Shown: positions 1 to 13,111 of the stretch, piece after piece
Layout of the letters: every line of letters begins with the position of its first letter
Position numbering within the stretch: the first letter of the stretch is position 1
Source of the DNA: a virus
UHGV virus genome: UHGV-2002320
Direction: 5' to 3' (one strand)
Length of the DNA stretch: 13,111 nt
Program-made: the position numbers and the translations under genes
The notes under the pieces: model-generated
The model's input: only the letters and a program-made list of their open reading frames with translations
Databases searched by the model: none
Told to the model about the DNA's origin: nothing

Positions 1-84
1 TATTTCCCACAGCGTCGCAATATTGCACCAAAGCTCCGCGCCCTGATTGACTACGTCAAAGAATGGCGGCAGCAATTGGTTTAA
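1..84 (+). CDS. 3' end of a flanking host gene (C-terminal fragment; the tail ...PKLRALIDYVKEWRQQLV* loosely resembles a LysR-type regulator C-terminus)
   Basis: Open frame 1 runs from the window edge to TAA at 82..84. It lies outside the direct repeats that bound the inserted element. The family guess rests on a short C-terminal motif only. Confidence 0.3.
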   Translation, partial: YFPQRRNIAPKLRALIDYVKEWRQQLV

Positions 85-209
85 ATAGCTGCACCTGCAC
101 TGCCTGATGTCAGAACAGTATTTTGATGAATTGCCAAGGTTACAATGGCACAAATGCGGCACAGGAGGAAACGTGGTGTATTTAAATATGGGGTAACTCT
201 TTGATTTTA

Positions 210-228
210 ATGGTGCCGATAATAGGAG
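210..228. repeat. attR-like core: 19-bp direct repeat of the tRNA-Thr 3' end (ATGGTGCCGATAATAGGAG)
   Basis: Exact match to 13035..13053, which covers the last 18 nt of the tRNA plus 1 nt. Flanking bases differ on both sides (209 vs 13034, 229 vs 13054), so the repeat is sharply delimited. Confidence 0.75.
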
Positions 229-417
229 CAAAACAACATCGTAACCACCTGTATTTTATGGAAGTAATAAAATAAATTTGAAAAATGCCCCCATAAGTGC
301 CCCCTATCTCCACCACGAAGAGGATTCATAAATATTTATAATTTCAGGATACGTTAAACACTTCCCTAATTTTAATTACACCCTCACATTAGAAAATTTA
401 CGATATAATTATGATAA

Positions 418-450
418 CACCAGTCATATTATCATGACTGGTGCTTTTGG
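418..450. terminator. Stem-loop immediately downstream of the protease gene stop; possible bidirectional intrinsic terminator
   Basis: Perfect 10-bp inverted repeat CACCAGTCAT (418..427) / ATGACTGGTG (434..443) with a 6-nt loop. Followed by CTTTTGG on the + strand and by an AT-rich run on the - strand. The protease stop codon is at 451..453. Confidence 0.4.
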
Positions 451-2895
451 TTAAATTTCAATAACATTCTCTATTTCTGTGTCAATTTTTAATAACTGAC
501 TAATTTCATTGTGAACTTCTAGATTATTTTCTTTAGTTTCAATAGAGATAATCAAACTAAATCTTGCAATACTAGATTGCCTATTTTCTTTTTTTAGCTC
601 CTTCCACCATCCACTCACAGGATAAATGGCTATGAACTTTTTGTCAGCTAATTCTAATGCTGTTCCGCTCCAAATGTCGCTATGAATAGACCCTCTATTC
701 CTTAGGGTTGGTCCTAATAACCATTTATTAGCATCACTTTCTCCAGCATCAAACTCTTGGTTTTCTTCTTTAAACTTTTTATTTATTCTTGAAACAAATT
801 CTCCGGACTCTTCACCAGGGCTATTAAAATCAAATCTTAAACCGAAAGATCCATATTTATATTTATTATCCCAACCTCTTTCGCCTGGATTAGGCTCTAC
901 AAAATAAGATAACGTTACTCTTAACTTTACGTCCTCTCCACCAATTTTTTCTAATTCAGAGGAAGGCCATGGTAATGAATAAAGAATCATCTTGTTTAAC
1001 TTGCCTTCAACTGTGTAGGGCTGTATTGAATCTTCGACTATTAAATTAACAGATTGATCACCGCTTGAAATTGCTTTTGCTAAATTAGGGAAACCATAAC
1101 CTGACATTCTTAAAAGAAATTCCACATTCTGCTTTGTACGTAAAGGCTCATGTCTTTCGAGGATTTTCTTTGGCCAGGATGCGCTATGGACAACTAAAGC
1201 TCGGATTGTTTCAGGCCAATAATTTGGATACTGACTCCATAGTTTAGAGATGAAAAAAGCAGCCATACCTGTTGCAGCGCTTGTCTCAGAGAAACTACTA
1301 AAATACTCCCCTTTAGTGAATTCATGAGAAAGTGTTAATAAGCTAAGCTCTTCTAAATTAGCAGAAAAGTTGAGATGTGAATCATAACCAAAATTCCCTC
1401 CTTCAAAAACGACATCCGGCTTAAAAGGTGAATTATTTTTCCATATCCTAGATGTTGTAGATGATGGCCCTAAATCAGTTAGTTCAGCAATAACATCATA
1501 ACCATCTGTTATAACGTTATCTTCACTTGCCCAATATCCAACTGTTAGAGCATTATATGAATTAGCGGGATCTTCAATTGAATAAGTTATATTTGCATCC
1601 GGATAATCAGAAATTAGATTAGGAGGAAGATTGCCTGCAGATAATATAAATAATCTTTTCTCTGGATCGTCAGGACTACCTGAAGCAAGTCTGTCGATTG
1701 CTGCGGACCAACTAGTAGGCATCCCTCTTAAAGTATTTGGAGAGGACACTGCCATCGTAAATATCCGACGTTCTGAGGGTTGTTTGGCTTCTATATTGTA
1801 TATAGCATCAGTGGTAATAGCGCCATAAAGTTGAGGTTCATTTACACCAGTATCAGGTAAAATTTTAGCTGACTCAATAACTCCACTTATCGGCAATTCT
1901 TTAGACTGTATCGCGAATTTAAGATCACCAAATAATGCCAATCCAGCAATACCGGTTCCATGACCTTTTAAATCGCTATTCGCCCACTGAGGTTCGGCTA
2001 CAACTAGTGCATTTTCATTTACAAATGTATTAAGCAGTGGGTGCTGAGAGTTAATACCTGTATCAAGTATGCAAATAGGAATTAATGTATTTAGTTTTCT
2101 ATAAGTTATACCATTAACCCACTGAAAAGCTTCAGCTGGTTTCAAATCAAGAAAATCTACACTCACAGCTTTCGAGGGCCGAACTTCCGAAATAATCTCC
2201 GTCATCTGTTGAAGCAGCATTAACTGATGCATAGAAGCACAGACTATTTTTACAACTCTATCTTTAAAACTAAGTGTGCCTTGTTTAACTGTTATACCCA
2301 ACTGACCACATAGTTGTTCAAATTTATTCAGAAGTATTTCTAGTTCTATATCACTTGAGTCCAGCCATAACTCAAGATCATGTATTTTATAAATATCTTC
2401 AGGGAACTCATCCTGACTAAACCATAAAGCCCGAAAATTGCCATATTCTATATTAGATATGGATTCTATAAATGGTTGATTCTTCGGGTTACCTTTTTTT
2501 GTATTCTCAGTAGCATATTCTTGCAGAATCTTTTCAAGTTTAGAAAAACCGTCTACGGGCACAGAAACGTTTGCCATTGTCATACCATCTATAGTATTAA
2601 CAGACATTATTTTCATCCCATTTGCATCTAAACTTTTTAAAACCATTCGTTCTTTAATTTCTGGATTTTCTTGAAAAGTCATTACTACCTTTTGAGGTTC
2701 ATTCCCTTTTCCTAATAACATCTCCACTGTTTTTTTTCTTTCATTATATATATTTATAGCAGATTCTAAACTATGCCTCACTTTTGCAAAATGGGCATTT
2801 CTGTTAACAGGACTTTTACCCTTTTTCGGGCCCCCTGTAACTGGTTTATAGTCAATAAGCTTCTGTGGTAAGTCGATTTTAATGTGAGCCTTCAT
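451..2895 (-). CDS. Subtilisin-like (S8 family) serine protease, 814 aa, with long N- and C-terminal extensions
   Basis: Catalytic motifs in canonical Asp-His-Asn-Ser order: ICILDTGI (Asp278, codon 2062..2064), GHGTGIAG (His312, 1960..1962), ILSAGN (oxyanion Asn422), SETSAATGMAAF (Ser539, codon 1279..1281). About 270 aa precede the Asp motif and about 270 aa follow the Ser motif. Start lies 18 bp after the ATPase stop with an AGGGA ribosome-binding site. Markedly AT-rich compared with the element core. Confidence 0.85.
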   Translation of the reverse strand: MKAHIKIDLPQKLIDYKPVTGGPKKGKSPVNRNAHFAKVRHSLESAINIYNERKKTVEMLLGKGNEPQKVVMTFQENPEIKERMVLKSLDANGMKIMSVNTIDGMTMANVSVPVDGFSKLEKILQEYATENTKKGNPKNQPFIESISNIEYGNFRALWFSQDEFPEDIYKIHDLELWLDSSDIELEILLNKFEQLCGQLGITVKQGTLSFKDRVVKIVCASMHQLMLLQQMTEIISEVRPSKAVSVDFLDLKPAEAFQWVNGITYRKLNTLIPICILDTGINSQHPLLNTFVNENALVVAEPQWANSDLKGHGTGIAGLALFGDLKFAIQSKELPISGVIESAKILPDTGVNEPQLYGAITTDAIYNIEAKQPSERRIFTMAVSSPNTLRGMPTSWSAAIDRLASGSPDDPEKRLFILSAGNLPPNLISDYPDANITYSIEDPANSYNALTVGYWASEDNVITDGYDVIAELTDLGPSSTTSRIWKNNSPFKPDVVFEGGNFGYDSHLNFSANLEELSLLTLSHEFTKGEYFSSFSETSAATGMAAFFISKLWSQYPNYWPETIRALVVHSASWPKKILERHEPLRTKQNVEFLLRMSGYGFPNLAKAISSGDQSVNLIVEDSIQPYTVEGKLNKMILYSLPWPSSELEKIGGEDVKLRVTLSYFVEPNPGERGWDNKYKYGSFGLRFDFNSPGEESGEFVSRINKKFKEENQEFDAGESDANKWLLGPTLRNRGSIHSDIWSGTALELADKKFIAIYPVSGWWKELKKENRQSSIARFSLIISIETKENNLEVHNEISQLLKIDTEIENVIEI

Positions 2896-2913
2896 AATCC
2901 AGTCCCTATGTAA

Positions 2914-3897
2914 TTATTTATATGCTTTTCTCTCTTCTAAAACCTTTTGAAGGTCTATTTGATCTATTTTCTTTAAATTATTGATAATAGCAAATTTTAT
3001 CGCATCATCACAACTTTTTGAAACCTCTGAATAACTTAGCCCCTCAGCGCTACTCAACAAACTCCCCCACTCTTTTACGTTTAATTCAAAAGAATGATAT
3101 TTTGACTTAATTAATTCAATTAAGTTATCTTTTTCAGGCAAAGAATATTCGATCACATCATCAAACCTACGATATAAAGCACTATCCAGGATTTCTTTAT
3201 GATTCGTCGCACTAATAATCAAACTATCAGAATGATGCTCATCTAATAATTGTAAAAAAGTATTTAAAACACGGCGAATCTCACCTACATCATTATGCAT
3301 GCTTCTTTTTGAACCTATTGTATCGAACTCGTCGAACAAATAGACCCCTCTATTCATATTGATATATTCAAAAATACTTCGTAGTTTAGACGATGTTTCT
3401 CCCATAAATTTCGTTATAAGAGAATCCATTCTTACAGTAAAAAGAGGGAAATGTAATTCATGAGCAACAACGCTTGCCGTTAAAGTTTTACCAGTGCCTG
3501 GTGGACCATATAGTAGTAAATGTCTTCTAGGGACAAGACCATACTGTCTAATTTTAGATGCATTTTTATTCTCTTCTAAAAAACGCAATATCTTACTCCT
3601 GACGTCATTTGAAAGAATGACATCTGAAATTTTATTAGTCGGATGAGAAACAGTAAAAAGATCATTAGAGGAATGATTTATTACAGCAGTACTCGACGAA
3701 AGTACTCGAGGGTAATTGTTCCCTTCGTTAGCTTGTAACTTAGCCTTTTCTACAAGCAATCTCAACTCATCGGCGAATTTTCCATGACCTATCTTTGCTT
3801 CATGAGCAGCAATCTGTAGTACTACAGTCAAAAACTTGCGATCATCGCGTGCGATAAAATTTTTTACTAACGCTTTTAGTTGGTTTGCACTAGCCAT
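2914..3897 (-). CDS. AAA+ ATPase of the classic AAA clade, 327 aa
   Basis: Walker A GPPGTGKT (3484..3507), Walker B VYLFDEFD, sensor-1 ISATN, arginine-finger region SALYRRF. About 120 aa N-domain precedes the ATPase core. AGGA ribosome-binding site 8 nt upstream of the ATG. First gene of a two-gene operon with the protease. Confidence 0.9.
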   Translation of the reverse strand: MASANQLKALVKNFIARDDRKFLTVVLQIAAHEAKIGHGKFADELRLLVEKAKLQANEGNNYPRVLSSSTAVINHSSNDLFTVSHPTNKISDVILSNDVRSKILRFLEENKNASKIRQYGLVPRRHLLLYGPPGTGKTLTASVVAHELHFPLFTVRMDSLITKFMGETSSKLRSIFEYINMNRGVYLFDEFDTIGSKRSMHNDVGEIRRVLNTFLQLLDEHHSDSLIISATNHKEILDSALYRRFDDVIEYSLPEKDNLIELIKSKYHSFELNVKEWGSLLSSAEGLSYSEVSKSCDDAIKFAIINNLKKIDQIDLQKVLEERKAYK

Positions 3898-3948
3898 GAT
3901 TTAGTCCTGGTTTAAAGGCATTTAAAATCGTTTGAAAAGCCCCTCATG

Positions 3949-3974
3949 ATCATATCATTACAGACTTACTTCAA
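3949..3974 (-). promoter_or_regulatory. Candidate sigma70 promoter for the ATPase-protease operon
   Basis: On the minus strand: TTGAAG (-35, + coords 3969..3974) and extended -10 TGaTATGAT (+ coords 3949..3957), about 50 bp upstream of the ATPase ATG. The 14-nt spacer is short, so this is a weak prediction. Confidence 0.25.
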
Positions 3975-4197
3975 TCCAGAAAGCAGCATCGAGCAATTAA
4001 ACAAAATTAGTCAGCGTGCGCAGCCCCGCACGCCTGCCTGCTTCGCTTAACAGACTGGTTTTCATGCATGCCATAAATCGTCTCAGAAGCCACCAAACAA
4101 GGGCTTTCTCGTCAAAAATGGTGCATAAGACTCATGCGTTTTCATGCGCCATAGACATGCACTCATGCGCTCTCAGGCCAGCCAGGGAAAAGGTGTT

Positions 4198-4223
4198 AAA
4201 AATCCCGGTACTCGACCGGGATT
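4198..4223 (-). terminator. Intrinsic terminator downstream of the late (sid/psu/ogr-like) operon
   Basis: 9-bp perfect inverted repeat AATCCCGGT (4201..4209) / ACCGGGATT (4215..4223) with a 5-nt loop. On the minus strand the stem is followed by TTTTTAAC. It sits 20 bp after the Ogr-like stop at 4243. Confidence 0.45.
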
Positions 4224-4242
4224 ACTTGGGCGTTTTTTCTAA

Positions 4243-4524
4243 TCAGACAGGAATCTGCTGACGGCTTGACAGTTTTGACGCGGAGCCATAGCGATTGAGC
4301 GTTTGCTGTTGTTTTACCGGGGTTTGTGATTTGTCTGGTTCCTGTTCATTGCGCCGGGGTTTCATGATTATCTTATCCACACTCTCCAGTGCCGTAAATG
4401 TGCAGGAACATTCCAGATTCTGGCACTGATACCACGAGCGTTTAACTGACGGAGCTTCATAGGCTGCTGTTCTGGCGTGTGCAACTGTACCGCATTCCGG
4501 ACATTTAAGTGCCATTAATATCAC
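4243..4524 (-). CDS. Ogr/Delta-family zinc-finger late transcription activator, 93 aa
   Basis: CPECGTVAHARTAAY...YQCQNLECSCTF matches the Cys-x2-Cys...Cys-x4-Cys signature and surrounding residues of P2 Ogr / P4 Delta (AHART, QCQN, ESV..I.KP). Overlaps the preceding gene by 4 bp (ATGA). Confidence 0.8.
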   Translation of the reverse strand: MILMALKCPECGTVAHARTAAYEAPSVKRSWYQCQNLECSCTFTALESVDKIIMKPRRNEQEPDKSQTPVKQQQTLNRYGSASKLSSRQQIPV

Positions 4525-5072
4525 TCCTGTATATCGTTAATGTCATTCAGGCGTTGCTGAAAACGCAGATGTTGTGCCGGGGTGTAAGAACCCTGGCAAT
4601 CACGAATCATCCCGGGGTCAGGCATCAAACCGGATTCATCCAGGATCTCACGATAATCCCCGGCAATTTCAGGCGGTGTTATTGCCAGCTGGCGAACCAG
4701 AGCACTGCGTAATATACGGGACGCAACGTCAACCCCTCCGCGCCCCTTCAGGAACGGAGCCAGTGCAGATGTCAGGGCTGCCCCATTCGCCTGCATAAAA
4801 TTGCTGAGAGCGGCTTCTGTGCAGGCCTCCATCAGTAAATGCTGCGCGTAAATGCATTCGCGCGCAGCACAGTTAATTTGCCATTTCAGCACATCCAGAC
4901 GTTCCCGCAGTAATTCGAGCTGTCGGGCATAATCTGCTGGTTTTTCTGTGGCAGCGAGGAGAGATGTTATCTGTTGTTCAACGGCTTTTCGGCTCTCACT
5001 ATGTCCGGCCCACAGAATACGGGCATTCCGAAAACTGGTAAGTGCCTGGTCAGGCGTGCCTCGGGCCGTCAT
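4521..5072 (-). CDS. psu: Psu-like protein (polarity suppression / capsid decoration family), 183 aa
   Basis: Size and operon position match P4 Psu. Recognisable similarity to remembered P4 Psu segments (L..LR....V.KWQ.N.AA; G.AL..ALAP.L; TPAQ). Start overlaps the upstream gene stop by 4 bp. Confidence 0.6.
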   Translation of the reverse strand: MTARGTPDQALTSFRNARILWAGHSESRKAVEQQITSLLAATEKPADYARQLELLRERLDVLKWQINCAARECIYAQHLLMEACTEAALSNFMQANGAALTSALAPFLKGRGGVDVASRILRSALVRQLAITPPEIAGDYREILDESGLMPDPGMIRDCQGSYTPAQHLRFQQRLNDINDIQE

Positions 5073-5812
5073 ACTGCTTTCTCCTTCTCAGCGAGTTCCT
5101 GACGAACCTTAATTTTATGCATAGCTGCCGGAGAGAGTTGATTACTGAAATCCAGACGCGCCGCATAATCCGGGGCAACTCCCGCCAGTTTAAACACCGG
5201 GTCCTGCTCAGGCATCGCATCGTTAGCCAGAGCCGGTCTGGTGATATGTTTATGAATAAAGTCTTTCAGCACTGTGTCCGGGTCATTAACTGAATTCACC
5301 ACACCCACAACGGCACTGGCTTCCCGGCCCATTGTGGATTTAAGCAGGCTCAGCGTCTGAATAAGCGCTTTTCCATGCGACTGCATAAAATCTTCCCAGA
5401 TTTGTTTTGCGCGAATATCCACAAGAATATTATGCGCGTGGATATACTTTCCGGCTAATTCTGCAGCTTTCTGCGGCAAAAGTGCATTTTCGCTTTCCTG
5501 AGCCGCCAGCAGCTCATCAAAATCCTCAAGCGTTTCTCGTCCCAGCGCAATTTCCGTGCGCAGTTTTTTCATTTCCTTTGAGACCACGCCCTGACTTTCA
5601 CGAAACAGCGTGCGCCACTCCTCATTCAGTGTGTTCGTCGTGGCTTCCATTTCAGCGCGACGCTGGCGGATTGTCGCAATATTATCCGCTGCCGCTTTCT
5701 GCTGACGACGTGCTTCAAGCCATGCGTTTCTGGCTGTGTTCATGGTTTCCAGTGCCCGCTGCGTTACAGCCGGAAAAGTGGAAAGGTTGTTATTCACTGC
5801 GGTGTTGTTCAT
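5069..5812 (-). CDS. Sid-like (capsid size determination / external scaffold) or Psu-family paralog, 247 aa
   Basis: Size is close to P4 Sid (244 aa) and it is the first gene of the late operon, preceded by TGT-N12-ACA dyads. Strong ribosome-binding site (AGGAG, 5-nt spacing). The assignment rests on position and size, not on motifs. Confidence 0.45.
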   Translation of the reverse strand: MNNTAVNNNLSTFPAVTQRALETMNTARNAWLEARRQQKAAADNIATIRQRRAEMEATTNTLNEEWRTLFRESQGVVSKEMKKLRTEIALGRETLEDFDELLAAQESENALLPQKAAELAGKYIHAHNILVDIRAKQIWEDFMQSHGKALIQTLSLLKSTMGREASAVVGVVNSVNDPDTVLKDFIHKHITRPALANDAMPEQDPVFKLAGVAPDYAARLDFSNQLSPAAMHKIKVRQELAEKEKAV

Positions 5813-5846
5813 GACTTCTCCTGTCGGGTTGGTTCGTTACGTCAAT

Positions 5847-5902
5847 TGTGTCGTGGCTGACACAAGCACACTATCGGTGATCAGTGTGTGGTGGCTGGCA
5901 CA
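5847..5902 (-). promoter_or_regulatory. P2/P4-type late promoter region with two TGT-N12-ACA dyads (Ogr/Delta binding-site consensus)
   Basis: TGTGTCgtggctGACACA at 5847..5864 (perfect 6-bp inverted arms) and TGTgtggtggctggcACA at 5885..5902. Both fit TGT-N12-ACA and resemble each other. The second is centred about 80 bp upstream of the sid-like ATG. Confidence 0.5.
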
Positions 5903-5989
5903 ACGGGCGCTTGCGGTTATTCAGACGTGGCTATGAAAGCCAGCCAGATAAAAATGCCCTCTGTTTCAGTCTGCTTTATGTCCCTGATG

Positions 5990-6180
5990 CGGTGGAACAG
6001 GTGAAACATGTGTTACAGCTTTGTTTTATAAGACATTTATATACACTGCACCGGTGGAACATCGCGGGTAACAAGGTGGAACAGCGGATTGGCTGGCGTT
6101 ACATCTGTTCCACCTCACTATTTCAGAAGGTGGAACAGGTTCAGCCCTGTAAAATACGGTTGTTCCACCTGTTTCACCTG
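5990..6180. repeat. Iteron cluster: at least 6 copies of GGTGGAACA / TGTTCCACC plus 2 variant copies, in both orientations; candidate replication origin / crr-like primase-binding region
   Basis: GGTGGAACA at 5991, 6053, 6075, 6129; reverse complement TGTTCCACC at 6106 and 6161; variants GGTGAAACA at 6000 and TGTTTCACC at 6170. The motif is one base longer than the P4 type I iteron TGTTCACC as I recall it. Located directly downstream of the primase gene, as crr is in P4. Confidence 0.65.
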
Positions 6181-6212
6181 TTACCCTTAATAAATAAGAC
6201 TCACGCAAAGCC

Positions 6213-8885
6213 TTAACCCGGCACCTCGCTGTTGAAGACATAGAGCCTGCGGGGATTCATCTCTGGCGGGCGAATGGTTGTCTGGAGTTTGCCATCAGTG
6301 GAGGGCAGCAGGTATCCACGATCTGCGCACAGACGCGCCACCTTGCGCGGGTCAAATCCCCTGCAGATTTCTTTCCAGCCGGACGGCATGACATAGAACG
6401 TAGTGACAGCTTCCGTGCCCTGCGCGGTACTGCCTTTCTCCACCCTGCGCCAGCCCACCATATTGCCGGGGCGGTTGCGCTCGTCATACCAGTCTGCAAA
6501 GCGGCTGTACTGATTCGCGGTGAAGAAACTGCGAACCTGCTCCAGTGCGGCGATATCTTCCTGATTGGCGGTGTGCCCGCGATCTTTCAGCCATGCGTTC
6601 AGGCAGACGCGGGTTGCCCGCAGTGCTTCACCCTCAGGCCAGCCGGTGATACCCAGACGGGTTGCCAGTTCACCTGCCATCGCCACCAGAGCAAAGCGGT
6701 TCACAGCCCGGCCCACCTGATTGCCTGCATCTTTCGGAGTCAGGGCGGCAGCATATTCCTTCATCAGCGATTTTGCCTGTGCCGTTAGTCCGTTAAGATC
6801 AGCGGTCAGTGCTTTCAGCCACTCCCGGAACGGCGAACCGTAGTAGCAGGACGTGGCCCATTCAAGATGCTCTGCCAGAGCCTTGCCGCTGTCGAAGCCG
6901 TGCAGCTCCTCAAAAACGCCAAACTTCCCGGAATCGCTGGGGATCTGGATCATCCTGACTTCCATCCCGGCAAAAGTACGCTCACCGGCCTTTGCCGCAT
7001 GTTCGGTCAGAGACAACTCGCCAGTTGAAAAGAACAACAGGCGCCACTGCTTACGGGTACGCAGCTCACCGTCCGTACCGGCACGGCCCTTGCCCTGACC
7101 GTTTGCCAGCATGTAGGCGATATTGCCTGCCTCGCGTCCGTCAACTTCCCGGATCTCATCAAGCATCATGGCGGCATCGTTGCGGCGGCTGGCGCATCCC
7201 TCCAGCGCGTTGCCGGTGGCCCGCCATGTCTGCCAGTAGTCAGGCCCGCCGCAGACGGAGGTTGCCGCTTTCATGGTGGTGGTCTTACCGTCTGTCGATT
7301 CCCCTTTGAGGTGGTAGCCGCCGCCGTCCATACCAACCAGCCGTAACAGTGGTGCAGCAAAGGCCAGGCTGACAGCAAATGCCACGCGGGAGTTGCCGGT
7401 ACAGTAGCGGGATACATGCTCCCGCCATTCCTCTGATGTGCCCGACACGCGGAAATCACGCCCCTGCACGGAAGTGGTCTGGAGAATGACACCCTCTGCA
7501 CCTTCACCGCTGACCTCATCCTGCAGGACGTAAACCTGACCATGCCAGCCAGTACGACTGACGCAGGTCACGCGGCGTTCCGGTTTACACAGTGAGATAT
7601 ATTCCATCAGGCGTGCGCGTGCCTCACCGGTGGTGCTGATATAAGACAGCCCGTTAACCAGCAGTACCCGGCGCAGTTCCTCACCACTGCCGCTCAGCAT
7701 TTCCATCGGCATCGCCCAGCGGCGACACTCACCCCACGTATCTTCCCATTCCAGCAGTCGTCCGAAGTTACCGCCATCGGCATCGCAGGTGATTGCCGTC
7801 ACGCGCAGCGGGCTGCATATTTTGACGTTCTGGATCTCCGTCTCACCGTTGCGCTGTACCTGCTTTTCATACCAGAGATATTCCTGGGTAAGACGGAACC
7901 CGTGCGGCAGTTGCGTGCGGCCTTCCCCGCACAGTACCAGACCGTTGCGAAAGGCTTCACGGGCACGGGTAATACCGTGCTCCCGATGAAAGTCATTCCA
8001 GTCAGCCTTAATCTCTCCTGGTGGCAGCGTCATCCAGCCGCCAACAGCTTTTGCCGCCCGTTCAGCAAAGGCTCTGCCGGGATTCTCACCTCCGTCCTGA
8101 AAATCGTTATCACCGGCGATGATAATTTTTACCTCAGGCCAGCGTGCCCGCAGCGACTGCGCTACATTGGGCAGGTTGCCCGCAGATATGGCAGCCACTA
8201 CGCATCCGGCAGTGAGCTGACTTACCGTCAGCGCCGTAGCGTAACCTTCGGTAATCACCACCTGTACCGGTGGTTCAGACGGTAACGGGCTGAGCGACAC
8301 AAACGCGCCTTTCATCGTGCTGCCGGGCAGTATGCTTTTTTCACCCGTCGGGGCGATAAGCTGTGCACCAGTCACGGCTCCGGTGTTGGTCGTGAGTGGT
8401 AACAGCAGGGAACCGGCAGGAAAATCCTTACCGCTGATATGCTGCACGCTTCCGGTCAGAGAGGCCGGGTATCCGGCGAACCCTTTTCCTGTCAGATAGG
8501 CGCTTTCTCCCGTGTGGCTCTCTTTCATCAGCGCCGCCACGGTAAGACCCATGTCGCGTTTAGGGGCTTTTTGTCTGGCAGGCTTAACAGGCAGTTCCTG
8601 CACATCCGGCACATTAAGCACCTGCGCCACCTCCTGCGCAGCCTTTCTGACGCTGTAACCGGTTACGAGCTTAACCAGATCCAGACCGTCACCATTGCCA
8701 CACTGGCTGCAGATCCACGTCCCGCGCCCGTCAAGGTCATCAAGGCGAAAACGATCCTTGCCCCCACATTTCGGGCAGGGACCGTGCCTGCCGTTTTCAG
8801 GTACATCAATACGCAGCATCTGGAGAATAACGGGCCATTTCCCCCGTGCGGCGGCTGAAATCTGCGTAACCGTTTGTATTGTCAT
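6213..8885 (-). CDS. P4 alpha-like primase/helicase, 890 aa (zinc ribbon + TOPRIM + P-loop NTPase)
   Basis: N-terminal zinc ribbon CPKCGG..RFR...CSQCG, TOPRIM-like core (VVITEGYATALT ... IIIAGDNDF), downstream P-loop GESTDGKTTT. Translationally coupled to the upstream gene (ATGA overlap at 8882..8885). GC-rich. Confidence 0.9.
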   Translation of the reverse strand: MTIQTVTQISAAARGKWPVILQMLRIDVPENGRHGPCPKCGGKDRFRLDDLDGRGTWICSQCGNGDGLDLVKLVTGYSVRKAAQEVAQVLNVPDVQELPVKPARQKAPKRDMGLTVAALMKESHTGESAYLTGKGFAGYPASLTGSVQHISGKDFPAGSLLLPLTTNTGAVTGAQLIAPTGEKSILPGSTMKGAFVSLSPLPSEPPVQVVITEGYATALTVSQLTAGCVVAAISAGNLPNVAQSLRARWPEVKIIIAGDNDFQDGGENPGRAFAERAAKAVGGWMTLPPGEIKADWNDFHREHGITRAREAFRNGLVLCGEGRTQLPHGFRLTQEYLWYEKQVQRNGETEIQNVKICSPLRVTAITCDADGGNFGRLLEWEDTWGECRRWAMPMEMLSGSGEELRRVLLVNGLSYISTTGEARARLMEYISLCKPERRVTCVSRTGWHGQVYVLQDEVSGEGAEGVILQTTSVQGRDFRVSGTSEEWREHVSRYCTGNSRVAFAVSLAFAAPLLRLVGMDGGGYHLKGESTDGKTTTMKAATSVCGGPDYWQTWRATGNALEGCASRRNDAAMMLDEIREVDGREAGNIAYMLANGQGKGRAGTDGELRTRKQWRLLFFSTGELSLTEHAAKAGERTFAGMEVRMIQIPSDSGKFGVFEELHGFDSGKALAEHLEWATSCYYGSPFREWLKALTADLNGLTAQAKSLMKEYAAALTPKDAGNQVGRAVNRFALVAMAGELATRLGITGWPEGEALRATRVCLNAWLKDRGHTANQEDIAALEQVRSFFTANQYSRFADWYDERNRPGNMVGWRRVEKGSTAQGTEAVTTFYVMPSGWKEICRGFDPRKVARLCADRGYLLPSTDGKLQTTIRPPEMNPRRLYVFNSEVPG

Positions 8886-9265
8886 ACTTCCCCCTGATAC
8901 AACGTCACACCGGTACTGCAGAAGTCATCAAAGGCCGCCGGAAGCGTGCGGTACATCTCCGCCATCACTTCACAGCCGCGCGCGGTCAGTACCGGCGGCG
9001 CGGTCAGCAGTGACGGCTCCAGCATGTCAGTCAGCAGTGCCAGCGCGGCAGCGGCGCCCTGTGCTTCGCCGTACTCGTTAATCAGTACGCACTCGATATG
9101 CAGCGCAATGGCCATTTCAATACGCTCCACCGTCAGGCTGTGCGGACCATACTGATCACTGCCAGTTTCGTTCAGCATTTTCTGCCGCCATGCTGAAGCA
9201 ATAGCCCGCCGGTAAAGCGCGGTGGTCATTTCTGCCGGGAAAATGGAAACCTGCGGCTGGTTCAT
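8882..9265 (-). CDS. Hypothetical protein, 127 aa, in the replication operon upstream of the primase
   Basis: ORF with ATGA overlaps at both ends (9262..9265 and 8882..8885), indicating operon membership. No motif recognised. Confidence 0.6.
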   Translation of the reverse strand: MNQPQVSIFPAEMTTALYRRAIASAWRQKMLNETGSDQYGPHSLTVERIEMAIALHIECVLINEYGEAQGAAAALALLTDMLEPSLLTAPPVLTARGCEVMAEMYRTLPAAFDDFCSTGVTLYQGEV

Positions 9266-9546
9266 CTGGCACCTCCTTCAATCAGTGCGCAGCTGTGTGC
9301 AATATCCGTCAAATCTGCCAGCAGGTACTCCATCAGCGCGGCGACACCATGCGCACAGCCAGTGTCCAGTGCTCCGGCCTGAGACGGGTATTCAGAAAAG
9401 AGAAGCTGGAGCATGTCGCAGGCATTTCTTGCGCGGGTCAGCTTTCCGAAACTGTCCTCTGACAACCCATAGGCAAAAACACCGGTATTGTGTTTTTCAG
9501 GCAAAGTGTGGCCCTGAGCACCGTTGTGCCCGTTTGAAATATTCAT
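9262..9546 (-). CDS. Hypothetical protein, 94 aa
   Basis: ORF with a GGAG ribosome-binding site upstream and a 4-bp overlap with the next gene. No motif recognised. It occupies the position where P4 carries small genes such as epsilon, but no homology is claimed. Confidence 0.55.
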   Translation of the reverse strand: MNISNGHNGAQGHTLPEKHNTGVFAYGLSEDSFGKLTRARNACDMLQLLFSEYPSQAGALDTGCAHGVAALMEYLLADLTDIAHSCALIEGGAR

Positions 9547-9577
9547 CGTGGATTACTCCGTTTTCAGCGGTATTGTG

Positions 9578-9937
9578 TCAGAGAAACTTTGAATAGTGAC
9601 CGTCATCAGGCTCAGCAGAACGCCATATGCTACGCTCCCGCCAGCGGATAAATAGCACAGACGGATGCAGTGTCAGCGGGCCGGAACCACTACCGCCTGC
9701 AGGAGCTGGTGCAGGCTTAAAGAGCGGTACATCAAACAGGCGCGTATATCGCTGTTCAAACCATGCCAGAGGGCAGGAAGAAAGCTGGTTGTCGCTGTCA
9801 TGACGTATCAGCACTTCACAGCTGAATTCAGGATTAACCAGCGCCACAGAGGGCGAGGCTTCTATTAATCGGATAATCGTGACCGTCCAGCCACGTTCAT
9901 GCTGCCAGCGTTCGCCGGGATGCGGATAATTACGCAT
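9578..9937 (-). CDS. Hypothetical protein, 119 aa (start moved to the internal ATG; the ORF track gives 9578..9967)
   Basis: GGAGG lies 5 nt upstream of the ATG at 9935..9937 (MRNYPHPG...). This start overlaps the stop of a small upstream ORF by 8 nt. The longer track start at 9967 has no comparable ribosome-binding site. Confidence 0.5.
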   Translation of the reverse strand: MRNYPHPGERWQHERGWTVTIIRLIEASPSVALVNPEFSCEVLIRHDSDNQLSSCPLAWFEQRYTRLFDVPLFKPAPAPAGGSGSGPLTLHPSVLFIRWRERSIWRSAEPDDGHYSKFL

Positions 9938-10106
9938 GTTCACCTCCGCAGGGAATGCGCCCGGCAAAGCTCAGTACATAGTCCGGGGCAAGTCTGCGCC
10001 GCGCTGACCGCTCGTTATCTGCGGTGATCCTTAACATCACAGGACGGGCATTGCGTTGACTGCGGTTGATCGCCGCAAATAACCAGGTACACTTCTGTTT
10101 AGCCAT
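9930..10106 (-). CDS. Small hypothetical protein, 58 aa, below the ORF-track length cutoff; first gene of the replication operon
   Basis: ATG at 10104..10106 preceded by AAGAGG with an 8-nt spacer; translation MAKQKCTWLFAAINRSQRNARPVMLRITADNERSARRRLAPDYVLSFAGRIPCGGEHA; TAA at 9930..9932 overlaps the next start. Found by manual translation only. Confidence 0.3.
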   Translation of the reverse strand: MAKQKCTWLFAAINRSQRNARPVMLRITADNERSARRRLAPDYVLSFAGRIPCGGEHA

Positions 10107-10198
10107 CTTCGTTACCTCTTATAACGGTTGGTTAAATGCCCGATTTGTGTTCCCGCACAATCGGGCATTGCTTTTACAAGCGAACTATACTTACAATG

Positions 10199-10238
10199 GT
10201 AATTACCATGTAGTCATCATATTCTAGGGTAATTACCA
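10199..10238. promoter_or_regulatory. Two copies of the self-complementary 10-mer GGTAATTACC spaced 30 bp apart; candidate operators in a divergent promoter region
   Basis: GGTAATTACC at 10199..10208 and 10229..10238, each embedded in the longer direct repeat GGTAATTACCATGT. The second copy overlaps the start codon of the ribbon-helix-helix-like gene. Confidence 0.4.
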
Positions 10239-10411
10239 TGTCAACACCACAAGAGAAACGTTCTCCACCATTCCAAATGCGTCTTACCGACGATTTTAGG
10301 TTGCAACTCGAAAACGAAATGCGCAAAGATGGAGATAGCGCGTTGGCAACTTGGATTAAAAGAATTTTACGCAAAGAACTCCAATCACGCGGGATTGACC
10401 CTAAAGGCTAA
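10238..10411 (+). CDS. Arc/MetJ-type ribbon-helix-helix DNA-binding protein, 57 aa, below the ORF-track cutoff; candidate repressor
   Basis: Manual translation MSTPQEKRSPPFQMRLTDDFRLQLENEMRKDGDSALATWIKRILRKELQSRGIDPKG. The segment FQMRL..DFRLQLENEMRKDGDSALATWIKRIL aligns by eye with the Arc repressor strand-helix-helix (FNLRWPREVLDLVRKVAEENGRSVNSEIYQRV). The only + strand gene in the element. Confidence 0.5.
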   Translation: MSTPQEKRSPPFQMRLTDDFRLQLENEMRKDGDSALATWIKRILRKELQSRGIDPKG

Positions 10412-10443
10412 TCAGTTAAATATTACTAACTATCAATTAAGGC

Positions 10444-10734
10444 TTAGGGAGTAGATGATAATCTATTCCCTTTATTAATTGCTCTTGCCTTATTTCTCAT
10501 CCCCTCAAACTGTTGACCTGAGTTTTCTTCAAACCCATCTCGCCACTTATAATAATCAGCAGCGCGCCATCGTGACATCCGACCTATTTTTATAGGTTTT
10601 GGAAAGCGATTCAGAGAAATCAATCGATAAATCCATTTATCACTTAATAAACAATCGGAAGTAATAAACTTCATATCGATCAGAGAATCCATTGAAGGTC
10701 GTTGCAAAGTAGTATTATCATGTTTAGATAACAT
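10444..10734 (-). CDS. alpA: AlpA-family phage transcriptional regulator (helix-turn-helix), up to 96 aa; true start may be an internal Met
   Basis: The segment SDKWIYRLISLNRFPKPIKIGRMSRWRAADYYKW matches the AlpA signature (..IYRLI..G.FPKP.K.G.R...W...). AT-rich. Confidence 0.7.
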   Translation of the reverse strand: MLSKHDNTTLQRPSMDSLIDMKFITSDCLLSDKWIYRLISLNRFPKPIKIGRMSRWRAADYYKWRDGFEENSGQQFEGMRNKARAINKGNRLSSTP

Positions 10735-10859
10735 TCATCATTCTCCGTTTATCTAAGTCTATTGGCTTCAACACGGAAAATTAAAACATAGGTTATAAAT
10801 GAGAAAAATGTGACTAATGAAAAAAATTCAAAATCATTAGCCACAACAATTGTTAATAT

Positions 10860-11684
10860 TTAGTTAAACTTAATGTTTTTCATGCAACTACGTAGCAAAC
10901 TAACAACAGTATCATAGCTCAAAGGCGGTTCTCCGGTCTTAGGCCAGAACTCACTGGCATGTTGAAAAAGATAATCAGCTATCGCTGCTGGACTCTCTCT
11001 TCTTAGCCTCATATCACGATGATAGAGCGAAATAATAGCCATGAGTATTTCAGCTCGAGGAACAGCATGTTTTTGTTTTTGCGCCTCAGATTGTGATTTA
11101 TATTTATTGGCGTTTTTTATCCGCTTTTGTTCGCATAAGACTATATCAATGAATTTTTGAATCTGTACCTTTGTAATCCACAAAACCTCAAAAAGATAAT
11201 AATTTTCTTTTTCATCATAATTTACATAAAGAATTACCTTACAATTTATATTAGGCGTACCCGCCAGTAGAAAATGAATAGGCCAGGAATCCGGTTGCCC
11301 CTCATGCTTAACTAACAGATCTTTATATTCATAATCAACAGCCCATAAACCGGATATGAAGCATCGAATAAAACCATTTTTATCAATTAAATTATCTTCA
11401 TCAGGGATTCTTATAGAACTTAAGTCTGACAACATAATATTGCCATTTCTATCTCGTGGTAAATATTTCAGATTAGATAAGAACTCATCCATTTGACCAT
11501 CAATCTTCAAACCACATGAAACATCATACTCATCATCATGGAATTCCATGCATAGCTCTACATCTCGTTCTCTGGCAAACCAGAGTATATCCTTTTCACT
11601 ACAACCAATTTTTTCTGAAGCTTCATCCAACTGGTAGTAATCTCTGAGCAGAGAATCAGTATTATTAATTTTTAAAATATTCAT
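10860..11684 (-). CDS. Hypothetical protein, 274 aa, AT-rich orphan cargo gene directly downstream of the integrase
   Basis: Long ORF whose ATG overlaps the integrase stop (ATGA at 11681..11684). Composition is strongly AT-biased compared with the element core. No catalytic or binding motif recognised. Confidence 0.7.
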   Translation of the reverse strand: MNILKINNTDSLLRDYYQLDEASEKIGCSEKDILWFARERDVELCMEFHDDEYDVSCGLKIDGQMDEFLSNLKYLPRDRNGNIMLSDLSSIRIPDEDNLIDKNGFIRCFISGLWAVDYEYKDLLVKHEGQPDSWPIHFLLAGTPNINCKVILYVNYDEKENYYLFEVLWITKVQIQKFIDIVLCEQKRIKNANKYKSQSEAQKQKHAVPRAEILMAIISLYHRDMRLRRESPAAIADYLFQHASEFWPKTGEPPLSYDTVVSLLRSCMKNIKFN

Positions 11685-12868
11685 TTATGAGTACCAATTT
11701 GCTCAGATAAATAATTAGCATACCATTGCATCATTTCTCTTCTCCCTTCGAGATATTGGGCATGGTTATAAATTCCACGAATAGAGTTTTTGTCCGAATG
11801 AGCAAGCTGGGTTTCAATCCAAGCGCTGTTAAATCCTTTCTCATGTAGGATTGTACTCATCGTATGCCTGAAACCATGCCCCGTAACACGCCCTGCATAT
11901 CCAATACGTTTAAACACCTGATTAATGCTTGCTTCACTCATAAATTTGCTGGGATCGTTGCGTCCAGGGAACATCAGCGGGTAGTTCCCAGTTAGTTCTT
12001 TCAAACTTTTGAGATGGGATAATGCTTGTTTTGACAACGGGACAATATGGCTCCTACGCATTTTCATACGTTCTTTTGGGATCTCCCACACCGCATTATC
12101 AAAATCCACCTCTCGCCACTCACCTGCTCGTAGTTCTCCAGTTCGTAGACCTGTCAGGATAAGTAAATGCGCCCCCAACAATACAATTGGACTTCCTGAA
12201 TAAGAATTAAGGGCATTAAAGAACTCCGGTAGTTCGTTGGCTTTGAGGAATGGATAGTGGACTGCTTCATGTCCTTGCATCGCACTGGCAAGATCCGGTG
12301 CCGGATTGTAGATTGCCCTACCCGTTACGATGGCATAGCGAAAAACTTCACCGCATCGCTGACGGACTTTCTTCGCTTTCTCCATAGCGCCTCGAGCTTC
12401 TATCAACCTCAGAACTTCAAGCAGTTCAAGGGGCTGAATATCAGCTATAGGTCTGTGCCCAATATGCGGGAAAATGTCTTTCTCGAATGCCTCAATGATG
12501 TCGGAAGCATAGCCCTCAGACCATTTGGGTGATTTCATTTTGTGCCACTCTAACGCCACTTCTCTGAATGGGTTAAGTGTCTCACTCGCTGCATTTAAAG
12601 CCTGCTTTTTGGCTTTTTTGACTTCGCCGGGATCTTCACCTGCTGCGAGTAGTTTCTTCGCGTCTTCTCGTTTTTGTCTGGCATCAGCAAGTGTGACTGT
12701 TGGATAAACACCAAAGGACAATCGTTTCTCTTTACCAGCAAAACGGTATTTCATACGCCAGTAACGCGAGCCATTAGGTTCGACCTGAAGGTATAGGCCA
12801 CCTCCATCAAACAGCTTGTAGCTCTTCTCTTTTCCTTTCGCAGCTTCAACCTTGCGGGCATTCAGCAT
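11681..12868 (-). CDS. int: P4-type tyrosine integrase (about 395 aa from the likely ATG; the ORF track extends to a TTG at 12940)
   Basis: N-terminal region (M)LNARKVEAAKGKEKSYKLFDGGGLYLQVEPNGSRYWRMKYRFAGKEKRLSFGVYP is the hallmark of P4-family integrases. C-terminal catalytic region contains HGFRHT and the LAHSD...YNH segment. Lies next to the tRNA 3' end in the same orientation. Confidence 0.9.
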   Translation of the reverse strand: MLNARKVEAAKGKEKSYKLFDGGGLYLQVEPNGSRYWRMKYRFAGKEKRLSFGVYPTVTLADARQKREDAKKLLAAGEDPGEVKKAKKQALNAASETLNPFREVALEWHKMKSPKWSEGYASDIIEAFEKDIFPHIGHRPIADIQPLELLEVLRLIEARGAMEKAKKVRQRCGEVFRYAIVTGRAIYNPAPDLASAMQGHEAVHYPFLKANELPEFFNALNSYSGSPIVLLGAHLLILTGLRTGELRAGEWREVDFDNAVWEIPKERMKMRRSHIVPLSKQALSHLKSLKELTGNYPLMFPGRNDPSKFMSEASINQVFKRIGYAGRVTGHGFRHTMSTILHEKGFNSAWIETQLAHSDKNSIRGIYNHAQYLEGRREMMQWYANYLSEQIGTHK

Positions 12869-13035
12869 CATTGGGGGCACATTTCCTAGACCGAACAGAA
12901 CATGCCCCTGATTGTGCCCCCAACCGCGTGTTGATTTCAAGAGACAAGGGTTGACCTCAAACGTATGAAAACAACGTAATATATATGTTTTTAAATGATT
13001 TTGTTGATGTGGGTTGACTTGGGAAAACTAGGTGA

Positions 13036-13111
13036 TGGTGCCGATAATAGGAGTCGAACCTACGACCTTCGCATTACGAATGCGCTGCTCTACCAACTGA
13101 GCTATATCGGC
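13036..13111 (-). tRNA. thrW: tRNA-Thr, anticodon CGT, 76 nt with encoded CCA
   Basis: The reverse complement of 13036..13111 folds by eye into a cloverleaf: acceptor GCCGATA, D-arm GCTC/GAGC, anticodon loop TTCGTAA, T-arm GGTTCGA, 3' CCA. From memory it matches the enterobacterial thrW tRNA, a known integration site. Its last 18 nt are duplicated at 211..228. Confidence 0.9.

What the first reader, a model, noticed from the sequence alone, without database searches (positions are those of the whole stretch)
210..13053. Complete P4-like satellite delimited by 19-bp direct repeats at a tRNA-Thr site
Both ends of the element fall inside the window. The repeat ATGGTGCCGATAATAGGAG occurs at 210..228 and at 13035..13053 (the tRNA 3' end), which gives exact element boundaries. 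The gene order is collinear with P4 (int, alpA, replication operon with primase, iterons, late operon), with variable cargo at two places.
Basis: partly seen in the sequence, partly recalled or inferred. Interest (0 to 1): 0.6.

Follow-up and report, generated by a model that had tools for sequence, protein, structure and literature searches.

The report
P4-type phage satellite carrying IetAS defence
This is an intact 12.8-kb phage satellite of the well-known P4 family, inserted at the end of the E. coli thrW tRNA gene and carrying an IetAS anti-phage cassette; it is a fairly ordinary find, although its modules are arranged differently from P4 itself.

Summary
The 19-bp repeat is exact at 210-228 and 13035-13053, and none is expected by chance. 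The right copy is the 3' end of tRNA-Thr(CGU), which is E. coli thrW. A model of the empty site (left flank, one repeat copy, tRNA) matches many E. coli genomes at 100% in one piece, so 210-13034 is a discrete 12,825-bp insertion.

The element belongs to the P4 satellite family. It has a P4-type integrase and five arm-type sites placed as in P4 attP. It also has an AlpA/Vis-like gene, an Icd/Kil-like gene, a Cnr-like gene, a primase-helicase, eight P4-like iterons, a late promoter with two TGT-N12-ACA dyads, and sid-psu-delta. A cos-like region is homologous to that of P2-like (Peduoviridae) phages. Next to it lies a defence hotspot holding IetA and IetS; relatives carry DRT3, a retron or other systems there.

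It is not collinear with P4. The late operon follows the primase on the same strand, so the hotspot abuts the distal att site. Only the primase N-terminus resembles P4 alpha, no epsilon homologue was found, and the exact P2/P4 cos 19-mer is absent.

This backbone block is found in about 6% of complete E. coli genomes. I rate it a new member of a known kind, of modest interest.

The parts
1..209 (.). Chromosomal flank. It contains the 3' remnant of the LysR-type pseudogene yagP (ends at 84), next to paoD.
   Evidence: RefSeq annotation of the identical locus. The same flank abuts thrW directly in empty-site genomes.
210..228 (+). Distal att core copy (19 bp), far from the tRNA and int.
   Evidence: Exact repeat. 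The homology of relatives and of the MS1266 tandem array breaks here.
283..306 (+). Two arm-type integrase sites, AAATGCCCCCAT and AAGTGCCCCCTA (the P' arm of attP).
   Evidence: They share motif, orientation and spacing with P4's annotated attP arm repeats: gaps of 54 and 66 nt from the core, against 53 and 65 in P4. The motif is kept in relatives whose surrounding sequence differs.
418..443 (.). Palindromic terminator-like hairpin just after the ietS stop codon.
   Evidence: Terminator scan.
451..2895 (-). ietS: S8 (subtilase) serine peptidase, 814 aa, the toxin/effector of IetAS.
   Evidence: PADLOC IetS, 152 bits, E 4e-45. Pfam Peptidase_S8, 170 bits. The LDTG, HGTG, SAGN and ETSAA motifs are present at residues 277, 312, 419 and 537.
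2914..3897 (-). ietA: AAA ATPase, 327 aa, partner/antitoxin of IetS.
   Evidence: PADLOC IetA, 266 bits, E 1.5e-79. Pfam AAA, 104 bits. Walker A is GPPGTGKT and Walker B is LFDEFD.
4016..4165 (-). cos-like region. The candidate cohesive-end core is GGCGTGCGGGGCTGCGCAC (4016-4034), with conserved upstream blocks. The variable hotspot begins immediately after it.
   Evidence: It aligns with the P4 cos flank. It shares GTGCATGTCTATG.CGCATGA...CGCATGA, TGCATGAAAACCA and GGCAGGCGTGCGGGG with Peduoviridae phages, at the position between gpA/dinI and the hotspot/portal. Homology among relatives ends at 4015-4020. The exact P2/P4 19-mer is absent.
4243..4515 (-). delta: Ogr/Delta zinc-finger late transcription activator (single-domain form).
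   Evidence: Pfam Ogr_Delta, 58 bits. PHROG 603, the same family as P4 delta. 45% identity to the N-terminal half of P4 delta.
4521..5072 (-). psu: capsid decoration and Rho-inhibiting polarity suppression protein.
   Evidence: Pfam Psu, 151 bits. 29% identity to P4 Psu over the full length.
5069..5812 (-). sid: capsid size determination (external scaffold) protein.
   Evidence: PHROG 6165, 311 bits over the full length, the same family as P4 Sid at 387 bits. The Sakai Sp2 homologue is annotated as a capsid size determining protein.
5847..5902 (.). Late promoter region (Psid-like): two TGT-N12-ACA dyads, TGTGTCGTGGCTGACACA and TGTGTGGTGGCTGGCACA, lying 35-90 nt upstream of the sid ATG.
   Evidence: Pattern search. 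P4 Psid carries TGTGTCAGGGCTGGCACA at the equivalent place. That Ogr/Delta proteins bind such dyads comes from my own knowledge of the P2/P4 literature.
5991..6178 (.). Replication origin: eight iterons TGTTYCACC in both orientations.
   Evidence: 8 matches against 0.25 expected. The P4 ori/crr type-1 repeat is TGTTCACC.
6213..8885 (-). Primase-helicase, 890 aa: zinc ribbon, Toprim and a DUF927 helicase domain.
   Evidence: Pfam Zn_Ribbon_Prim, Toprim_3 and DUF927. PHROG 1139. Only residues 4-311 of P4 alpha align, at 38%. Walker A is GESTDGKT at residue 528.
8882..9265 (-). Cnr/ORF106-like protein (DUF5375).
   Evidence: Pfam DUF5375. PHROG 5991, the same family as P4 ORF106. 40% identity.
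9262..9937 (-). Two small early genes of unknown function: orf94 (9262-9546) and orf119 (9578-9937). They sit where P4 has epsilon and orf151.
   Evidence: They match PHROG 14861 and 30862. P4 epsilon and orf151 belong to PHROG 10016/3688 and 10748 instead.
9930..10106 (-). Icd/Kil-like cell-division inhibitor, first gene of the early operon.
   Evidence: NCBIfam phage_ICD_like, 84 bits. 54% identity to the matching part of the P4 cI/kil reading frame.
10196..10244 (-). Early promoter TTGACA-17-TATGAT (10244 to 10216), overlapped by two GGTAATTACC palindromes (10198-10207 and 10228-10237).
   Evidence: It is the best sigma-70 match in the window, 11 of 12. The sequence was read directly.
10238..10411 (+). 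orf57: a conserved small protein transcribed divergently from the early promoter; a candidate repressor.
   Evidence: 85 homologue clusters across Enterobacterales and Pasteurellaceae, two of which sources name 'Arc family DNA-binding protein'. No Pfam or PHROG hit. The AF2 monomer model was inconclusive.
10444..10734 (-). AlpA/Vis-like helix-turn-helix regulator and excisionase.
   Evidence: Pfam Phage_AlpA, 20.6 bits against a cut-off of 21. PHROG 66 and 2790 (E 1e-6 and 1e-4), the families that P4 Vis matches.
10860..11684 (-). orf274: AT-rich accessory gene of unknown function whose start overlaps the int stop codon.
11681..12871 (-). int: P4-type tyrosine integrase (396 aa from the MMLNARK start; an upstream TTG at 12940 is also possible).
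   Evidence: Pfam Arm-DNA-bind_3, Phage_int_M and Phage_integrase. 43% identity to P4 Int over 405 aa. The catalytic R...HxxR...Y motifs are present.
12871..12923 (.). Three arm-type integrase sites (the P arm of attP): ATGTGCCCCCAA (minus strand), ACATGCCCCTGA and TTGTGCCCCCAA.
   Evidence: They lie 153, 124 and 112 nt from the core, against 151, 124 and 112 in P4, in the same orientations.
13035..13053 (+). tRNA-proximal att core copy.
13036..13111 (-). thrW, tRNA-Thr(CGU): the integration target. It remains intact because the core repeats its 3' end.
   Evidence: ARAGORN, Rfam tRNA at 71.8 bits, RefSeq annotation.

Best explanation
Positions 210-13034 are one integrated, structurally intact satellite of the P4 family, 12,825 bp long.

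Shown here:
- It entered thrW by integrase-mediated recombination between an attP and the 3' end of the tRNA. This duplicated a 19-bp core, and the attP has P4-type arm sites.
- It carries a primase-helicase next to an iteron origin.
- It carries a sid-psu-delta operon behind a promoter with two Ogr/Delta-type dyads.
- It has a cos-like region related to those of P2-like (Peduoviridae) phages.
- Immediately beyond that region is a swappable slot, which here holds the IetA/IetS defence pair.

Inferred life cycle:
- While integrated, the element is kept quiet at the early promoter, possibly by the small divergent ORF57 protein binding the two GGTAATTACC palindromes.
- During this time IetAS protects the host against unrelated phages. 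IetAS is a protease toxin held in check by an ATPase.
- When a P2-like helper grows in the cell, its Ogr-type activator switches on sid-psu-delta, and Delta cross-activates the helper's late genes.
- Int together with AlpA excises the element, and the primase-helicase replicates it from the iterons.
- Sid forces the helper capsid protein into small shells. The helper terminase cuts the cos-like site and packages the 12.8-kb genome.

The element differs from P4 in module order, in the helicase part of the replicase, in lacking a recognisable epsilon, and probably in how immunity is set.
For: - Boundaries and empty site.
- P4-type Int (43% identity) and five arm sites with P4's spacing and orientation.
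- Sid, Psu, Delta and Cnr fall in the same PHROG or Pfam families as the P4 proteins.
- Iterons TGTTYCACC, 8 copies against 0.25 expected (P4 has TGTTCACC).
- Two TGT-N12-ACA dyads upstream of sid, close to the P4 Psid dyad.
- cos-flank homology to P4 and, more closely, to Peduoviridae phages 500465-1, RE-2010 and MLG42, at their gpA/dinI-hotspot-portal position.
- The hotspot starts exactly at the end of the cos-like core, and holds DRT3, retron St85 or DUF2326/SMEK in relatives that are otherwise 99% identical.
- IetA and IetS identified by PADLOC with catalytic motifs intact.
- All ORFs are intact. Copies 99.9% identical occur in 7 complete genomes from different hosts. In MS1266 the copy lies tRNA-proximal to an older vat island, as expected for a later integration.
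- The cos-to-sid block (4013-5725: cos region, delta, psu and most of sid) is 92.5% identical to that of Sakai prophage Sp2, which is annotated as P4-like.
- Published background on P4-like satellites and their cos-adjacent defence hotspot: PMC8628076, PMC9122126, PMC10085698, bioRxiv 10.64898/2026.02.27.708500.
Against: - The P2/P4 cohesive-end 19-mer is absent at up to 3 mismatches.
- The candidate core shares only its first 11 nt with the closest phage cos. The 19-mer GGCAGGCGTGCGGGGCTGC, which spans the junction into that core, occurs in IMG/VR only in satellites of this lineage, so no matching helper was identified.
- No epsilon homologue was found.
- The AlpA Pfam score is just under the cut-off.
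- The gene order is not that of P4 or of the variants listed in PMC8628076.
- No excised attP junction or small plasmid form was found in viral contigs, metagenome contigs or plasmid records.
- Several relatives are internally deleted but keep IetAS, so this lineage does decay in place.
- Excision, replication, packaging and defence activity were not and cannot be tested here.
Confidence: 0.85

Rival explanations
1. The element is a P4-derived island that is no longer mobilisable. On this view it is a domesticated defence island at thrW that keeps satellite genes but cannot be packaged, because its cos core differs from known helpers and it lacks epsilon.
For: - The P2/P4 cos 19-mer is absent, and no phage shares the full candidate core.
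- Epsilon was not detected.
- No excised form was found.
- Independent internal deletions that retain IetAS are common.
Against: - Every gene is intact. The 19-bp cores are perfect and the five arm sites are preserved with P4 spacing.
- The cos flank is conserved among relatives and with Sakai Sp2, and shares blocks with Peduoviridae phages.
- The same backbone occurs with three different int modules and att sites, and with many cargos, which implies recent mobility.
- The copy in MS1266 lies tRNA-proximal to an older island.
- Elements lacking epsilon are a recognised P4-like variant class (Type B; PMC10085698).
Confidence: 0.3
2. The element is a PICI-type island (int - alpA - primase layout) rather than a P4-like satellite.
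For: The co-directional order int, alpA, primase is the layout of Gram-negative PICIs. PMC10085698 notes that P4-like elements score as Type C PICIs.
Against: It encodes Sid, Psu and Delta, a P2-type cos flank and a P4-type attP. No small-terminase, Rpp or capsid-morphogenesis gene is present: every ORF was scanned and none matched.
Confidence: 0.05
3. The 12.8 kb is two tandem elements: an int-alpA-primase island plus an integrase-less P4 remnant carrying sid-psu-delta and cargo.
For: The late module is 92.5% identical to that of Sp2, which has the canonical P4 layout. This shows the module was exchanged by recombination.
Against: There is no internal att copy at up to 2 mismatches. The junction between primase and sid is the iteron origin plus the late promoter, not an att site. 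The whole unit shares one pair of boundaries in every context. The same primase-sid junction occurs in 322 genomes and with other int modules.
Confidence: 0.03

Closest known systems
Satellite phage P4 (NC_001609)
   Same: - Tyrosine integrase (43% identity) targeting the 3' end of a tRNA gene, with five arm sites of the same motif, orientation and spacing.
- Vis/AlpA-type regulator, Icd/Kil-like gene, Cnr (ORF106) and a primase N-terminus.
- TGTTCACC-type iterons.
- Psid-type dyad, Sid, Psu and Delta.
- cos flank followed by a defence cargo slot.
- Similar size (12.8 kb against 11.6 kb).
   Different: - Module order and orientation: here the late operon follows the primase on the same strand, and the cargo abuts the distal att.
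- Late gene order is sid-psu-delta, not sid-delta-psu.
- Delta is a single Ogr-like domain.
- The helicase and DNA-binding part of alpha is replaced by DUF927.
- No epsilon or orf151 homologues.
- No CI RNA or C4-type RNA was detected; instead there is a divergent small protein gene with palindromic operators.
- The cos core is different.
- The att site is thrW, not leuX.
- The cargo is IetAS, not gop/beta/cII.
E. coli O157:H7 Sakai prophage Sp2 ('P4-like phage') at thrW
   Same: - Same integration site.
- The cos region, delta, psu and most of sid are 92.5% identical (window 4013-5725).
- Same sid-psu-delta order.
- The cos-adjacent cargo slot begins at the same nucleotide position.
   Different: - Sp2 has the canonical P4 layout: int - cargo - cos - late operon inverted - alpA ... 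alpha.
- Its primase has the length of P4 alpha (2334-nt CDS, about 777 aa).
- Its integrase DNA is only about 67% identical.
P4-like satellite defence hotspot (Rousset et al. 2022, PMC9122126; de Sousa et al., PMC8628076 and bioRxiv 10.64898/2026.02.27.708500)
   Same: - A cos-adjacent slot whose content changes between otherwise near-identical satellites and holds known defence systems.
- On the circular map the slot lies between psu/delta and int.
   Different: - In the integrated form the slot is next to the distal att rather than next to int. A screen that looks for an integrase within 10 genes downstream of psu, as in PMC9122126, would not capture it.
- The word IetAS does not appear in the main text of those papers.
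IetAS (Gao et al. 2020 defence system; originally a plasmid toxin-antitoxin pair)
   Same: An AAA ATPase followed by an S8 serine peptidase in one operon. Both match PADLOC IetA and IetS models, and their catalytic motifs are intact.
   Different: The best IetS model match is moderate (152 bits), so this is a divergent member. Activity and phage targets are untested. [quoted passage not shown]
Gram-negative PICIs (EcCI-type islands)
   Same: Co-directional int - alpA - primase layout at a tRNA-type site; dependence on a helper is inferred.
   Different: It has the P4 hijacking module (Sid, Psu, Delta) and a P2-type cos flank. It has no small-terminase, Rpp or capsid-morphogenesis genes.

Membership tests
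P4-like satellites (seven core components of SatelliteFinder, PMC10085698) | Integrase | tested here: met
   Three integrase Pfam domains. 43% identity to P4 Int over 405 aa.
P4-like satellites | Psu | tested here: met
   Pfam Psu, 151 bits (cut-off 27.4). 29% identity to P4 Psu.
P4-like satellites | Delta (Ogr/Delta zinc finger) | tested here: met
   Pfam Ogr_Delta, 58 bits. PHROG 603, shared with P4 delta.
P4-like satellites | Sid | tested here: met
   PHROG 6165, 311 bits over the full length, the same family as P4 Sid. Plain BLAST against P4 Sid is not significant.
P4-like satellites | AlpA-type regulator | tested here: inconclusive
   Pfam Phage_AlpA, 20.6 bits against a cut-off of 21. 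PHROG 66 and 2790 at E 1e-6 and 1e-4, the families matched by P4 Vis.
P4-like satellites | Epsilon (Ash), which derepresses the helper | tested here: not met
   No tblastn hit at E below 1. The ORFs at that position fall in different PHROGs. Missing one component corresponds to 'Type B', which the family definition still accepts.
P4-like satellites | Alpha primase-helicase | tested here: inconclusive
   Only the primase N-terminus (P4 alpha residues 4-311, 38%) is shared. The C-terminal two thirds is a DUF927 helicase. The two proteins fall in different PHROGs, 1139 and 2249. SatelliteFinder's own profile was not available to run.
P4-like satellites | Conserved gene order int - psu/delta/sid - alpA - epsilon - alpha | tested here: not met
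   The order here is int - alpA - primase - sid - psu - delta, all on one strand. It is not among the variants listed in PMC8628076.
P4-like satellites | cos site shared with a P2-like helper | tested here: inconclusive
   The P2/P4 19-mer is absent. The flank is homologous to P4 and to Peduoviridae cos regions, and 15 nt (GGCAGGCGTGCGGGG) are identical to phage 500465-1. No phage with the full candidate core was found.
P4-like satellites | Integration at a tRNA 3' end through a P4-type attP (core plus arm repeats) | tested here: met
   The 19-bp core is the thrW 3' end. Five (A/G)TGCCCC(C/T) sites lie at P4's distances and in P4's orientations.
P4-like satellites | Helper-dependent packaging into small capsids | not testable with these tools
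   This needs transduction and electron-microscopy experiments.
IetAS defence system | IetA AAA ATPase adjacent to an IetS S8 peptidase in one operon | tested here: met
   PADLOC IetA at 266 bits and IetS at 152 bits. The genes are 18 nt apart on the same strand, and the catalytic motifs are present.
IetAS defence system | Protection against phage infection | not testable with these tools
   This needs a phage challenge of a strain carrying the cloned cassette.
PICI | Packaging or capsid-redirection genes (terS, rpp, capsid morphogenesis), with no P4 hijacking genes | tested here: not met
   No such gene was found among the scanned ORFs, while Sid, Psu and Delta are present.

The most novel reading that the evidence does not exclude
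The window represents a distinct sub-family of P4-like satellites that may not yet have been described as such. This backbone block is found in about 6% of complete E. coli genomes. Its features are:
- The replication and late modules are co-directional, so the cos-adjacent defence slot sits against the distal att site.
- The P4 alpha helicase is replaced by a DUF927 helicase.
- Epsilon is missing.
- P4's RNA-based immunity may be replaced by a small Arc-like repressor acting on two palindromic operators, together with a cis-antisense RNA over the icd start.
- The cos flank points to helpers among non-P2 Peduoviridae (Felsduovirus or Wadgaonvirus types).

Because of the layout, hotspot screens anchored on 'psu then int' would have missed its cargo.
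Probability: 0.3. Interest if true: 0.45.

Novelty: new member of a known kind. Interest (0 to 1): 0.3.

Why it matters
This is a clean, exactly bounded example of a P4-family satellite delivering a defence system (IetAS) to E. coli at thrW. It shows how the same backbone swaps cargo, integrase module and even its late module with other satellites.

Practically, its layout places the defence slot next to the chromosome rather than next to the integrase. This explains why decayed copies leave an 'orphan' IetAS island at thrW. It also means that screens looking for psu followed by int would overlook this slot.

None of this changes what is known about how satellites work.

Tried and rejected
- **P2/P4 cos 19-mer.** I searched for GGCGAGGCGGGGAAAGCAC at up to 3 mismatches and found none. 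I therefore turned to flank homology.
- **Candidate cos 19-mer in IMG/VR.** I scanned for GGCAGGCGTGCGGGGCTGC, hoping to find a helper. All 5 hits are the same satellite lineage.
- **Excised form.** I looked for an attP junction (int-side flank, core, then a non-tRNA base) in viral and metagenome contigs and found none. I looked for a small plasmid form in PLSDB; only mislabelled megabase records matched.
- **P4-type immunity RNA.** I searched Rfam for a CI/C4/IsrK-type RNA and found none. The only hit is a sub-threshold SymR-like match.
- **Epsilon.** I searched with tblastn and PHROGs and did not find it.
- **orf57.** Pfam at E up to 10 gave nothing. A PDB profile search hit only designed helical repeats. 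The AF2 monomer model is a single helix. The ribbon-helix-helix idea therefore rests on the sequence pattern and on two source names.
- **Second tRNA or generic repeat at 210-228.** Rejected.
- **Two tandem elements.** Rejected, because there is no internal att copy.

Full report
**1. The observation**

The 19-mer ATGGTGCCGATAATAGGAG occurs exactly twice, at 210-228 and 13035-13053. No other match appears at up to two mismatches, and none appears in 200 shuffles. ARAGORN and Rfam find one tRNA, tRNA-Thr(CGT), at 13036-13111 on the minus strand. The right copy is therefore the last 18 nt of the tRNA plus one base. The left copy is followed by CAAAAC instead of the tRNA body and is not a second tRNA.

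The window is 99.9% identical over its whole length to E. coli chromosomes. There it lies between proA-thrW and the yagP remnant-paoD. I built the predicted empty site (1-209 joined to 13035-13111, 286 nt). It matches many E. coli genomes at 100% in a single piece, and 2243 of 5426 genomes cover at least 80% of it. In strain MS1266 homology to the window starts at position 209. What lies to the left there is a different thrW island, carrying vat and a truncated integrase. The boundaries are therefore exact, and the element (210-13034, 12,825 bp with one core copy) is a discrete insertion.

**2. What is inside**

All but one of the genes that I take to be real lie on the minus strand. Reading from the tRNA, they are as follows.

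- **Integration module.**
  - A tyrosine integrase with arm-binding, central and catalytic domains; it is 43% identical to P4 Int.
  - An AT-rich unknown gene, orf274, whose start overlaps the int stop.
  - An AlpA/Vis-like regulator, with Pfam 20.6 bits against a cut-off of 21 and hits to PHROG 66 and 2790, the families P4 Vis matches.
- **Control region.**
  - A divergent 57-codon gene on the plus strand.
  - The best sigma-70-like promoter in the window.
- **Early genes.**
  - An Icd/Kil-like gene (NCBIfam 84 bits).
  - Two small unknown genes.
  - A DUF5375 protein in the same PHROG as P4 ORF106/Cnr.
- **Replicase.** An 890-aa protein with a primase zinc ribbon, a Toprim domain and a DUF927 helicase domain.
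- **Origin and late promoter.** A 400-nt non-coding stretch holds eight TGTTYCACC iterons, against 0.25 expected; the P4 type-1 repeat is TGTTCACC. It also holds two TGT-N12-ACA dyads close in sequence to the dyad in P4 Psid.
- **Late operon.**
  - sid (PHROG 6165, 311 bits, the family of P4 Sid).
  - psu (Pfam 151 bits).
  - A single-domain delta (Pfam Ogr_Delta).
- **Distal end.** A cos-like region, then ietA and ietS, a terminator hairpin, two arm-type sites and the distal core.

**3. The attachment site is P4-type**

P4's annotated attP arm repeats have the motif (A/G)TGCCCCC. The window has five such sites. Once the two ends are joined across the core, three sites lie on the int side at 153, 124 and 112 nt from the core, against 151, 124 and 112 in P4. 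Two lie on the other side at 54 and 66 nt, against 53 and 65 in P4. All are in the same orientations as in P4. The motif survives in relatives whose surrounding sequence is unrelated. This is strong sequence evidence that the Int/att system is of the P4 type and intact.

**4. The cargo slot**

PADLOC identifies ORF 2914-3897 as IetA (266 bits) and ORF 451-2895 as IetS (152 bits). Pfam gives AAA and Peptidase_S8. Walker A and B and the subtilase Asp, His, Asn and Ser motifs are all present.

Relatives that are 99% identical elsewhere carry other systems in exactly this place: Drt3a/Drt3b, a retron St85 pair with a RipA-family protein, or a DUF2326/SMEK set. Homology breaks at 4015-4020 on one side and at 229 or about 303 on the other. 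The cassette is 35% GC, against 51-59% for the backbone. This is the cos-adjacent defence hotspot described for P4-like satellites (PMC9122126; PMC8628076; bioRxiv 10.64898/2026.02.27.708500).

IetAS is reported as a protease toxin paired with an ATPase antitoxin, with anti-phage activity and an unknown mechanism (PMC13069673).

**5. The cos question**

The P2/P4 cohesive-end 19-mer is absent at up to three mismatches. The stretch between delta and the hotspot nevertheless aligns with the P4 cos flank. A short-query search against phage genomes hit P2-like (Peduoviridae) phages: Escherichia phage 500465-1, Salmonella RE-2010, Yersinia MLG42, several Klebsiella phages, and Burkholderia phages. 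In the annotated Peduoviridae records I inspected, the hit lies between gpA/dinI and the hotspot and portal genes. In most of the Burkholderia phages it lies within about 100-400 nt of the ends of the genome record.

In the alignment, the window shares three blocks with these phages:
- GTGCATGTCTATG.CGCATGA...CGCATGA
- TGCATGAAAACCA
- GGCAGGCGTGCGGGG

By position, the cohesive end in the phages would be GGCGTG(G)CGGGGATACGAG. In the window it would be GGCGTGCGGGGCTGCGCAC (4016-4034). The first 11 nt agree with phage 500465-1 and the rest do not. A 19-mer spanning the junction into that core (GGCAGGCGTGCGGGGCTGC, 4020-4038) is found in IMG/VR only in satellites of this lineage. Sakai prophage Sp2, annotated as P4-like and laid out like P4, has the same cos type at 92.5% identity.

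I therefore regard the region as a genuine cos of the P2 family, probably tuned to non-P2 Peduoviridae. The cut site and the helper remain unproven.

**6. Comparison with P4**

The P4 prophage order is:

int - cII/beta/gop - cos - psu, delta, sid (inverted) - ori - vis - cI - epsilon - orf151 - orf106 - alpha - crr.

In the window, the early module (alpA, promoter, icd, two small genes, cnr, primase) is internally collinear with P4's. The late module, however, follows the primase on the same strand. As a result, cos and the hotspot sit at the far end, against the distal att.

Other differences from P4:
- The late gene order is sid-psu-delta. A psu/delta swap is a known variant (PMC8628076).
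- P4 alpha matches only over residues 4-311.
- Epsilon and orf151 have no counterpart.

The claim of collinearity with P4 is therefore wrong at the level of modules. The layout is not among the order variants listed in PMC8628076.

It is not a one-off:
- The block 4243-10106 is contiguous in 322 of 5426 complete E. coli genomes.
- The same backbone occurs with an integrase 72% identical to P4 Int, in one case next to tRNA-Leu(CAA), and also with a third integrase type.

**7. How it most likely works**

The steps shown from sequence are integration at thrW through a P4-type attP, the module content, and the exchangeable cargo. The rest is inferred from what is known of P4:
- Repression in the integrated state, while IetAS protects the host.
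- Activation of sid-psu-delta by a helper's Ogr-type activator acting at the two dyads.
- Excision by Int together with AlpA.
- Replication from the iterons.
- Capsid down-sizing by Sid.
- Packaging at cos by the helper terminase.

At 12.8 kb the element is about 10% larger than P4, which is within the size range reported for the family (PMC8628076).

**8. Rival explanations**

- **Domesticated, non-mobilisable island.** This cannot be excluded. No helper cos matches fully, epsilon is missing, no excised form was found, and internally deleted derivatives that keep IetAS are frequent. Against it stand the intact genes, the perfect cores, the preserved arm sites, the modular exchange, and the tRNA-proximal position in a tandem array.
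- **PICI.** This does not fit, because the hijacking module is P4's and no PICI packaging gene is present.
- **Two tandem elements.** This is rejected because there is no internal att copy and the primase-sid junction is an origin plus a promoter.

**9. Verdict**

The kind of element, its hotspot and its cargo are all known, and near-identical copies are already in public genomes. I rate it a new member of a known kind, with interest 0.3.

The most novel reading still open is that this layout, with its DUF927 replicase and a possible protein repressor, defines a sub-family of satellites that has not been described and that 'psu-then-int' hotspot screens would have missed. I put its probability at about 0.3.

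Noticed in passing
window 10196-10411: The early promoter (TTGACA-17-TATGAT on the minus strand, 10244 to 10216) is overlapped by two perfect GGTAATTACC palindromes 30 bp apart (10198-10207 and 10228-10237). A divergent 57-aa gene starts inside the -35 hexamer. The protein is highly conserved: 85 clusters across Enterobacterales, Pasteurellaceae and Gilliamella, two of them named 'Arc family DNA-binding protein'. It may be a protein repressor standing in for P4's CI RNA. Pfam gave nothing and the AF2 monomer model was a single helix, so the fold is unconfirmed.
   Followed up: partly
window 10101-10172 (+): There is a sub-threshold SymR-like Rfam match (31.6 bits, gathering score 61; window-wide E = 0.01). 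It has two hairpins, the second followed by a T run. It lies antisense to the Shine-Dalgarno sequence and start codon of the Icd/Kil-like gene. It could be a cis-antisense RNA restraining a toxic gene, or it could be chance.
   Followed up: partly
[not shown]
   Followed up: partly
L017, L021, L023, L025, L026, L027: There are several independent internal deletions of the satellite: loss of orf119 through sid, loss of primase through delta, and loss of the int side. All of them keep ietA-ietS next to paoD, as if the defence cargo is retained while the mobility genes decay. The exact IetS protein is listed in 521 blocks of the assembly collection.
   Followed up: partly
L004 (E. coli MS1266) 1-9000: The same satellite sits between thrW and a vat (vacuolating autotransporter) island that has a truncated integrase. 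This is a tandem array in which the satellite is the tRNA-proximal, and so presumably later, arrival.
   Followed up: partly
L010, L012 (IMG/VR) and L008: The same icd-to-delta backbone (proteins 94-100% identical) is joined to different integration modules. In L010 and L012 the integrase is 72% identical to P4 Int, and in L012 it lies next to tRNA-Leu(CAA). L008 has a third integrase type with a different downstream gene.
   Followed up: partly
L016 (E. coli O157:H7 Sakai) 10951-23837: Prophage Sp2 has the canonical P4 layout and lies at thrW, in tandem with Sp1 and a 48-nt partial tRNA copy. It shares its cos region, delta, psu and most of sid with the window at 92.5% identity. The late module has therefore moved between two different satellite architectures.
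   Followed up: partly
window 4013-4034 (-) and the same place in L005-L007: The candidate cos core can form a hairpin followed by a T run (GGCGTGCG-GGGCTG-CGCACGCT), so it may also act as a terminator. Relatives with a different right half (…GCGGGGCTGCCCGCG) can still form a hairpin. The cargo-specific sequence starts inside this element.
   Followed up: no
window about 4150-4190 (-) and L002 (P4) about 9450-9490: About 35 nt just after the delta terminator (CCTTTTCCCTGGCTGGCCTGAGAGCGCATGAGTGC) resemble the P4 sequence just upstream of the Psid dyad (CCTTTTCCTGGCTTGCCGGTCTGAGGATGAGTCTCC). The match was seen by eye, BLAST did not report it, and it may be chance.
   Followed up: no
window 1-84: The left flank is the 3' end of a LysR-type pseudogene (yagP) that lacks its N-terminus. 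It is truncated in the same way in empty-site genomes, so the truncation was not caused by this element.
   Followed up: yes

What the first reader, a model, noticed from the sequence alone, without database searches (positions are those of the whole stretch)
451..3897. AAA ATPase + large S8 subtilase operon in the satellite's variable cargo position: candidate anti-phage defence system
The two genes are tightly linked (18-bp spacer with a ribosome-binding site) and strongly AT-rich relative to the GC-rich core, so they look like recently acquired cargo. They sit between the Psu/Ogr-like late operon and the att site, the position where P4-like satellites are reported to carry interchangeable defence cassettes. 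An AAA ATPase paired with an S8 serine protease is the gene content reported for ietAS. I cannot establish homology without a search, so this may be a divergent member or an unrelated system with convergent content. No nuclease or obvious effector is present, which suggests a proteolytic mechanism.
Basis: partly seen in the sequence, partly recalled or inferred. Interest (0 to 1): 0.85.

Follow-up and report, generated by a model that had tools for sequence, protein, structure and literature searches.

The report
IetAS protease–ATPase defence cassette in satellite
The two genes are a real, intact member of the already described IetAS family (an AAA+ ATPase that restrains a toxic subtilisin-like protease).

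Summary
Observation confirmed. Two co-oriented minus-strand genes (AAA+ ATPase 2914-3897, 327 aa; S8 peptidase 451-2895, 814 aa; 18-bp spacer) at 35% GC lie between the delta/ogr gene and attR of a 12.8-kb P4-like satellite. The satellite is integrated at tRNA-Thr in E. coli and its core is 55.5% GC. Both proteins match the PADLOC IetA and IetS profiles over essentially their full length (1.5e-79; 4.3e-45). They are 45% and about 35% identical to the AAA/S8 pair of a pTiC58-sized Agrobacterium Ti plasmid. In 74 of 74 related loci from many phyla an IetA homologue sits directly upstream of the IetS homologue, while the other neighbours vary (restriction-modification genes, integrases). Near-identical satellites carry PRTase+DprA in the same slot, so the swapped cargo is 228-4017. 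Rousset et al. 2022 already list an "AAA | Peptidase_S8, similar to ietAS" cluster in P4 hotspots, but that cluster is only 33% and 24% identical to this pair. This is therefore a new, divergent member of a known kind, and the NCBIfam equivalog cut-offs are not met. The most likely mechanism is a toxin-antitoxin-like abortive-infection module, taken from published work on relatives. How IetA controls IetS is unknown for the whole family. The "recently acquired" part is not supported, because the cassette co-diverged with the satellite backbone. Interest is low to moderate.

The parts
228..4017 (.). Swappable cargo segment of the satellite hotspot (whole cassette with its own upstream and downstream non-coding DNA)
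   Evidence: BLASTN against the E. coli LR-25 satellite: shared flanks 1-227 (99.6%) and 4018-5200 (98.3%), with PRTase+DprA in between instead. GC about 35%.
3898..4017 (-). Cassette-specific upstream region, presumed to hold the cassette's own promoter and the RBS (AGGA 8 nt before the ATG). The promoter is not pinpointed.
   Evidence: Sequence read. The consensus scan found no sigma-70-like site here. Two terminator-like hairpins lie between delta and this region, which argues for independent transcription.
2914..3897 (-). ietA: classic-clade AAA+ ATPase, 327 aa (Walker A K137, Walker B D189/E190, pore loop KFMG 163-166, sensor N232, R243/R244), with a conserved helical N-terminal domain of about 1-55
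   Evidence: PADLOC IetA 1.5e-79. Pfam AAA 7.9e-30. PDB best matches are Cdc48/p97/NSF/PAN. Motifs. Alignment with homologues. dN/dS 0.033.
2896..2913 (-). 18-bp intergenic spacer with a purine-rich RBS-like GGGA/GGA stretch, indicating operon coupling
   Evidence: In related loci the IetA-IetS gap is typically 15-100 bp.
451..2895 (-). ietS: cytoplasmic S8 subtilase, 814 aa. Layout: long helix 32-61, two ferredoxin-like modules (about 69-151 and 171-240), S8 catalytic domain about 270-605 (D278, H312, N422, S539), and a conserved C-terminal beta-rich domain about 610-800 (invariant GSIHSD 735-740 and GWW 762-764).
418..443 (-). 10-bp-stem hairpin 7 nt after the ietS stop codon, a terminator-like end of the operon
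   Evidence: The scan lists it on the + strand; the stem-loop is palindromic.
4013..4034 (-). GC-rich terminator-like hairpin at the core/cargo junction. Possibly part of the cos region, which is not established.
   Evidence: Junction at 4017/4018. The P2/P4 cos 19-mer is not found with up to 3 mismatches.
210..228 (.). attR: 19-nt perfect copy of the 3' end of tRNA-Thr
   Evidence: the other copy is at 13035-13053. tRNA.
4243..4524 (-). delta/ogr-like late activator, the last core gene before the cargo
   Evidence: Pfam Ogr_Delta 7.2e-16.

Best explanation
This is a two-gene IetAS-family module carried as interchangeable cargo in the psu/delta-to-att hotspot of a P4-like satellite integrated at tRNA-Thr in E. 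coli. IetS is a cytoplasmic subtilisin-like serine protease that acts as the toxic effector. IetA is a hexameric classic-clade AAA+ unfoldase-type ATPase that keeps IetS harmless in uninfected cells, in the manner of an antitoxin. When a phage infects, a phage protein or the disturbance it causes breaks this control. IetS then cleaves cellular and/or phage proteins, and the infected cell stops growing or dies before phage progeny are released (abortive infection). This protects sister cells and the resident satellite. The same toxin-antitoxin behaviour would also stabilise the satellite. What is shown here: the anatomy, family membership, intact catalytic motifs, purifying selection, strictly conserved gene pairing, and mobile or defence-type contexts. 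What is inferred from published work on relatives: the toxin/antitoxin roles, abortive infection and a phage-protein trigger. What is speculative: how IetA restrains IetS. One possibility is that it acts on the pro-domain-like ferredoxin-fold modules that precede the catalytic domain.
For: Family membership: PADLOC IetA and IetS match full-length. PHROG families phrog_3757 and phrog_3964 match. The pair is 45% (IetA, residues 1-325) and about 35% (IetS, residues 133-813) identical to the AAA/S8 pair of the 214,233-bp Ti plasmid pTi1D1460, which also matches the IetA/IetS profiles.

Obligate pairing: 74 of 74 loci from diverse phyla have IetA directly upstream on the same strand. No third gene is conserved: 142 Pfam families occur among 134 immediate neighbours, and the commonest are type I RM subunits, integrases, ResIII/SNF2 and methyltransferases.

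Mobile and defence contexts: a P4 hotspot here and in K. aerogenes, a P2 gpA-portal hotspot in Serratia, a two-gene islet in Aliivibrio, a position next to an SNF2/DUF4391/methylase cluster and IS21 in Geoalkalibacter, and 448 plasmids. The slot carries other cargo in sister satellites.

Literature: ietAS was first described as a plasmid-stabilising TA pair with a protease toxin and an ATPase antitoxin, it defends against phage, protease activity is required, and ietA mutants could not be constructed (PMC13069673). B. cereus ietAS acts by abortive infection and is triggered by SPbeta YosG (bioRxiv 10.1101/2022.08.27.505566). Mycoplasma AAA/S8 pairs are functional TA systems (PMC8562856). P4 hotspots hold defence systems, including a cluster annotated 'similar to ietAS' (PMC9122126, Table S1).
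Confidence: 0.72

Rival explanations
1. The pair is primarily an addiction (post-segregational killing) module. It exists to stabilise the satellite, which can replicate as a plasmid or excise, and any phage defence is incidental or absent.
For: The founding ietAS was described as a Ti-plasmid stability and incompatibility TA system (as cited in PMC13069673 and PMC8562856). This pair is closest to the Ti-plasmid type. 448 plasmids carry full-length relatives, 321 of them conjugative. The cassette has stayed with this satellite lineage through about 8% nucleotide divergence.
Against: The slot is the documented P4 defence hotspot and is swapped for other defence-type cargo in sister elements (PMC9122126, PMC13586616). 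Relatives sit beside RM systems and in two-gene chromosomal islets where nothing needs stabilising. Homologous ietAS systems protect against phage experimentally (PMC13069673; bioRxiv 10.1101/2022.08.27.505566). The two roles are not mutually exclusive.
Confidence: 0.15
2. IetA and IetS form a two-component ATP-dependent protease, analogous to PAN-proteasome or ClpXP. It directly unfolds and degrades specific phage proteins, so infection is blocked without killing the host.
For: IetA has a canonical aromatic pore loop and is most similar to substrate-threading unfoldases. The pairing is strict. IetS carries large extra domains that could dock on an ATPase ring.
Against: S8 subtilases are monomeric open-cleft enzymes, not chambered proteases. 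Published data on relatives show that IetS is toxic without active IetA and that defence has abortive-infection behaviour (PMC13069673, PMC8562856, bioRxiv 10.1101/2022.08.27.505566).
Confidence: 0.08
3. The pair is a housekeeping or secretion-linked protease maturation pair, or a protease that serves the satellite's own capsid or helper-exploitation programme.
For: Some database records label homologues as 'type VII secretion-associated serine protease mycosin'. The genes lie next to the sid/psu/delta helper-subversion operon.
Against: The mycosin model scores only 26.9 bits against a cut-off of 278.75. There is no signal peptide or membrane segment. There is no conserved synteny with secretion genes. 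The cassette is absent from most sister satellites (12 of 5426 E. coli genomes carry it) and is present in non-satellite contexts. Terminator-like hairpins separate it from the delta operon.
Confidence: 0.03

Closest known systems
IetA/IetS of Agrobacterium Ti plasmids (the pTiC58-type plasmid stability TA system of Yamamoto et al. 2009, as cited in PMC8562856 and PMC13069673)
   Same: Same two-gene order (a 328-aa AAA followed by an 836-aa S8) and the same domain layout. IetA is 45% identical over its full length and IetS about 35% over residues 133-813. Both pairs have the same best PADLOC profiles, PDLC02196 and PDLC02198.
   Different: The carrier differs: a P4-like satellite hotspot in Enterobacteriaceae rather than a conjugative Ti plasmid. 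The N-terminal 130 residues of IetS align poorly. That the pTi1D1460 pair is the published ietAS locus is my inference, based on plasmid length equal to pTiC58 and C58-type protein accessions; no annotation says so.
ietAS of Gao et al. 2020, the E. coli P2-hotspot type (AAA/HTH_50 + Peptidase_S8; Rousset 2022 Table S1; NCBIfam IteA/IteS equivalogs)
   Same: An AAA+ upstream of a large S8 protease, carried in a P2/P4 defence hotspot. The AAA module is 32% identical.
   Different: IetA here lacks the C-terminal HTH_50 domain and has a different N-terminal domain. NCBIfam scores are far below the equivalog cut-offs. This is a distinct subfamily.
Rousset 2022 P4-hotspot cluster 72 'AAA | Peptidase_S8 - similar to ietAS' (7 occurrences)
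   Same: Same hotspot of P4-like satellites in E. coli, same gene content and order, and an IetA of the same length (328 aa). Its IetA also matches PADLOC IetA.
   Different: Only 33% (IetA) and about 24% (N-terminal half of IetS) identical. It is an independent acquisition of another subtype.
ietHAS (Liu-DS4; PMC13069673)
   Same: IetA and IetS core. Protease activity is required for defence, and ietA behaves as an antitoxin.
   Different: ietHAS needs a third SNF2-family helicase, IetH. The cargo here (228-4017) holds only the two genes.
Mycoplasma AAA-ATPase/subtilisin-like TA132/133 (PMC8562856)
   Same: Antitoxin AAA upstream of a toxic S8 protease of about 757 aa, with TA behaviour shown experimentally.
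   Different: Chromosomal in Mollicutes. Sequence relationship to this pair was not measured here.

Membership tests
IetAS (PADLOC IetAS / Gao_Iet) | An AAA+ ATPase matching an IetA profile over its full length | tested here: met
   PDLC02196 at 1.5e-79, 266 bits, residues 2-322 against profile positions 2-320 of 374. Three further IetA profiles match at 1e-42 or better.
IetAS (PADLOC IetAS / Gao_Iet) | A large S8 peptidase matching an IetS profile beyond the catalytic domain | tested here: met
   PDLC02198 at 4.3e-45, residues 90-802 against profile positions 77-779 of 795. Five further IetS profiles also match.
IetAS (PADLOC IetAS / Gao_Iet) | The two genes are adjacent and co-oriented, with ietA upstream of ietS | tested here: met
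   18-bp spacer. The same arrangement holds in 74 of 74 related loci.
IetAS (PADLOC IetAS / Gao_Iet) | Catalytically competent ATPase and protease | tested here: met
   K137, D189/E190, N232, R243/R244 and pore loop KFMG in IetA. D278, H312, N422 and S539 in IetS, all invariant or nearly invariant in an 84-sequence alignment.
IetAS (PADLOC IetAS / Gao_Iet) | Equivalog of the reference anti-phage pair (NCBIfam IteA NF042959 and IteS NF042956 trusted cut-offs) | tested here: not met
   IteA 224.2 bits against a cut-off of 510. IteS 47.8 bits against a cut-off of 900. This is a family member but not the same subfamily as the reference pair.
IetAS (PADLOC IetAS / Gao_Iet) | Protects against phage, and the protease is toxic unless the ATPase is present | not testable with these tools
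   Known only from relatives (PMC13069673, PMC8562856, bioRxiv 10.1101/2022.08.27.505566).
P4-like phage satellite | Core gene set: integrase, alpha primase-helicase, psu, delta, sid-like gene and AlpA-like regulator, bounded by att repeats at a tRNA | tested here: met
   Pfam and PHROG hits. RefSeq annotation. A 19-nt att repeat at tRNA-Thr.
P4-like phage satellite | A P2/P4-type cos site next to the hotspot | tested here: inconclusive
   The canonical 19-mer is absent with up to 3 mismatches. There is no DNA match to phage records. A GC-rich hairpin at 4013-4034 sits at the core/cargo junction and could belong to a divergent cos.
P4 defence hotspot cargo (Rousset 2022; Moura de Sousa 2026) | Located between the psu/delta/sid operon and the integrase-distal att site, and replaced by unrelated cargo in near-identical elements | tested here: met
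   LR-25 and other genomes have PRTase+DprA between the same flanks. The hotspot is described in PMC9122126 and PMC13586616.
Type VII secretion mycosin (label seen on some homologues) | Meets the TIGR03921 cut-off; membrane-anchored and exported | tested here: not met
   26.9 bits against a cut-off of 278.75. No hydrophobic segment (maximum KD19 1.07).

The most novel reading that the evidence does not exclude
The large Y4kK_N-type IetS subfamily, to which this pair and the Ti-plasmid founder belong, may be an uncleaved zymogen. Its two ferredoxin-fold, propeptide-like N-terminal modules and conserved C-terminal domain would be handled by the IetA unfoldase through its pore loops. The AAA+ motor would then be the switch of an immune protease: it would hold or reset IetS in uninfected cells and release it when a phage factor stalls or titrates it. 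That would be a new regulatory logic, an unfoldase-gated subtilase, for a defence family whose mechanism is still unknown. This compact E. coli satellite version would be a convenient model for studying it.
Probability: 0.25. Interest if true: 0.6.

Novelty: new member of a known kind. Interest (0 to 1): 0.27.

Why it matters
It adds one more documented case of a P4-like satellite carrying a toxin-antitoxin-type immune module in its hotspot. It also shows that the Ti-plasmid-type IetAS subfamily circulates in enterobacterial satellites, P2-like prophages and hundreds of plasmids. Practically, it provides a small E. coli-native pair (3.8 kb with its own regulatory DNA) from a very widespread subfamily: relatives were found in at least 595 of the one-per-species genomes scanned. 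The pair is always two genes, which makes it a good handle for working out how an AAA+ ATPase controls a subtilase toxin, something still unknown for the family. It does not reveal a new kind of system.

Tried and rejected

3. I looked for a P2/P4 cos site and for DNA similarity of the delta-to-cargo junction to phage records. Nothing was found.

4. Rfam found only the tRNA. No small ORF or RNA was found in 229-450.

5. The consensus promoter scan found no site in the 120 bp upstream of ietA.

6. I looked for a conserved third component by scanning 134 immediate neighbours of related loci against Pfam and PADLOC. None was found.

7. Literature searches for an IetAS mechanism or structure found none in the held library. 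Yamamoto 2009 is not held.

8. The mycosin and housekeeping readings were rejected.

9. My first alignment (A1) used coordinates that dropped the start codon. It was redone as A2.
Full report
**1. What is in the sequence**

The window is E. coli chromosome, 100% identical over 1-4300 to strain MS1665. It carries a 12.8-kb P4-like satellite. The satellite is bounded by a perfect 19-nt direct repeat at 210-228 and 13035-13053; the second copy is the 3' end of tRNA-Thr(CGT) at 13036-13111.

All satellite genes are on the minus strand:
- integrase, 11681-12940
- an orphan 274-aa gene, 10860-11684
- an AlpA-like regulator, 10444-10734
- DUF5375, 8882-9265
- the alpha primase-helicase, 6213-8885
- a Psu-family sid-like gene, 5069-5812
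- psu, 4521-5072
- delta/ogr, 4243-4524

After delta come a hairpin followed by a T-run, and a second GC-rich hairpin at 4013-4034. A 327-aa AAA+ ATPase is at 2914-3897, then an 18-bp spacer with a purine-rich RBS-like stretch, then an 814-aa S8 peptidase at 451-2895. A 10-bp-stem hairpin follows at 418-443, and attR lies about 190 bp further on. GC content is 35.0% in the cassette and 55.5% in the core.

**2. The genes are real and under selection**

Both ORFs have the same lengths as their homologues: 814-818 aa for IetS and 326-332 aa for IetA. Against the K. aerogenes copy of the same satellite, dN/dS is 0.033 for IetA and 0.064 for IetS. That is as constrained as the satellite's alpha gene at 0.034.

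**3. What the two proteins are**

IetA matches four PADLOC IetA profiles. The best is PDLC02196 at 1.5e-79, full-length. IetS matches six IetS profiles. The best is PDLC02198 at 4.3e-45, covering residues 90-802 of 814 against profile positions 77-779 of 795, so the match extends well beyond the catalytic domain. Pfam sees only AAA and Peptidase_S8. PHROGs has dedicated families of unknown function for both proteins.

The NCBIfam equivalogs built for the reference anti-phage pair are hit far below their cut-offs: IteA 224 against 510 bits, and IteS 48 against 900 bits. The pair is therefore in the family but not in the reference subfamily.

The closest named relative I could reach is the AAA/S8 pair of Ti plasmid pTi1D1460. 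That plasmid is 214,233 bp, which to my knowledge is the length of pTiC58. IetA is 45% identical over the full length and IetS about 35% over residues 133-813. That pair has the same best PADLOC profiles.

Two E. coli types were already catalogued in P2/P4 hotspots by Rousset et al. 2022, and both are much more distant from this pair:
- The P2-hotspot type, AAA/HTH_50 + S8, labelled 'ietAS (Gao et al. 2020)'. Its AAA module is 32% identical, and the pair here has no HTH_50 domain.
- P4-hotspot cluster 72, 'AAA | Peptidase_S8, similar to ietAS', with 7 occurrences. It is 33% identical for IetA and about 24% for the N-terminal half of IetS.

**4. Anatomy of the proteins**

IetA is a classic-clade AAA+. 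Its best PDB matches are Cdc48/p97, NSF and PAN. It has:
- Walker A, K137
- Walker B, D189/E190
- sensor-1, N232
- R243/R244
- an aromatic pore-loop, K163-F-M-G166, the hallmark of substrate-threading unfoldases
- a strongly conserved helical N-terminal segment

An AF2 model of IetS (pLDDT 86, pTM 0.73) shows four parts:
- a long helix, 32-61
- two beta-alpha-beta modules, about 69-151 and 171-240
- the S8 domain, about 270-605, with D278, H312, N422 and S539, all invariant or nearly invariant in 84 homologues
- a beta-rich C-terminal domain, about 610-800, as conserved as the catalytic domain, with invariant GSIHSD and GWW motifs

Neither protein has a signal peptide or a hydrophobic segment. 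No solved structure of an IetS-type protein was found.

**5. Context elsewhere**

The family is very large. There are 1403 clusters at E<=1e-5 among the candidates scored. They span Proteobacteria, Firmicutes, Cyanobacteria, Planctomycetes, Acidobacteria, Bacteroidota, Spirochaetes and Actinobacteria.

In all 74 loci with enough upstream DNA, an IetA homologue (37-99% identical) lies directly upstream on the same strand. The other neighbours are not conserved. There are 142 Pfam families among 134 immediate neighbours. The most frequent are type I RM subunits, phage integrases, ResIII/SNF2 helicases and DNA methyltransferases.

Individual contexts examined:
- the same satellite in K. aerogenes (96% amino-acid identity) and in Citrobacter (95%)
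- the gpA-portal hotspot of a P2-like prophage in Serratia (64%)
- a bare two-gene islet between argA and recD in Aliivibrio (48%)
- a position next to SRAP, SNF2, DUF4391 and methylase genes and an IS21 in Geoalkalibacter (39%)
- 448 plasmids, 321 of them conjugative, including 53 Agrobacterium and 211 Klebsiella plasmids

This pattern is the opposite of a housekeeping operon with conserved synteny.

**6. The slot is a swappable cargo position**

Only 12 of 5426 complete E. coli genomes carry this cassette. Strain LR-25 and others have the same host flank and att site (1-227, 99.6%) and the same delta/psu core (4018-5200, 98.3%), but carry a phosphoribosyltransferase plus DprA in between. The exchanged segment is therefore 228-4017. 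It includes 120 bp upstream of ietA, and its junction falls at the GC-rich hairpin at 4013-4034. This is the P4 defence hotspot described by Rousset et al. 2022 (PMC9122126) and Moura de Sousa et al. 2026 (PMC13586616).

The low GC content shows foreign origin but not recent arrival. The K. aerogenes satellite shares the cassette at 91-94% nucleotide identity, inside the 85-95% range of the core genes, and cassette dS is at least that of alpha.

**7. How it most likely works**

The papers I read describe relatives as follows:
- ietAS was first described as a plasmid-stabilising toxin-antitoxin pair with the protease as toxin and the ATPase as antitoxin. It protects against phage. Protease activity is required. 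An ietA mutant could not be constructed. The anti-phage mechanism 'remains unknown' (PMC13069673).
- A B. cereus ietAS behaves as an abortive-infection system and becomes toxic when the SPbeta protein YosG is expressed (bioRxiv 10.1101/2022.08.27.505566).
- Mycoplasma AAA/S8 pairs are functional TA systems (PMC8562856).
- In E. coli, ietAS is often located in integrated elements (bioRxiv 10.1101/2022.08.21.504612).

The anatomy found here fits this picture: a cytoplasmic and intact protease, an intact unfoldase-type ATPase, obligate pairing with no third partner, and mobile or defence contexts. The best explanation is a TA-like abortive-infection module. IetA restrains IetS until a phage cue breaks the restraint. 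IetS then cleaves cellular and/or phage proteins and aborts the infection. Stabilisation of the satellite would be a side benefit.

The anatomy and family membership are shown here. The roles and the abortive outcome are inferred from relatives at 25-45% identity. How IetA acts on IetS is speculative. Possibilities are threading of the pro-domain-like modules, holding IetS in an unfolded or latent state, or acting as the sensor.

**8. Rivals**

- A pure addiction module. This is plausible as a co-function, but the hotspot, the RM neighbours and the chromosomal islets argue for defence.
- A direct ATP-dependent protease that degrades phage proteins without killing the host. The pore loop supports this. 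The published toxicity and abortive-infection behaviour of relatives argue against it.
- A housekeeping, secretion or capsid-processing protease. This is rejected on the mycosin score, the lack of export signals, the lack of synteny, and the patchy presence of the cassette.

**9. Novelty and verdict**

The system is of a known kind in a known kind of place, and standard defence annotators would call it. The facts that are new, though small, are these:
- It is a third, divergent IetAS subtype in E. coli P2/P4 hotspots.
- It is closest to the Ti-plasmid founder type.
- It belongs to a very widespread two-gene subfamily.
- The same subtype occurs in both P4 and P2 hotspots, at 64% identity.

RefSeq labels the two proteins only as 'S8 family peptidase' and 'AAA family ATPase'. 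Interest is low to moderate. Its value lies in offering a compact E. coli-native model for a family whose mechanism is unsolved.

Noticed in passing
window 10860-11684 (-): A 274-aa orphan gene overlaps the integrase stop by 4 bp and sits in a second AT-rich block (35% GC, about 10250-11750). It has no Pfam, PADLOC or PHROG hit. Homologues form only 18 clusters, all Enterobacterales, at 54-94% identity. It is also present in the K. aerogenes copy of the satellite. It could be a second accessory or defence gene in the minor int-proximal hotspot described for P4.
   Followed up: partly
window 229-450: The non-coding stretch between attR and the ietS stop codon is 100% identical (222/222) between the E. 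coli and K. aerogenes satellites, while the rest of the element is 85-95% identical. No ORF of 50 aa or more and no Rfam hit lies here. It contains the operon's terminator hairpin. The cause could be recent recombination or a constrained site, such as part of attP or integrase arm sites.
   Followed up: partly
window 4013-4034 (junction at 4017/4018): A GC-rich hairpin (GGCGTGCGGGGCTGCGCACGCT) lies exactly at the boundary between conserved core and swapped cargo. The canonical P2/P4 cos 19-mer is absent from the window with up to 3 mismatches, so the cos site of this satellite is unassigned. This hairpin region is a candidate.
   Followed up: partly
window 4521-5812; locus L006 7619-8652: There are two Psu-family genes in tandem: a 247-aa sid-like gene and a 183-aa psu, followed by delta. 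The K. aerogenes relative lacks the 183-aa psu altogether (window 4528-5094 has no counterpart) and keeps only the 253-aa Psu-family gene. The helper-subversion operon itself therefore varies between close relatives.
   Followed up: partly
L002/L003 6994-10448 (Serratia marcescens P2-like prophage): A 64%-identical IetA/IetS pair of the same subtype occupies the P2 gpA-portal hotspot. The same subtype is therefore present in both P2 and P4 hotspots, although the divergence is too great to indicate recent P2-P4 exchange.
   Followed up: partly
L009 1907-4127 (E. coli LR-25), the same slot as window 228-4017: The alternative cargo in an otherwise near-identical satellite is a phosphoribosyltransferase plus a DprA-like protein. 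[quoted passage not shown]
   Followed up: no
window 10198-10241: Two perfect copies of the 14-nt sequence GGTAATTACCATGT lie 30 bp apart in the intergenic region upstream of the AlpA-like regulator. Each contains the palindrome GGTAATTACC and looks like an operator.
   Followed up: no
window 1-84: The host gene next to attR is the 3' remnant of a LysR-family regulator, annotated as a pseudogene missing its N-terminus in RefSeq genomes. Different satellites occupy this tRNA-Thr site across E. coli; 3880 of 5426 genomes match part of the 1-4300 query.
   Followed up: no
L005 7442-13420 (Geoalkalibacter): Downstream of a 39%-identical IetAS pair lie SRAP, a 1090-aa SNF2 helicase, DUF4391 and an N6/N4 methyltransferase. 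This is reminiscent of the helicase-containing ietHAS variant, or it may be a separate RM-like system. I did not determine which.
   Followed up: no

Follow-up and report, generated by a model that had tools for sequence, protein, structure and literature searches.

A Subtilase and AAA ATPase Gene Pair in a P4-like Satellite of Escherichia coli Is Very Probably an IetAS Toxin-Antitoxin and Anti-phage System

The large S8 subtilase encoded in the 13,111-nucleotide stretch of DNA analyzed here (the window) is very probably IetS, and the AAA ATPase encoded beside it IetA. Together they would constitute the known two-gene IetAS toxin-antitoxin/anti-phage pair, carried as cargo in the P4-like satellite hotspot at tRNA-Thr. 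A preliminary description of this DNA had singled out the protease as an unusually large subtilase with two long extensions; that observation holds, and it is accounted for by an already described family. The features discussed below are collected in Table 1.

IetAS is widespread, and its description dates back to 2009 and 2020. As reported in PMC8562856 and PMC13069673, it was first described as a toxin-antitoxin system for Ti-plasmid stability (Yamamoto et al. 2009), and, as reported in PMC13069673 and bioRxiv 10.1101/2022.08.27.505566, homologues of ietAS confer protection from phage (Gao et al. 2020). Relatives show toxin-antitoxin behavior; a mutant of ietA could not be cloned, and an ATPase-competent IetA is apparently required (PMC13069673). 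IetS alone is toxic in these relatives and active IetA neutralizes it (PMC13069673, PMC8562856). The literature on IetAS relatives also indicates that defense needs protease activity; relatives act by abortive infection, with a phage protein as the trigger (bioRxiv 10.1101/2022.08.27.505566). An E. coli ietAS has been assayed, and ietAS has been discussed as residing in integrated elements, prophages among them (bioRxiv 10.1101/2022.08.21.504612). As of April 2026, the mechanism was still unexplained (PMC13069673), and no study of IetAS structure or mechanism was found in the literature searched.

Table 1. Positions in the window of ietAS, its encoded domains and motifs, and the neighboring satellite features.
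Feature	Position	Strand	Description
attR-side copy of 19-bp direct repeat	210..228	+	Exact 19-nt repeat bounding the satellite
ietS	451..2895	-	814-aa S8 subtilase, predicted cytoplasmic; predicted toxin/effector of IetAS; stop codon 451-453
C-terminal domain, IetS residues 606-814	454..1080	-	Predicted beta-sandwich, family-specific
Subtilase catalytic domain, IetS residues 271-605	1081..2085	-	
IetS S539 codon	1279-1281	-	
IetS N422 codon	1630-1632	-	
IetS H312 codon	1960-1962	-	
IetS D278 codon	2062-2064	-	
IetS residues 32-270	2086..2802	-	Modeled helix (32-61), ferredoxin-like modules (69-129 and 171-240) with a linker between them, two short helices
IetS residues 1-31	2803..2895	-	Conserved N-terminal segment, then Lys/Gly/Pro-rich low-confidence linker (21-30)
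ietA	2914..3897	-	327-aa single-module classical-clade AAA ATPase, predicted antitoxin/regulator; ends 18 nt upstream of ietS
ietA Walker B	3322-3333	-	
ietA pore loop 1	3400-3411	-	K-F-M-G
ietA Walker A	3484-3507	-	
Terminator-like hairpin	4013..4034	-	Between satellite delta gene and ietA; pattern scan only
Partner copy of 19-bp repeat	13035-13053		Overlaps tRNA-Thr 3' end
tRNA-Thr(CGU)	13036-13111		

Family Assignment of the Protease and Its Partner

The assignment rests on similarity that runs through the whole of both proteins. The PADLOC IetS model PDLC02198 matches the protease with an E value of 4.3e-45, pairing residues 90-802 with profile positions 77-779 of 795, and five further PADLOC IetS models match as well. 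PHROG 3964 spans residues 14-812 (E 5e-44). In both collections, therefore, the full-length similarity reaches the flanks beyond the S8 domain. IetA is matched by the PADLOC IetA model (1.5e-79), by Pfam AAA (7.9e-30), and by a full-length PHROG family of its own. In BLASTP comparisons with a Ti-plasmid pair, IetS aligns with the S8 protein from residue 133 to the C-terminus (35% identity, E 2e-136), and IetA aligns with the ATPase over its full length (45% identity, E 1e-101). The Ti-plasmid pair comes from Agrobacterium pTi1D1460 (214,233 bp), which may not be identical to pTiC58.

The best score against a PADLOC IetS profile is 152 bits, and this IetS therefore belongs to a divergent branch. 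The NCBIfam model IteS_antiphage (NF042956) gives 47.8 bits against a cut-off of 900, and IteA_antiphage (NF042959) gives 224.2 bits against a cut-off of 510; both matches are weak but specific and lie far below the equivalog level. In RefSeq, the pair carries only the names 'S8 family peptidase' and 'AAA family ATPase'.

The Satellite and Its Cargo Slot

The pair is the last cargo before the attR-side end of a satellite whose genes encode an integrase, an AlpA-like protein, a TOPRIM/DUF927 primase, a Sid-like protein, Psu, and Ogr/Delta, and which is flanked by the E. coli genes paoD and proA. The stretch from the psu/delta end to the attachment site holds variable cargo, as in the P4-like satellite hotspot, and the cargo has a GC content of 35% versus 56% in the satellite core. 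Sister satellites in other E. coli carry DRT3 or retron St85 in the slot occupied here by ietAS. The pair was found in 12 E. coli genomes, in at least one of which (strain Y5) the satellite has decayed.

These observations bear on what the pair does for its carrier. That ietAS here is mainly an addiction (stabilization) module that retains the satellite, and not a phage defense, is possible but somewhat unlikely. Such a role would agree with the origin of ietAS as a Ti-plasmid stability system, as the papers citing Yamamoto et al. 2009 report it (PMC8562856, PMC13069673), and with the Y5 satellite, which kept ietAS after losing its primase region. However, the same slot holds DRT3 or retron defense in the sister satellites, and this hotspot is a reservoir of anti-phage systems (Rousset et al. 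2022, PMC9122126). The protection against phage attributed to ietAS homologues (Gao et al. 2020, via PMC13069673 and bioRxiv 10.1101/2022.08.27.505566) also argues for defense, and neither role precludes the other.

Catalytic Domain and Protein Size

The Pfam Peptidase_S8 model matches IetS residues 274-601 with an E value of 1.2e-49, and conservation was scored in an alignment of 52 homologous sequences. The catalytic triad, placed by the preliminary description at roughly residues 278 to 539 of 814, was located in the sequence as D278, H312, and S539, and the alignment bears this out. D278, in a DTG motif, is kept in 51 of the 52 sequences, as is the oxyanion residue N422 in SAGN; H312 in HGT and S539 in TSAA are kept in every one. 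The Ser motif, ETSAATGMAAF at residues 537-547, does retain Thr-Ser as had been noted, but it should not be called degenerate: T538 and S539 never vary, and A540, A541, and T542 match what is usual in the family. By sequence, IetS is thus catalytically competent. A pseudo-protease reading was rejected because the triad is invariant.

The full-length structure prediction (pLDDT 86) comprises three parts: an N-flank, a catalytic domain that is modeled as a standard subtilase core, and a C-flank. The flanks are as long as first described, with 277 residues before the Asp and 275 after the Ser. However, the subtilase fold runs to about residue 605, and the true C-terminal extension is therefore about 210 residues (606-814) and not 270. 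The description of the protein as atypically large holds against classical subtilisins but fails against its own family, since 49 of the 52 aligned homologues are 813-842 residues long. Nearly all of more than 1,400 homologues fall in that range and have the same layout. The PADLOC IetS profiles span 749-855 positions, and the Ti-plasmid S8 protein has 836 residues. IetS is not, then, an atypical subtilase; its size and its two flanks are hallmarks conserved across the IetS family.

The Flanking Domains

The two flanks differ in their evolution: the N-flank evolves fast, whereas the C-domain is highly conserved. The N-flank nevertheless has a conserved start, with H4 kept in 46 of the 52 aligned sequences, Y/F16 in all 52, R32 in 43, and H35 in 50. 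Residues 1-20 form short strands with pLDDT values of 80-87 in the full-length model, but have a pLDDT of only about 42 when the N-flank is modeled alone. This order, present only in the full-length model, suggests that the N-terminal segment may dock on the catalytic or the C-terminal domain.

Residues 32-270 correspond to Pfam Y4kK_N (PF27160), a family annotated in many homologues; it is not assigned to this IetS in the precomputed Pfam listing. When the isolated N- and C-flanks of this IetS and of a distant homologue were scanned at E values up to 10 against a Pfam set without PF27160, only sub-threshold noise was returned (GUN4_N, IMS_C, and DUF5995). Among all PDB chains, the N-flank profile alignment gave only a chance-level match to a mechanosensitive channel (E 0.24), the C-flank profile alignment gave nothing at an E value of 10, and the whole IetS sequence gave nothing at 1e-3.

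The ferredoxin-like modules of the N-flank belong to a fold class (beta-alpha-beta-beta-alpha-beta) shared by I9 propeptides, ACT domains, and ribosomal protein S6. They could accordingly be read as a true I9-type propeptide whose autoproteolytic removal activates the enzyme, with IetA controlling maturation. In Foldseek, the whole model is matched best by pro-forms (ProN-Tk-SP, EpiP, PCSK9, and pro-subtilisin E), and module 2 immediately precedes the catalytic domain. Nonetheless, we consider this reading unlikely. The fold is generic, and ribosomal S6 and ACT domains score equally well or better. Scans at E values up to 10 with the same Pfam set found no match of the N-flank to Inhibitor_I9 or to any other family. 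In rigid superposition with unprocessed pro-subtilisin E, the catalytic domain alone aligns (253 residues), leaving the propeptide outside the alignment. Moreover, the model joins the N-flank to the first catalytic strand by a short stretch of high confidence, with no flexible, cleavable linker.

The C-flank is modeled as a beta-sandwich whose placement and packing against the catalytic domain resemble those of the C-domain in the subtilase KP-43. Its invariant motifs are TLSYF.EP.P, Y..S..LRF, GS.HSD.W.G.A, and P..GWW, and the domain defines about 1,400-1,900 protein clusters. No kexin/furin P-domain (Pfam P_proprotein) was found after the catalytic domain.

IetA and the Gene Pair

The best solved relatives of IetA are Cdc48, p97, VAT, and PAN (E 3e-50). 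Its pore loop, K163-F/Y164-M165-G166, does not vary among four distant IetA proteins, and IetA is a classical-clade AAA protein of the unfoldase type with an intact substrate-threading pore loop. An HbYX-type proteasome-docking motif at the C-terminus was considered and rejected as a feature of the family; the protein ends in A-Y-K, which is not common to three distant homologues. The pair is conserved elsewhere, with an AAA protein of 326-332 residues encoded directly upstream of an S8 protein of 816-830 residues in Polyangiaceae, Aliivibrio, and Geoalkalibacter. In the window, ietS is co-operonic with the gene of this soluble AAA ATPase, and the analysis supports the view that the protease works with its neighbor. 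A terminator-like hairpin upstream of ietA suggests that ietAS may be its own transcription unit; no promoter was confidently located in positions 3898-4012.

In an alternative reading, IetA and IetS would not be a simple toxin and antitoxin but would each contribute one half of an ATP-dependent protease, in which an IetA hexamer unfolds selected substrates and threads them into IetS, the flanks serve as a docking and gating platform, and lone IetS is toxic only because it is ungated. We regard this as quite unlikely. It would fit the assignment of IetA, by its solved relatives and by NCBIfam PAN and FtsH matches, to the classical AAA clade, in which PAN, FtsH, and Cdc48/VAT feed proteases. 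The conserved aromatic-hydrophobic-Gly element of pore loop 1, the strict 1:1 pairing of ietA and ietS across phyla, and the apparent requirement for an ATPase-competent IetA (PMC13069673) point the same way. On the other hand, IetS oligomerization or a proteolytic chamber finds no support here, the C-termini of four IetA homologues differ and share no conserved docking motif, and plain inhibition explains the published genetics equally well. The broader proposal is similarly improbable: that IetA and IetS represent an unrecognized class of ATP-dependent protease, in which the AAA protein docks on the IetS flanks and either threads substrates or mechanically controls an N-terminal plug, with phage infection switching the complex from idle to destructive. 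If it were true, residues 1-20 of IetS, ordered only in the whole protein, would be the handle or plug.

Cellular Location

The preliminary description had reasoned that a protease without a signal peptide would be cytoplasmic, and the analysis agrees. Kyte-Doolittle hydropathy reveals no signal peptide, with 12-residue windows scoring at most 0.27 within residues 1-70, and no membrane helix, with 19-residue windows peaking at 1.07 over the full length. The operon partner is an AAA ATPase, and relatives are intracellular toxins (PMC8562856, PMC13069673). The lysine-rich N-terminus noted earlier is present as KKGKSPVNRNAHFAKVR at residues 24-40. IetS is therefore predicted to be cytoplasmic. 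The combination of signal peptide, standard propeptide, and C-terminal anchor that marks an ordinary secreted subtilase was looked for and is absent from IetS, so the original observation is not refuted. An ordinary secreted or cell-surface subtilase with a signal peptide, a propeptide, and a C-terminal anchoring or PPC domain is effectively refuted by hydropathy and gene context: the C-domain does share the beta-sandwich fold class of PPC and collagen-binding domains of secreted proteases, and the N-modules that of propeptides, but IetS lacks a hydrophobic N-terminal segment or transmembrane helix, its N-terminus is conserved and charged, its obligate operon partner is a cytosolic AAA ATPase, and its relatives kill from inside the cell (PMC8562856).

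Proposed Mechanism and Significance

Taking the pair as IetAS, we propose that IetA spends ATP to keep IetS harmless, either remodeling the flanking domains of the protease or holding on to them. IetS would be freed by a phage cue or when IetA function is lost, and would then cleave cytoplasmic proteins and stop growth before the phage cycle is completed. The phages targeted probably include helper-type or competing phages of the satellite. The preliminary description suggested that the flanks could be sensor, autoinhibitory, or partner-binding domains; what the analysis assigned to them is folds. Judging from fold class and conservation, a regulatory, partner, or trigger interface more likely lies in the N-flank, and the C-domain more likely has a structural or substrate-positioning role.

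The main outcome is a corrected annotation, which identifies a probable IetAS pair in a P4-like satellite hotspot behind generic RefSeq names. The domain map of IetS and the pore loop of IetA offer concrete constructs for studying how an AAA ATPase restrains a subtilase, although the wider value is modest.

Comparison with Known Systems

The individual domains resemble those of better-known proteins in fold only. KP-43 (PDB 1wmd), Tk-SP, and kexin/furin are secreted, with a signal peptide and a cleaved propeptide, whereas IetS has no signal peptide and its C-domain has no sequence similarity to theirs. Compared with KP-43-type C-domains, that of IetS is about twice as long and has helical inserts and its own invariant motifs. 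The N-flank likewise has no sequence relationship to I9 propeptides, ACT domains, or ribosomal S6, shows no sign of docking or being cleaved as a propeptide would, or of binding ligands as ACT domains do, and corresponds to a separate Pfam family, Y4kK_N.

Among whole systems, the Agrobacterium Ti-plasmid ietAS has the same gene order, ATPase then protease, and encodes proteins of 328 and 836 residues versus 327 and 814 here. The two IetS proteins share the catalytic triad and the C-terminal motifs, but the first ~130 residues of the present IetS could not be aligned by BLASTP. The carriers also differ: a conjugative plasmid in the one case and a P4-like satellite of E. coli in the other. Mycoplasma TA132/133 is comparable by description: the gene for a large cytoplasmic S8 toxin (757 residues) follows that for an AAA ATPase of roughly 350 residues. 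The protease is toxic in E. coli and the ATPase neutralizes it, but host and size differ from those of the present pair (PMC8562856). The anti-phage IetAS of Gao et al. 2020 has the same system type and domain composition, and both proteins of the present pair are matched by the PADLOC models. Scores far below the NCBIfam equivalog cut-offs, however, indicate that the pair described here belongs to a subfamily different from the validated one.

The protease and its family

IetS was initially described as an atypical subtilase; its unusual size and flanks are explained by a known, widespread IetS family. At E < 1e-5, a database search yielded 1,403 homologues. The best 120 of these mostly cover 83-100% of the query at ~813-842 aa, with a shorter minority (including entries labelled partial) and a few of ~890 aa; 49 of the 52 aligned sequences are 813-842 aa long. 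Pfam assigns residues 274-601 to a Peptidase_S8 domain (E 1.2e-49), and the catalytic Asp, His, and Ser were located where the preliminary description had put them. The Ser motif, ETSAATGMAAF, had been called degenerate. It is the family consensus and therefore not degenerate: T538 and S539 are invariant in the 52-sequence alignment, and A540, A541, and T542 predominate. The long C-terminal extension stands, but at ~210 residues rather than 270, because the subtilase fold runs to ~605. A hydropathy scan of the whole protein detected neither a signal peptide nor a membrane helix. Within the first 70 residues the top 12-residue window reaches 0.27, and all 19-residue windows score at most 1.07, bearing out the earlier view that a signal peptide is lacking; the accompanying inference of a cytoplasmic protease is right.

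Distant homologues share 23% identity over the N-flank (residues 1-270) and 43% over both the catalytic domain and the C-domain (residues 606-814). A profile of the C-domain alone, searched against 1.84 billion cluster representatives, matched 1,874 proteins at E 1e-3, 1,427 at 1e-10, and 789 at 1e-30. In the best 150 matches, the domain lies at the C-terminus of proteins of ~820 aa, and shorter entries look like fragments. One 1,046-aa representative (P0137) carries the domain at residues 202-406 rather than at the C-terminus; either its gene is mis-called or fused, or the architecture is a different one.

Features of the satellite and of the ietAS gene products (nucleotide coordinates, or residues where indicated)
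Feature	Position	Strand	Description
Direct repeat, left	210-228		exact 19 bp (ATGGTGCCGATAATAGGAG); bounds 12.8-kb satellite
Palindrome	418-443		perfect 10-bp stem (CACCAGTCAT...ATGACTGGTG); 8 nt downstream of ietS stop, before att repeat
ietS	451..2895	-	ORF, 814 aa
IetS catalytic Asp	residue D278		in DTG; conserved in 51/52 homologues (alignment)
IetS catalytic His	residue H312		in HGT; conserved in 52/52 homologues (alignment)
IetS oxyanion Asn	residue N422		in SAGN; conserved in 51/52 homologues (alignment)
IetS catalytic Ser	residue S539		in TSAA; conserved in 52/52 homologues (alignment)
ietA	2914..3897	-	327-aa AAA ATPase, 18 nt upstream of ietS
IetA Walker A	residues 131-138		GPPGTGKT
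IetA Walker B	from residue 189		DEFD
Protein at position of P4 Sid	5069-5812	-	RefSeq 'septation initiation protein'
GGTAATTACCATGT, two exact copies	10198-10211, 10228-10241		30 bp apart, nearly palindromic
Low-GC ORF	10860-11684	-	274 aa, ~34% GC
Integrase	11681-12940	-	419 aa as mechanical ORF from TTG; RefSeq 396 aa (1,191 nt)
Direct repeat, right	13035-13053		copy of the left repeat
tRNA-Thr(CGU)	13036-13111		

Predicted anatomy of the flanks

Among PDB chains, no structure of IetS or IetA was found. The IetS model generated by AlphaFold2 from the 52-sequence alignment is confident, with a mean pLDDT of 86.2 and a pTM of 0.73. In this model, the C-flank is predicted to be a beta-sandwich packed like that of the subtilase KP-43. 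It differs from its KP-43 counterpart in being about twice as long, in its helical inserts, and in its own invariant motifs (TLSYF.EP.P, Y..S..LRF, GS.HSD.W.G.A, and P..GWW).

The top Foldseek matches to the whole model are subtilase pro-forms, which points to a predicted N-flank fold class that agrees with subtilisin propeptides but is generic. A classical propeptide is nonetheless disfavoured: a Pfam scan gave no Inhibitor_I9 match, unprocessed pro-subtilisin E aligns with the catalytic domain only (253 residues), and the junction to the catalytic domain is short and ordered in the model. The region has its own recent Pfam entry, Y4kK_N (PF27160). Near the N-terminus, H4, an aromatic residue at position 16, and then R32 and H35 are conserved in the alignment. 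Residues 1-20 (window 2836-2895) have pLDDT values of 80-87 in the full-length model versus ~42 when the N-flank is modelled alone. Their confident ordering depends on the full-length context, which suggests that they dock onto the remainder of the protein.

The ATPase partner and a proposed mechanism

IetA belongs to the classical clade of AAA ATPases and has a single module. Among solved structures, its nearest relatives are Cdc48/p97, VAT, and PAN (E down to 3e-50), and its next-best NCBIfam families are PAN and FtsH. Four distant IetAs share an invariant pore-loop-1 motif, K163-F/Y164-M165-G166, which aligns with the W-F-G pore loop of Cdc48 D2; such a motif is the hallmark of an unfoldase that threads proteins. 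An AAA ATPase of 326-332 aa likewise precedes the protease in three distant taxa, Polyangiaceae, Aliivibrio, and Geoalkalibacter.

In published relatives, the protease is toxic by itself and is neutralised by the ATPase (PMC8562856; PMC13069673); attempts to clone a mutated ietA failed, and defence requires protease activity (PMC13069673). A Bacillus ietAS acts by abortive infection, and expression of a single phage protein elicits toxicity (bioRxiv 10.1101/2022.08.27.505566). As of April 2026, the mechanism was given as unknown (PMC13069673), and our literature search found no structural study of IetAS. The main rival to a toxin restrained by its partner, also compatible with the present data, is that IetA and IetS form a true ATP-dependent protease machine. 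We favour restraint, in which ATP-driven IetA would hold or remodel IetS through the flanking domains. A phage cue or IetA failure would then release IetS, which would cleave cytoplasmic proteins. The variable N-flank may form the interface for regulation or triggering, and the C-domain, which is conserved, may be a structural or substrate-positioning element. The domain map of IetS provides testable constructs for the mechanism of the whole IetAS family.

The P4-like satellite and its cargo slot

The window is a P4-like satellite in E. coli, integrated at tRNA-Thr(CGU) in the paoD/proA interval. It encodes an integrase, an AlpA-like regulator, a TOPRIM/DUF927 primase, a Sid-like protein, Psu, and an Ogr/Delta protein. 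Immediately beyond its left end is a truncated LysR gene fragment. The ietAS pair sits between delta and the att end, with a GC content of 35% versus 56% for the satellite core. Between the pair and delta there is a terminator-like hairpin, and the palindrome beyond ietS may be a bidirectional terminator. This slot is the P4 defence hotspot of Rousset et al. (PMC9122126).

This ietAS occurs at ≥99.9% identity in 12 of 5,426 complete E. coli genomes, seven of which contain 98-100% of the window. At least one of the 12, strain Y5, carries a deleted satellite derivative (L008, locus 10001-17835) in which Sid is truncated and the primase region lost, while ietAS, psu, delta, and the integrase are kept. 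This pattern is compatible with addictive or selected cargo. In sister satellites of other E. coli strains, DRT3 (drt3a/drt3b) or a retron St85 system replaces ietAS on a backbone that is 99.2-99.6% identical over the shared part (window 229-4240 against 1085-5300 of comparison locus L002). This exchange is a clean case of cargo swapping at the P4 hotspot.

Several other features merit mention. Pfam, PHROGs, and PADLOC gave no match for the low-GC ORF that separates the integrase from the AlpA-like regulator; it is conserved across sister satellites, where it is annotated 'hypothetical protein', and is a possible second accessory gene. The RefSeq name 'septation initiation protein' looks like a misreading of 'Sid', because the protein has a weak Psu family match (1.8e-09) and occupies the position of P4 Sid. 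The GGTAATTACCATGT copies may be operator sites; they lie downstream of the AlpA-like regulator gene, in the intergenic region that separates it from the Icd-like gene. The true integrase start is probably the downstream one.

Comparison with known IetAS systems

According to PMC13069673 and PMC8562856, ietAS was first reported from a Ti plasmid as a toxin-antitoxin system in which the serine protease is the toxin and the AAA ATPase the antitoxin; its anti-phage activity was shown later. One study cloned and tested an E. coli ietAS, and discussed ietAS as residing in integrated elements, prophages among them (bioRxiv 10.1101/2022.08.21.504612). Our tblastn search against plasmids matched 488 records, including 54 Agrobacterium plasmids. 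A 214,233-bp Ti plasmid carries the same gene pair, a 328-aa ATPase and an 836-aa S8 peptidase. The latter is 35% identical to IetS from residue 133 to the C-terminus (E 2e-136), and the ATPase is 45% identical to IetA over its full length.

The NCBIfam equivalogs for the validated anti-phage system match only weakly, at 47.8 bits where the cut-off is 900 and at 224 where it is 510. Scores so far below cut-off mark the present pair as a divergent branch of the IetAS family, which accounts for its generic RefSeq names. PADLOC defence models name both proteins (IetA, E 1.5e-79; IetS, E 4.3e-45), with IetS residues 90-802 matching profile positions 77-779 of 795, and the phage-protein families PHROG 3757 and 3964 give full-length matches for the two. 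The novelty of the pair is low, because systems of this type are known and it is recognised by standard defence-annotation models.

What the first reader, a model, noticed from the sequence alone, without database searches (positions are those of the whole stretch)
5847..5902. Two TGT-N12-ACA dyads upstream of the late operon, which itself encodes an Ogr/Delta-like activator
TGT-N12-ACA is the recognised binding-site consensus for P2 Ogr / P4 Delta at late promoters. Two copies 38 bp apart precede the Sid-like gene, and the Ogr-like zinc-finger gene is the last gene of the same operon, which suggests positive autoregulation plus responsiveness to a helper phage activator. The first dyad is centred only about 45 bp from the ATG, so either the second dyad is the functional site or the true start codon lies further downstream.
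Basis: partly seen in the sequence, partly recalled or inferred. Interest (0 to 1): 0.45.

Follow-up and report, generated by a model that had tools for sequence, protein, structure and literature searches.

The report
P4-type sid late promoter, two sites
The two TGT-N12-ACA dyads are real and are the counterpart, in an E. coli P4-like satellite prophage, of the well-studied two-site Ogr/Delta-activated sid promoter of phage P4, so the finding is correct but ordinary.

Summary
Both dyads are present exactly as described: 5847-5864 and 5885-5902, 38 bp apart. They lie upstream of a minus-strand sid-psu-delta operon in a P4-like satellite integrated at tRNA-Thr. Phage P4's own sid promoter has the same geometry to the base. 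It has two TGT-N12-ACA dyads 38 bp apart, and the proximal dyad centre lies 43.5 bp before the sid ATG. This holds although Sid is only 24% identical and BLAST finds no DNA similarity between the promoters.

In 18 further loci (Sid 100% down to 41% identical, several enterobacterial genera) both dyads recur. Spacing is 38 bp in 19 of 20 sequences. The TGT/ACA arms are invariant while the interiors vary. An invariant CACAAT(T) follows as a likely -10 element. Every locus carries a single-domain Ogr/Delta gene downstream on the same strand.

Placing the transcription start at about 5838 puts the dyads at -55.5 and -17.5. The first value matches the positions annotated for P2 late promoters. As I recall the literature, the pair corresponds to P4 sites I and II.

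The worry about the ATG is resolved: the distal dyad holds the canonical -55 position. Nothing was tested experimentally. Verdict: new member of a known kind, low interest.

The parts
5885..5902 (-). Distal dyad (site I-like). It reads TGTGCCAGCCACCACACA on the gene strand. Its centre is 81.5 bp before the sid ATG, at a predicted -55.5.
   Evidence: Same offset as P4 9493-9510. The TGT/ACA arms are symmetric in 17 of 17 distinct site pairs, while the interior is variable.
5847..5864 (-). Proximal dyad (site II-like). It reads TGTGTCAGCCACGACACA on the gene strand. Its centre is 43.5 bp before the ATG, at a predicted -17.5. Its 3' arm overlaps the -10 hexamer.
   Evidence: Same offset as P4 9531-9548. 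Symmetry extends to 6 bp arms in 14-15 of 17 distinct site pairs.
5845..5850 (-). Likely -10 hexamer CACAAT (4 of 6 matches to TATAAT). No acceptable -35 hexamer is present; TAGTGT at 5868-5873 matches 2 of 6.
   Evidence: CACAATT is invariant in all 19 distinct upstream sequences, P4 included. The sigma-70 consensus scan finds no promoter here.
5838..5838 (-). Predicted transcription start (an A, 7 nt after the -10 hexamer). Inferred, not mapped. The 5' UTR would be about 25 nt and contains GGAG at 5818-5821.
   Evidence: Inference. The P2 record annotates activator sites centred about 55-58 bp from mapped starts.
5069..5812 (-). sid-like capsid size-determination gene (247 aa).
   Evidence: BLASTP against P4 Sid: 24% identity over 226 aa, E=1e-12. 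Weak Psu-family Pfam match.
4521..5072 (-). psu-like gene (183 aa).
   Evidence: PF07455, E=3.6e-44. 29% identity to P4 Psu.
4243..4524 (-). Single-domain Ogr/Delta zinc-finger activator gene. It is 93 aa from the GTG start, or 90 aa from the ATG at 4515 as RefSeq annotates it. It carries the CX2CX22CX4C motif.
   Evidence: PF04606, E=7e-16. 47% identity to P2 Ogr and 45% to the first half of P4 Delta. RefSeq annotation.
4196..4224 (-). Intrinsic terminator hairpin (AAUCCCGG...CCGGGAUU followed by a U run), starting about 20 nt after the delta stop. It marks the end of the operon.
   Evidence: Sequence; minimum-free-energy fold.

Best explanation
The region 5838-5902 (minus strand) is the late promoter of a P4-like satellite, equivalent to P4 Psid. 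It has a weak core promoter: a conserved CACAAT -10 element and no usable -35 element. It therefore depends on a small zinc-finger activator of the Ogr/Delta family. The activator is expected to bind the TGT-N12-ACA dyad centred near -55 (5885-5902) and to recruit RNA polymerase. A second dyad of the same type, centred near -18 (5847-5864), overlaps the spacer and the -10 element and is a second activator-binding site, as I recall for P4. The transcript covers sid, psu and the element's own delta gene and stops at a hairpin terminator after delta. A helper phage's Ogr could therefore switch the operon on, and delta could then sustain it by positive feedback and act on helper late promoters. 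Shown here: the sites, their geometry, their conservation, and the operon content. Inferred: the transcription start, binding by Delta or Ogr, and the direction of the effect at each site.
For: (1) The geometry is identical to P4 Psid. P4 has dyads at 9493-9510 and 9531-9548, 38 bp apart, with the proximal centre 43.5 bp before the sid ATG. A gapless colinear alignment shares TGTG.CAG, CACA and CACAATT. Yet Sid is 24% identical, Psu 29% and the Delta finger 45%, and blastn finds no match. (2) Phylogenetic footprint. In 18 loci from Shigella, Enterobacter, Citrobacter, Pseudocitrobacter, Pantoea, Mixta, Erwinia and Scandinavium, each has two dyads at the same offsets (one has an extra match further upstream). 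Spacing is 38 bp in 19 of 20 sequences and 39 bp in one. The proximal centre lies 41.5-45.5 bp from the ATG. The arms are invariant, the interiors vary, and CACAATT is invariant. (3) The constraint falls on TGT/ACA at a fixed spacing, not on hairpin stability. The distal interior positions are symmetric in only 1-8 of 17 distinct site pairs. (4) Every locus has a single-domain Ogr/Delta gene downstream of sid on the same strand. The window protein has the CX2CX22CX4C motif and is 47% identical to P2 Ogr. (5) With the start at 5838 the dyads fall at -55.5 and -17.5. The P2 record annotates activator sites centred 55-58 bp from mapped late transcription starts. (6) No sigma-70 consensus promoter is found here, as expected for an activator-dependent promoter. 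(7) Published statements: TGT-N12-ACA is the P2 late-promoter consensus and these promoters are Ogr-dependent (PMC3931495). Delta and Ogr both promote expression of P2 and P4 late genes (PMC8628076). Ogr trans-activates P4, leading to expression of delta, psu and sid (PMC7552001). psu-delta-sid lie under one promoter (PMC13586616, citing Reiter et al. 1998).
Against: There is no experimental evidence for this element: the transcription start, the binding and the activation are all inferred. The -55/-18 two-site description of P4 Psid (Julien & Calendar 1995; Reiter et al. 1998) rests on my memory, because neither paper was held. The alpha gene ends 310 bp upstream on the same strand, and the consensus scan lists no minus-strand terminator between them. 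Read-through could therefore contribute to sid expression independently of the dyads. The proximal site overlaps the -10 element, so part of its conservation may reflect the core promoter rather than activator binding. A site at -18 could equally repress.
Confidence: 0.85

Rival explanations
1. Only the distal dyad activates. The proximal dyad is not a positive site but an operator, where Delta at high concentration or another protein occludes the -10 element and spacer. This would give negative feedback or keep the promoter silent in the prophage. Alternatively, its conservation mainly reflects core-promoter constraints.
For: The proximal centre, predicted at -17.5, overlaps the conserved CACAAT. 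It is more strongly conserved and more extensively palindromic than the distal site: 6-bp arms in 14-15 of 17 distinct site pairs, against only 3-bp arms distally. The four P2 late promoters and P4's PLL, with a single dyad, lack a second perfect dyad. A second site is therefore not needed for activation as such.
Against: The arms and the spacing are the same TGT-N12-ACA as the activator site, so the same protein family is the simplest ligand. The 38-bp spacing to the distal site is fixed in 19 of 20 sequences, which argues that the two sites work together. Nothing here tells the sign of the effect.
Confidence: 0.25
2. The dyads belong to the replication origin or to termination of the upstream alpha transcript. 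They would be hairpins or alpha-protein sites next to the GGTGGAACA iterons, not a promoter.
For: The iterons (5991-6178) lie about 90 bp away. The alpha gene ends at 6213 on the same strand. Each dyad could form a short hairpin.
Against: The same dyad pair sits at the same distance from sid in loci where the upstream neighbour is a divergent vis gene rather than alpha. No U run follows either dyad. Only the 3-bp arms are symmetric in the distal site. The iteron sequence differs from the dyads, and in P4 the iterons (GGTGAACAG) bear no relation to the dyads. RNA folding of the region upstream of the dyads (5903-6010) is not significant, z = -1.4.
Confidence: 0.03
3. The two dyads are chance occurrences of a low-information pattern.
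For: TGT-N12-ACA specifies only 6 bases. The window has 7 matches against 3.1 expected, and 4 of 200 shuffles reach 7.
Against: Both sites are conserved at fixed offsets in 20 of 20 sid loci down to 24% protein identity.
Confidence: 0.01

Closest known systems
Psid, the late (sid) promoter of satellite phage P4 (NC_001609, 9493-9557)
   Same: Two TGT-N12-ACA dyads 38 bp apart. The proximal centre is 43.5 bp and the distal centre 81.5 bp before the sid ATG. CACAAT overlaps the proximal 3' arm. Replication iterons lie just upstream. The operon encodes Sid, Psu and an Ogr-family activator and is followed by cos.
   Different: No DNA similarity is detectable by BLAST. Gene order is sid-psu-delta instead of sid-delta-psu. 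The activator has a single Ogr-like domain (90-93 aa) instead of P4's tandem 166-aa Delta. The proximal site is a much better palindrome than P4's. The upstream neighbour is a co-directional alpha gene instead of the divergent vis/PLL region.
P2 late promoters PP, PO, PV and PF (Ogr-dependent)
   Same: A partial-dyad activator site centred 55-58 bp upstream of the mapped start (annotation). No consensus -35 element. The activator is a CX2CX22CX4C zinc-finger protein 47% identical to the window's protein.
   Different: The P2 sites are imperfect (TGT-N12-CCA, or TGT-N11-ACA) and single. There is no second perfect dyad near -18.
P4 PLL (late leftward promoter upstream of vis)
   Same: A TGT-N12-ACA dyad of the same kind. 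It is conserved at exactly 111.5 bp from the vis start in P4, L011 and L015.
   Different: It is a single dyad. No equivalent exists in this window, which has no other perfect dyad lying wholly in non-coding DNA.

Membership tests
Ogr/Delta-dependent late promoters of P2/P4 | A TGT-N12-ACA element of dyad symmetry upstream of a late operon | tested here: met
   Perfect matches at 5885-5902 and 5847-5864, conserved in 20 of 20 sid loci.
Ogr/Delta-dependent late promoters of P2/P4 | Activator site centred at about -55 from the transcription start | tested here: inconclusive
   The centre falls at -55.5 only relative to a start predicted at 5838 from the conserved CACAAT. The start is not mapped. 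The offsets to the ATG are identical to P4's.
Ogr/Delta-dependent late promoters of P2/P4 | Weak core promoter: a -10-like element without a consensus -35 | tested here: met
   The consensus scan finds no sigma-70 promoter in the region. CACAAT is invariant. The best -35 candidate, TAGTGT, matches 2 of 6.
Ogr/Delta-dependent late promoters of P2/P4 | Transcription requires Ogr or Delta, acting through the RNA polymerase alpha subunit | not testable with these tools
   This needs reporter or in vitro transcription assays.
P4 Psid two-site architecture | A second activator site centred near -18, about 38 bp downstream of the first | tested here: met
   The spacing is 38 bp in both the window and P4. 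The predicted centre is -17.5. That the P4 site is bound by Delta comes from memory of Julien & Calendar 1995 and Reiter et al. 1998, which were not held.
Ogr/Delta zinc-finger activators (PF04606) | Pfam match above the gathering score, plus the CX2CX22CX4C motif | tested here: met
   58.3 bits against a cut-off of 26.3. C8, C11, C34 and C39 in the 93-aa translation. 47% identity to P2 Ogr.
P4-like satellites | Core gene set: integrase, AlpA, alpha primase, Sid, Psu, Delta (and Ash/epsilon) | tested here: met
   The int gene lies next to tRNA-Thr. AlpA is a weak match (20.6 bits against a cut-off of 21). Also present: Toprim/DUF927 alpha, DUF5375, Sid, Psu and Ogr_Delta. Ash/epsilon was not identified. 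A cos-like site is at 4016-4034.

The most novel reading that the evidence does not exclude
The proximal dyad, not the distal one, may be the more constrained part of sid promoters. It is an extended 6-bp-arm palindrome fused to the -10 element, fixed 38 bp (about 3.6 helical turns) from the -55 site in all satellites sampled, and absent from the helper's late promoters and from PLL. It could be a satellite-specific control device, for example Delta-specific autoregulation or a way to discriminate the satellite's own activator from the helper's. The whole promoter-sid-delta-cos unit could also be a portable cassette that recombines between two different satellite backbones (co-directional alpha versus divergent vis).
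Probability: 0.25. Interest if true: 0.35.

Novelty: new member of a known kind. Interest (0 to 1): 0.18.

Why it matters
It pins down where and how helper sensing probably enters this common E. coli satellite; the region is present in 333 of 5426 complete genomes. It supplies a predicted transcription start and two defined sites for mutagenesis. It also shows that P4's two-site Psid layout is a family-wide, base-precise feature rather than a peculiarity of P4. That is useful for annotating P4-like elements and for engineering P4-based delivery systems. It does not change the understanding of the system.

Tried and rejected
- blastn of 5700-6250 against phage records found no match. P4 against the window aligns only within int. 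Homology of the promoter therefore rests on motif geometry, not on sequence alignment.
- The primary papers on Delta binding and Psid were not held (PMC177091, PMC107552) and neither was the P2 review (PMC4836473). Text searches for 'sid promoter' or 'Psid' gave nothing usable beyond a citation.
- The sigma-70 consensus scan found no promoter at the dyads. This fits an activator-dependent promoter.
- I searched for a PLL-like second late promoter. No other perfect dyad lies wholly in non-coding DNA, and the one-mismatch hits upstream of alpA are unconvincing.
- I tested whether the conserved CTGGCTGGC box upstream is a terminator or a structured RNA. The folds were not better than shuffles, with z between -0.2 and -1.4.
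- An Rfam scan of the whole window found only tRNA-Thr.
- The 'terminator-like' hit at 4013-4034 was reinterpreted as the cos site.
- The idea that the true sid start lies downstream was rejected. The ATG at 5812 is the first start after an in-frame stop, a GGAG precedes it, and the N-terminus aligns from residue 1 in most homologues.

Full report
**Observation.**
TGTGTCGTGGCTGACACA is at 5847-5864 and TGTGTGGTGGCTGGCACA is at 5885-5902, with starts 38 bp apart. The pattern carries little information: the window has 7 matches against 3.1 expected, and 4 of 200 shuffles reach 7. These two are, however, the only perfect matches lying wholly in non-coding DNA. One further perfect match, at 12929-12946, straddles the int start codon. 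Both dyads sit in the 400-bp gap upstream of a minus-strand gene.

**Context.**
The window is a P4-like satellite prophage of E. coli. The 5700-6250 region is 100% identical in strain MS1665 and is found in 333 of 5426 complete E. coli genomes. The element lies between tRNA-Thr/proA and the pao genes. All of its genes are on the minus strand, in this order:
- int (11681-12940) and a 274-aa ORF with no family match.
- An AlpA-like regulator, followed by small ORFs that include an Icd-like one.
- A DUF5375 protein (cnr-like) and an 890-aa Toprim/DUF927 alpha primase (6213-8885).
- GGTGGAACA iterons (5991-6178), then the dyads.
- sid-like (5069-5812), psu (4521-5072) and an Ogr/Delta gene (4243-4524).
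- A hairpin terminator, a cos-like site, and an IetA/IetS defence pair (2914-3897 and 451-2895).

These assignments rest.

The Ogr/Delta protein has the CX2CX22CX4C motif. It is 47% identical to P2 Ogr and 45% identical to the first half of P4 Delta. The gene order, sid-psu-delta, differs from P4's sid-delta-psu.

**Comparison with P4.**
I fetched P4. Its sid upstream region has exactly two TGT-N12-ACA dyads, at 9493-9510 and 9531-9548, also 38 bp apart. The proximal centre lies 43.5 bp and the distal centre 81.5 bp before the sid ATG. The window gives the same numbers to the base. A gapless alignment shares TGTG.CAG, CACA and CACAATT. This holds although Sid is 24% identical, Psu 29% and the Delta finger 45%. 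BLAST sees no nucleotide similarity outside int.

**Phylogenetic footprint.**
An alignment of Sid homologues retrieved 18 genomic loci from Shigella, Enterobacter, Citrobacter, Pseudocitrobacter, Pantoea, Mixta, Erwinia and Scandinavium. Their Sid identity ranges from 100% down to 41%.
- Every locus has the two dyads at these offsets upstream of sid; one locus has an extra match further upstream. Spacing is 38 bp in 19 of 20 sequences and 39 bp in one. The proximal centre lies 41.5-45.5 bp from the ATG.
- Among 17 distinct site pairs the TGT/ACA arms are symmetric in 17 of 17 at both sites.
- The distal interior is variable and asymmetric.
- The proximal site is an extended palindrome (TGTGCC-N6-GGCACA, or TGTGTC-N6-GACACA in the window), followed by an invariant CACAATT.
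- The constraint is therefore on short arms at a fixed spacing. That is the signature of a protein site, not of a hairpin.
- All 18 loci carry a single-domain Ogr/Delta gene downstream of sid on the same strand.

**Promoter geometry.**
CACAAT (5850-5845, minus strand) is the only plausible -10 element, and no consensus sigma-70 promoter is found. A start 7 nt downstream, at the A of 5838, puts the dyad centres at -55.5 and -17.5. The same reasoning places the P4 start at 9557 and gives identical values.

The P2 GenBank record annotates activator-binding sites and mapped starts for PP, PO, PV and PF. Their centres lie 55-58 bp upstream. From memory (Julien & Calendar 1995; Reiter et al. 1998, neither held), P4 Delta footprints at about -55 on all six late promoters and at a second site near -18 on Psid. 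The window reproduces that layout.

The ATG at 5812 is sound: an in-frame stop lies 27 nt upstream, GGAG is at 5818-5821, and the N-terminus is conserved. The distal dyad is the canonical activating site. The proximal one is the counterpart of P4 site II.

**Mechanism.**
Published work holds that Ogr-dependent P2 late promoters carry TGT-N12-ACA (PMC3931495). Delta and Ogr both drive expression of P2 and P4 late genes (PMC8628076). Helper Ogr trans-activates P4, leading to expression of delta, psu and sid (PMC7552001). I therefore infer that helper Ogr or the element's own Delta binds 5885-5902 and recruits RNA polymerase to a weak core promoter. The transcript would run through sid, psu and delta to the hairpin at 4196-4224, which gives positive feedback.

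The role of the proximal site is unsettled: it could be a co-activator site or an operator. It is more conserved than the distal site, and it is absent from the P2 late promoters and from PLL.

One caveat concerns the alpha gene, which ends 310 bp upstream on the same strand. The consensus scan lists no minus-strand terminator between alpha and the dyads, so read-through may contribute to sid expression.

**Rivals.**
An origin or terminator role is unlikely. The same dyad pair sits at the same distance from sid in loci whose upstream neighbour is a divergent vis gene rather than alpha. No U run follows either dyad. Chance is excluded by the conservation.

**Verdict.**
This is a new member of a well-known kind, the P4 Psid late promoter. 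The modest added value is threefold:
- The two-site, 38-bp layout is conserved to within a few bases across diverse satellites.
- The proximal site is the more constrained of the two.
- The promoter-sid-delta-cos unit occurs on two different backbones.

Interest is low.

Noticed in passing
window 451-3897 (minus strand): An AAA ATPase (327 aa) and an S8 subtilase (814 aa) match the IetA and IetS models of the IetAS anti-phage defence system (E=1.5e-79 and 4.3e-45). They lie just beyond cos, which is where P4-like satellites are reported to carry defence hotspots.
   Followed up: partly
window 4016-4034 (minus strand): The cos-like sequence GGCGTGCGGGGCTGCGCAC was flagged as 'terminator-like'. 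All 18 related loci carry GGCG(T/G)G(G)CGGGG with the left flank GAAGCGGGC, as at P2 cosR. It is probably the packaging site, located after the sid operon as in P4.
   Followed up: partly
window 4120-4168: A non-coding block between delta and cos (GCATGAGTGCATGTCTATGGCGCATGAAAACGCATGAGTCTTATGCACC on the minus strand) contains repeated GCATGA. Its first 30-50 nt are about 86-95% identical even in loci whose Sid is only 41% identical. It has no Rfam match and no match to the P2 or P4 cos junctions. It may be a terminase recognition element or a small RNA.
   Followed up: partly
window 5991-6178: Six GGTGGAACA/TGTTCCACC iterons and two GGTGAAACA variants lie between the alpha stop and the dyads. 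They resemble the P4 type 1 ori/crr repeats (GGTGAACAG), which also lie just upstream of P4 Psid. This is likely the origin.
   Followed up: partly
window 5903-6212, and loci L002-L019: The same promoter-sid cassette occurs on two backbones. In the window, L002-L008, L010 and L013, alpha is co-directional and immediately upstream. In L009, L011, L012 and L014-L019 there is a P4-type divergent vis and alpha operon. The scan lists no minus-strand intrinsic terminator between alpha and the dyads in the window.
   Followed up: partly
window 5939-5948 and 4176-4185; L009 about 2385-2410: A CTGGCTGGC(C) box recurs upstream of the distal dyad and again just after the delta terminator. In P4-type loci it forms a near-perfect 12-bp-arm palindrome, CCTTTTCCTGGC-TG-GCCAGAAGAAGG, about 29 bp centre to centre from the distal dyad. 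P4 has CCTGGCTTGCCGG. The RNA folds are not significant. It is possibly a site for another regulator and remains unexplained.
   Followed up: partly
window 9968-10859; L001, L011, L015: The window has no PLL-type dyad upstream of its alpA-led operon. P4, L011 and L015 each have a perfect TGT-N12-ACA centred exactly 111.5 bp from the vis start. In this backbone the replication operon may therefore not respond to Ogr or Delta.
   Followed up: partly
loci L003-L008, L010, L011, L016-L018: psu is missing between sid and delta in many relatives. Several loci (L004, L006, L012, L013, L017, L018) carry an extra sid/psu-like paralogue after delta. The content of the operon is therefore variable while the promoter stays fixed.
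   Followed up: no
window 10860-11684 (minus strand): A 274-aa ORF lies between int and the AlpA-like gene. It has no Pfam or PADLOC match and is annotated as hypothetical in RefSeq. It may be cargo at a second variable position.
   Followed up: no
window 13036-13111: tRNA-Thr (CGT) lies next to the integrase gene. The element is inserted between proA/tRNA-Thr and the pao genes in E. coli MS1665.
   Followed up: partly

What the first reader, a model, noticed from the sequence alone, without database searches (positions are those of the whole stretch)
5990..6180. Dense iteron array downstream of the primase gene: putative origin or cis-replicating region
At least six copies of GGTGGAACA and two one-base variants lie within about 190 bp, in both orientations, with a mirrored pair (GGTGGAACAGGTGAAACA at 5991..6008 and TGTTCCACCTGTTTCACC at 6161..6178) bracketing the cluster. 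The motif is close to the P4 type I iteron TGTTCACC as I remember it, and the location matches P4 crr. The extra C would imply a co-evolved primase specificity.
Basis: partly seen in the sequence, partly recalled or inferred. Interest (0 to 1): 0.5.

Follow-up and report, generated by a model that had tools for sequence, protein, structure and literature searches.

The report
Replication origin of a P4-like satellite
The repeat cluster is real and is most likely the single replication origin of a P4-like phage satellite integrated in E. coli. It is built like the origins of staphylococcal and enterobacterial pathogenicity islands, and it is recognised by the C-terminal winged-helix domain of the adjacent primase-helicase. 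This is a well-supported but fairly ordinary kind of element.

Summary
There are six exact GGTGGAACA and two GGTGAACA-like variants (GGTGAAACA) at 5991-6178, in both orientations, and nowhere else in the 13.1-kb element. Three degenerate copies and a 30%-GC spacer at 6009-6052 complete the array.

The window is a whole P4-like satellite prophage (int, alpA, cnr-like, primase, sid, psu, delta, IetAS cargo) next to tRNA-Thr. The array starts 26-35 bp after the primase stop.

In 47 related loci from many Enterobacterales genera, the same layout follows the homologous primase. The 9-mer differs by lineage (GGTGGAACA, GGTGTAACA, GGGGTAACA, CTGGTAACA, GTGGATACA, TGTAGTACA and others). There are 360 sites inside these arrays against 1 in 379 kb of flanks. 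Iteron bases are conserved while spacers drift.

Between primases that are 90% identical, all six exact copies carry the same G-to-T change.

The primase shares only its N-terminal primase domain with P4 alpha. Its helicase (DUF927) and C-terminal winged-helix region match SaPI Rep and SCCmec Cch, not the P4 alpha DNA-binding domain.

Substitutions concentrate in that winged helix when the iteron class switches.

Best reading: a SaPI/PICI-type single ori, not a P4 crr. No experiment was possible. Novelty: new member of a known kind.

The parts
5991..6187 (.). Whole iteron array (putative ori): 8 strong and 3 degenerate 9-bp sites plus an AT-rich spacer. It begins 26 bp after the primase stop codon (6213-6215).
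   Evidence: The same layout is found after the homologous primase in 47 loci.
5991..5999 (+). Iteron GGTGGAACA (distal doublet, copy 1)
6000..6008 (+). Iteron variant GGTGAAACA (distal doublet, copy 2)
   Evidence: It reads GGTGGAACA in L003 and L040.
6011..6019 (-). Degenerate site GCTGTAACA (2 mismatches)
   Evidence: This is weak evidence; it may be no more than part of the spacer.
6009..6052 (.). AT-rich spacer (30-32% GC), the candidate DNA-unwinding/melting site
   Evidence: An equivalent low-GC gap (GC 0.17-0.33) lies at the same offset in most lineages.
6053..6061 (+). Iteron GGTGGAACA
6065..6073 (+). Degenerate iteron CGGGTAACA
   Evidence: offset 140 in primase orientation. Conserved as CGGGTAACA in class B loci.
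6075..6083 (+). Iteron GGTGGAACA
6106..6114 (-). Iteron GGTGGAACA
6129..6137 (+). Iteron GGTGGAACA
6161..6169 (-). Iteron GGTGGAACA (proximal triplet)
6170..6178 (-). Iteron variant GGTGAAACA (proximal triplet)
6179..6187 (-). Degenerate iteron AGGGTAACA (proximal triplet)
   Evidence: offset 26. The proximal +++ triplet at about 26/35/44 is conserved across lineages.
6213..8885 (-). Primase-helicase initiator (890 aa) with Zn_Ribbon_Prim, Toprim_3, DUF927 and a C-terminal domain
   Evidence: Pfam scan. The N-terminal 320 aa are 38% identical to P4 alpha. Residues 415-640 match SaPIbov1 Rep 8TCH and Cch 5DGK. It matches phrog_1139 over its full length.
6216..6386 (-). Codons for residues 834-890: the predicted winged helix-turn-helix and candidate iteron-recognition module
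8882..9265 (-). DUF5375 protein, homologous to P4 ORF106 and overlapping the primase start. A role as replication-control partner is inferred only.
   Evidence: Pfam scan. P4 ORF106 is annotated as DUF5375 in the P4 record. It is conserved upstream of the primase in related loci. That P4 ORF106 is Cnr, the copy-number regulator, is from my own knowledge.

Best explanation
The array at 5991-6187 is the vegetative replication origin of this P4-like satellite, organised like SaPI and PICI origins.

Proposed mechanism: after induction, the 890-aa primase-helicase encoded immediately upstream binds the 9-bp iterons through its C-terminal winged-helix domain. It oligomerises on the two oppositely oriented site clusters and melts the 44-bp AT-rich stretch at 6009-6052. 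It then loads itself as a hexameric helicase and primes with its own Toprim primase domain.

Shown here (computationally):
- the array exists and is non-random;
- it is the only such cluster in the element;
- its position and layout are conserved after homologous primases across Enterobacterales;
- iteron bases are under constraint while spacers are not;
- the iteron sequence co-varies with the protein lineage, and preferentially with its winged-helix end;
- the protein's helicase and C-terminal region are of the SaPI Rep/Cch type.

Inferred by analogy with SaPI Rep and EcCICFT073 Pri-Rep: binding, melting at the AT-rich stretch, self-loading and origin activity.
For: 1. Non-randomness and uniqueness. 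There are 8 sites in 188 bp and none elsewhere in the 13.1-kb element.

2. Family-wide conservation. In 47 loci the lineage-specific iteron occurs 360 times within 330 bp after the primase stop, against once in 379 kb of flanking sequence. Site offsets and orientations are nearly superimposable: +++ at about 26/35/44, - at about 77, + at about 99, -- at about 130/140, a low-GC gap at about 160-205, and --- at about 197-215. Three loci that seemed to lack an array have a GTGGGAACA array about 1.1 kb downstream, after an inserted integrase-like gene.

3. Selective constraint. Within class A, 4 of 72 iteron columns vary against 32 of 116 spacer columns (p = 1e-4). Within class B the figures are 2 of 72 against 42 of 116 (p = 1e-8).

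4. Concerted change. Between primases that are 90% identical, the fixed iteron difference is the same fifth-base G-to-T change in all six exact copies.

6. Specificity mapping. In 7 iteron-switch contrasts against 12 same-class contrasts, substitutions in residues 834-890 relative to residues 330-800 number 62:196 against 25:174 (p = 0.0025). Residues 846, 861, 862, 864 and 867 change only in switch contrasts, and residue 870 changes in 6 of 7. L025 and L028 differ by 21 residues in all, only 5 of them after residue 800, yet use GGTGTAACA and TGGGTAACA respectively.

7. Published paradigm. SaPI iterons lie immediately downstream of rep, flank an AT-rich region and are read by the Rep C-terminal winged-helix domain (PMC9371898). 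Gram-negative PICIs have the same organisation, and an EcCICFT073 rep-ori plasmid replicates in a way that depends on both rep and ori (PMC6092414).

8. Distant relative. A 12,152-bp circular E. coli record carries a TOPRIM-DUF927 protein that is 33% identical. Right after its stop come GTTGGTTCA x3, an AT-rich stretch, and TGAACCAAC x3.

9. Helical phasing. Site centres are phased at 10.5 bp (R = 0.80), which is suggestive only.
Against: - There is no experimental evidence for binding, melting or origin firing in this element or any close relative. Everything functional is by analogy.
- The AT-rich stretch is not central. It has 2-3 sites on one side and 7-8 on the other, unlike the symmetric SaPI picture.
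- The sites that directly abut the AT-rich stretch point the same way. The inverted sets are the outer triplets.
- The winged-helix segment 858-872 is also hypervariable between same-class proteins (17% against 24% divergence). No single residue explains the A/B (G/T) switch across distant lineages. L051 uses the same iteron with a quite different C-terminal sequence.
- The contrasts used are few and were hand-picked.
- The AF2 model is moderate overall (pLDDT 80, pTM 0.52).
Confidence: 0.8

Rival explanations
1. A P4-crr-type cis-acting enhancer. The array binds the primase but is not where replication starts. A separate origin elsewhere in the element fires and needs this array in cis, as in P4.
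For: The array lies downstream of the primase gene, as P4 crr does. The element is P4-like in its sid, psu, delta, DUF5375 and int genes. The motif resembles the P4 type I repeat.
Against: No second cluster of the motif, or of any relaxed variant, exists in the whole element or within 3 kb of the primase in 47 relatives. There are no 120-bp direct repeats. The helicase and DNA-binding half of the protein is not homologous to that of P4 alpha. The array contains its own AT-rich stretch, as complete SaPI and PICI origins do.
Confidence: 0.07
2. Primarily a regulatory or handcuffing array. Sites bound by the primase, or by another satellite protein, control copy number or act as a transcriptional barrier or operator between the early operon and the downstream Delta-dependent sid-psu-delta late operon. 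They do not serve as the origin.
For: The array sits between the end of the early operon and the late promoter dyads at 5847-5902. No terminator is predicted after the primase. A cnr-like DUF5375 gene is retained.
Against: In L039, L047 and L056 the array has moved with respect to neighbouring genes but is kept. Helicase-only relatives (L050, L051) and a PICI-like episome without sid (L060) keep the same kind of array right after the gene. The array therefore tracks the initiator, not the late promoter. A built-in AT-rich stretch is not needed for an operator. A secondary regulatory role is not excluded.
Confidence: 0.1
3. A non-functional repeat cluster, a remnant of a mobile repeat, or a coding sequence (ORFs 5884-6216 on the + strand and 6026-6241 on the - strand).
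For: Two mechanical ORFs overlap the region.
Against: Iteron columns are conserved while spacers drift, with indels that are not multiples of three. The layout is conserved across genera with different 9-mers. RefSeq annotation of the matching E. coli genomes places no gene there. No Rfam family matches there.
Confidence: 0.02

Closest known systems
SaPI replication origins with Rep / Pri-Rep (SaPI1, SaPIbov1, SaPI5) and the related SCCmec Cch helicase
   Same: - The iteron cluster lies immediately 3' of the initiator gene.
- It has 6-12 short repeats in both orientations with an internal AT-rich stretch.
- The initiator is a self-loading hexameric helicase of the same family: DUF927 matches 8TCH and 5DGK by sequence, and the C-terminal region matches by predicted fold.
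- Recognition is by a C-terminal winged helix (PMC9371898).
- The primase is fused to Rep, as in SaPI5.
   Different: - The host is Gram-negative and the satellite is P4-like, parasitising P2-type helpers (sid, psu, delta).
- The iterons are 9 bp rather than 5-6 bp.
- The AT-rich stretch is off-centre.
- The primase domain is a Zn-ribbon plus Toprim domain 38% identical to that of P4 alpha.
- Sequence identity to the SaPI Rep C-terminal domain is only 11-14%.
Gram-negative PICI origins (EcCICFT073 pri-rep-ori; Fillol-Salom et al. 2018, PMC6092414)
   Same: - Same host species.
- The same rule applies: iterons flank an AT-rich region right after the rep stop. I read this directly in CFT073: CTGTCTACC repeats at L058 4000-4240.
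- Function was shown there by a rep-ori plasmid assay.
   Different: EcCICFT073 Pri-Rep has the D5_N, DUF5906 and Pox_D5 domains, which is the helicase and C-terminal-domain type of P4 alpha. It is not DUF927, and BLASTP finds no similarity to the window protein. The iteron sequences are unrelated.
Phage P4 ori and crr with alpha protein
   Same: - It is a satellite of the same family.
- The N-terminal primase domain is homologous.
- Short G-rich repeats ending in AACA occur in both orientations.
- The array is downstream of the primase gene (like crr) and about 180 bp upstream of sid (like ori).
- A DUF5375 gene lies upstream of the primase in both.
   Different: - P4 needs two clusters 4.5 kb apart (ori and crr), and here there is one.
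- crr consists of two 120-bp direct repeats, which are absent here.
- P4 uses the 8-mer GGTGAACA, and this element uses the 9-mer GGTGGAACA.
- The alpha helicase and DNA-binding domains (D5_N, DUF5906, Pox_D5) are replaced by DUF927 and a Rep-like C-terminal domain.
- There is no profile similarity between the two C-terminal domains.
Iteron plasmid origins (pPS10, RK2, R6K, F type)
   Same: Repeated initiator-binding sites lie next to an AT-rich unwinding element. Initiator and iteron co-evolve to give replicon specificity.
   Different: Those iterons are 17-22 bp direct repeats bound by non-helicase WH1-WH2 Rep proteins, and they depend on DnaA boxes and host DnaB loading. Here the sites are 9 bp, lie in both orientations, and are read by a helicase-initiator. 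No DnaA box lies in or near the array.

Membership tests
SaPI/PICI-type satellite ori | Located immediately 3' of the rep / pri-rep gene | tested here: met
   The first site begins 26 bp after the stop codon, and the first strong site 35 bp after it. The same holds in 44 of 47 relatives. In the other 3 an inserted gene separates primase and array.
SaPI/PICI-type satellite ori | About 6-12 short iterons | tested here: met
   There are 8 strong and 3 degenerate 9-bp sites. The sites are longer than the 5-6 bp quoted for SaPIs.
SaPI/PICI-type satellite ori | AT-rich region with iterons on both sides | tested here: met
   The stretch 6009-6052 is 30-32% GC, with sites at 5991-6008 on one side and 6053-6187 on the other. 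The arrangement is asymmetric, with 2-3 sites against 7-8.
SaPI/PICI-type satellite ori | At least two iterons on each side, pointing in opposite directions | tested here: inconclusive
   The outer doublet or triplet sets are inverted relative to each other: 5991 and 6000 on the + strand against 6161, 6170 and 6179 on the - strand. However, the sites directly abutting the AT-rich stretch (6000+ and 6053+) have the same orientation.
SaPI/PICI-type satellite ori | Initiator is a Rep-type self-loading helicase with a C-terminal winged-helix domain | tested here: met
SaPI/PICI-type satellite ori | Iteron sequence is specific to the cognate initiator | tested here: met
   At least 9 iteron classes track primase lineages. 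All copies change in concert between 90%-identical proteins. Substitutions are enriched in the wHTH in switch contrasts. This is a correlation only.
SaPI/PICI-type satellite ori | Initiator binds and melts the ori, and a rep-ori fragment drives plasmid replication | not testable with these tools
   This needs EMSA or footprinting and a plasmid replication assay such as the one in PMC6092414.
P4 crr (cis replication region) | Lies downstream of the alpha/primase gene | tested here: met
   The primase stop is at 6213 and the array at 5991-6187. In P4, crr is at 4291-4590 and alpha at 4636-6969.
P4 crr (cis replication region) | Two about 120-bp direct repeats, each carrying type I repeats | tested here: not met
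   The repeat finder reports no direct repeat longer than 19 nt in 5700-6400.
P4 crr (cis replication region) | Works with a separate ori carrying the same repeats elsewhere in the genome | tested here: not met
   There is no other occurrence at one mismatch or fewer apart from one isolated hit at 3500. No relaxed-core cluster exists. In 47 relatives there is 1 stray hit in 379 kb.
P4 crr (cis replication region) | Repeats are the P4 type I 8-mer TGTTCACC, bound by the alpha C-terminal (Pox_D5-type) winged helix | tested here: not met
   The motif is a 9-mer. TGTTCACC occurs once in the window, at 9937. The protein lacks Pox_D5 (compared). hhalign probability against the P4 alpha C-terminal-domain profile is 0.1%. 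PDB 1KA8 is absent from the fold hits.
Classical iteron-plasmid origin | 17-22 bp direct iterons, DnaA box(es) and a WH1-WH2 Rep initiator | tested here: not met
   The sites are 9 bp and lie in both orientations. No DnaA box lies in 5800-6300. The initiator is a primase-helicase.

The most novel reading that the evidence does not exclude
The family is a natural set of at least nine mutually orthogonal initiator-origin pairs: GGTGGAACA, GGTGTAACA, GGGGTAACA, TGGGTAACA, [C/G][T/A]GGTAACA, GTGGATACA, GYGGTTACA, TGTAGTACA and GTGGGAACA.

On this reading, specificity has been re-set repeatedly by one to five substitutions in the terminal winged helix (positions about 846 and 861-871). Each re-setting came with a concerted one- or two-base change in every iteron.

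The driver would be selection against cross-talk or incompatibility between co-resident satellites. Three genomes in the sample carry two elements each, always of different classes.

If true, the L025/L028, L023/L024 and window/L006 pairs give a nearly minimal, directly testable protein-DNA recognition code, and a toolkit of compatible small replicons.
Probability: 0.35. Interest if true: 0.55.

Novelty: new member of a known kind. Interest (0 to 1): 0.35.

Why it matters
It assigns a concrete, testable origin and initiator-recognition module to a common E. coli satellite. The array is present at 90% identity or more in 329 of 5,426 complete genomes. The element also carries a defence system.

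It shows that P4-like satellites do not all replicate the P4 way. This lineage carries a chimeric initiator, with a P4-type primase domain fused to a SaPI-Rep-type helicase and DNA-binding half, and a single PICI/SaPI-style ori in place of the bipartite ori and crr.

That finding bears on claims that the PICI-type ori organisation is exclusive to PICIs (PMC6092414). It also bears on claims that satellite replicases of different families are merely analogous (PMC10085698).

The lineage-specific iterons are also a practical marker for typing these elements and for predicting replicon compatibility.

Tried and rejected
- DNA search of the array against 50,697 phage records, in distant mode: no match.
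- Full-text search for the iteron strings: 1,305 papers, none relevant among those listed.
- Literature search for P4 crr and iterons gave only indirect hits. One call failed on a term that was too short.
- Rfam scan of the whole window: only the tRNA at 13039-13111.
- Sigma-70 promoter and intrinsic terminator scan of 5750-6300: none.
- DnaA boxes: none in the array. The five window hits are at chance level.
- P4 cos and whole-P4 DNA comparison with the window: nothing significant except the integrase. The script also picked up other loci stored in the same file, so that output was not otherwise used.
- Homology of the DNA-binding domain to the P4 alpha C-terminal domain was rejected by BLASTP, hhalign and fold searches.
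- A simple one-residue 'code' was rejected. Lys or Arg at position 866 fits the GGTG-type classes against the xxGGTAACA classes. It fails for GGGGTAACA (Lys) and TGTAGTACA (Arg).
- 'Some relatives lack an array' was rejected. L039, L047 and L056 carry it about 1.1 kb downstream, after an inserted gene.
- Coding potential of the overlapping ORFs was rejected from the substitution and indel pattern and the lack of any annotation.

Full report
**Observation.**
- The sequence at 5991-6178 contains six exact GGTGGAACA (5991+, 6053+, 6075+, 6106-, 6129+, 6161-) and two GGTGAAACA (6000+, 6170-), exactly as described.
- The outer pairs form the mirrored bracket 5991-6008 / 6161-6178.
- At one mismatch or fewer, the only other hit in 13,111 bp is an isolated GGTGGACCA at 3500. 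Shuffles give 2.5 hits per window, and none of 200 reaches 9.
- Shorter cores (GTGGAAC, TGGAACA) also occur only here.
- A relaxed pattern derived from relatives adds degenerate copies at 6065-6073(+), 6179-6187(-) and, weakly, 6011-6019(-).
- The stretch between the distal doublet and the next site (6009-6052) is 30-32% GC.
- Site centres are roughly in phase with a 10.5-bp helical repeat (R = 0.80). I treat this as suggestive only.

**Context.**
- The window is identical to a chromosomal segment found in many E. coli. In all, 329 of 5,426 complete genomes carry 5800-6300 at 90% identity or more.
- It spans a complete integrated element next to tRNA-Thr.
- All genes are on the minus strand:

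| Gene | Coordinates |
|---|---|
| integrase | 11681-12940 |
| 274-aa ORF | 10860-11684 |
| AlpA/Vis-like regulator | 10444-10734 |
| small ORFs, including an Icd-like one | – |
| DUF5375 (homologue of P4 ORF106) | 8882-9265 |
| 890-aa primase-helicase | 6213-8885 |
| the array | 5991-6187 |
| sid-like gene | 5069-5812 |
| psu | 4521-5072 |
| ogr/delta | 4243-4524 |
| IetA/IetS defence pair | 451-3897 |

- This is a P4-like satellite, but its gene order differs from P4. In P4, sid-delta-psu diverges from the alpha operon with ori between them, and crr lies beyond alpha next to attP.
- Here the array is both just downstream of the primase (as P4 crr is) and about 180 bp upstream of the sid start codon. 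In P4, the ori type I repeats end 170 bp upstream of sid.

**The initiator is only half P4-like.**
- The primase shares its Zn-ribbon and Toprim domains with P4 alpha: 38% identity over 321 residues, and nothing beyond that.
- P4 alpha continues with D5_N, DUF5906 and Pox_D5 domains. The window protein continues with DUF927.
- DUF927 residues 415-640 match the SaPIbov1 Rep (PDB 8TCH, E 6e-15) and the SCCmec Cch helicase (5DGK, E 3e-13).
- I modelled the C-terminal 251 residues with a 35-sequence alignment (pLDDT 80, and above 85 for most of the last 100 residues).
- Although that region has no sequence-level PDB match, Foldseek again returns 8TCH (E 8e-6) and 5DGK (E 2e-4).
- A profile of P4 alpha C-terminal domains shows no relationship to this family (hhalign probability 0.1%).
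- According to PMC9371898, SaPI Reps recognise iterons through a winged-helix domain in the C-terminal domain. Those iterons, 6-12 in number, lie immediately downstream of rep and are split by an AT-rich region.
- PMC6092414 reports the same organisation for Gram-negative PICIs. It also shows rep- and ori-dependent plasmid maintenance for EcCICFT073.
- I read that origin directly in CFT073: CTGTCTACC repeats around an AT-rich stretch right after the stop. Its Pri-Rep is of the D5_N/DUF5906/Pox_D5 type.
- The helicase and C-terminal-domain types are therefore shuffled among satellite families.

**Comparative evidence.**
- The primase family is widespread in Enterobacterales (984 hits).
- Using an alignment of 19 diverse members, I fetched 55 loci from species-representative genomes.
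- In 47 usable loci, the 330 bp after the primase stop contain the lineage's dominant 9-mer 360 times in total. The remaining 379 kb of these loci contain it once.
- The motif differs by lineage:
  - GGTGGAACA: the window, seven close relatives in Pantoea, Citrobacter, Enterobacter, Pseudocitrobacter and Shigella, and a distant Serratia helicase-only protein.
  - GGTGTAACA.
  - GGGGTAACA.
  - TGGGTAACA.
  - [C/G][T/A]GGTAACA, the commonest class.
  - GTGGATACA.
  - GYGGTTACA.
  - TGTAGTACA.
- Three loci first scored as lacking an array carry GTGGGAACA x10 about 1.1 kb downstream, after an inserted integrase-like gene.
- Offsets and orientations are nearly superimposable across classes. A low-GC gap (GC 0.17-0.33 in most lineages) sits at the same place.
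- A more distant TOPRIM-DUF927 protein (33% identity) on a 12,152-bp circular PICI-like E. coli record is followed at once by GTTGGTTCA x3, an AT-rich stretch, and TGAACCAAC x3.

**Constraint and co-variation.**
- I aligned eight class A and four class B arrays, whose primases are 90-98% identical.
- Iteron columns vary far less than spacer columns: 4 of 72 against 32 of 116 within class A (p = 1e-4), and 2 of 72 against 42 of 116 within class B (p = 1e-8).
- The fixed A-versus-B difference inside the six exact copies is the same fifth-base G-to-T change in every copy.
- On the protein side, several near-identical pairs use different iterons:
  - L023 and L024 have 31 differences.
  - L025 and L028 have 21 differences, only 5 of them after residue 800.
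  - L019 and L020 have 41 differences, 7 of them within residues 862-878.
- I compared seven iteron-switch contrasts with twelve same-class contrasts. Substitutions in the predicted winged helix (834-890), relative to the helicase and linker core (330-800), number 62:196 against 25:174 (odds ratio 2.2, p = 0.0025).
- Positions 846 (start of the putative recognition helix), 861, 862, 864 and 867 change only in switch contrasts. Position 870 changes in 6 of 7 switch contrasts against 2 of 12 controls.
- Caveats: the segment is hypervariable anyway, the contrasts are few and hand-chosen, and no single residue accounts for a given base change across distant lineages.

**Interpretation.**
- The best-supported reading (about 0.8) is a single SaPI/PICI-type origin.
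- In this model the primase-helicase binds the iterons through its C-terminal winged helix, melts the AT-rich stretch, loads itself and primes.
- Binding, melting and firing are inferred by analogy. Position, architecture, constraint, co-variation and initiator type are shown computationally.
- A P4-crr-like enhancer (about 0.07) is disfavoured. There is no second cluster and no 120-bp repeat, and the DNA-binding half of the protein is not P4-like.
- A mainly regulatory or handcuffing role (about 0.1) cannot be excluded as an additional function. However, the array follows the initiator gene, not the late promoter, in relatives with other neighbours.
- Chance or coding explanations are effectively excluded.

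**Resemblance to the P4 repeat.**
- GGTG-N-AACA (classes A and B and the GGTGAAACA variant) is the P4 8-mer GGTGAACA with one inserted base.
- The commonest class has the core GGTAACA, which is the P4 8-mer with one base removed.
- The whole set, P4 included, can be written GGT-N(0-2)-AACA.
- The two DNA-binding domains show no detectable homology, so this resemblance remains unexplained. It may be coincidence, convergence, or common ancestry of the two winged helices too old to detect.

**Novelty.**
- Iteron origins downstream of pri-rep are established for SaPIs and PICIs, so this is a new member of a known kind.
- What is less expected is the chimeric initiator in a P4-like satellite, and the replacement of P4's bipartite ori and crr by a single array.
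- The clean series of lineage-specific iterons is also less expected.
- I found no paper describing this origin. The library searched is incomplete, so I cannot rule out prior description.

Noticed in passing
window 5847-5864 and 5885-5902 (minus-strand promoter region upstream of sid, whose ATG is at 5812): There are two TGT-N12-ACA dyads: TGTGTCGTGGCTGACACA and TGTGTGGTGGCTGGCACA. They are 38 bp apart and conserved across class A and B relatives. They look like the Ogr/Delta activator sites of P2/P4 late promoters. P4 has TGTGTCAGGGCTGGCACA upstream of sid. If the start site lies 55 nt from the upstream dyad, the second dyad is centred near -18. The rule about -55 and -18 positions is from my memory of the P4 literature and was not checked here.
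   Followed up: partly
window 451-3897 (-): The cargo at the psu/delta-distal end is an IetA (AAA ATPase, E 1.5e-79) and IetS (S8 protease, E 4e-45) anti-phage defence pair. It sits where P4-like satellites keep their defence hotspot.
   Followed up: partly
whole window, compared with L001 (P4): The gene order is int-alpA-...-primase-ori-sid-psu-delta-hotspot, all co-directional. In P4, sid-delta-psu diverges from the alpha operon, and attP/int lie just beyond crr. psu and delta are also swapped relative to P4.
   Followed up: partly
window 6213-8885 (-): The initiator is chimeric. Residues 1-320 are P4-alpha-like primase (38% identity). The rest is a SaPI-Rep/Cch-like helicase and C-terminal domain. 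Conversely, the E. coli PICI EcCICFT073 has the P4-alpha-type helicase and C-terminal domain without the Toprim primase. Replication domains appear to be shuffled between satellite families.
   Followed up: partly
L050 (Brenneria corticis) and L051 (Serratia sp. Ag1), primase matches 3001-4692 and 3001-4689: These are 564-566-aa helicase-only relatives that lack the Zn-ribbon and Toprim half. They are still followed by full arrays: GGTGTAACA for L050 and GGTGGAACA x11 for L051. L051 uses the window's iteron although its C-terminal sequence is quite different.
   Followed up: no
L039, L047 and L056, positions about 5676-7100: An integrase-like ORF (starting MAIKKLDDGRYEVDIRPAGRNGKRIRRKF...) is inserted between the primase stop and a GTGGGAACA x10 array. 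It is the only departure from the 'immediately downstream' rule.
   Followed up: no
L003 and L046 (Pantoea stewartii ATCC 8199), L013 and L052 (Pantoea leporis R), L012 and L044 (Enterobacter intestinihominis): Three genomes carry two such elements each, and in each genome the two use different iteron classes (A/B, B/D and D/A). In P. stewartii the two primases are 90% identical. Three of three is not significant given the class frequencies, but it fits selection for replicon orthogonality.
   Followed up: no
L060 (NZ_CP148430.1, 12,152-bp circular record) 6514-6650: A PICI-like element (integrase, Icd-like, PerC, TOPRIM-DUF927) is deposited as a circular plasmid. It has a textbook symmetric ori right after the primase stop: GTTGGTTCA x3, about 45 bp of AT-rich sequence, then TGAACCAAC x3.
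   Followed up: partly
iteron consensus across loci and P4 (L001 9310-9413): All iteron classes of the family, and the P4 type I repeat, fit GGT-N(0-2)-AACA or close variants ending in ACA. Yet the two DNA-binding domains show no detectable homology. This is unexplained.
   Followed up: partly
window 8882-9265 (-): A DUF5375 gene, the family of P4 ORF106, is retained directly upstream of and overlapping a primase whose helicase and DNA-binding half is not P4-like. If it is a Cnr-type copy-number regulator, which is my recollection for P4 ORF106, its target surface on the initiator would have to be in the shared primase half or have been re-evolved.
   Followed up: no

What the first reader, a model, noticed from the sequence alone, without database searches (positions are those of the whole stretch)
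10110..10411. Divergent switch region with an unannotated Arc-like repressor gene and paired palindromic operators
A 57-aa ORF on the + strand, missed by the ORF track, has a clear strand-helix-helix pattern resembling Arc. It is preceded by and overlaps two copies of the perfect palindrome GGTAATTACC spaced 30 bp apart, and it diverges from the replication operon. P4 itself controls immunity with an RNA, so a protein repressor module here would be a different regulatory solution. The competing 66-aa minus-strand ORF over the same DNA has no motif support.
Basis: partly seen in the sequence, partly recalled or inferred. Interest (0 to 1): 0.5.

Follow-up and report, generated by a model that had tools for sequence, protein, structure and literature searches.

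The report
Arc-like repressor switch in P4-like satellite
A small, conserved Arc-type DNA-binding protein, its two operator sites on a strong early promoter and a previously unnoticed antisense RNA form a portable on/off switch in this P4-like phage satellite, which lacks P4's RNA immunity elements at this position, and the switch is a candidate for the 'missing' master repressor of Gram-negative satellites.

Summary
ORF 10238-10411 (+, 57 aa) and two exact GGTAATTACC palindromes 30 bp apart (10198-10207, 10228-10237) lie between an AlpA-like gene and the Icd-like/primase operon of a P4-like satellite at tRNA-Thr.

The ORF is a real gene. It has intact homologues in many genera, and dN/dS is 0.11 against 0.38 for the overlapping minus-strand ORF. 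Profile comparisons place it in the Arc-like ribbon-helix-helix group (hhalign probability 96%; PHROG 'Arc-like repressor' in 26 of 29 relatives).

The palindromes sit on a near-consensus leftward promoter. One fills the -35/-10 spacer and the other covers the start site. This layout recurs in 42 distinct loci. The palindrome sequence changes together in both sites, and with the protein's N-terminal arm.

Identical replication operons occur elsewhere with different repressor/operator cassettes, as heteroimmune modules do. P4's C4 and IsrK RNAs are absent here.

It is antisense to the Icd-like ribosome-binding site and shows strong covariation.

Best reading: a maintenance repressor switch, P22 immI-like and P2-like in design. 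DNA binding and repression are untested. I rate it a new variant of a known kind.

The parts
10238..10411 (+). Gene for a 57-aa Arc-like ribbon-helix-helix protein, the putative repressor. Its ATGTCAA start doubles as the -35 of the leftward promoter on the other strand.
   Evidence: ORF. 85 homologues and 68 genome loci. dN/dS 0.11 against 0.38 for the antisense frame. hhalign to an Arc profile gives probability 96.3%. PHROG 228 is hit by 26 of 29 relatives. The AF2 model has helices at 18-31 and 33-50 behind an extended N-terminus.
10228..10237 (.). Operator O2: the palindrome GGTAATTACC in the spacer of the leftward promoter, directly next to its -35. It lies between the Shine-Dalgarno-like AGGG and the ATG of the repressor gene.
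   Evidence: Its position next to the -35 is conserved in 42 unique loci. It co-varies with O1 and with the protein's N-terminal arm.
10196..10209 (.). Operator O1: the perfect 14-bp palindrome ATGGTAATTACCAT. It covers the inferred start sites of both the leftward and the rightward promoter.
   Evidence: It starts 6-8 nt downstream of the leftward -10 in the loci. Its identity to its own O2 is 8.46 of 10, against 6.79 +/- 0.21 when O2 sites are shuffled among loci, with 0 of 2000 shuffles as high.
10216..10244 (-). Leftward early promoter P_L: -35 TTGACA (10244-10239), 17-nt spacer, -10 TATGAT (10221-10216), inferred start near 10209. It drives the Icd-like gene, three small genes and the primase.
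   Evidence: 11 of 12 consensus matches. TTGACA is perfect in 40 of 42 unique loci. The start site is inferred, not measured.
10168..10197 (+). Candidate rightward promoter P_R for the repressor gene: -35 TTGCTT (10168-10173), 18-nt spacer, -10 TACAAT (10192-10197), inferred start near 10204. It faces P_L, so the two transcripts would overlap by about 6 nt.
   Evidence: Read from the sequences printed. In the GGTAATTACC-class loci I examined by eye (10 were checked), TTG(C/T)TT sits 16-18 bp from TA(C/A/T)AAT next to O1, while the spacer sequence diverges. It scores 8 of 12, below the scanner's threshold. This part is inferred.
10101..10176 (+). Candidate cis-antisense small RNA of about 76 nt. 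Hairpin 1 (10101-10133) has the anti-Shine-Dalgarno CCUCUU in its loop (10115-10120) and CAU (10104-10106) opposite the Icd-like AUG. Hairpin 2 (10135-10169) plus the GCUUUU tail forms an intrinsic terminator.
   Evidence: MFE -28.5 kcal/mol, z -5.5. In 38 distinct sequences, 14 of 22 pairs show compensatory changes. 0 of 500 shuffles reach the observed values. 94.4% of cells pair on the plus strand against 82.2% on the minus strand, with 111 G.U cells against 10 A.C cells. The covariance model finds held-out copies in L071, L039, L046 and L074 at 53-60 bits. Rfam gives only a sub-threshold symR-like hit.
10066..10093 (+). Candidate promoter of the antisense RNA, embedded in codons 5-14 of the Icd-like gene: -35 TTGATC (10066-10071), 16-nt spacer, -10 TACACT (10088-10093), which lies 7 nt before AGCCAT at 10101.
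   Evidence: A TA..(A/C)T hexamer sits exactly 7 nt upstream of AG(C/T)CAT in the 38 aligned loci (T 38 of 38, A 37 of 38, last T 37 of 38). This holds although the downstream protein differs among the loci checked.
9930..10106 (-). First gene of the regulated operon: a 58-aa Icd-like protein, homologous to the C-terminal part of the old P4 'cI/kil' ORF. Its Shine-Dalgarno AAGAGG is at 10120-10115 on the minus strand.
   Evidence: RefSeq names it 'host cell division inhibitor Icd-like protein'. PHROG 1743 at 2.5e-16. The similarity to the P4 ORF 8168-8812 translation was seen by eye.
10446..10481 (+). Terminator-like hairpin and T-rich tail after the repressor gene, inside the 3' end of the convergent AlpA-like gene. 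It makes the repressor gene monocistronic.
   Evidence: Terminator scan.

Best explanation
The 57-aa protein is a divergent Arc-type ribbon-helix-helix repressor. I infer that it binds as dimers to O2 (10228-10237, in the spacer of P_L) and O1 (10196-10209, over the start sites). Binding would shut the near-consensus leftward promoter that drives the Icd-like, small-gene and primase operon, keeping the integrated P4-like satellite quiescent. Its own promoter P_R faces P_L, and the two are too close for RNA polymerase to occupy both. Silencing P_L should therefore favour repressor synthesis, while occupancy of O1 should limit it, giving autoregulation. A second layer is a plus-strand RNA of about 76 nt. 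It starts inside the first codons of the Icd-like gene and ends at a terminator just before P_R. It is fully complementary to the Icd-like Shine-Dalgarno and AUG and would block translation of leaky P_L transcripts. Shown here: the gene is under purifying selection; it is Arc-like by profile comparison; the operator and promoter geometry is conserved; the two operators co-vary with each other and with the protein arm; the cassette is exchanged as a unit; the RNA structure co-varies on the plus strand. Inferred: DNA binding, repression, start sites, RNA expression, and how the switch is released. Release could come from leftward read-through from the AlpA side, as with P4 P_LL, or from a helper-encoded anti-repressor.
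For: Gene reality. There are 85 homologues and 68 genome loci across Enterobacterales, Pasteurellaceae, Gilliamella and Oceanisphaera. dN/dS is 0.11 in the plus frame against 0.38 in the minus frame, and lower in 114 of 115 pairs.

Fold. The family profile reaches a Pfam-confirmed Arc-domain protein, P0114, at E 5.4e-5 in a library of 1.84 billion proteins. hhalign against an Arc mini-profile gives probability 96.3% and E 1.9e-9 over 45 columns, aligning SPQFQMRL with MPQFNLRW and keeping the G-x-S turn. PHROG 228 'Arc-like repressor' is hit by 26 of 29 relatives, best E 3.2e-7. The weak PDB hits include AmrZ, a CopG-family regulator, HP0222 (which I know to be ribbon-helix-helix) and an Arc-family protein.

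Operators. P_L scores 11 of 12 with O2 in its spacer. TTGACA is perfect in 40 of 42 loci, with O2 next to it and O1 6-8 nt after the -10. Operator classes track the N-terminal arm. KRSP(P/Q)(F/Y)QMRL goes with GGT..ACC, KTDQYQ(I/L)RL with TGTAATTACA, KRSPQFPMRL with GGTATATACC, and GNPPFQFRL with GTGTAATTACAC.

Cassette exchange. Loci L060 and L061 have the Icd-like-to-primase operon 98-100% identical to the window. Their repressor is only 54% identical and their operators differ. E. coli AR_0014 has the identical Icd-like protein with a YlcI/YnfO-type small gene and GTGAATCGCAC repeats instead.

Operator class does not follow AlpA similarity. L039 has AlpA 62% and integrase 60% identical to the window's but TGTAATTACA operators. 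Most GGTAATTACC loci have no detectable AlpA match.

No P4-type immunity RNAs are found here, and the same search finds them in P4.
Confidence: 0.7

Rival explanations
1. The protein is a real Arc-like DNA binder at these sites, but it acts transiently after induction, like P22 Arc or a Cro-type protein, to damp early transcription. It would not maintain the integrated state. Quiescence would then depend on something else, for example the antisense RNA or lack of an activator such as AlpA.
For: Its closest sequence relative is Arc, not Mnt. [quoted passage not shown] The protein has no sensor or cleavage domain at only 57 aa.
Against: The gene is transcribed away from the early operon, from its own face-to-face promoter. 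It is therefore made when P_L is off, the position of a maintenance repressor. P22 Arc, in contrast, is the first gene of the operon it represses (my knowledge). The cassette is exchanged as a specificity unit on identical replication operons, which is the pattern of immunity modules.
Confidence: 0.15
2. The palindromes are bound by another factor, such as the neighbouring AlpA/Vis-like protein, a helper-phage Cox- or Ogr-type protein, or a host protein. The small protein would have an unrelated role, and the co-variation would reflect linkage only.
For: In P4, Vis regulates the promoters of this region (my knowledge). The AlpA-like gene lies next to the cassette and was also replaced in L060, L061 and L075.
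Against: Operator class follows the small protein's N-terminal arm, not AlpA. L039 has an AlpA 62% identical to the window's but TGTAATTACA operators. Most GGTAATTACC loci show no AlpA similarity at E 1e-4. The O157:H7 element has the same operators with a different, 62-aa HTH gene. Short palindromes that change symmetrically on both halves fit a symmetric dimer such as a ribbon-helix-helix protein.
Confidence: 0.08
3. The small protein is a ribbon-helix-helix antitoxin-type partner of the toxic Icd-like protein, that is, a toxin-antitoxin-like addiction pair rather than a life-cycle switch.
For: JGI names several homologues 'HicB family'. Distant relatives give weak HicB, MazE and ParD-like Pfam hits. 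RefSeq annotates Icd-like proteins as cell-division inhibitors.
Against: The two genes are divergent, not co-transcribed, and the small gene is monocistronic with its own terminator. In Xenorhabdus the cassette controls a primase directly, with no Icd-like gene. In other genera the first gene is an unrelated protein of 113-119 aa. The 57 aa leave no toxin-binding tail beyond about 7 residues.
Confidence: 0.04
4. The expressed product is the 66-aa minus-strand ORF (10174-10374), and the plus-strand ORF is its shadow.
For: The minus frame shares third codon positions with the plus frame and stays open in 21 of 26 orthologous sequences.
Against: dN/dS is 0.38 against 0.11, and higher in 114 of 115 pairs. 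Codon position 2 is more variable than position 1 in the minus frame, and 5 of 26 sequences carry stops. It has a TTG start, no significant family hit, and it straddles P_L, so its start lies upstream of that promoter's transcript.
Confidence: 0.01

Closest known systems
Phage P22 immI region (Mnt and Arc ribbon-helix-helix repressors, Pant/Pmnt, sar antisense RNA); from my knowledge of the Susskind/Sauer literature
   Same: A small ribbon-helix-helix repressor related in sequence to Arc. An operator inside the core of a strong promoter. A repressor gene, like mnt, transcribed in the opposite direction from an overlapping promoter. A short antisense RNA complementary to the ribosome-binding site of the regulated gene, like sar.
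   Different: The regulated operon here is Icd-like plus replication genes, not an antirepressor. There is one repressor rather than the Mnt and Arc pair. There are two separate palindromes 30 bp apart rather than a single operator. The protein lacks Mnt's tetramerisation tail. The element is a satellite, not a phage.
Phage P2 / 186 developmental switch (face-to-face Pe/Pc or pR/pL, with the C or CI repressor binding repeats that flank the early promoter); from my knowledge
   Same: Convergent, closely spaced lysogenic and early promoters. Two repressor sites bracket the -10 of the early promoter. Switch cassettes define immunity types.
   Different: To my knowledge, P2 C and 186 CI are not ribbon-helix-helix proteins. 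No Cox- or Apl-type counter-repressor is identified here. The promoters here are much closer, with inferred start sites about 6 nt apart.
Satellite P4 immunity (CI RNA = Rfam C4; seqA = Rfam isrK; premature termination of P_LE transcripts)
   Same: Same genomic position, between the vis/alpA gene and the kil/Icd-like gene at the head of the primase operon. Same job, keeping the left operon off in the integrated state.
   Different: P4 uses a processed sense-strand RNA. C4 (74.9 bits) and isrK (60.8 bits) are found in P4, and none is found in the window. P4 has no match to the antisense-RNA model.
SymR/SymE-type cis-antisense control (Rfam RF01809)
   Same: An RNA of about 77 nt with a 5' hairpin and a terminator hairpin. 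It is encoded opposite the 5' end of its target and covers the Shine-Dalgarno and AUG. Rfam gives a full-length symR alignment at 31.6 bits.
   Different: The score is far below the gathering score of 61. The target is an Icd-like, primase or other early gene, not SymE. The resemblance may be architecture only.
SaPI/PICI master repressor Stl (Gram-positive satellites)
   Same: A divergently transcribed repressor next to the int/xis side that controls the replication operon of a satellite (PMC6092414).
   Different: Stl is a much larger repressor and is inactivated by helper proteins (size from my knowledge; inactivation from PMC6092414). Here the protein is a 57-aa ribbon-helix-helix candidate with no known inducer. 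[quoted passage not shown]

Membership tests
Arc-like ribbon-helix-helix DNA-binding proteins (Pfam PF03869 / MetJ-Arc superfamily) | Significant match to the family profile | tested here: inconclusive
   The window protein has no Pfam Arc hit at E<=1 and reaches PHROG 228 'Arc-like repressor' at E 3e-3. At family level, 26 of 29 relatives hit PHROG 228 (best 3.2e-7) and 9 of 29 hit Pfam Arc weakly (best 2.5e-4). The profile reaches the Arc-domain protein P0114 at E 5.4e-5. hhalign against the Arc mini-profile gives probability 96.3%. No curated cut-off is passed by this protein itself.
Arc-like ribbon-helix-helix DNA-binding proteins (Pfam PF03869 / MetJ-Arc superfamily) | Strand-helix-turn-helix order, with a G-x-S/T/N turn before helix B and alternating polar strand residues (Arc Q9, N11, R13) | tested here: met
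   AF2 gives an extended N-terminus and helices at 18-31 and 33-50. G32-D33-S34 lies between the helices. hhalign puts P/Q11-F12-Q13-M14-R15 opposite Arc Q9-F10-N11-L12-R13. R15 is invariant in the family.
Arc-like ribbon-helix-helix DNA-binding proteins (Pfam PF03869 / MetJ-Arc superfamily) | Intertwined homodimer whose two strands form the DNA-reading sheet | not testable with these tools
Arc-like ribbon-helix-helix DNA-binding proteins (Pfam PF03869 / MetJ-Arc superfamily) | Binds repeated or palindromic operator subsites | not testable with these tools
   Only indirect support is available: paired palindromes at fixed promoter positions in 42 loci, which co-vary with the N-terminal arm.
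P22 immI-type switch | Repressor operator inside the core promoter of the regulated operon, with the repressor gene on an opposing overlapping promoter | tested here: met
   O2 lies in the P_L spacer and O1 at the start site. The candidate P_R faces P_L. Promoter activity was not measured.
P22 immI-type switch | Regulated gene is an antirepressor (ant) | tested here: not met
   The first gene is Icd-like, followed by DUF5375 and primase genes. No Ant, Bro or KilA domain was found in the operon.
P4-type RNA immunity | C4-family CI RNA and its isrK/seqA target upstream of the kil/Icd-like gene | tested here: not met
   There is no C4, isrK or c4-a1b1 hit in the window at gathering score, or at E<=10 in 9400-10900. 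The same search finds all three in P4.
P4-like satellite (SatelliteFinder core set: int, psu, delta, sid, alpA, epsilon, alpha; PMC8628076) | Presence and order of the core genes | tested here: met
   Integrase, AlpA-like, Toprim/DUF927 primase, Sid-like (distant Psu family), Psu and Ogr/Delta are all present, in the P4-like order. No epsilon/Ash homologue was identified; the 94-aa and 129-aa ORFs remain unassigned.
Type II toxin-antitoxin ribbon-helix-helix antitoxin | Co-transcribed with, and adjacent to, its toxin gene | tested here: not met
   The gene is monocistronic, followed by a terminator and a convergent AlpA-like gene. The Icd-like gene is divergent, and it is absent from several of the loci checked that carry the cassette.
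Rfam symR (RF01809) | Score at or above the gathering score of 61 bits | tested here: not met
   31.6 bits, E 1.1e-3.

The most novel reading that the evidence does not exclude
The region is one allele of a portable three-part switch cassette. It combines a small divergent DNA-binding repressor with paired operators on a consensus early promoter, face-to-face promoters, and a conserved cis-antisense RNA. The antisense RNA's promoter is built into the first codons of whatever early gene follows. The cassette is shared by P4-like satellites, the prototype island EcCICFT073, the capsid-encoding island of O157:H7 and Pasteurella 'phage' Pmp8. It comes in several heteroimmune specificity types. It would be the global repressor system whose existence in Gram-negative satellites has been called unclear, and its antisense RNA would be a new RNA family.
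Probability: 0.45. Interest if true: 0.72.

Novelty: new variant of a known kind. Interest (0 to 1): 0.6.

Why it matters
P4 is the textbook satellite, and its RNA-based immunity is usually taken as the model for the family. This element and many relatives have no C4 or IsrK RNA at that position. They carry instead a protein repressor and operator cassette plus a cis-antisense RNA. About 8% of complete E. coli genomes (443 of 5426) match at least 80% of the 331-bp module. For Gram-negative phage-inducible islands, the published view is that a global repressor is 'unclear' and that AlpA is an activator (PMC6092414). The prototype island EcCICFT073 has the same antisense-RNA element and a small divergent gene at the same place, under later-style RefSeq locus tags. 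If these cassettes are the maintenance repressors, three things become directly testable: how such satellites stay silent, how helpers release them, and why satellites with identical replication genes differ in 'immunity'. The co-varying protein arms and operator variants also offer a natural series for studying ribbon-helix-helix specificity.

Tried and rejected
- Pfam and NCBIfam on the window protein gave no usable hit. NCBIfam gave only weak YlcI/YnfO matches, for 11 relatives.
- The PDB sequence search with the single protein and with the close-homologue profile returned designed helical repeats, which I treat as spurious. The broader profile gave only sub-significant ribbon-helix-helix hits.
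- Rfam gave no family above threshold except the tRNA. A CRISPR-DR50 hit at E 8 was dismissed.
- Searching for more GGTAATTACC-like sites in the window found 9 with up to 2 mismatches, against 4.7 +/- 2.1 expected. Ten of 200 shuffles did as well, so there is no convincing third site.
- A phage-database DNA search found only Pasteurella phage Pmp8. P4 itself shows no DNA similarity here.
- Six literature searches, covering satellite, ribbon-helix-helix, Icd, antisense, the operator strings, PICI and EcCICFT073, found no description of this protein, these operators or this RNA. The library lacks most subscription-journal P4 papers, so absence is not proof.
- The minus-strand 66-aa ORF was considered and rejected.
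- The idea that hairpin 10135-10169 is a leader structure of the leftward mRNA was considered and set aside. G.U pairs and the T-tail fit only the plus strand.
- The link between the EcCICFT073 YlcI/YnfO protein and this family remains unproven (hhalign probability 5%; no Pfam hit).
Full report
**The observation.** The window holds a 57-aa ORF on the plus strand at 10238-10411 (ATG start, TAA stop). The decamer GGTAATTACC occurs exactly twice in 13.1 kb, at 10198-10207 and 10228-10237. The repeated unit is 14 nt, GGTAATTACCATGT. The first copy is a perfect 14-bp palindrome, ATGGTAATTACCAT, at 10196-10209. The second copy ends one base before the ATG. The competing minus-strand ORF (10174-10374, TTG start, 66 aa) also exists. 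The description is correct. Two exact copies of a 10-mer 30 bp apart are far beyond chance.

**Context.** The window is a P4-like satellite integrated at tRNA-Thr(CGT). It is 99.9% identical over 9000-11800 to E. coli chromosomes.
- On the minus strand lie the integrase, a 274-aa ORF, an AlpA/Vis-like gene (10444-10734), an Icd-like gene (9930-10106), three small genes, a Toprim/DUF927 primase, Sid-like, Psu and Delta, followed by cargo genes.
- The 57-aa gene is the only plus-strand gene in this stretch. It converges on the AlpA-like gene and diverges from the Icd-like/primase operon.
- RefSeq annotates it as a hypothetical protein.

**The ORF is a gene.**
- 85 homologues were found, and 68 genome loci in Escherichia/Shigella, Citrobacter, Pantoea, Erwinia, Yersinia, Xenorhabdus, Photorhabdus, Pectobacterium, Gilliamella, Pasteurellaceae and Oceanisphaera.
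- The length is almost always 56-58 aa.
- Among 26 distinct ungapped orthologues, dN/dS is 0.11 in the plus frame and 0.38 in the minus frame. The plus frame is lower in 114 of 115 pairs.
- The minus ORF shares third codon positions with the plus frame, which explains why it often stays open. It carries stops in 5 of 26 sequences and has the wrong position-1/position-2 variability order.
- The minus ORF also starts upstream of the promoter it straddles.

**Fold.** The single sequence is weak: no Pfam hit and PHROG 228 'Arc-like repressor' at E 3e-3. The family is narrow, with only 40 cluster representatives at E<=1e-3 among 1.84 billion. It nevertheless connects to Arc.
- The profile reaches P0114 (E 5.4e-5), a tandem protein that Pfam scores as Arc at 2.5e-24.
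- 26 of 29 relatives hit PHROG 228, best E 3.2e-7.
- hhalign of the family against P22 Arc plus the two P0114 repeats gives probability 96.3% and E 1.9e-9 over 45 columns. The alignment puts SP(P/Q)(F/Y)QMRL opposite Arc's MPQFNLRW and keeps the G-x-S turn.
- AF2 predicts an extended N-terminus and two helices at 18-31 and 33-50, with pLDDT 72.7. This fits a ribbon-helix-helix monomer.

**Promoters and operators.**
- The scanner finds one strong promoter on the minus strand: TTGACA (10244-10239), 17 nt, TATGAT (10221-10216), 11 of 12 matches.
- O2 fills its spacer and O1 covers the inferred start near 10209.
- The repressor's ATGTCAA start is the reverse complement of that -35.
- In 42 distinct loci, TTGACA is perfect in 40. 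O2 always abuts it, and O1 begins 6-8 nt after the -10.
- A rightward promoter for the repressor gene is suggested by TTG(C/T)TT, 16-18 bp, then TA(C/A/T)AAT next to O1. I found this in the GGTAATTACC-class loci I read by eye. In the window these are at 10168-10173 and 10192-10197.
- The two inferred start sites are about 6 nt apart and face each other.

**Co-variation.** The palindrome changes in both sites together, symmetrically on both halves, and with the residues just before and in the predicted strand.

| N-terminal arm and strand | Operator |
|---|---|
| KRSP(P/Q)(F/Y)QMRL | GGTAATTACC, centre variable |
| KTDQYQ(I/L)RL | TGTAATTACA |
| KRSPQFPMRL | GGTATATACC |
| GNPPFQFRL | GTGTAATTACAC |

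- A site-1 core matches its own site 2 at 8.46 of 10 positions. After shuffling site 2 among loci the value is 6.79 +/- 0.21, with 0 of 2000 shuffles as high. Relatedness inflates this figure.
- Operator class does not follow AlpA similarity.

**Cassette exchange.**
- Pantoea stewartii and Enterobacter soli loci carry an Icd-like-to-primase operon 98-100% identical to the window's. Their small protein is only 54% identical and their operators differ. By eye, the sequences diverge within the antisense-RNA region, around window 10120-10135.
- E. coli AR_0014 has the identical Icd-like protein next to a YlcI/YnfO-type small gene and three GTGAATCGCAC repeats.
- This is the pattern of heteroimmune modules.

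**RNA layer.** P4's immunity RNAs are absent from the window, although the same search finds C4, isrK and c4-a1b1 in P4.
- Plus strand 10101-10176 folds into two hairpins and a U-tail: -28.5 kcal/mol, z -5.5.
- In 38 distinct sequences, 14 of 22 pairs show compensatory changes. No shuffle of 500 reaches the observed values.
- 94.4% of cells pair on the plus strand against 82.2% on the minus strand, with 111 G.U cells against 10 A.C cells. The structure therefore belongs to the plus-strand RNA.
- Its loop carries CCUCUU, opposite the Icd-like Shine-Dalgarno, and positions 4-6 are opposite the AUG.
- A TA..(A/C)T hexamer lies exactly 7 nt upstream of the AG(C/T)CAT anchor in the 38 aligned loci.
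- This holds even though the downstream gene differs. It is an Icd-like protein, a protein of 113-119 aa, or a primase. At least one Icd-like gene and the Xenorhabdus primase share their first ~14 codons.
- A covariance model finds held-out copies in the O157:H7 island, in L039 and L046, and in EcCICFT073. It finds none in P4.

**Mechanism.** I infer the following, none of it measured. The protein binds O2 and O1 as a ribbon-helix-helix dimer, or a pair of dimers. It blocks RNA polymerase at P_L and limits its own promoter through O1. The antisense RNA blocks translation of the first early gene from escaped transcripts. Release is unknown. Candidates are leftward read-through from the AlpA side across the repressor gene, or a helper-encoded anti-repressor.

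**Comparison with known systems.**
- The design is closest to P22 immI (ribbon-helix-helix repressors on Pant plus the sar antisense RNA) and to the face-to-face P2/186 switches. These comparisons rest on my knowledge.
- The protein is Arc-like by profile comparison, though it is below curated thresholds on its own.
- It is not a P4-type RNA immunity system.
- It is not a toxin-antitoxin pair.

**Novelty.**
- Six literature searches found no description of the protein, the operators or the RNA.
- Fillol-Salom et al. 2018 state that a global repressor in Gram-negative islands is unclear and that AlpA activates (PMC6092414).
- The module matches 715 of 5426 complete E. coli genomes, and 443 of them cover at least 80% of it.
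- I rate it a new variant of a known kind, with moderate to high interest and no experimental support yet.

Noticed in passing
window 10066-10176 (+): A conserved cis-antisense small RNA candidate of about 76 nt lies opposite the Shine-Dalgarno and AUG of the Icd-like gene. Its -10 hexamer is embedded in the first codons of that gene. It has strong covariation on the plus strand and no Rfam family, only a symR-like hit at 31.6 bits.
   Followed up: yes
L074 12474-13053 (E. coli CFT073, NC_004431 1380473-1381052): The prototype Gram-negative island EcCICFT073 has the same antisense-RNA element (53.5 bits, 12767-12852). It also has a divergent 59-aa 'YlcI/YnfO family' gene facing its Icd-like gene, with the direct repeat AGGTGTGGCCCAC twice between them. 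Both small genes carry later-style RefSeq locus tags. Homology of the 59-aa protein to the 57-aa family is unproven (hhalign probability 5%).
   Followed up: partly
L075 2470-2900 (E. coli AR_0014): This is a P4-like element with the identical Icd-like protein (WP_001118612.1) and DUF5375 protein. It carries a YlcI/YnfO-type small gene and three GTGAATCGCAC repeats in place of the Arc-like gene and GGTAATTACC. That makes it a third 'immunity type' on the same replication operon.
   Followed up: partly
L060 / L061 3800-4230 (Pantoea stewartii, Enterobacter soli): The replication operon is 98-100% identical to the window's, but the repressor homologue is only 54% identical, with a GTG start and ATGTGTAATTACACAT operators. 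By eye, the sequences diverge inside the antisense-RNA region.
   Followed up: partly
L071 5975-6285 (E. coli O157:H7, island next to roxA): A capsid-encoding island carries the same GGTAATTACC cassette and a 57-aa homologue. RefSeq does not annotate this homologue. A pseudogene 'Icd-like' call on the opposite strand starts just after its ATG and covers almost all of it.
   Followed up: partly
L005, L040, L044 (first leftward gene); window 10064-10106: The first ~14 codons (MA.TQH.QT.PKFT) are shared between small Icd-like proteins and an 812-aa primase in Xenorhabdus. The 5' end of the first early gene seems to travel with the switch cassette, probably because it holds the antisense promoter.
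   Followed up: partly
window 9930-10106; L072 8168-8584 (P4): PHROG 1743 labels Icd-like proteins 'transcriptional repressor'. This probably descends from the obsolete P4 'cI gene product' ORF annotation, since the real P4 cI is an RNA. The label should not be read as evidence that the Icd-like protein is a repressor.
   Followed up: no
window 451-3897 (-): The cargo at the variable end consists of an 814-aa subtilase (Peptidase_S8) and a 327-aa AAA ATPase. E. coli H22, which is 99.9% identical over window 9000-11800, has DRT3 reverse transcriptases beyond delta instead, consistent with the known defence hotspot of P4-like satellites.
   Followed up: no
L035, L059, L065-L069: Truncated remnants of the small gene occur, for example only the C-terminal WIKRILRKEL...PKG part in several Photorhabdus genomes. 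Where checked (L035, L059), they lack the -35 and the palindromes. These look like decayed cassettes.
   Followed up: no
window 10208-10213 and the equivalent site in other loci: O1 is followed by ATG-TAG (or ATG-TAA) in many GGTAATTACC-class loci, a start-stop pair just inside the repressor's 5' leader. It may be only part of the extended operator.
   Followed up: no
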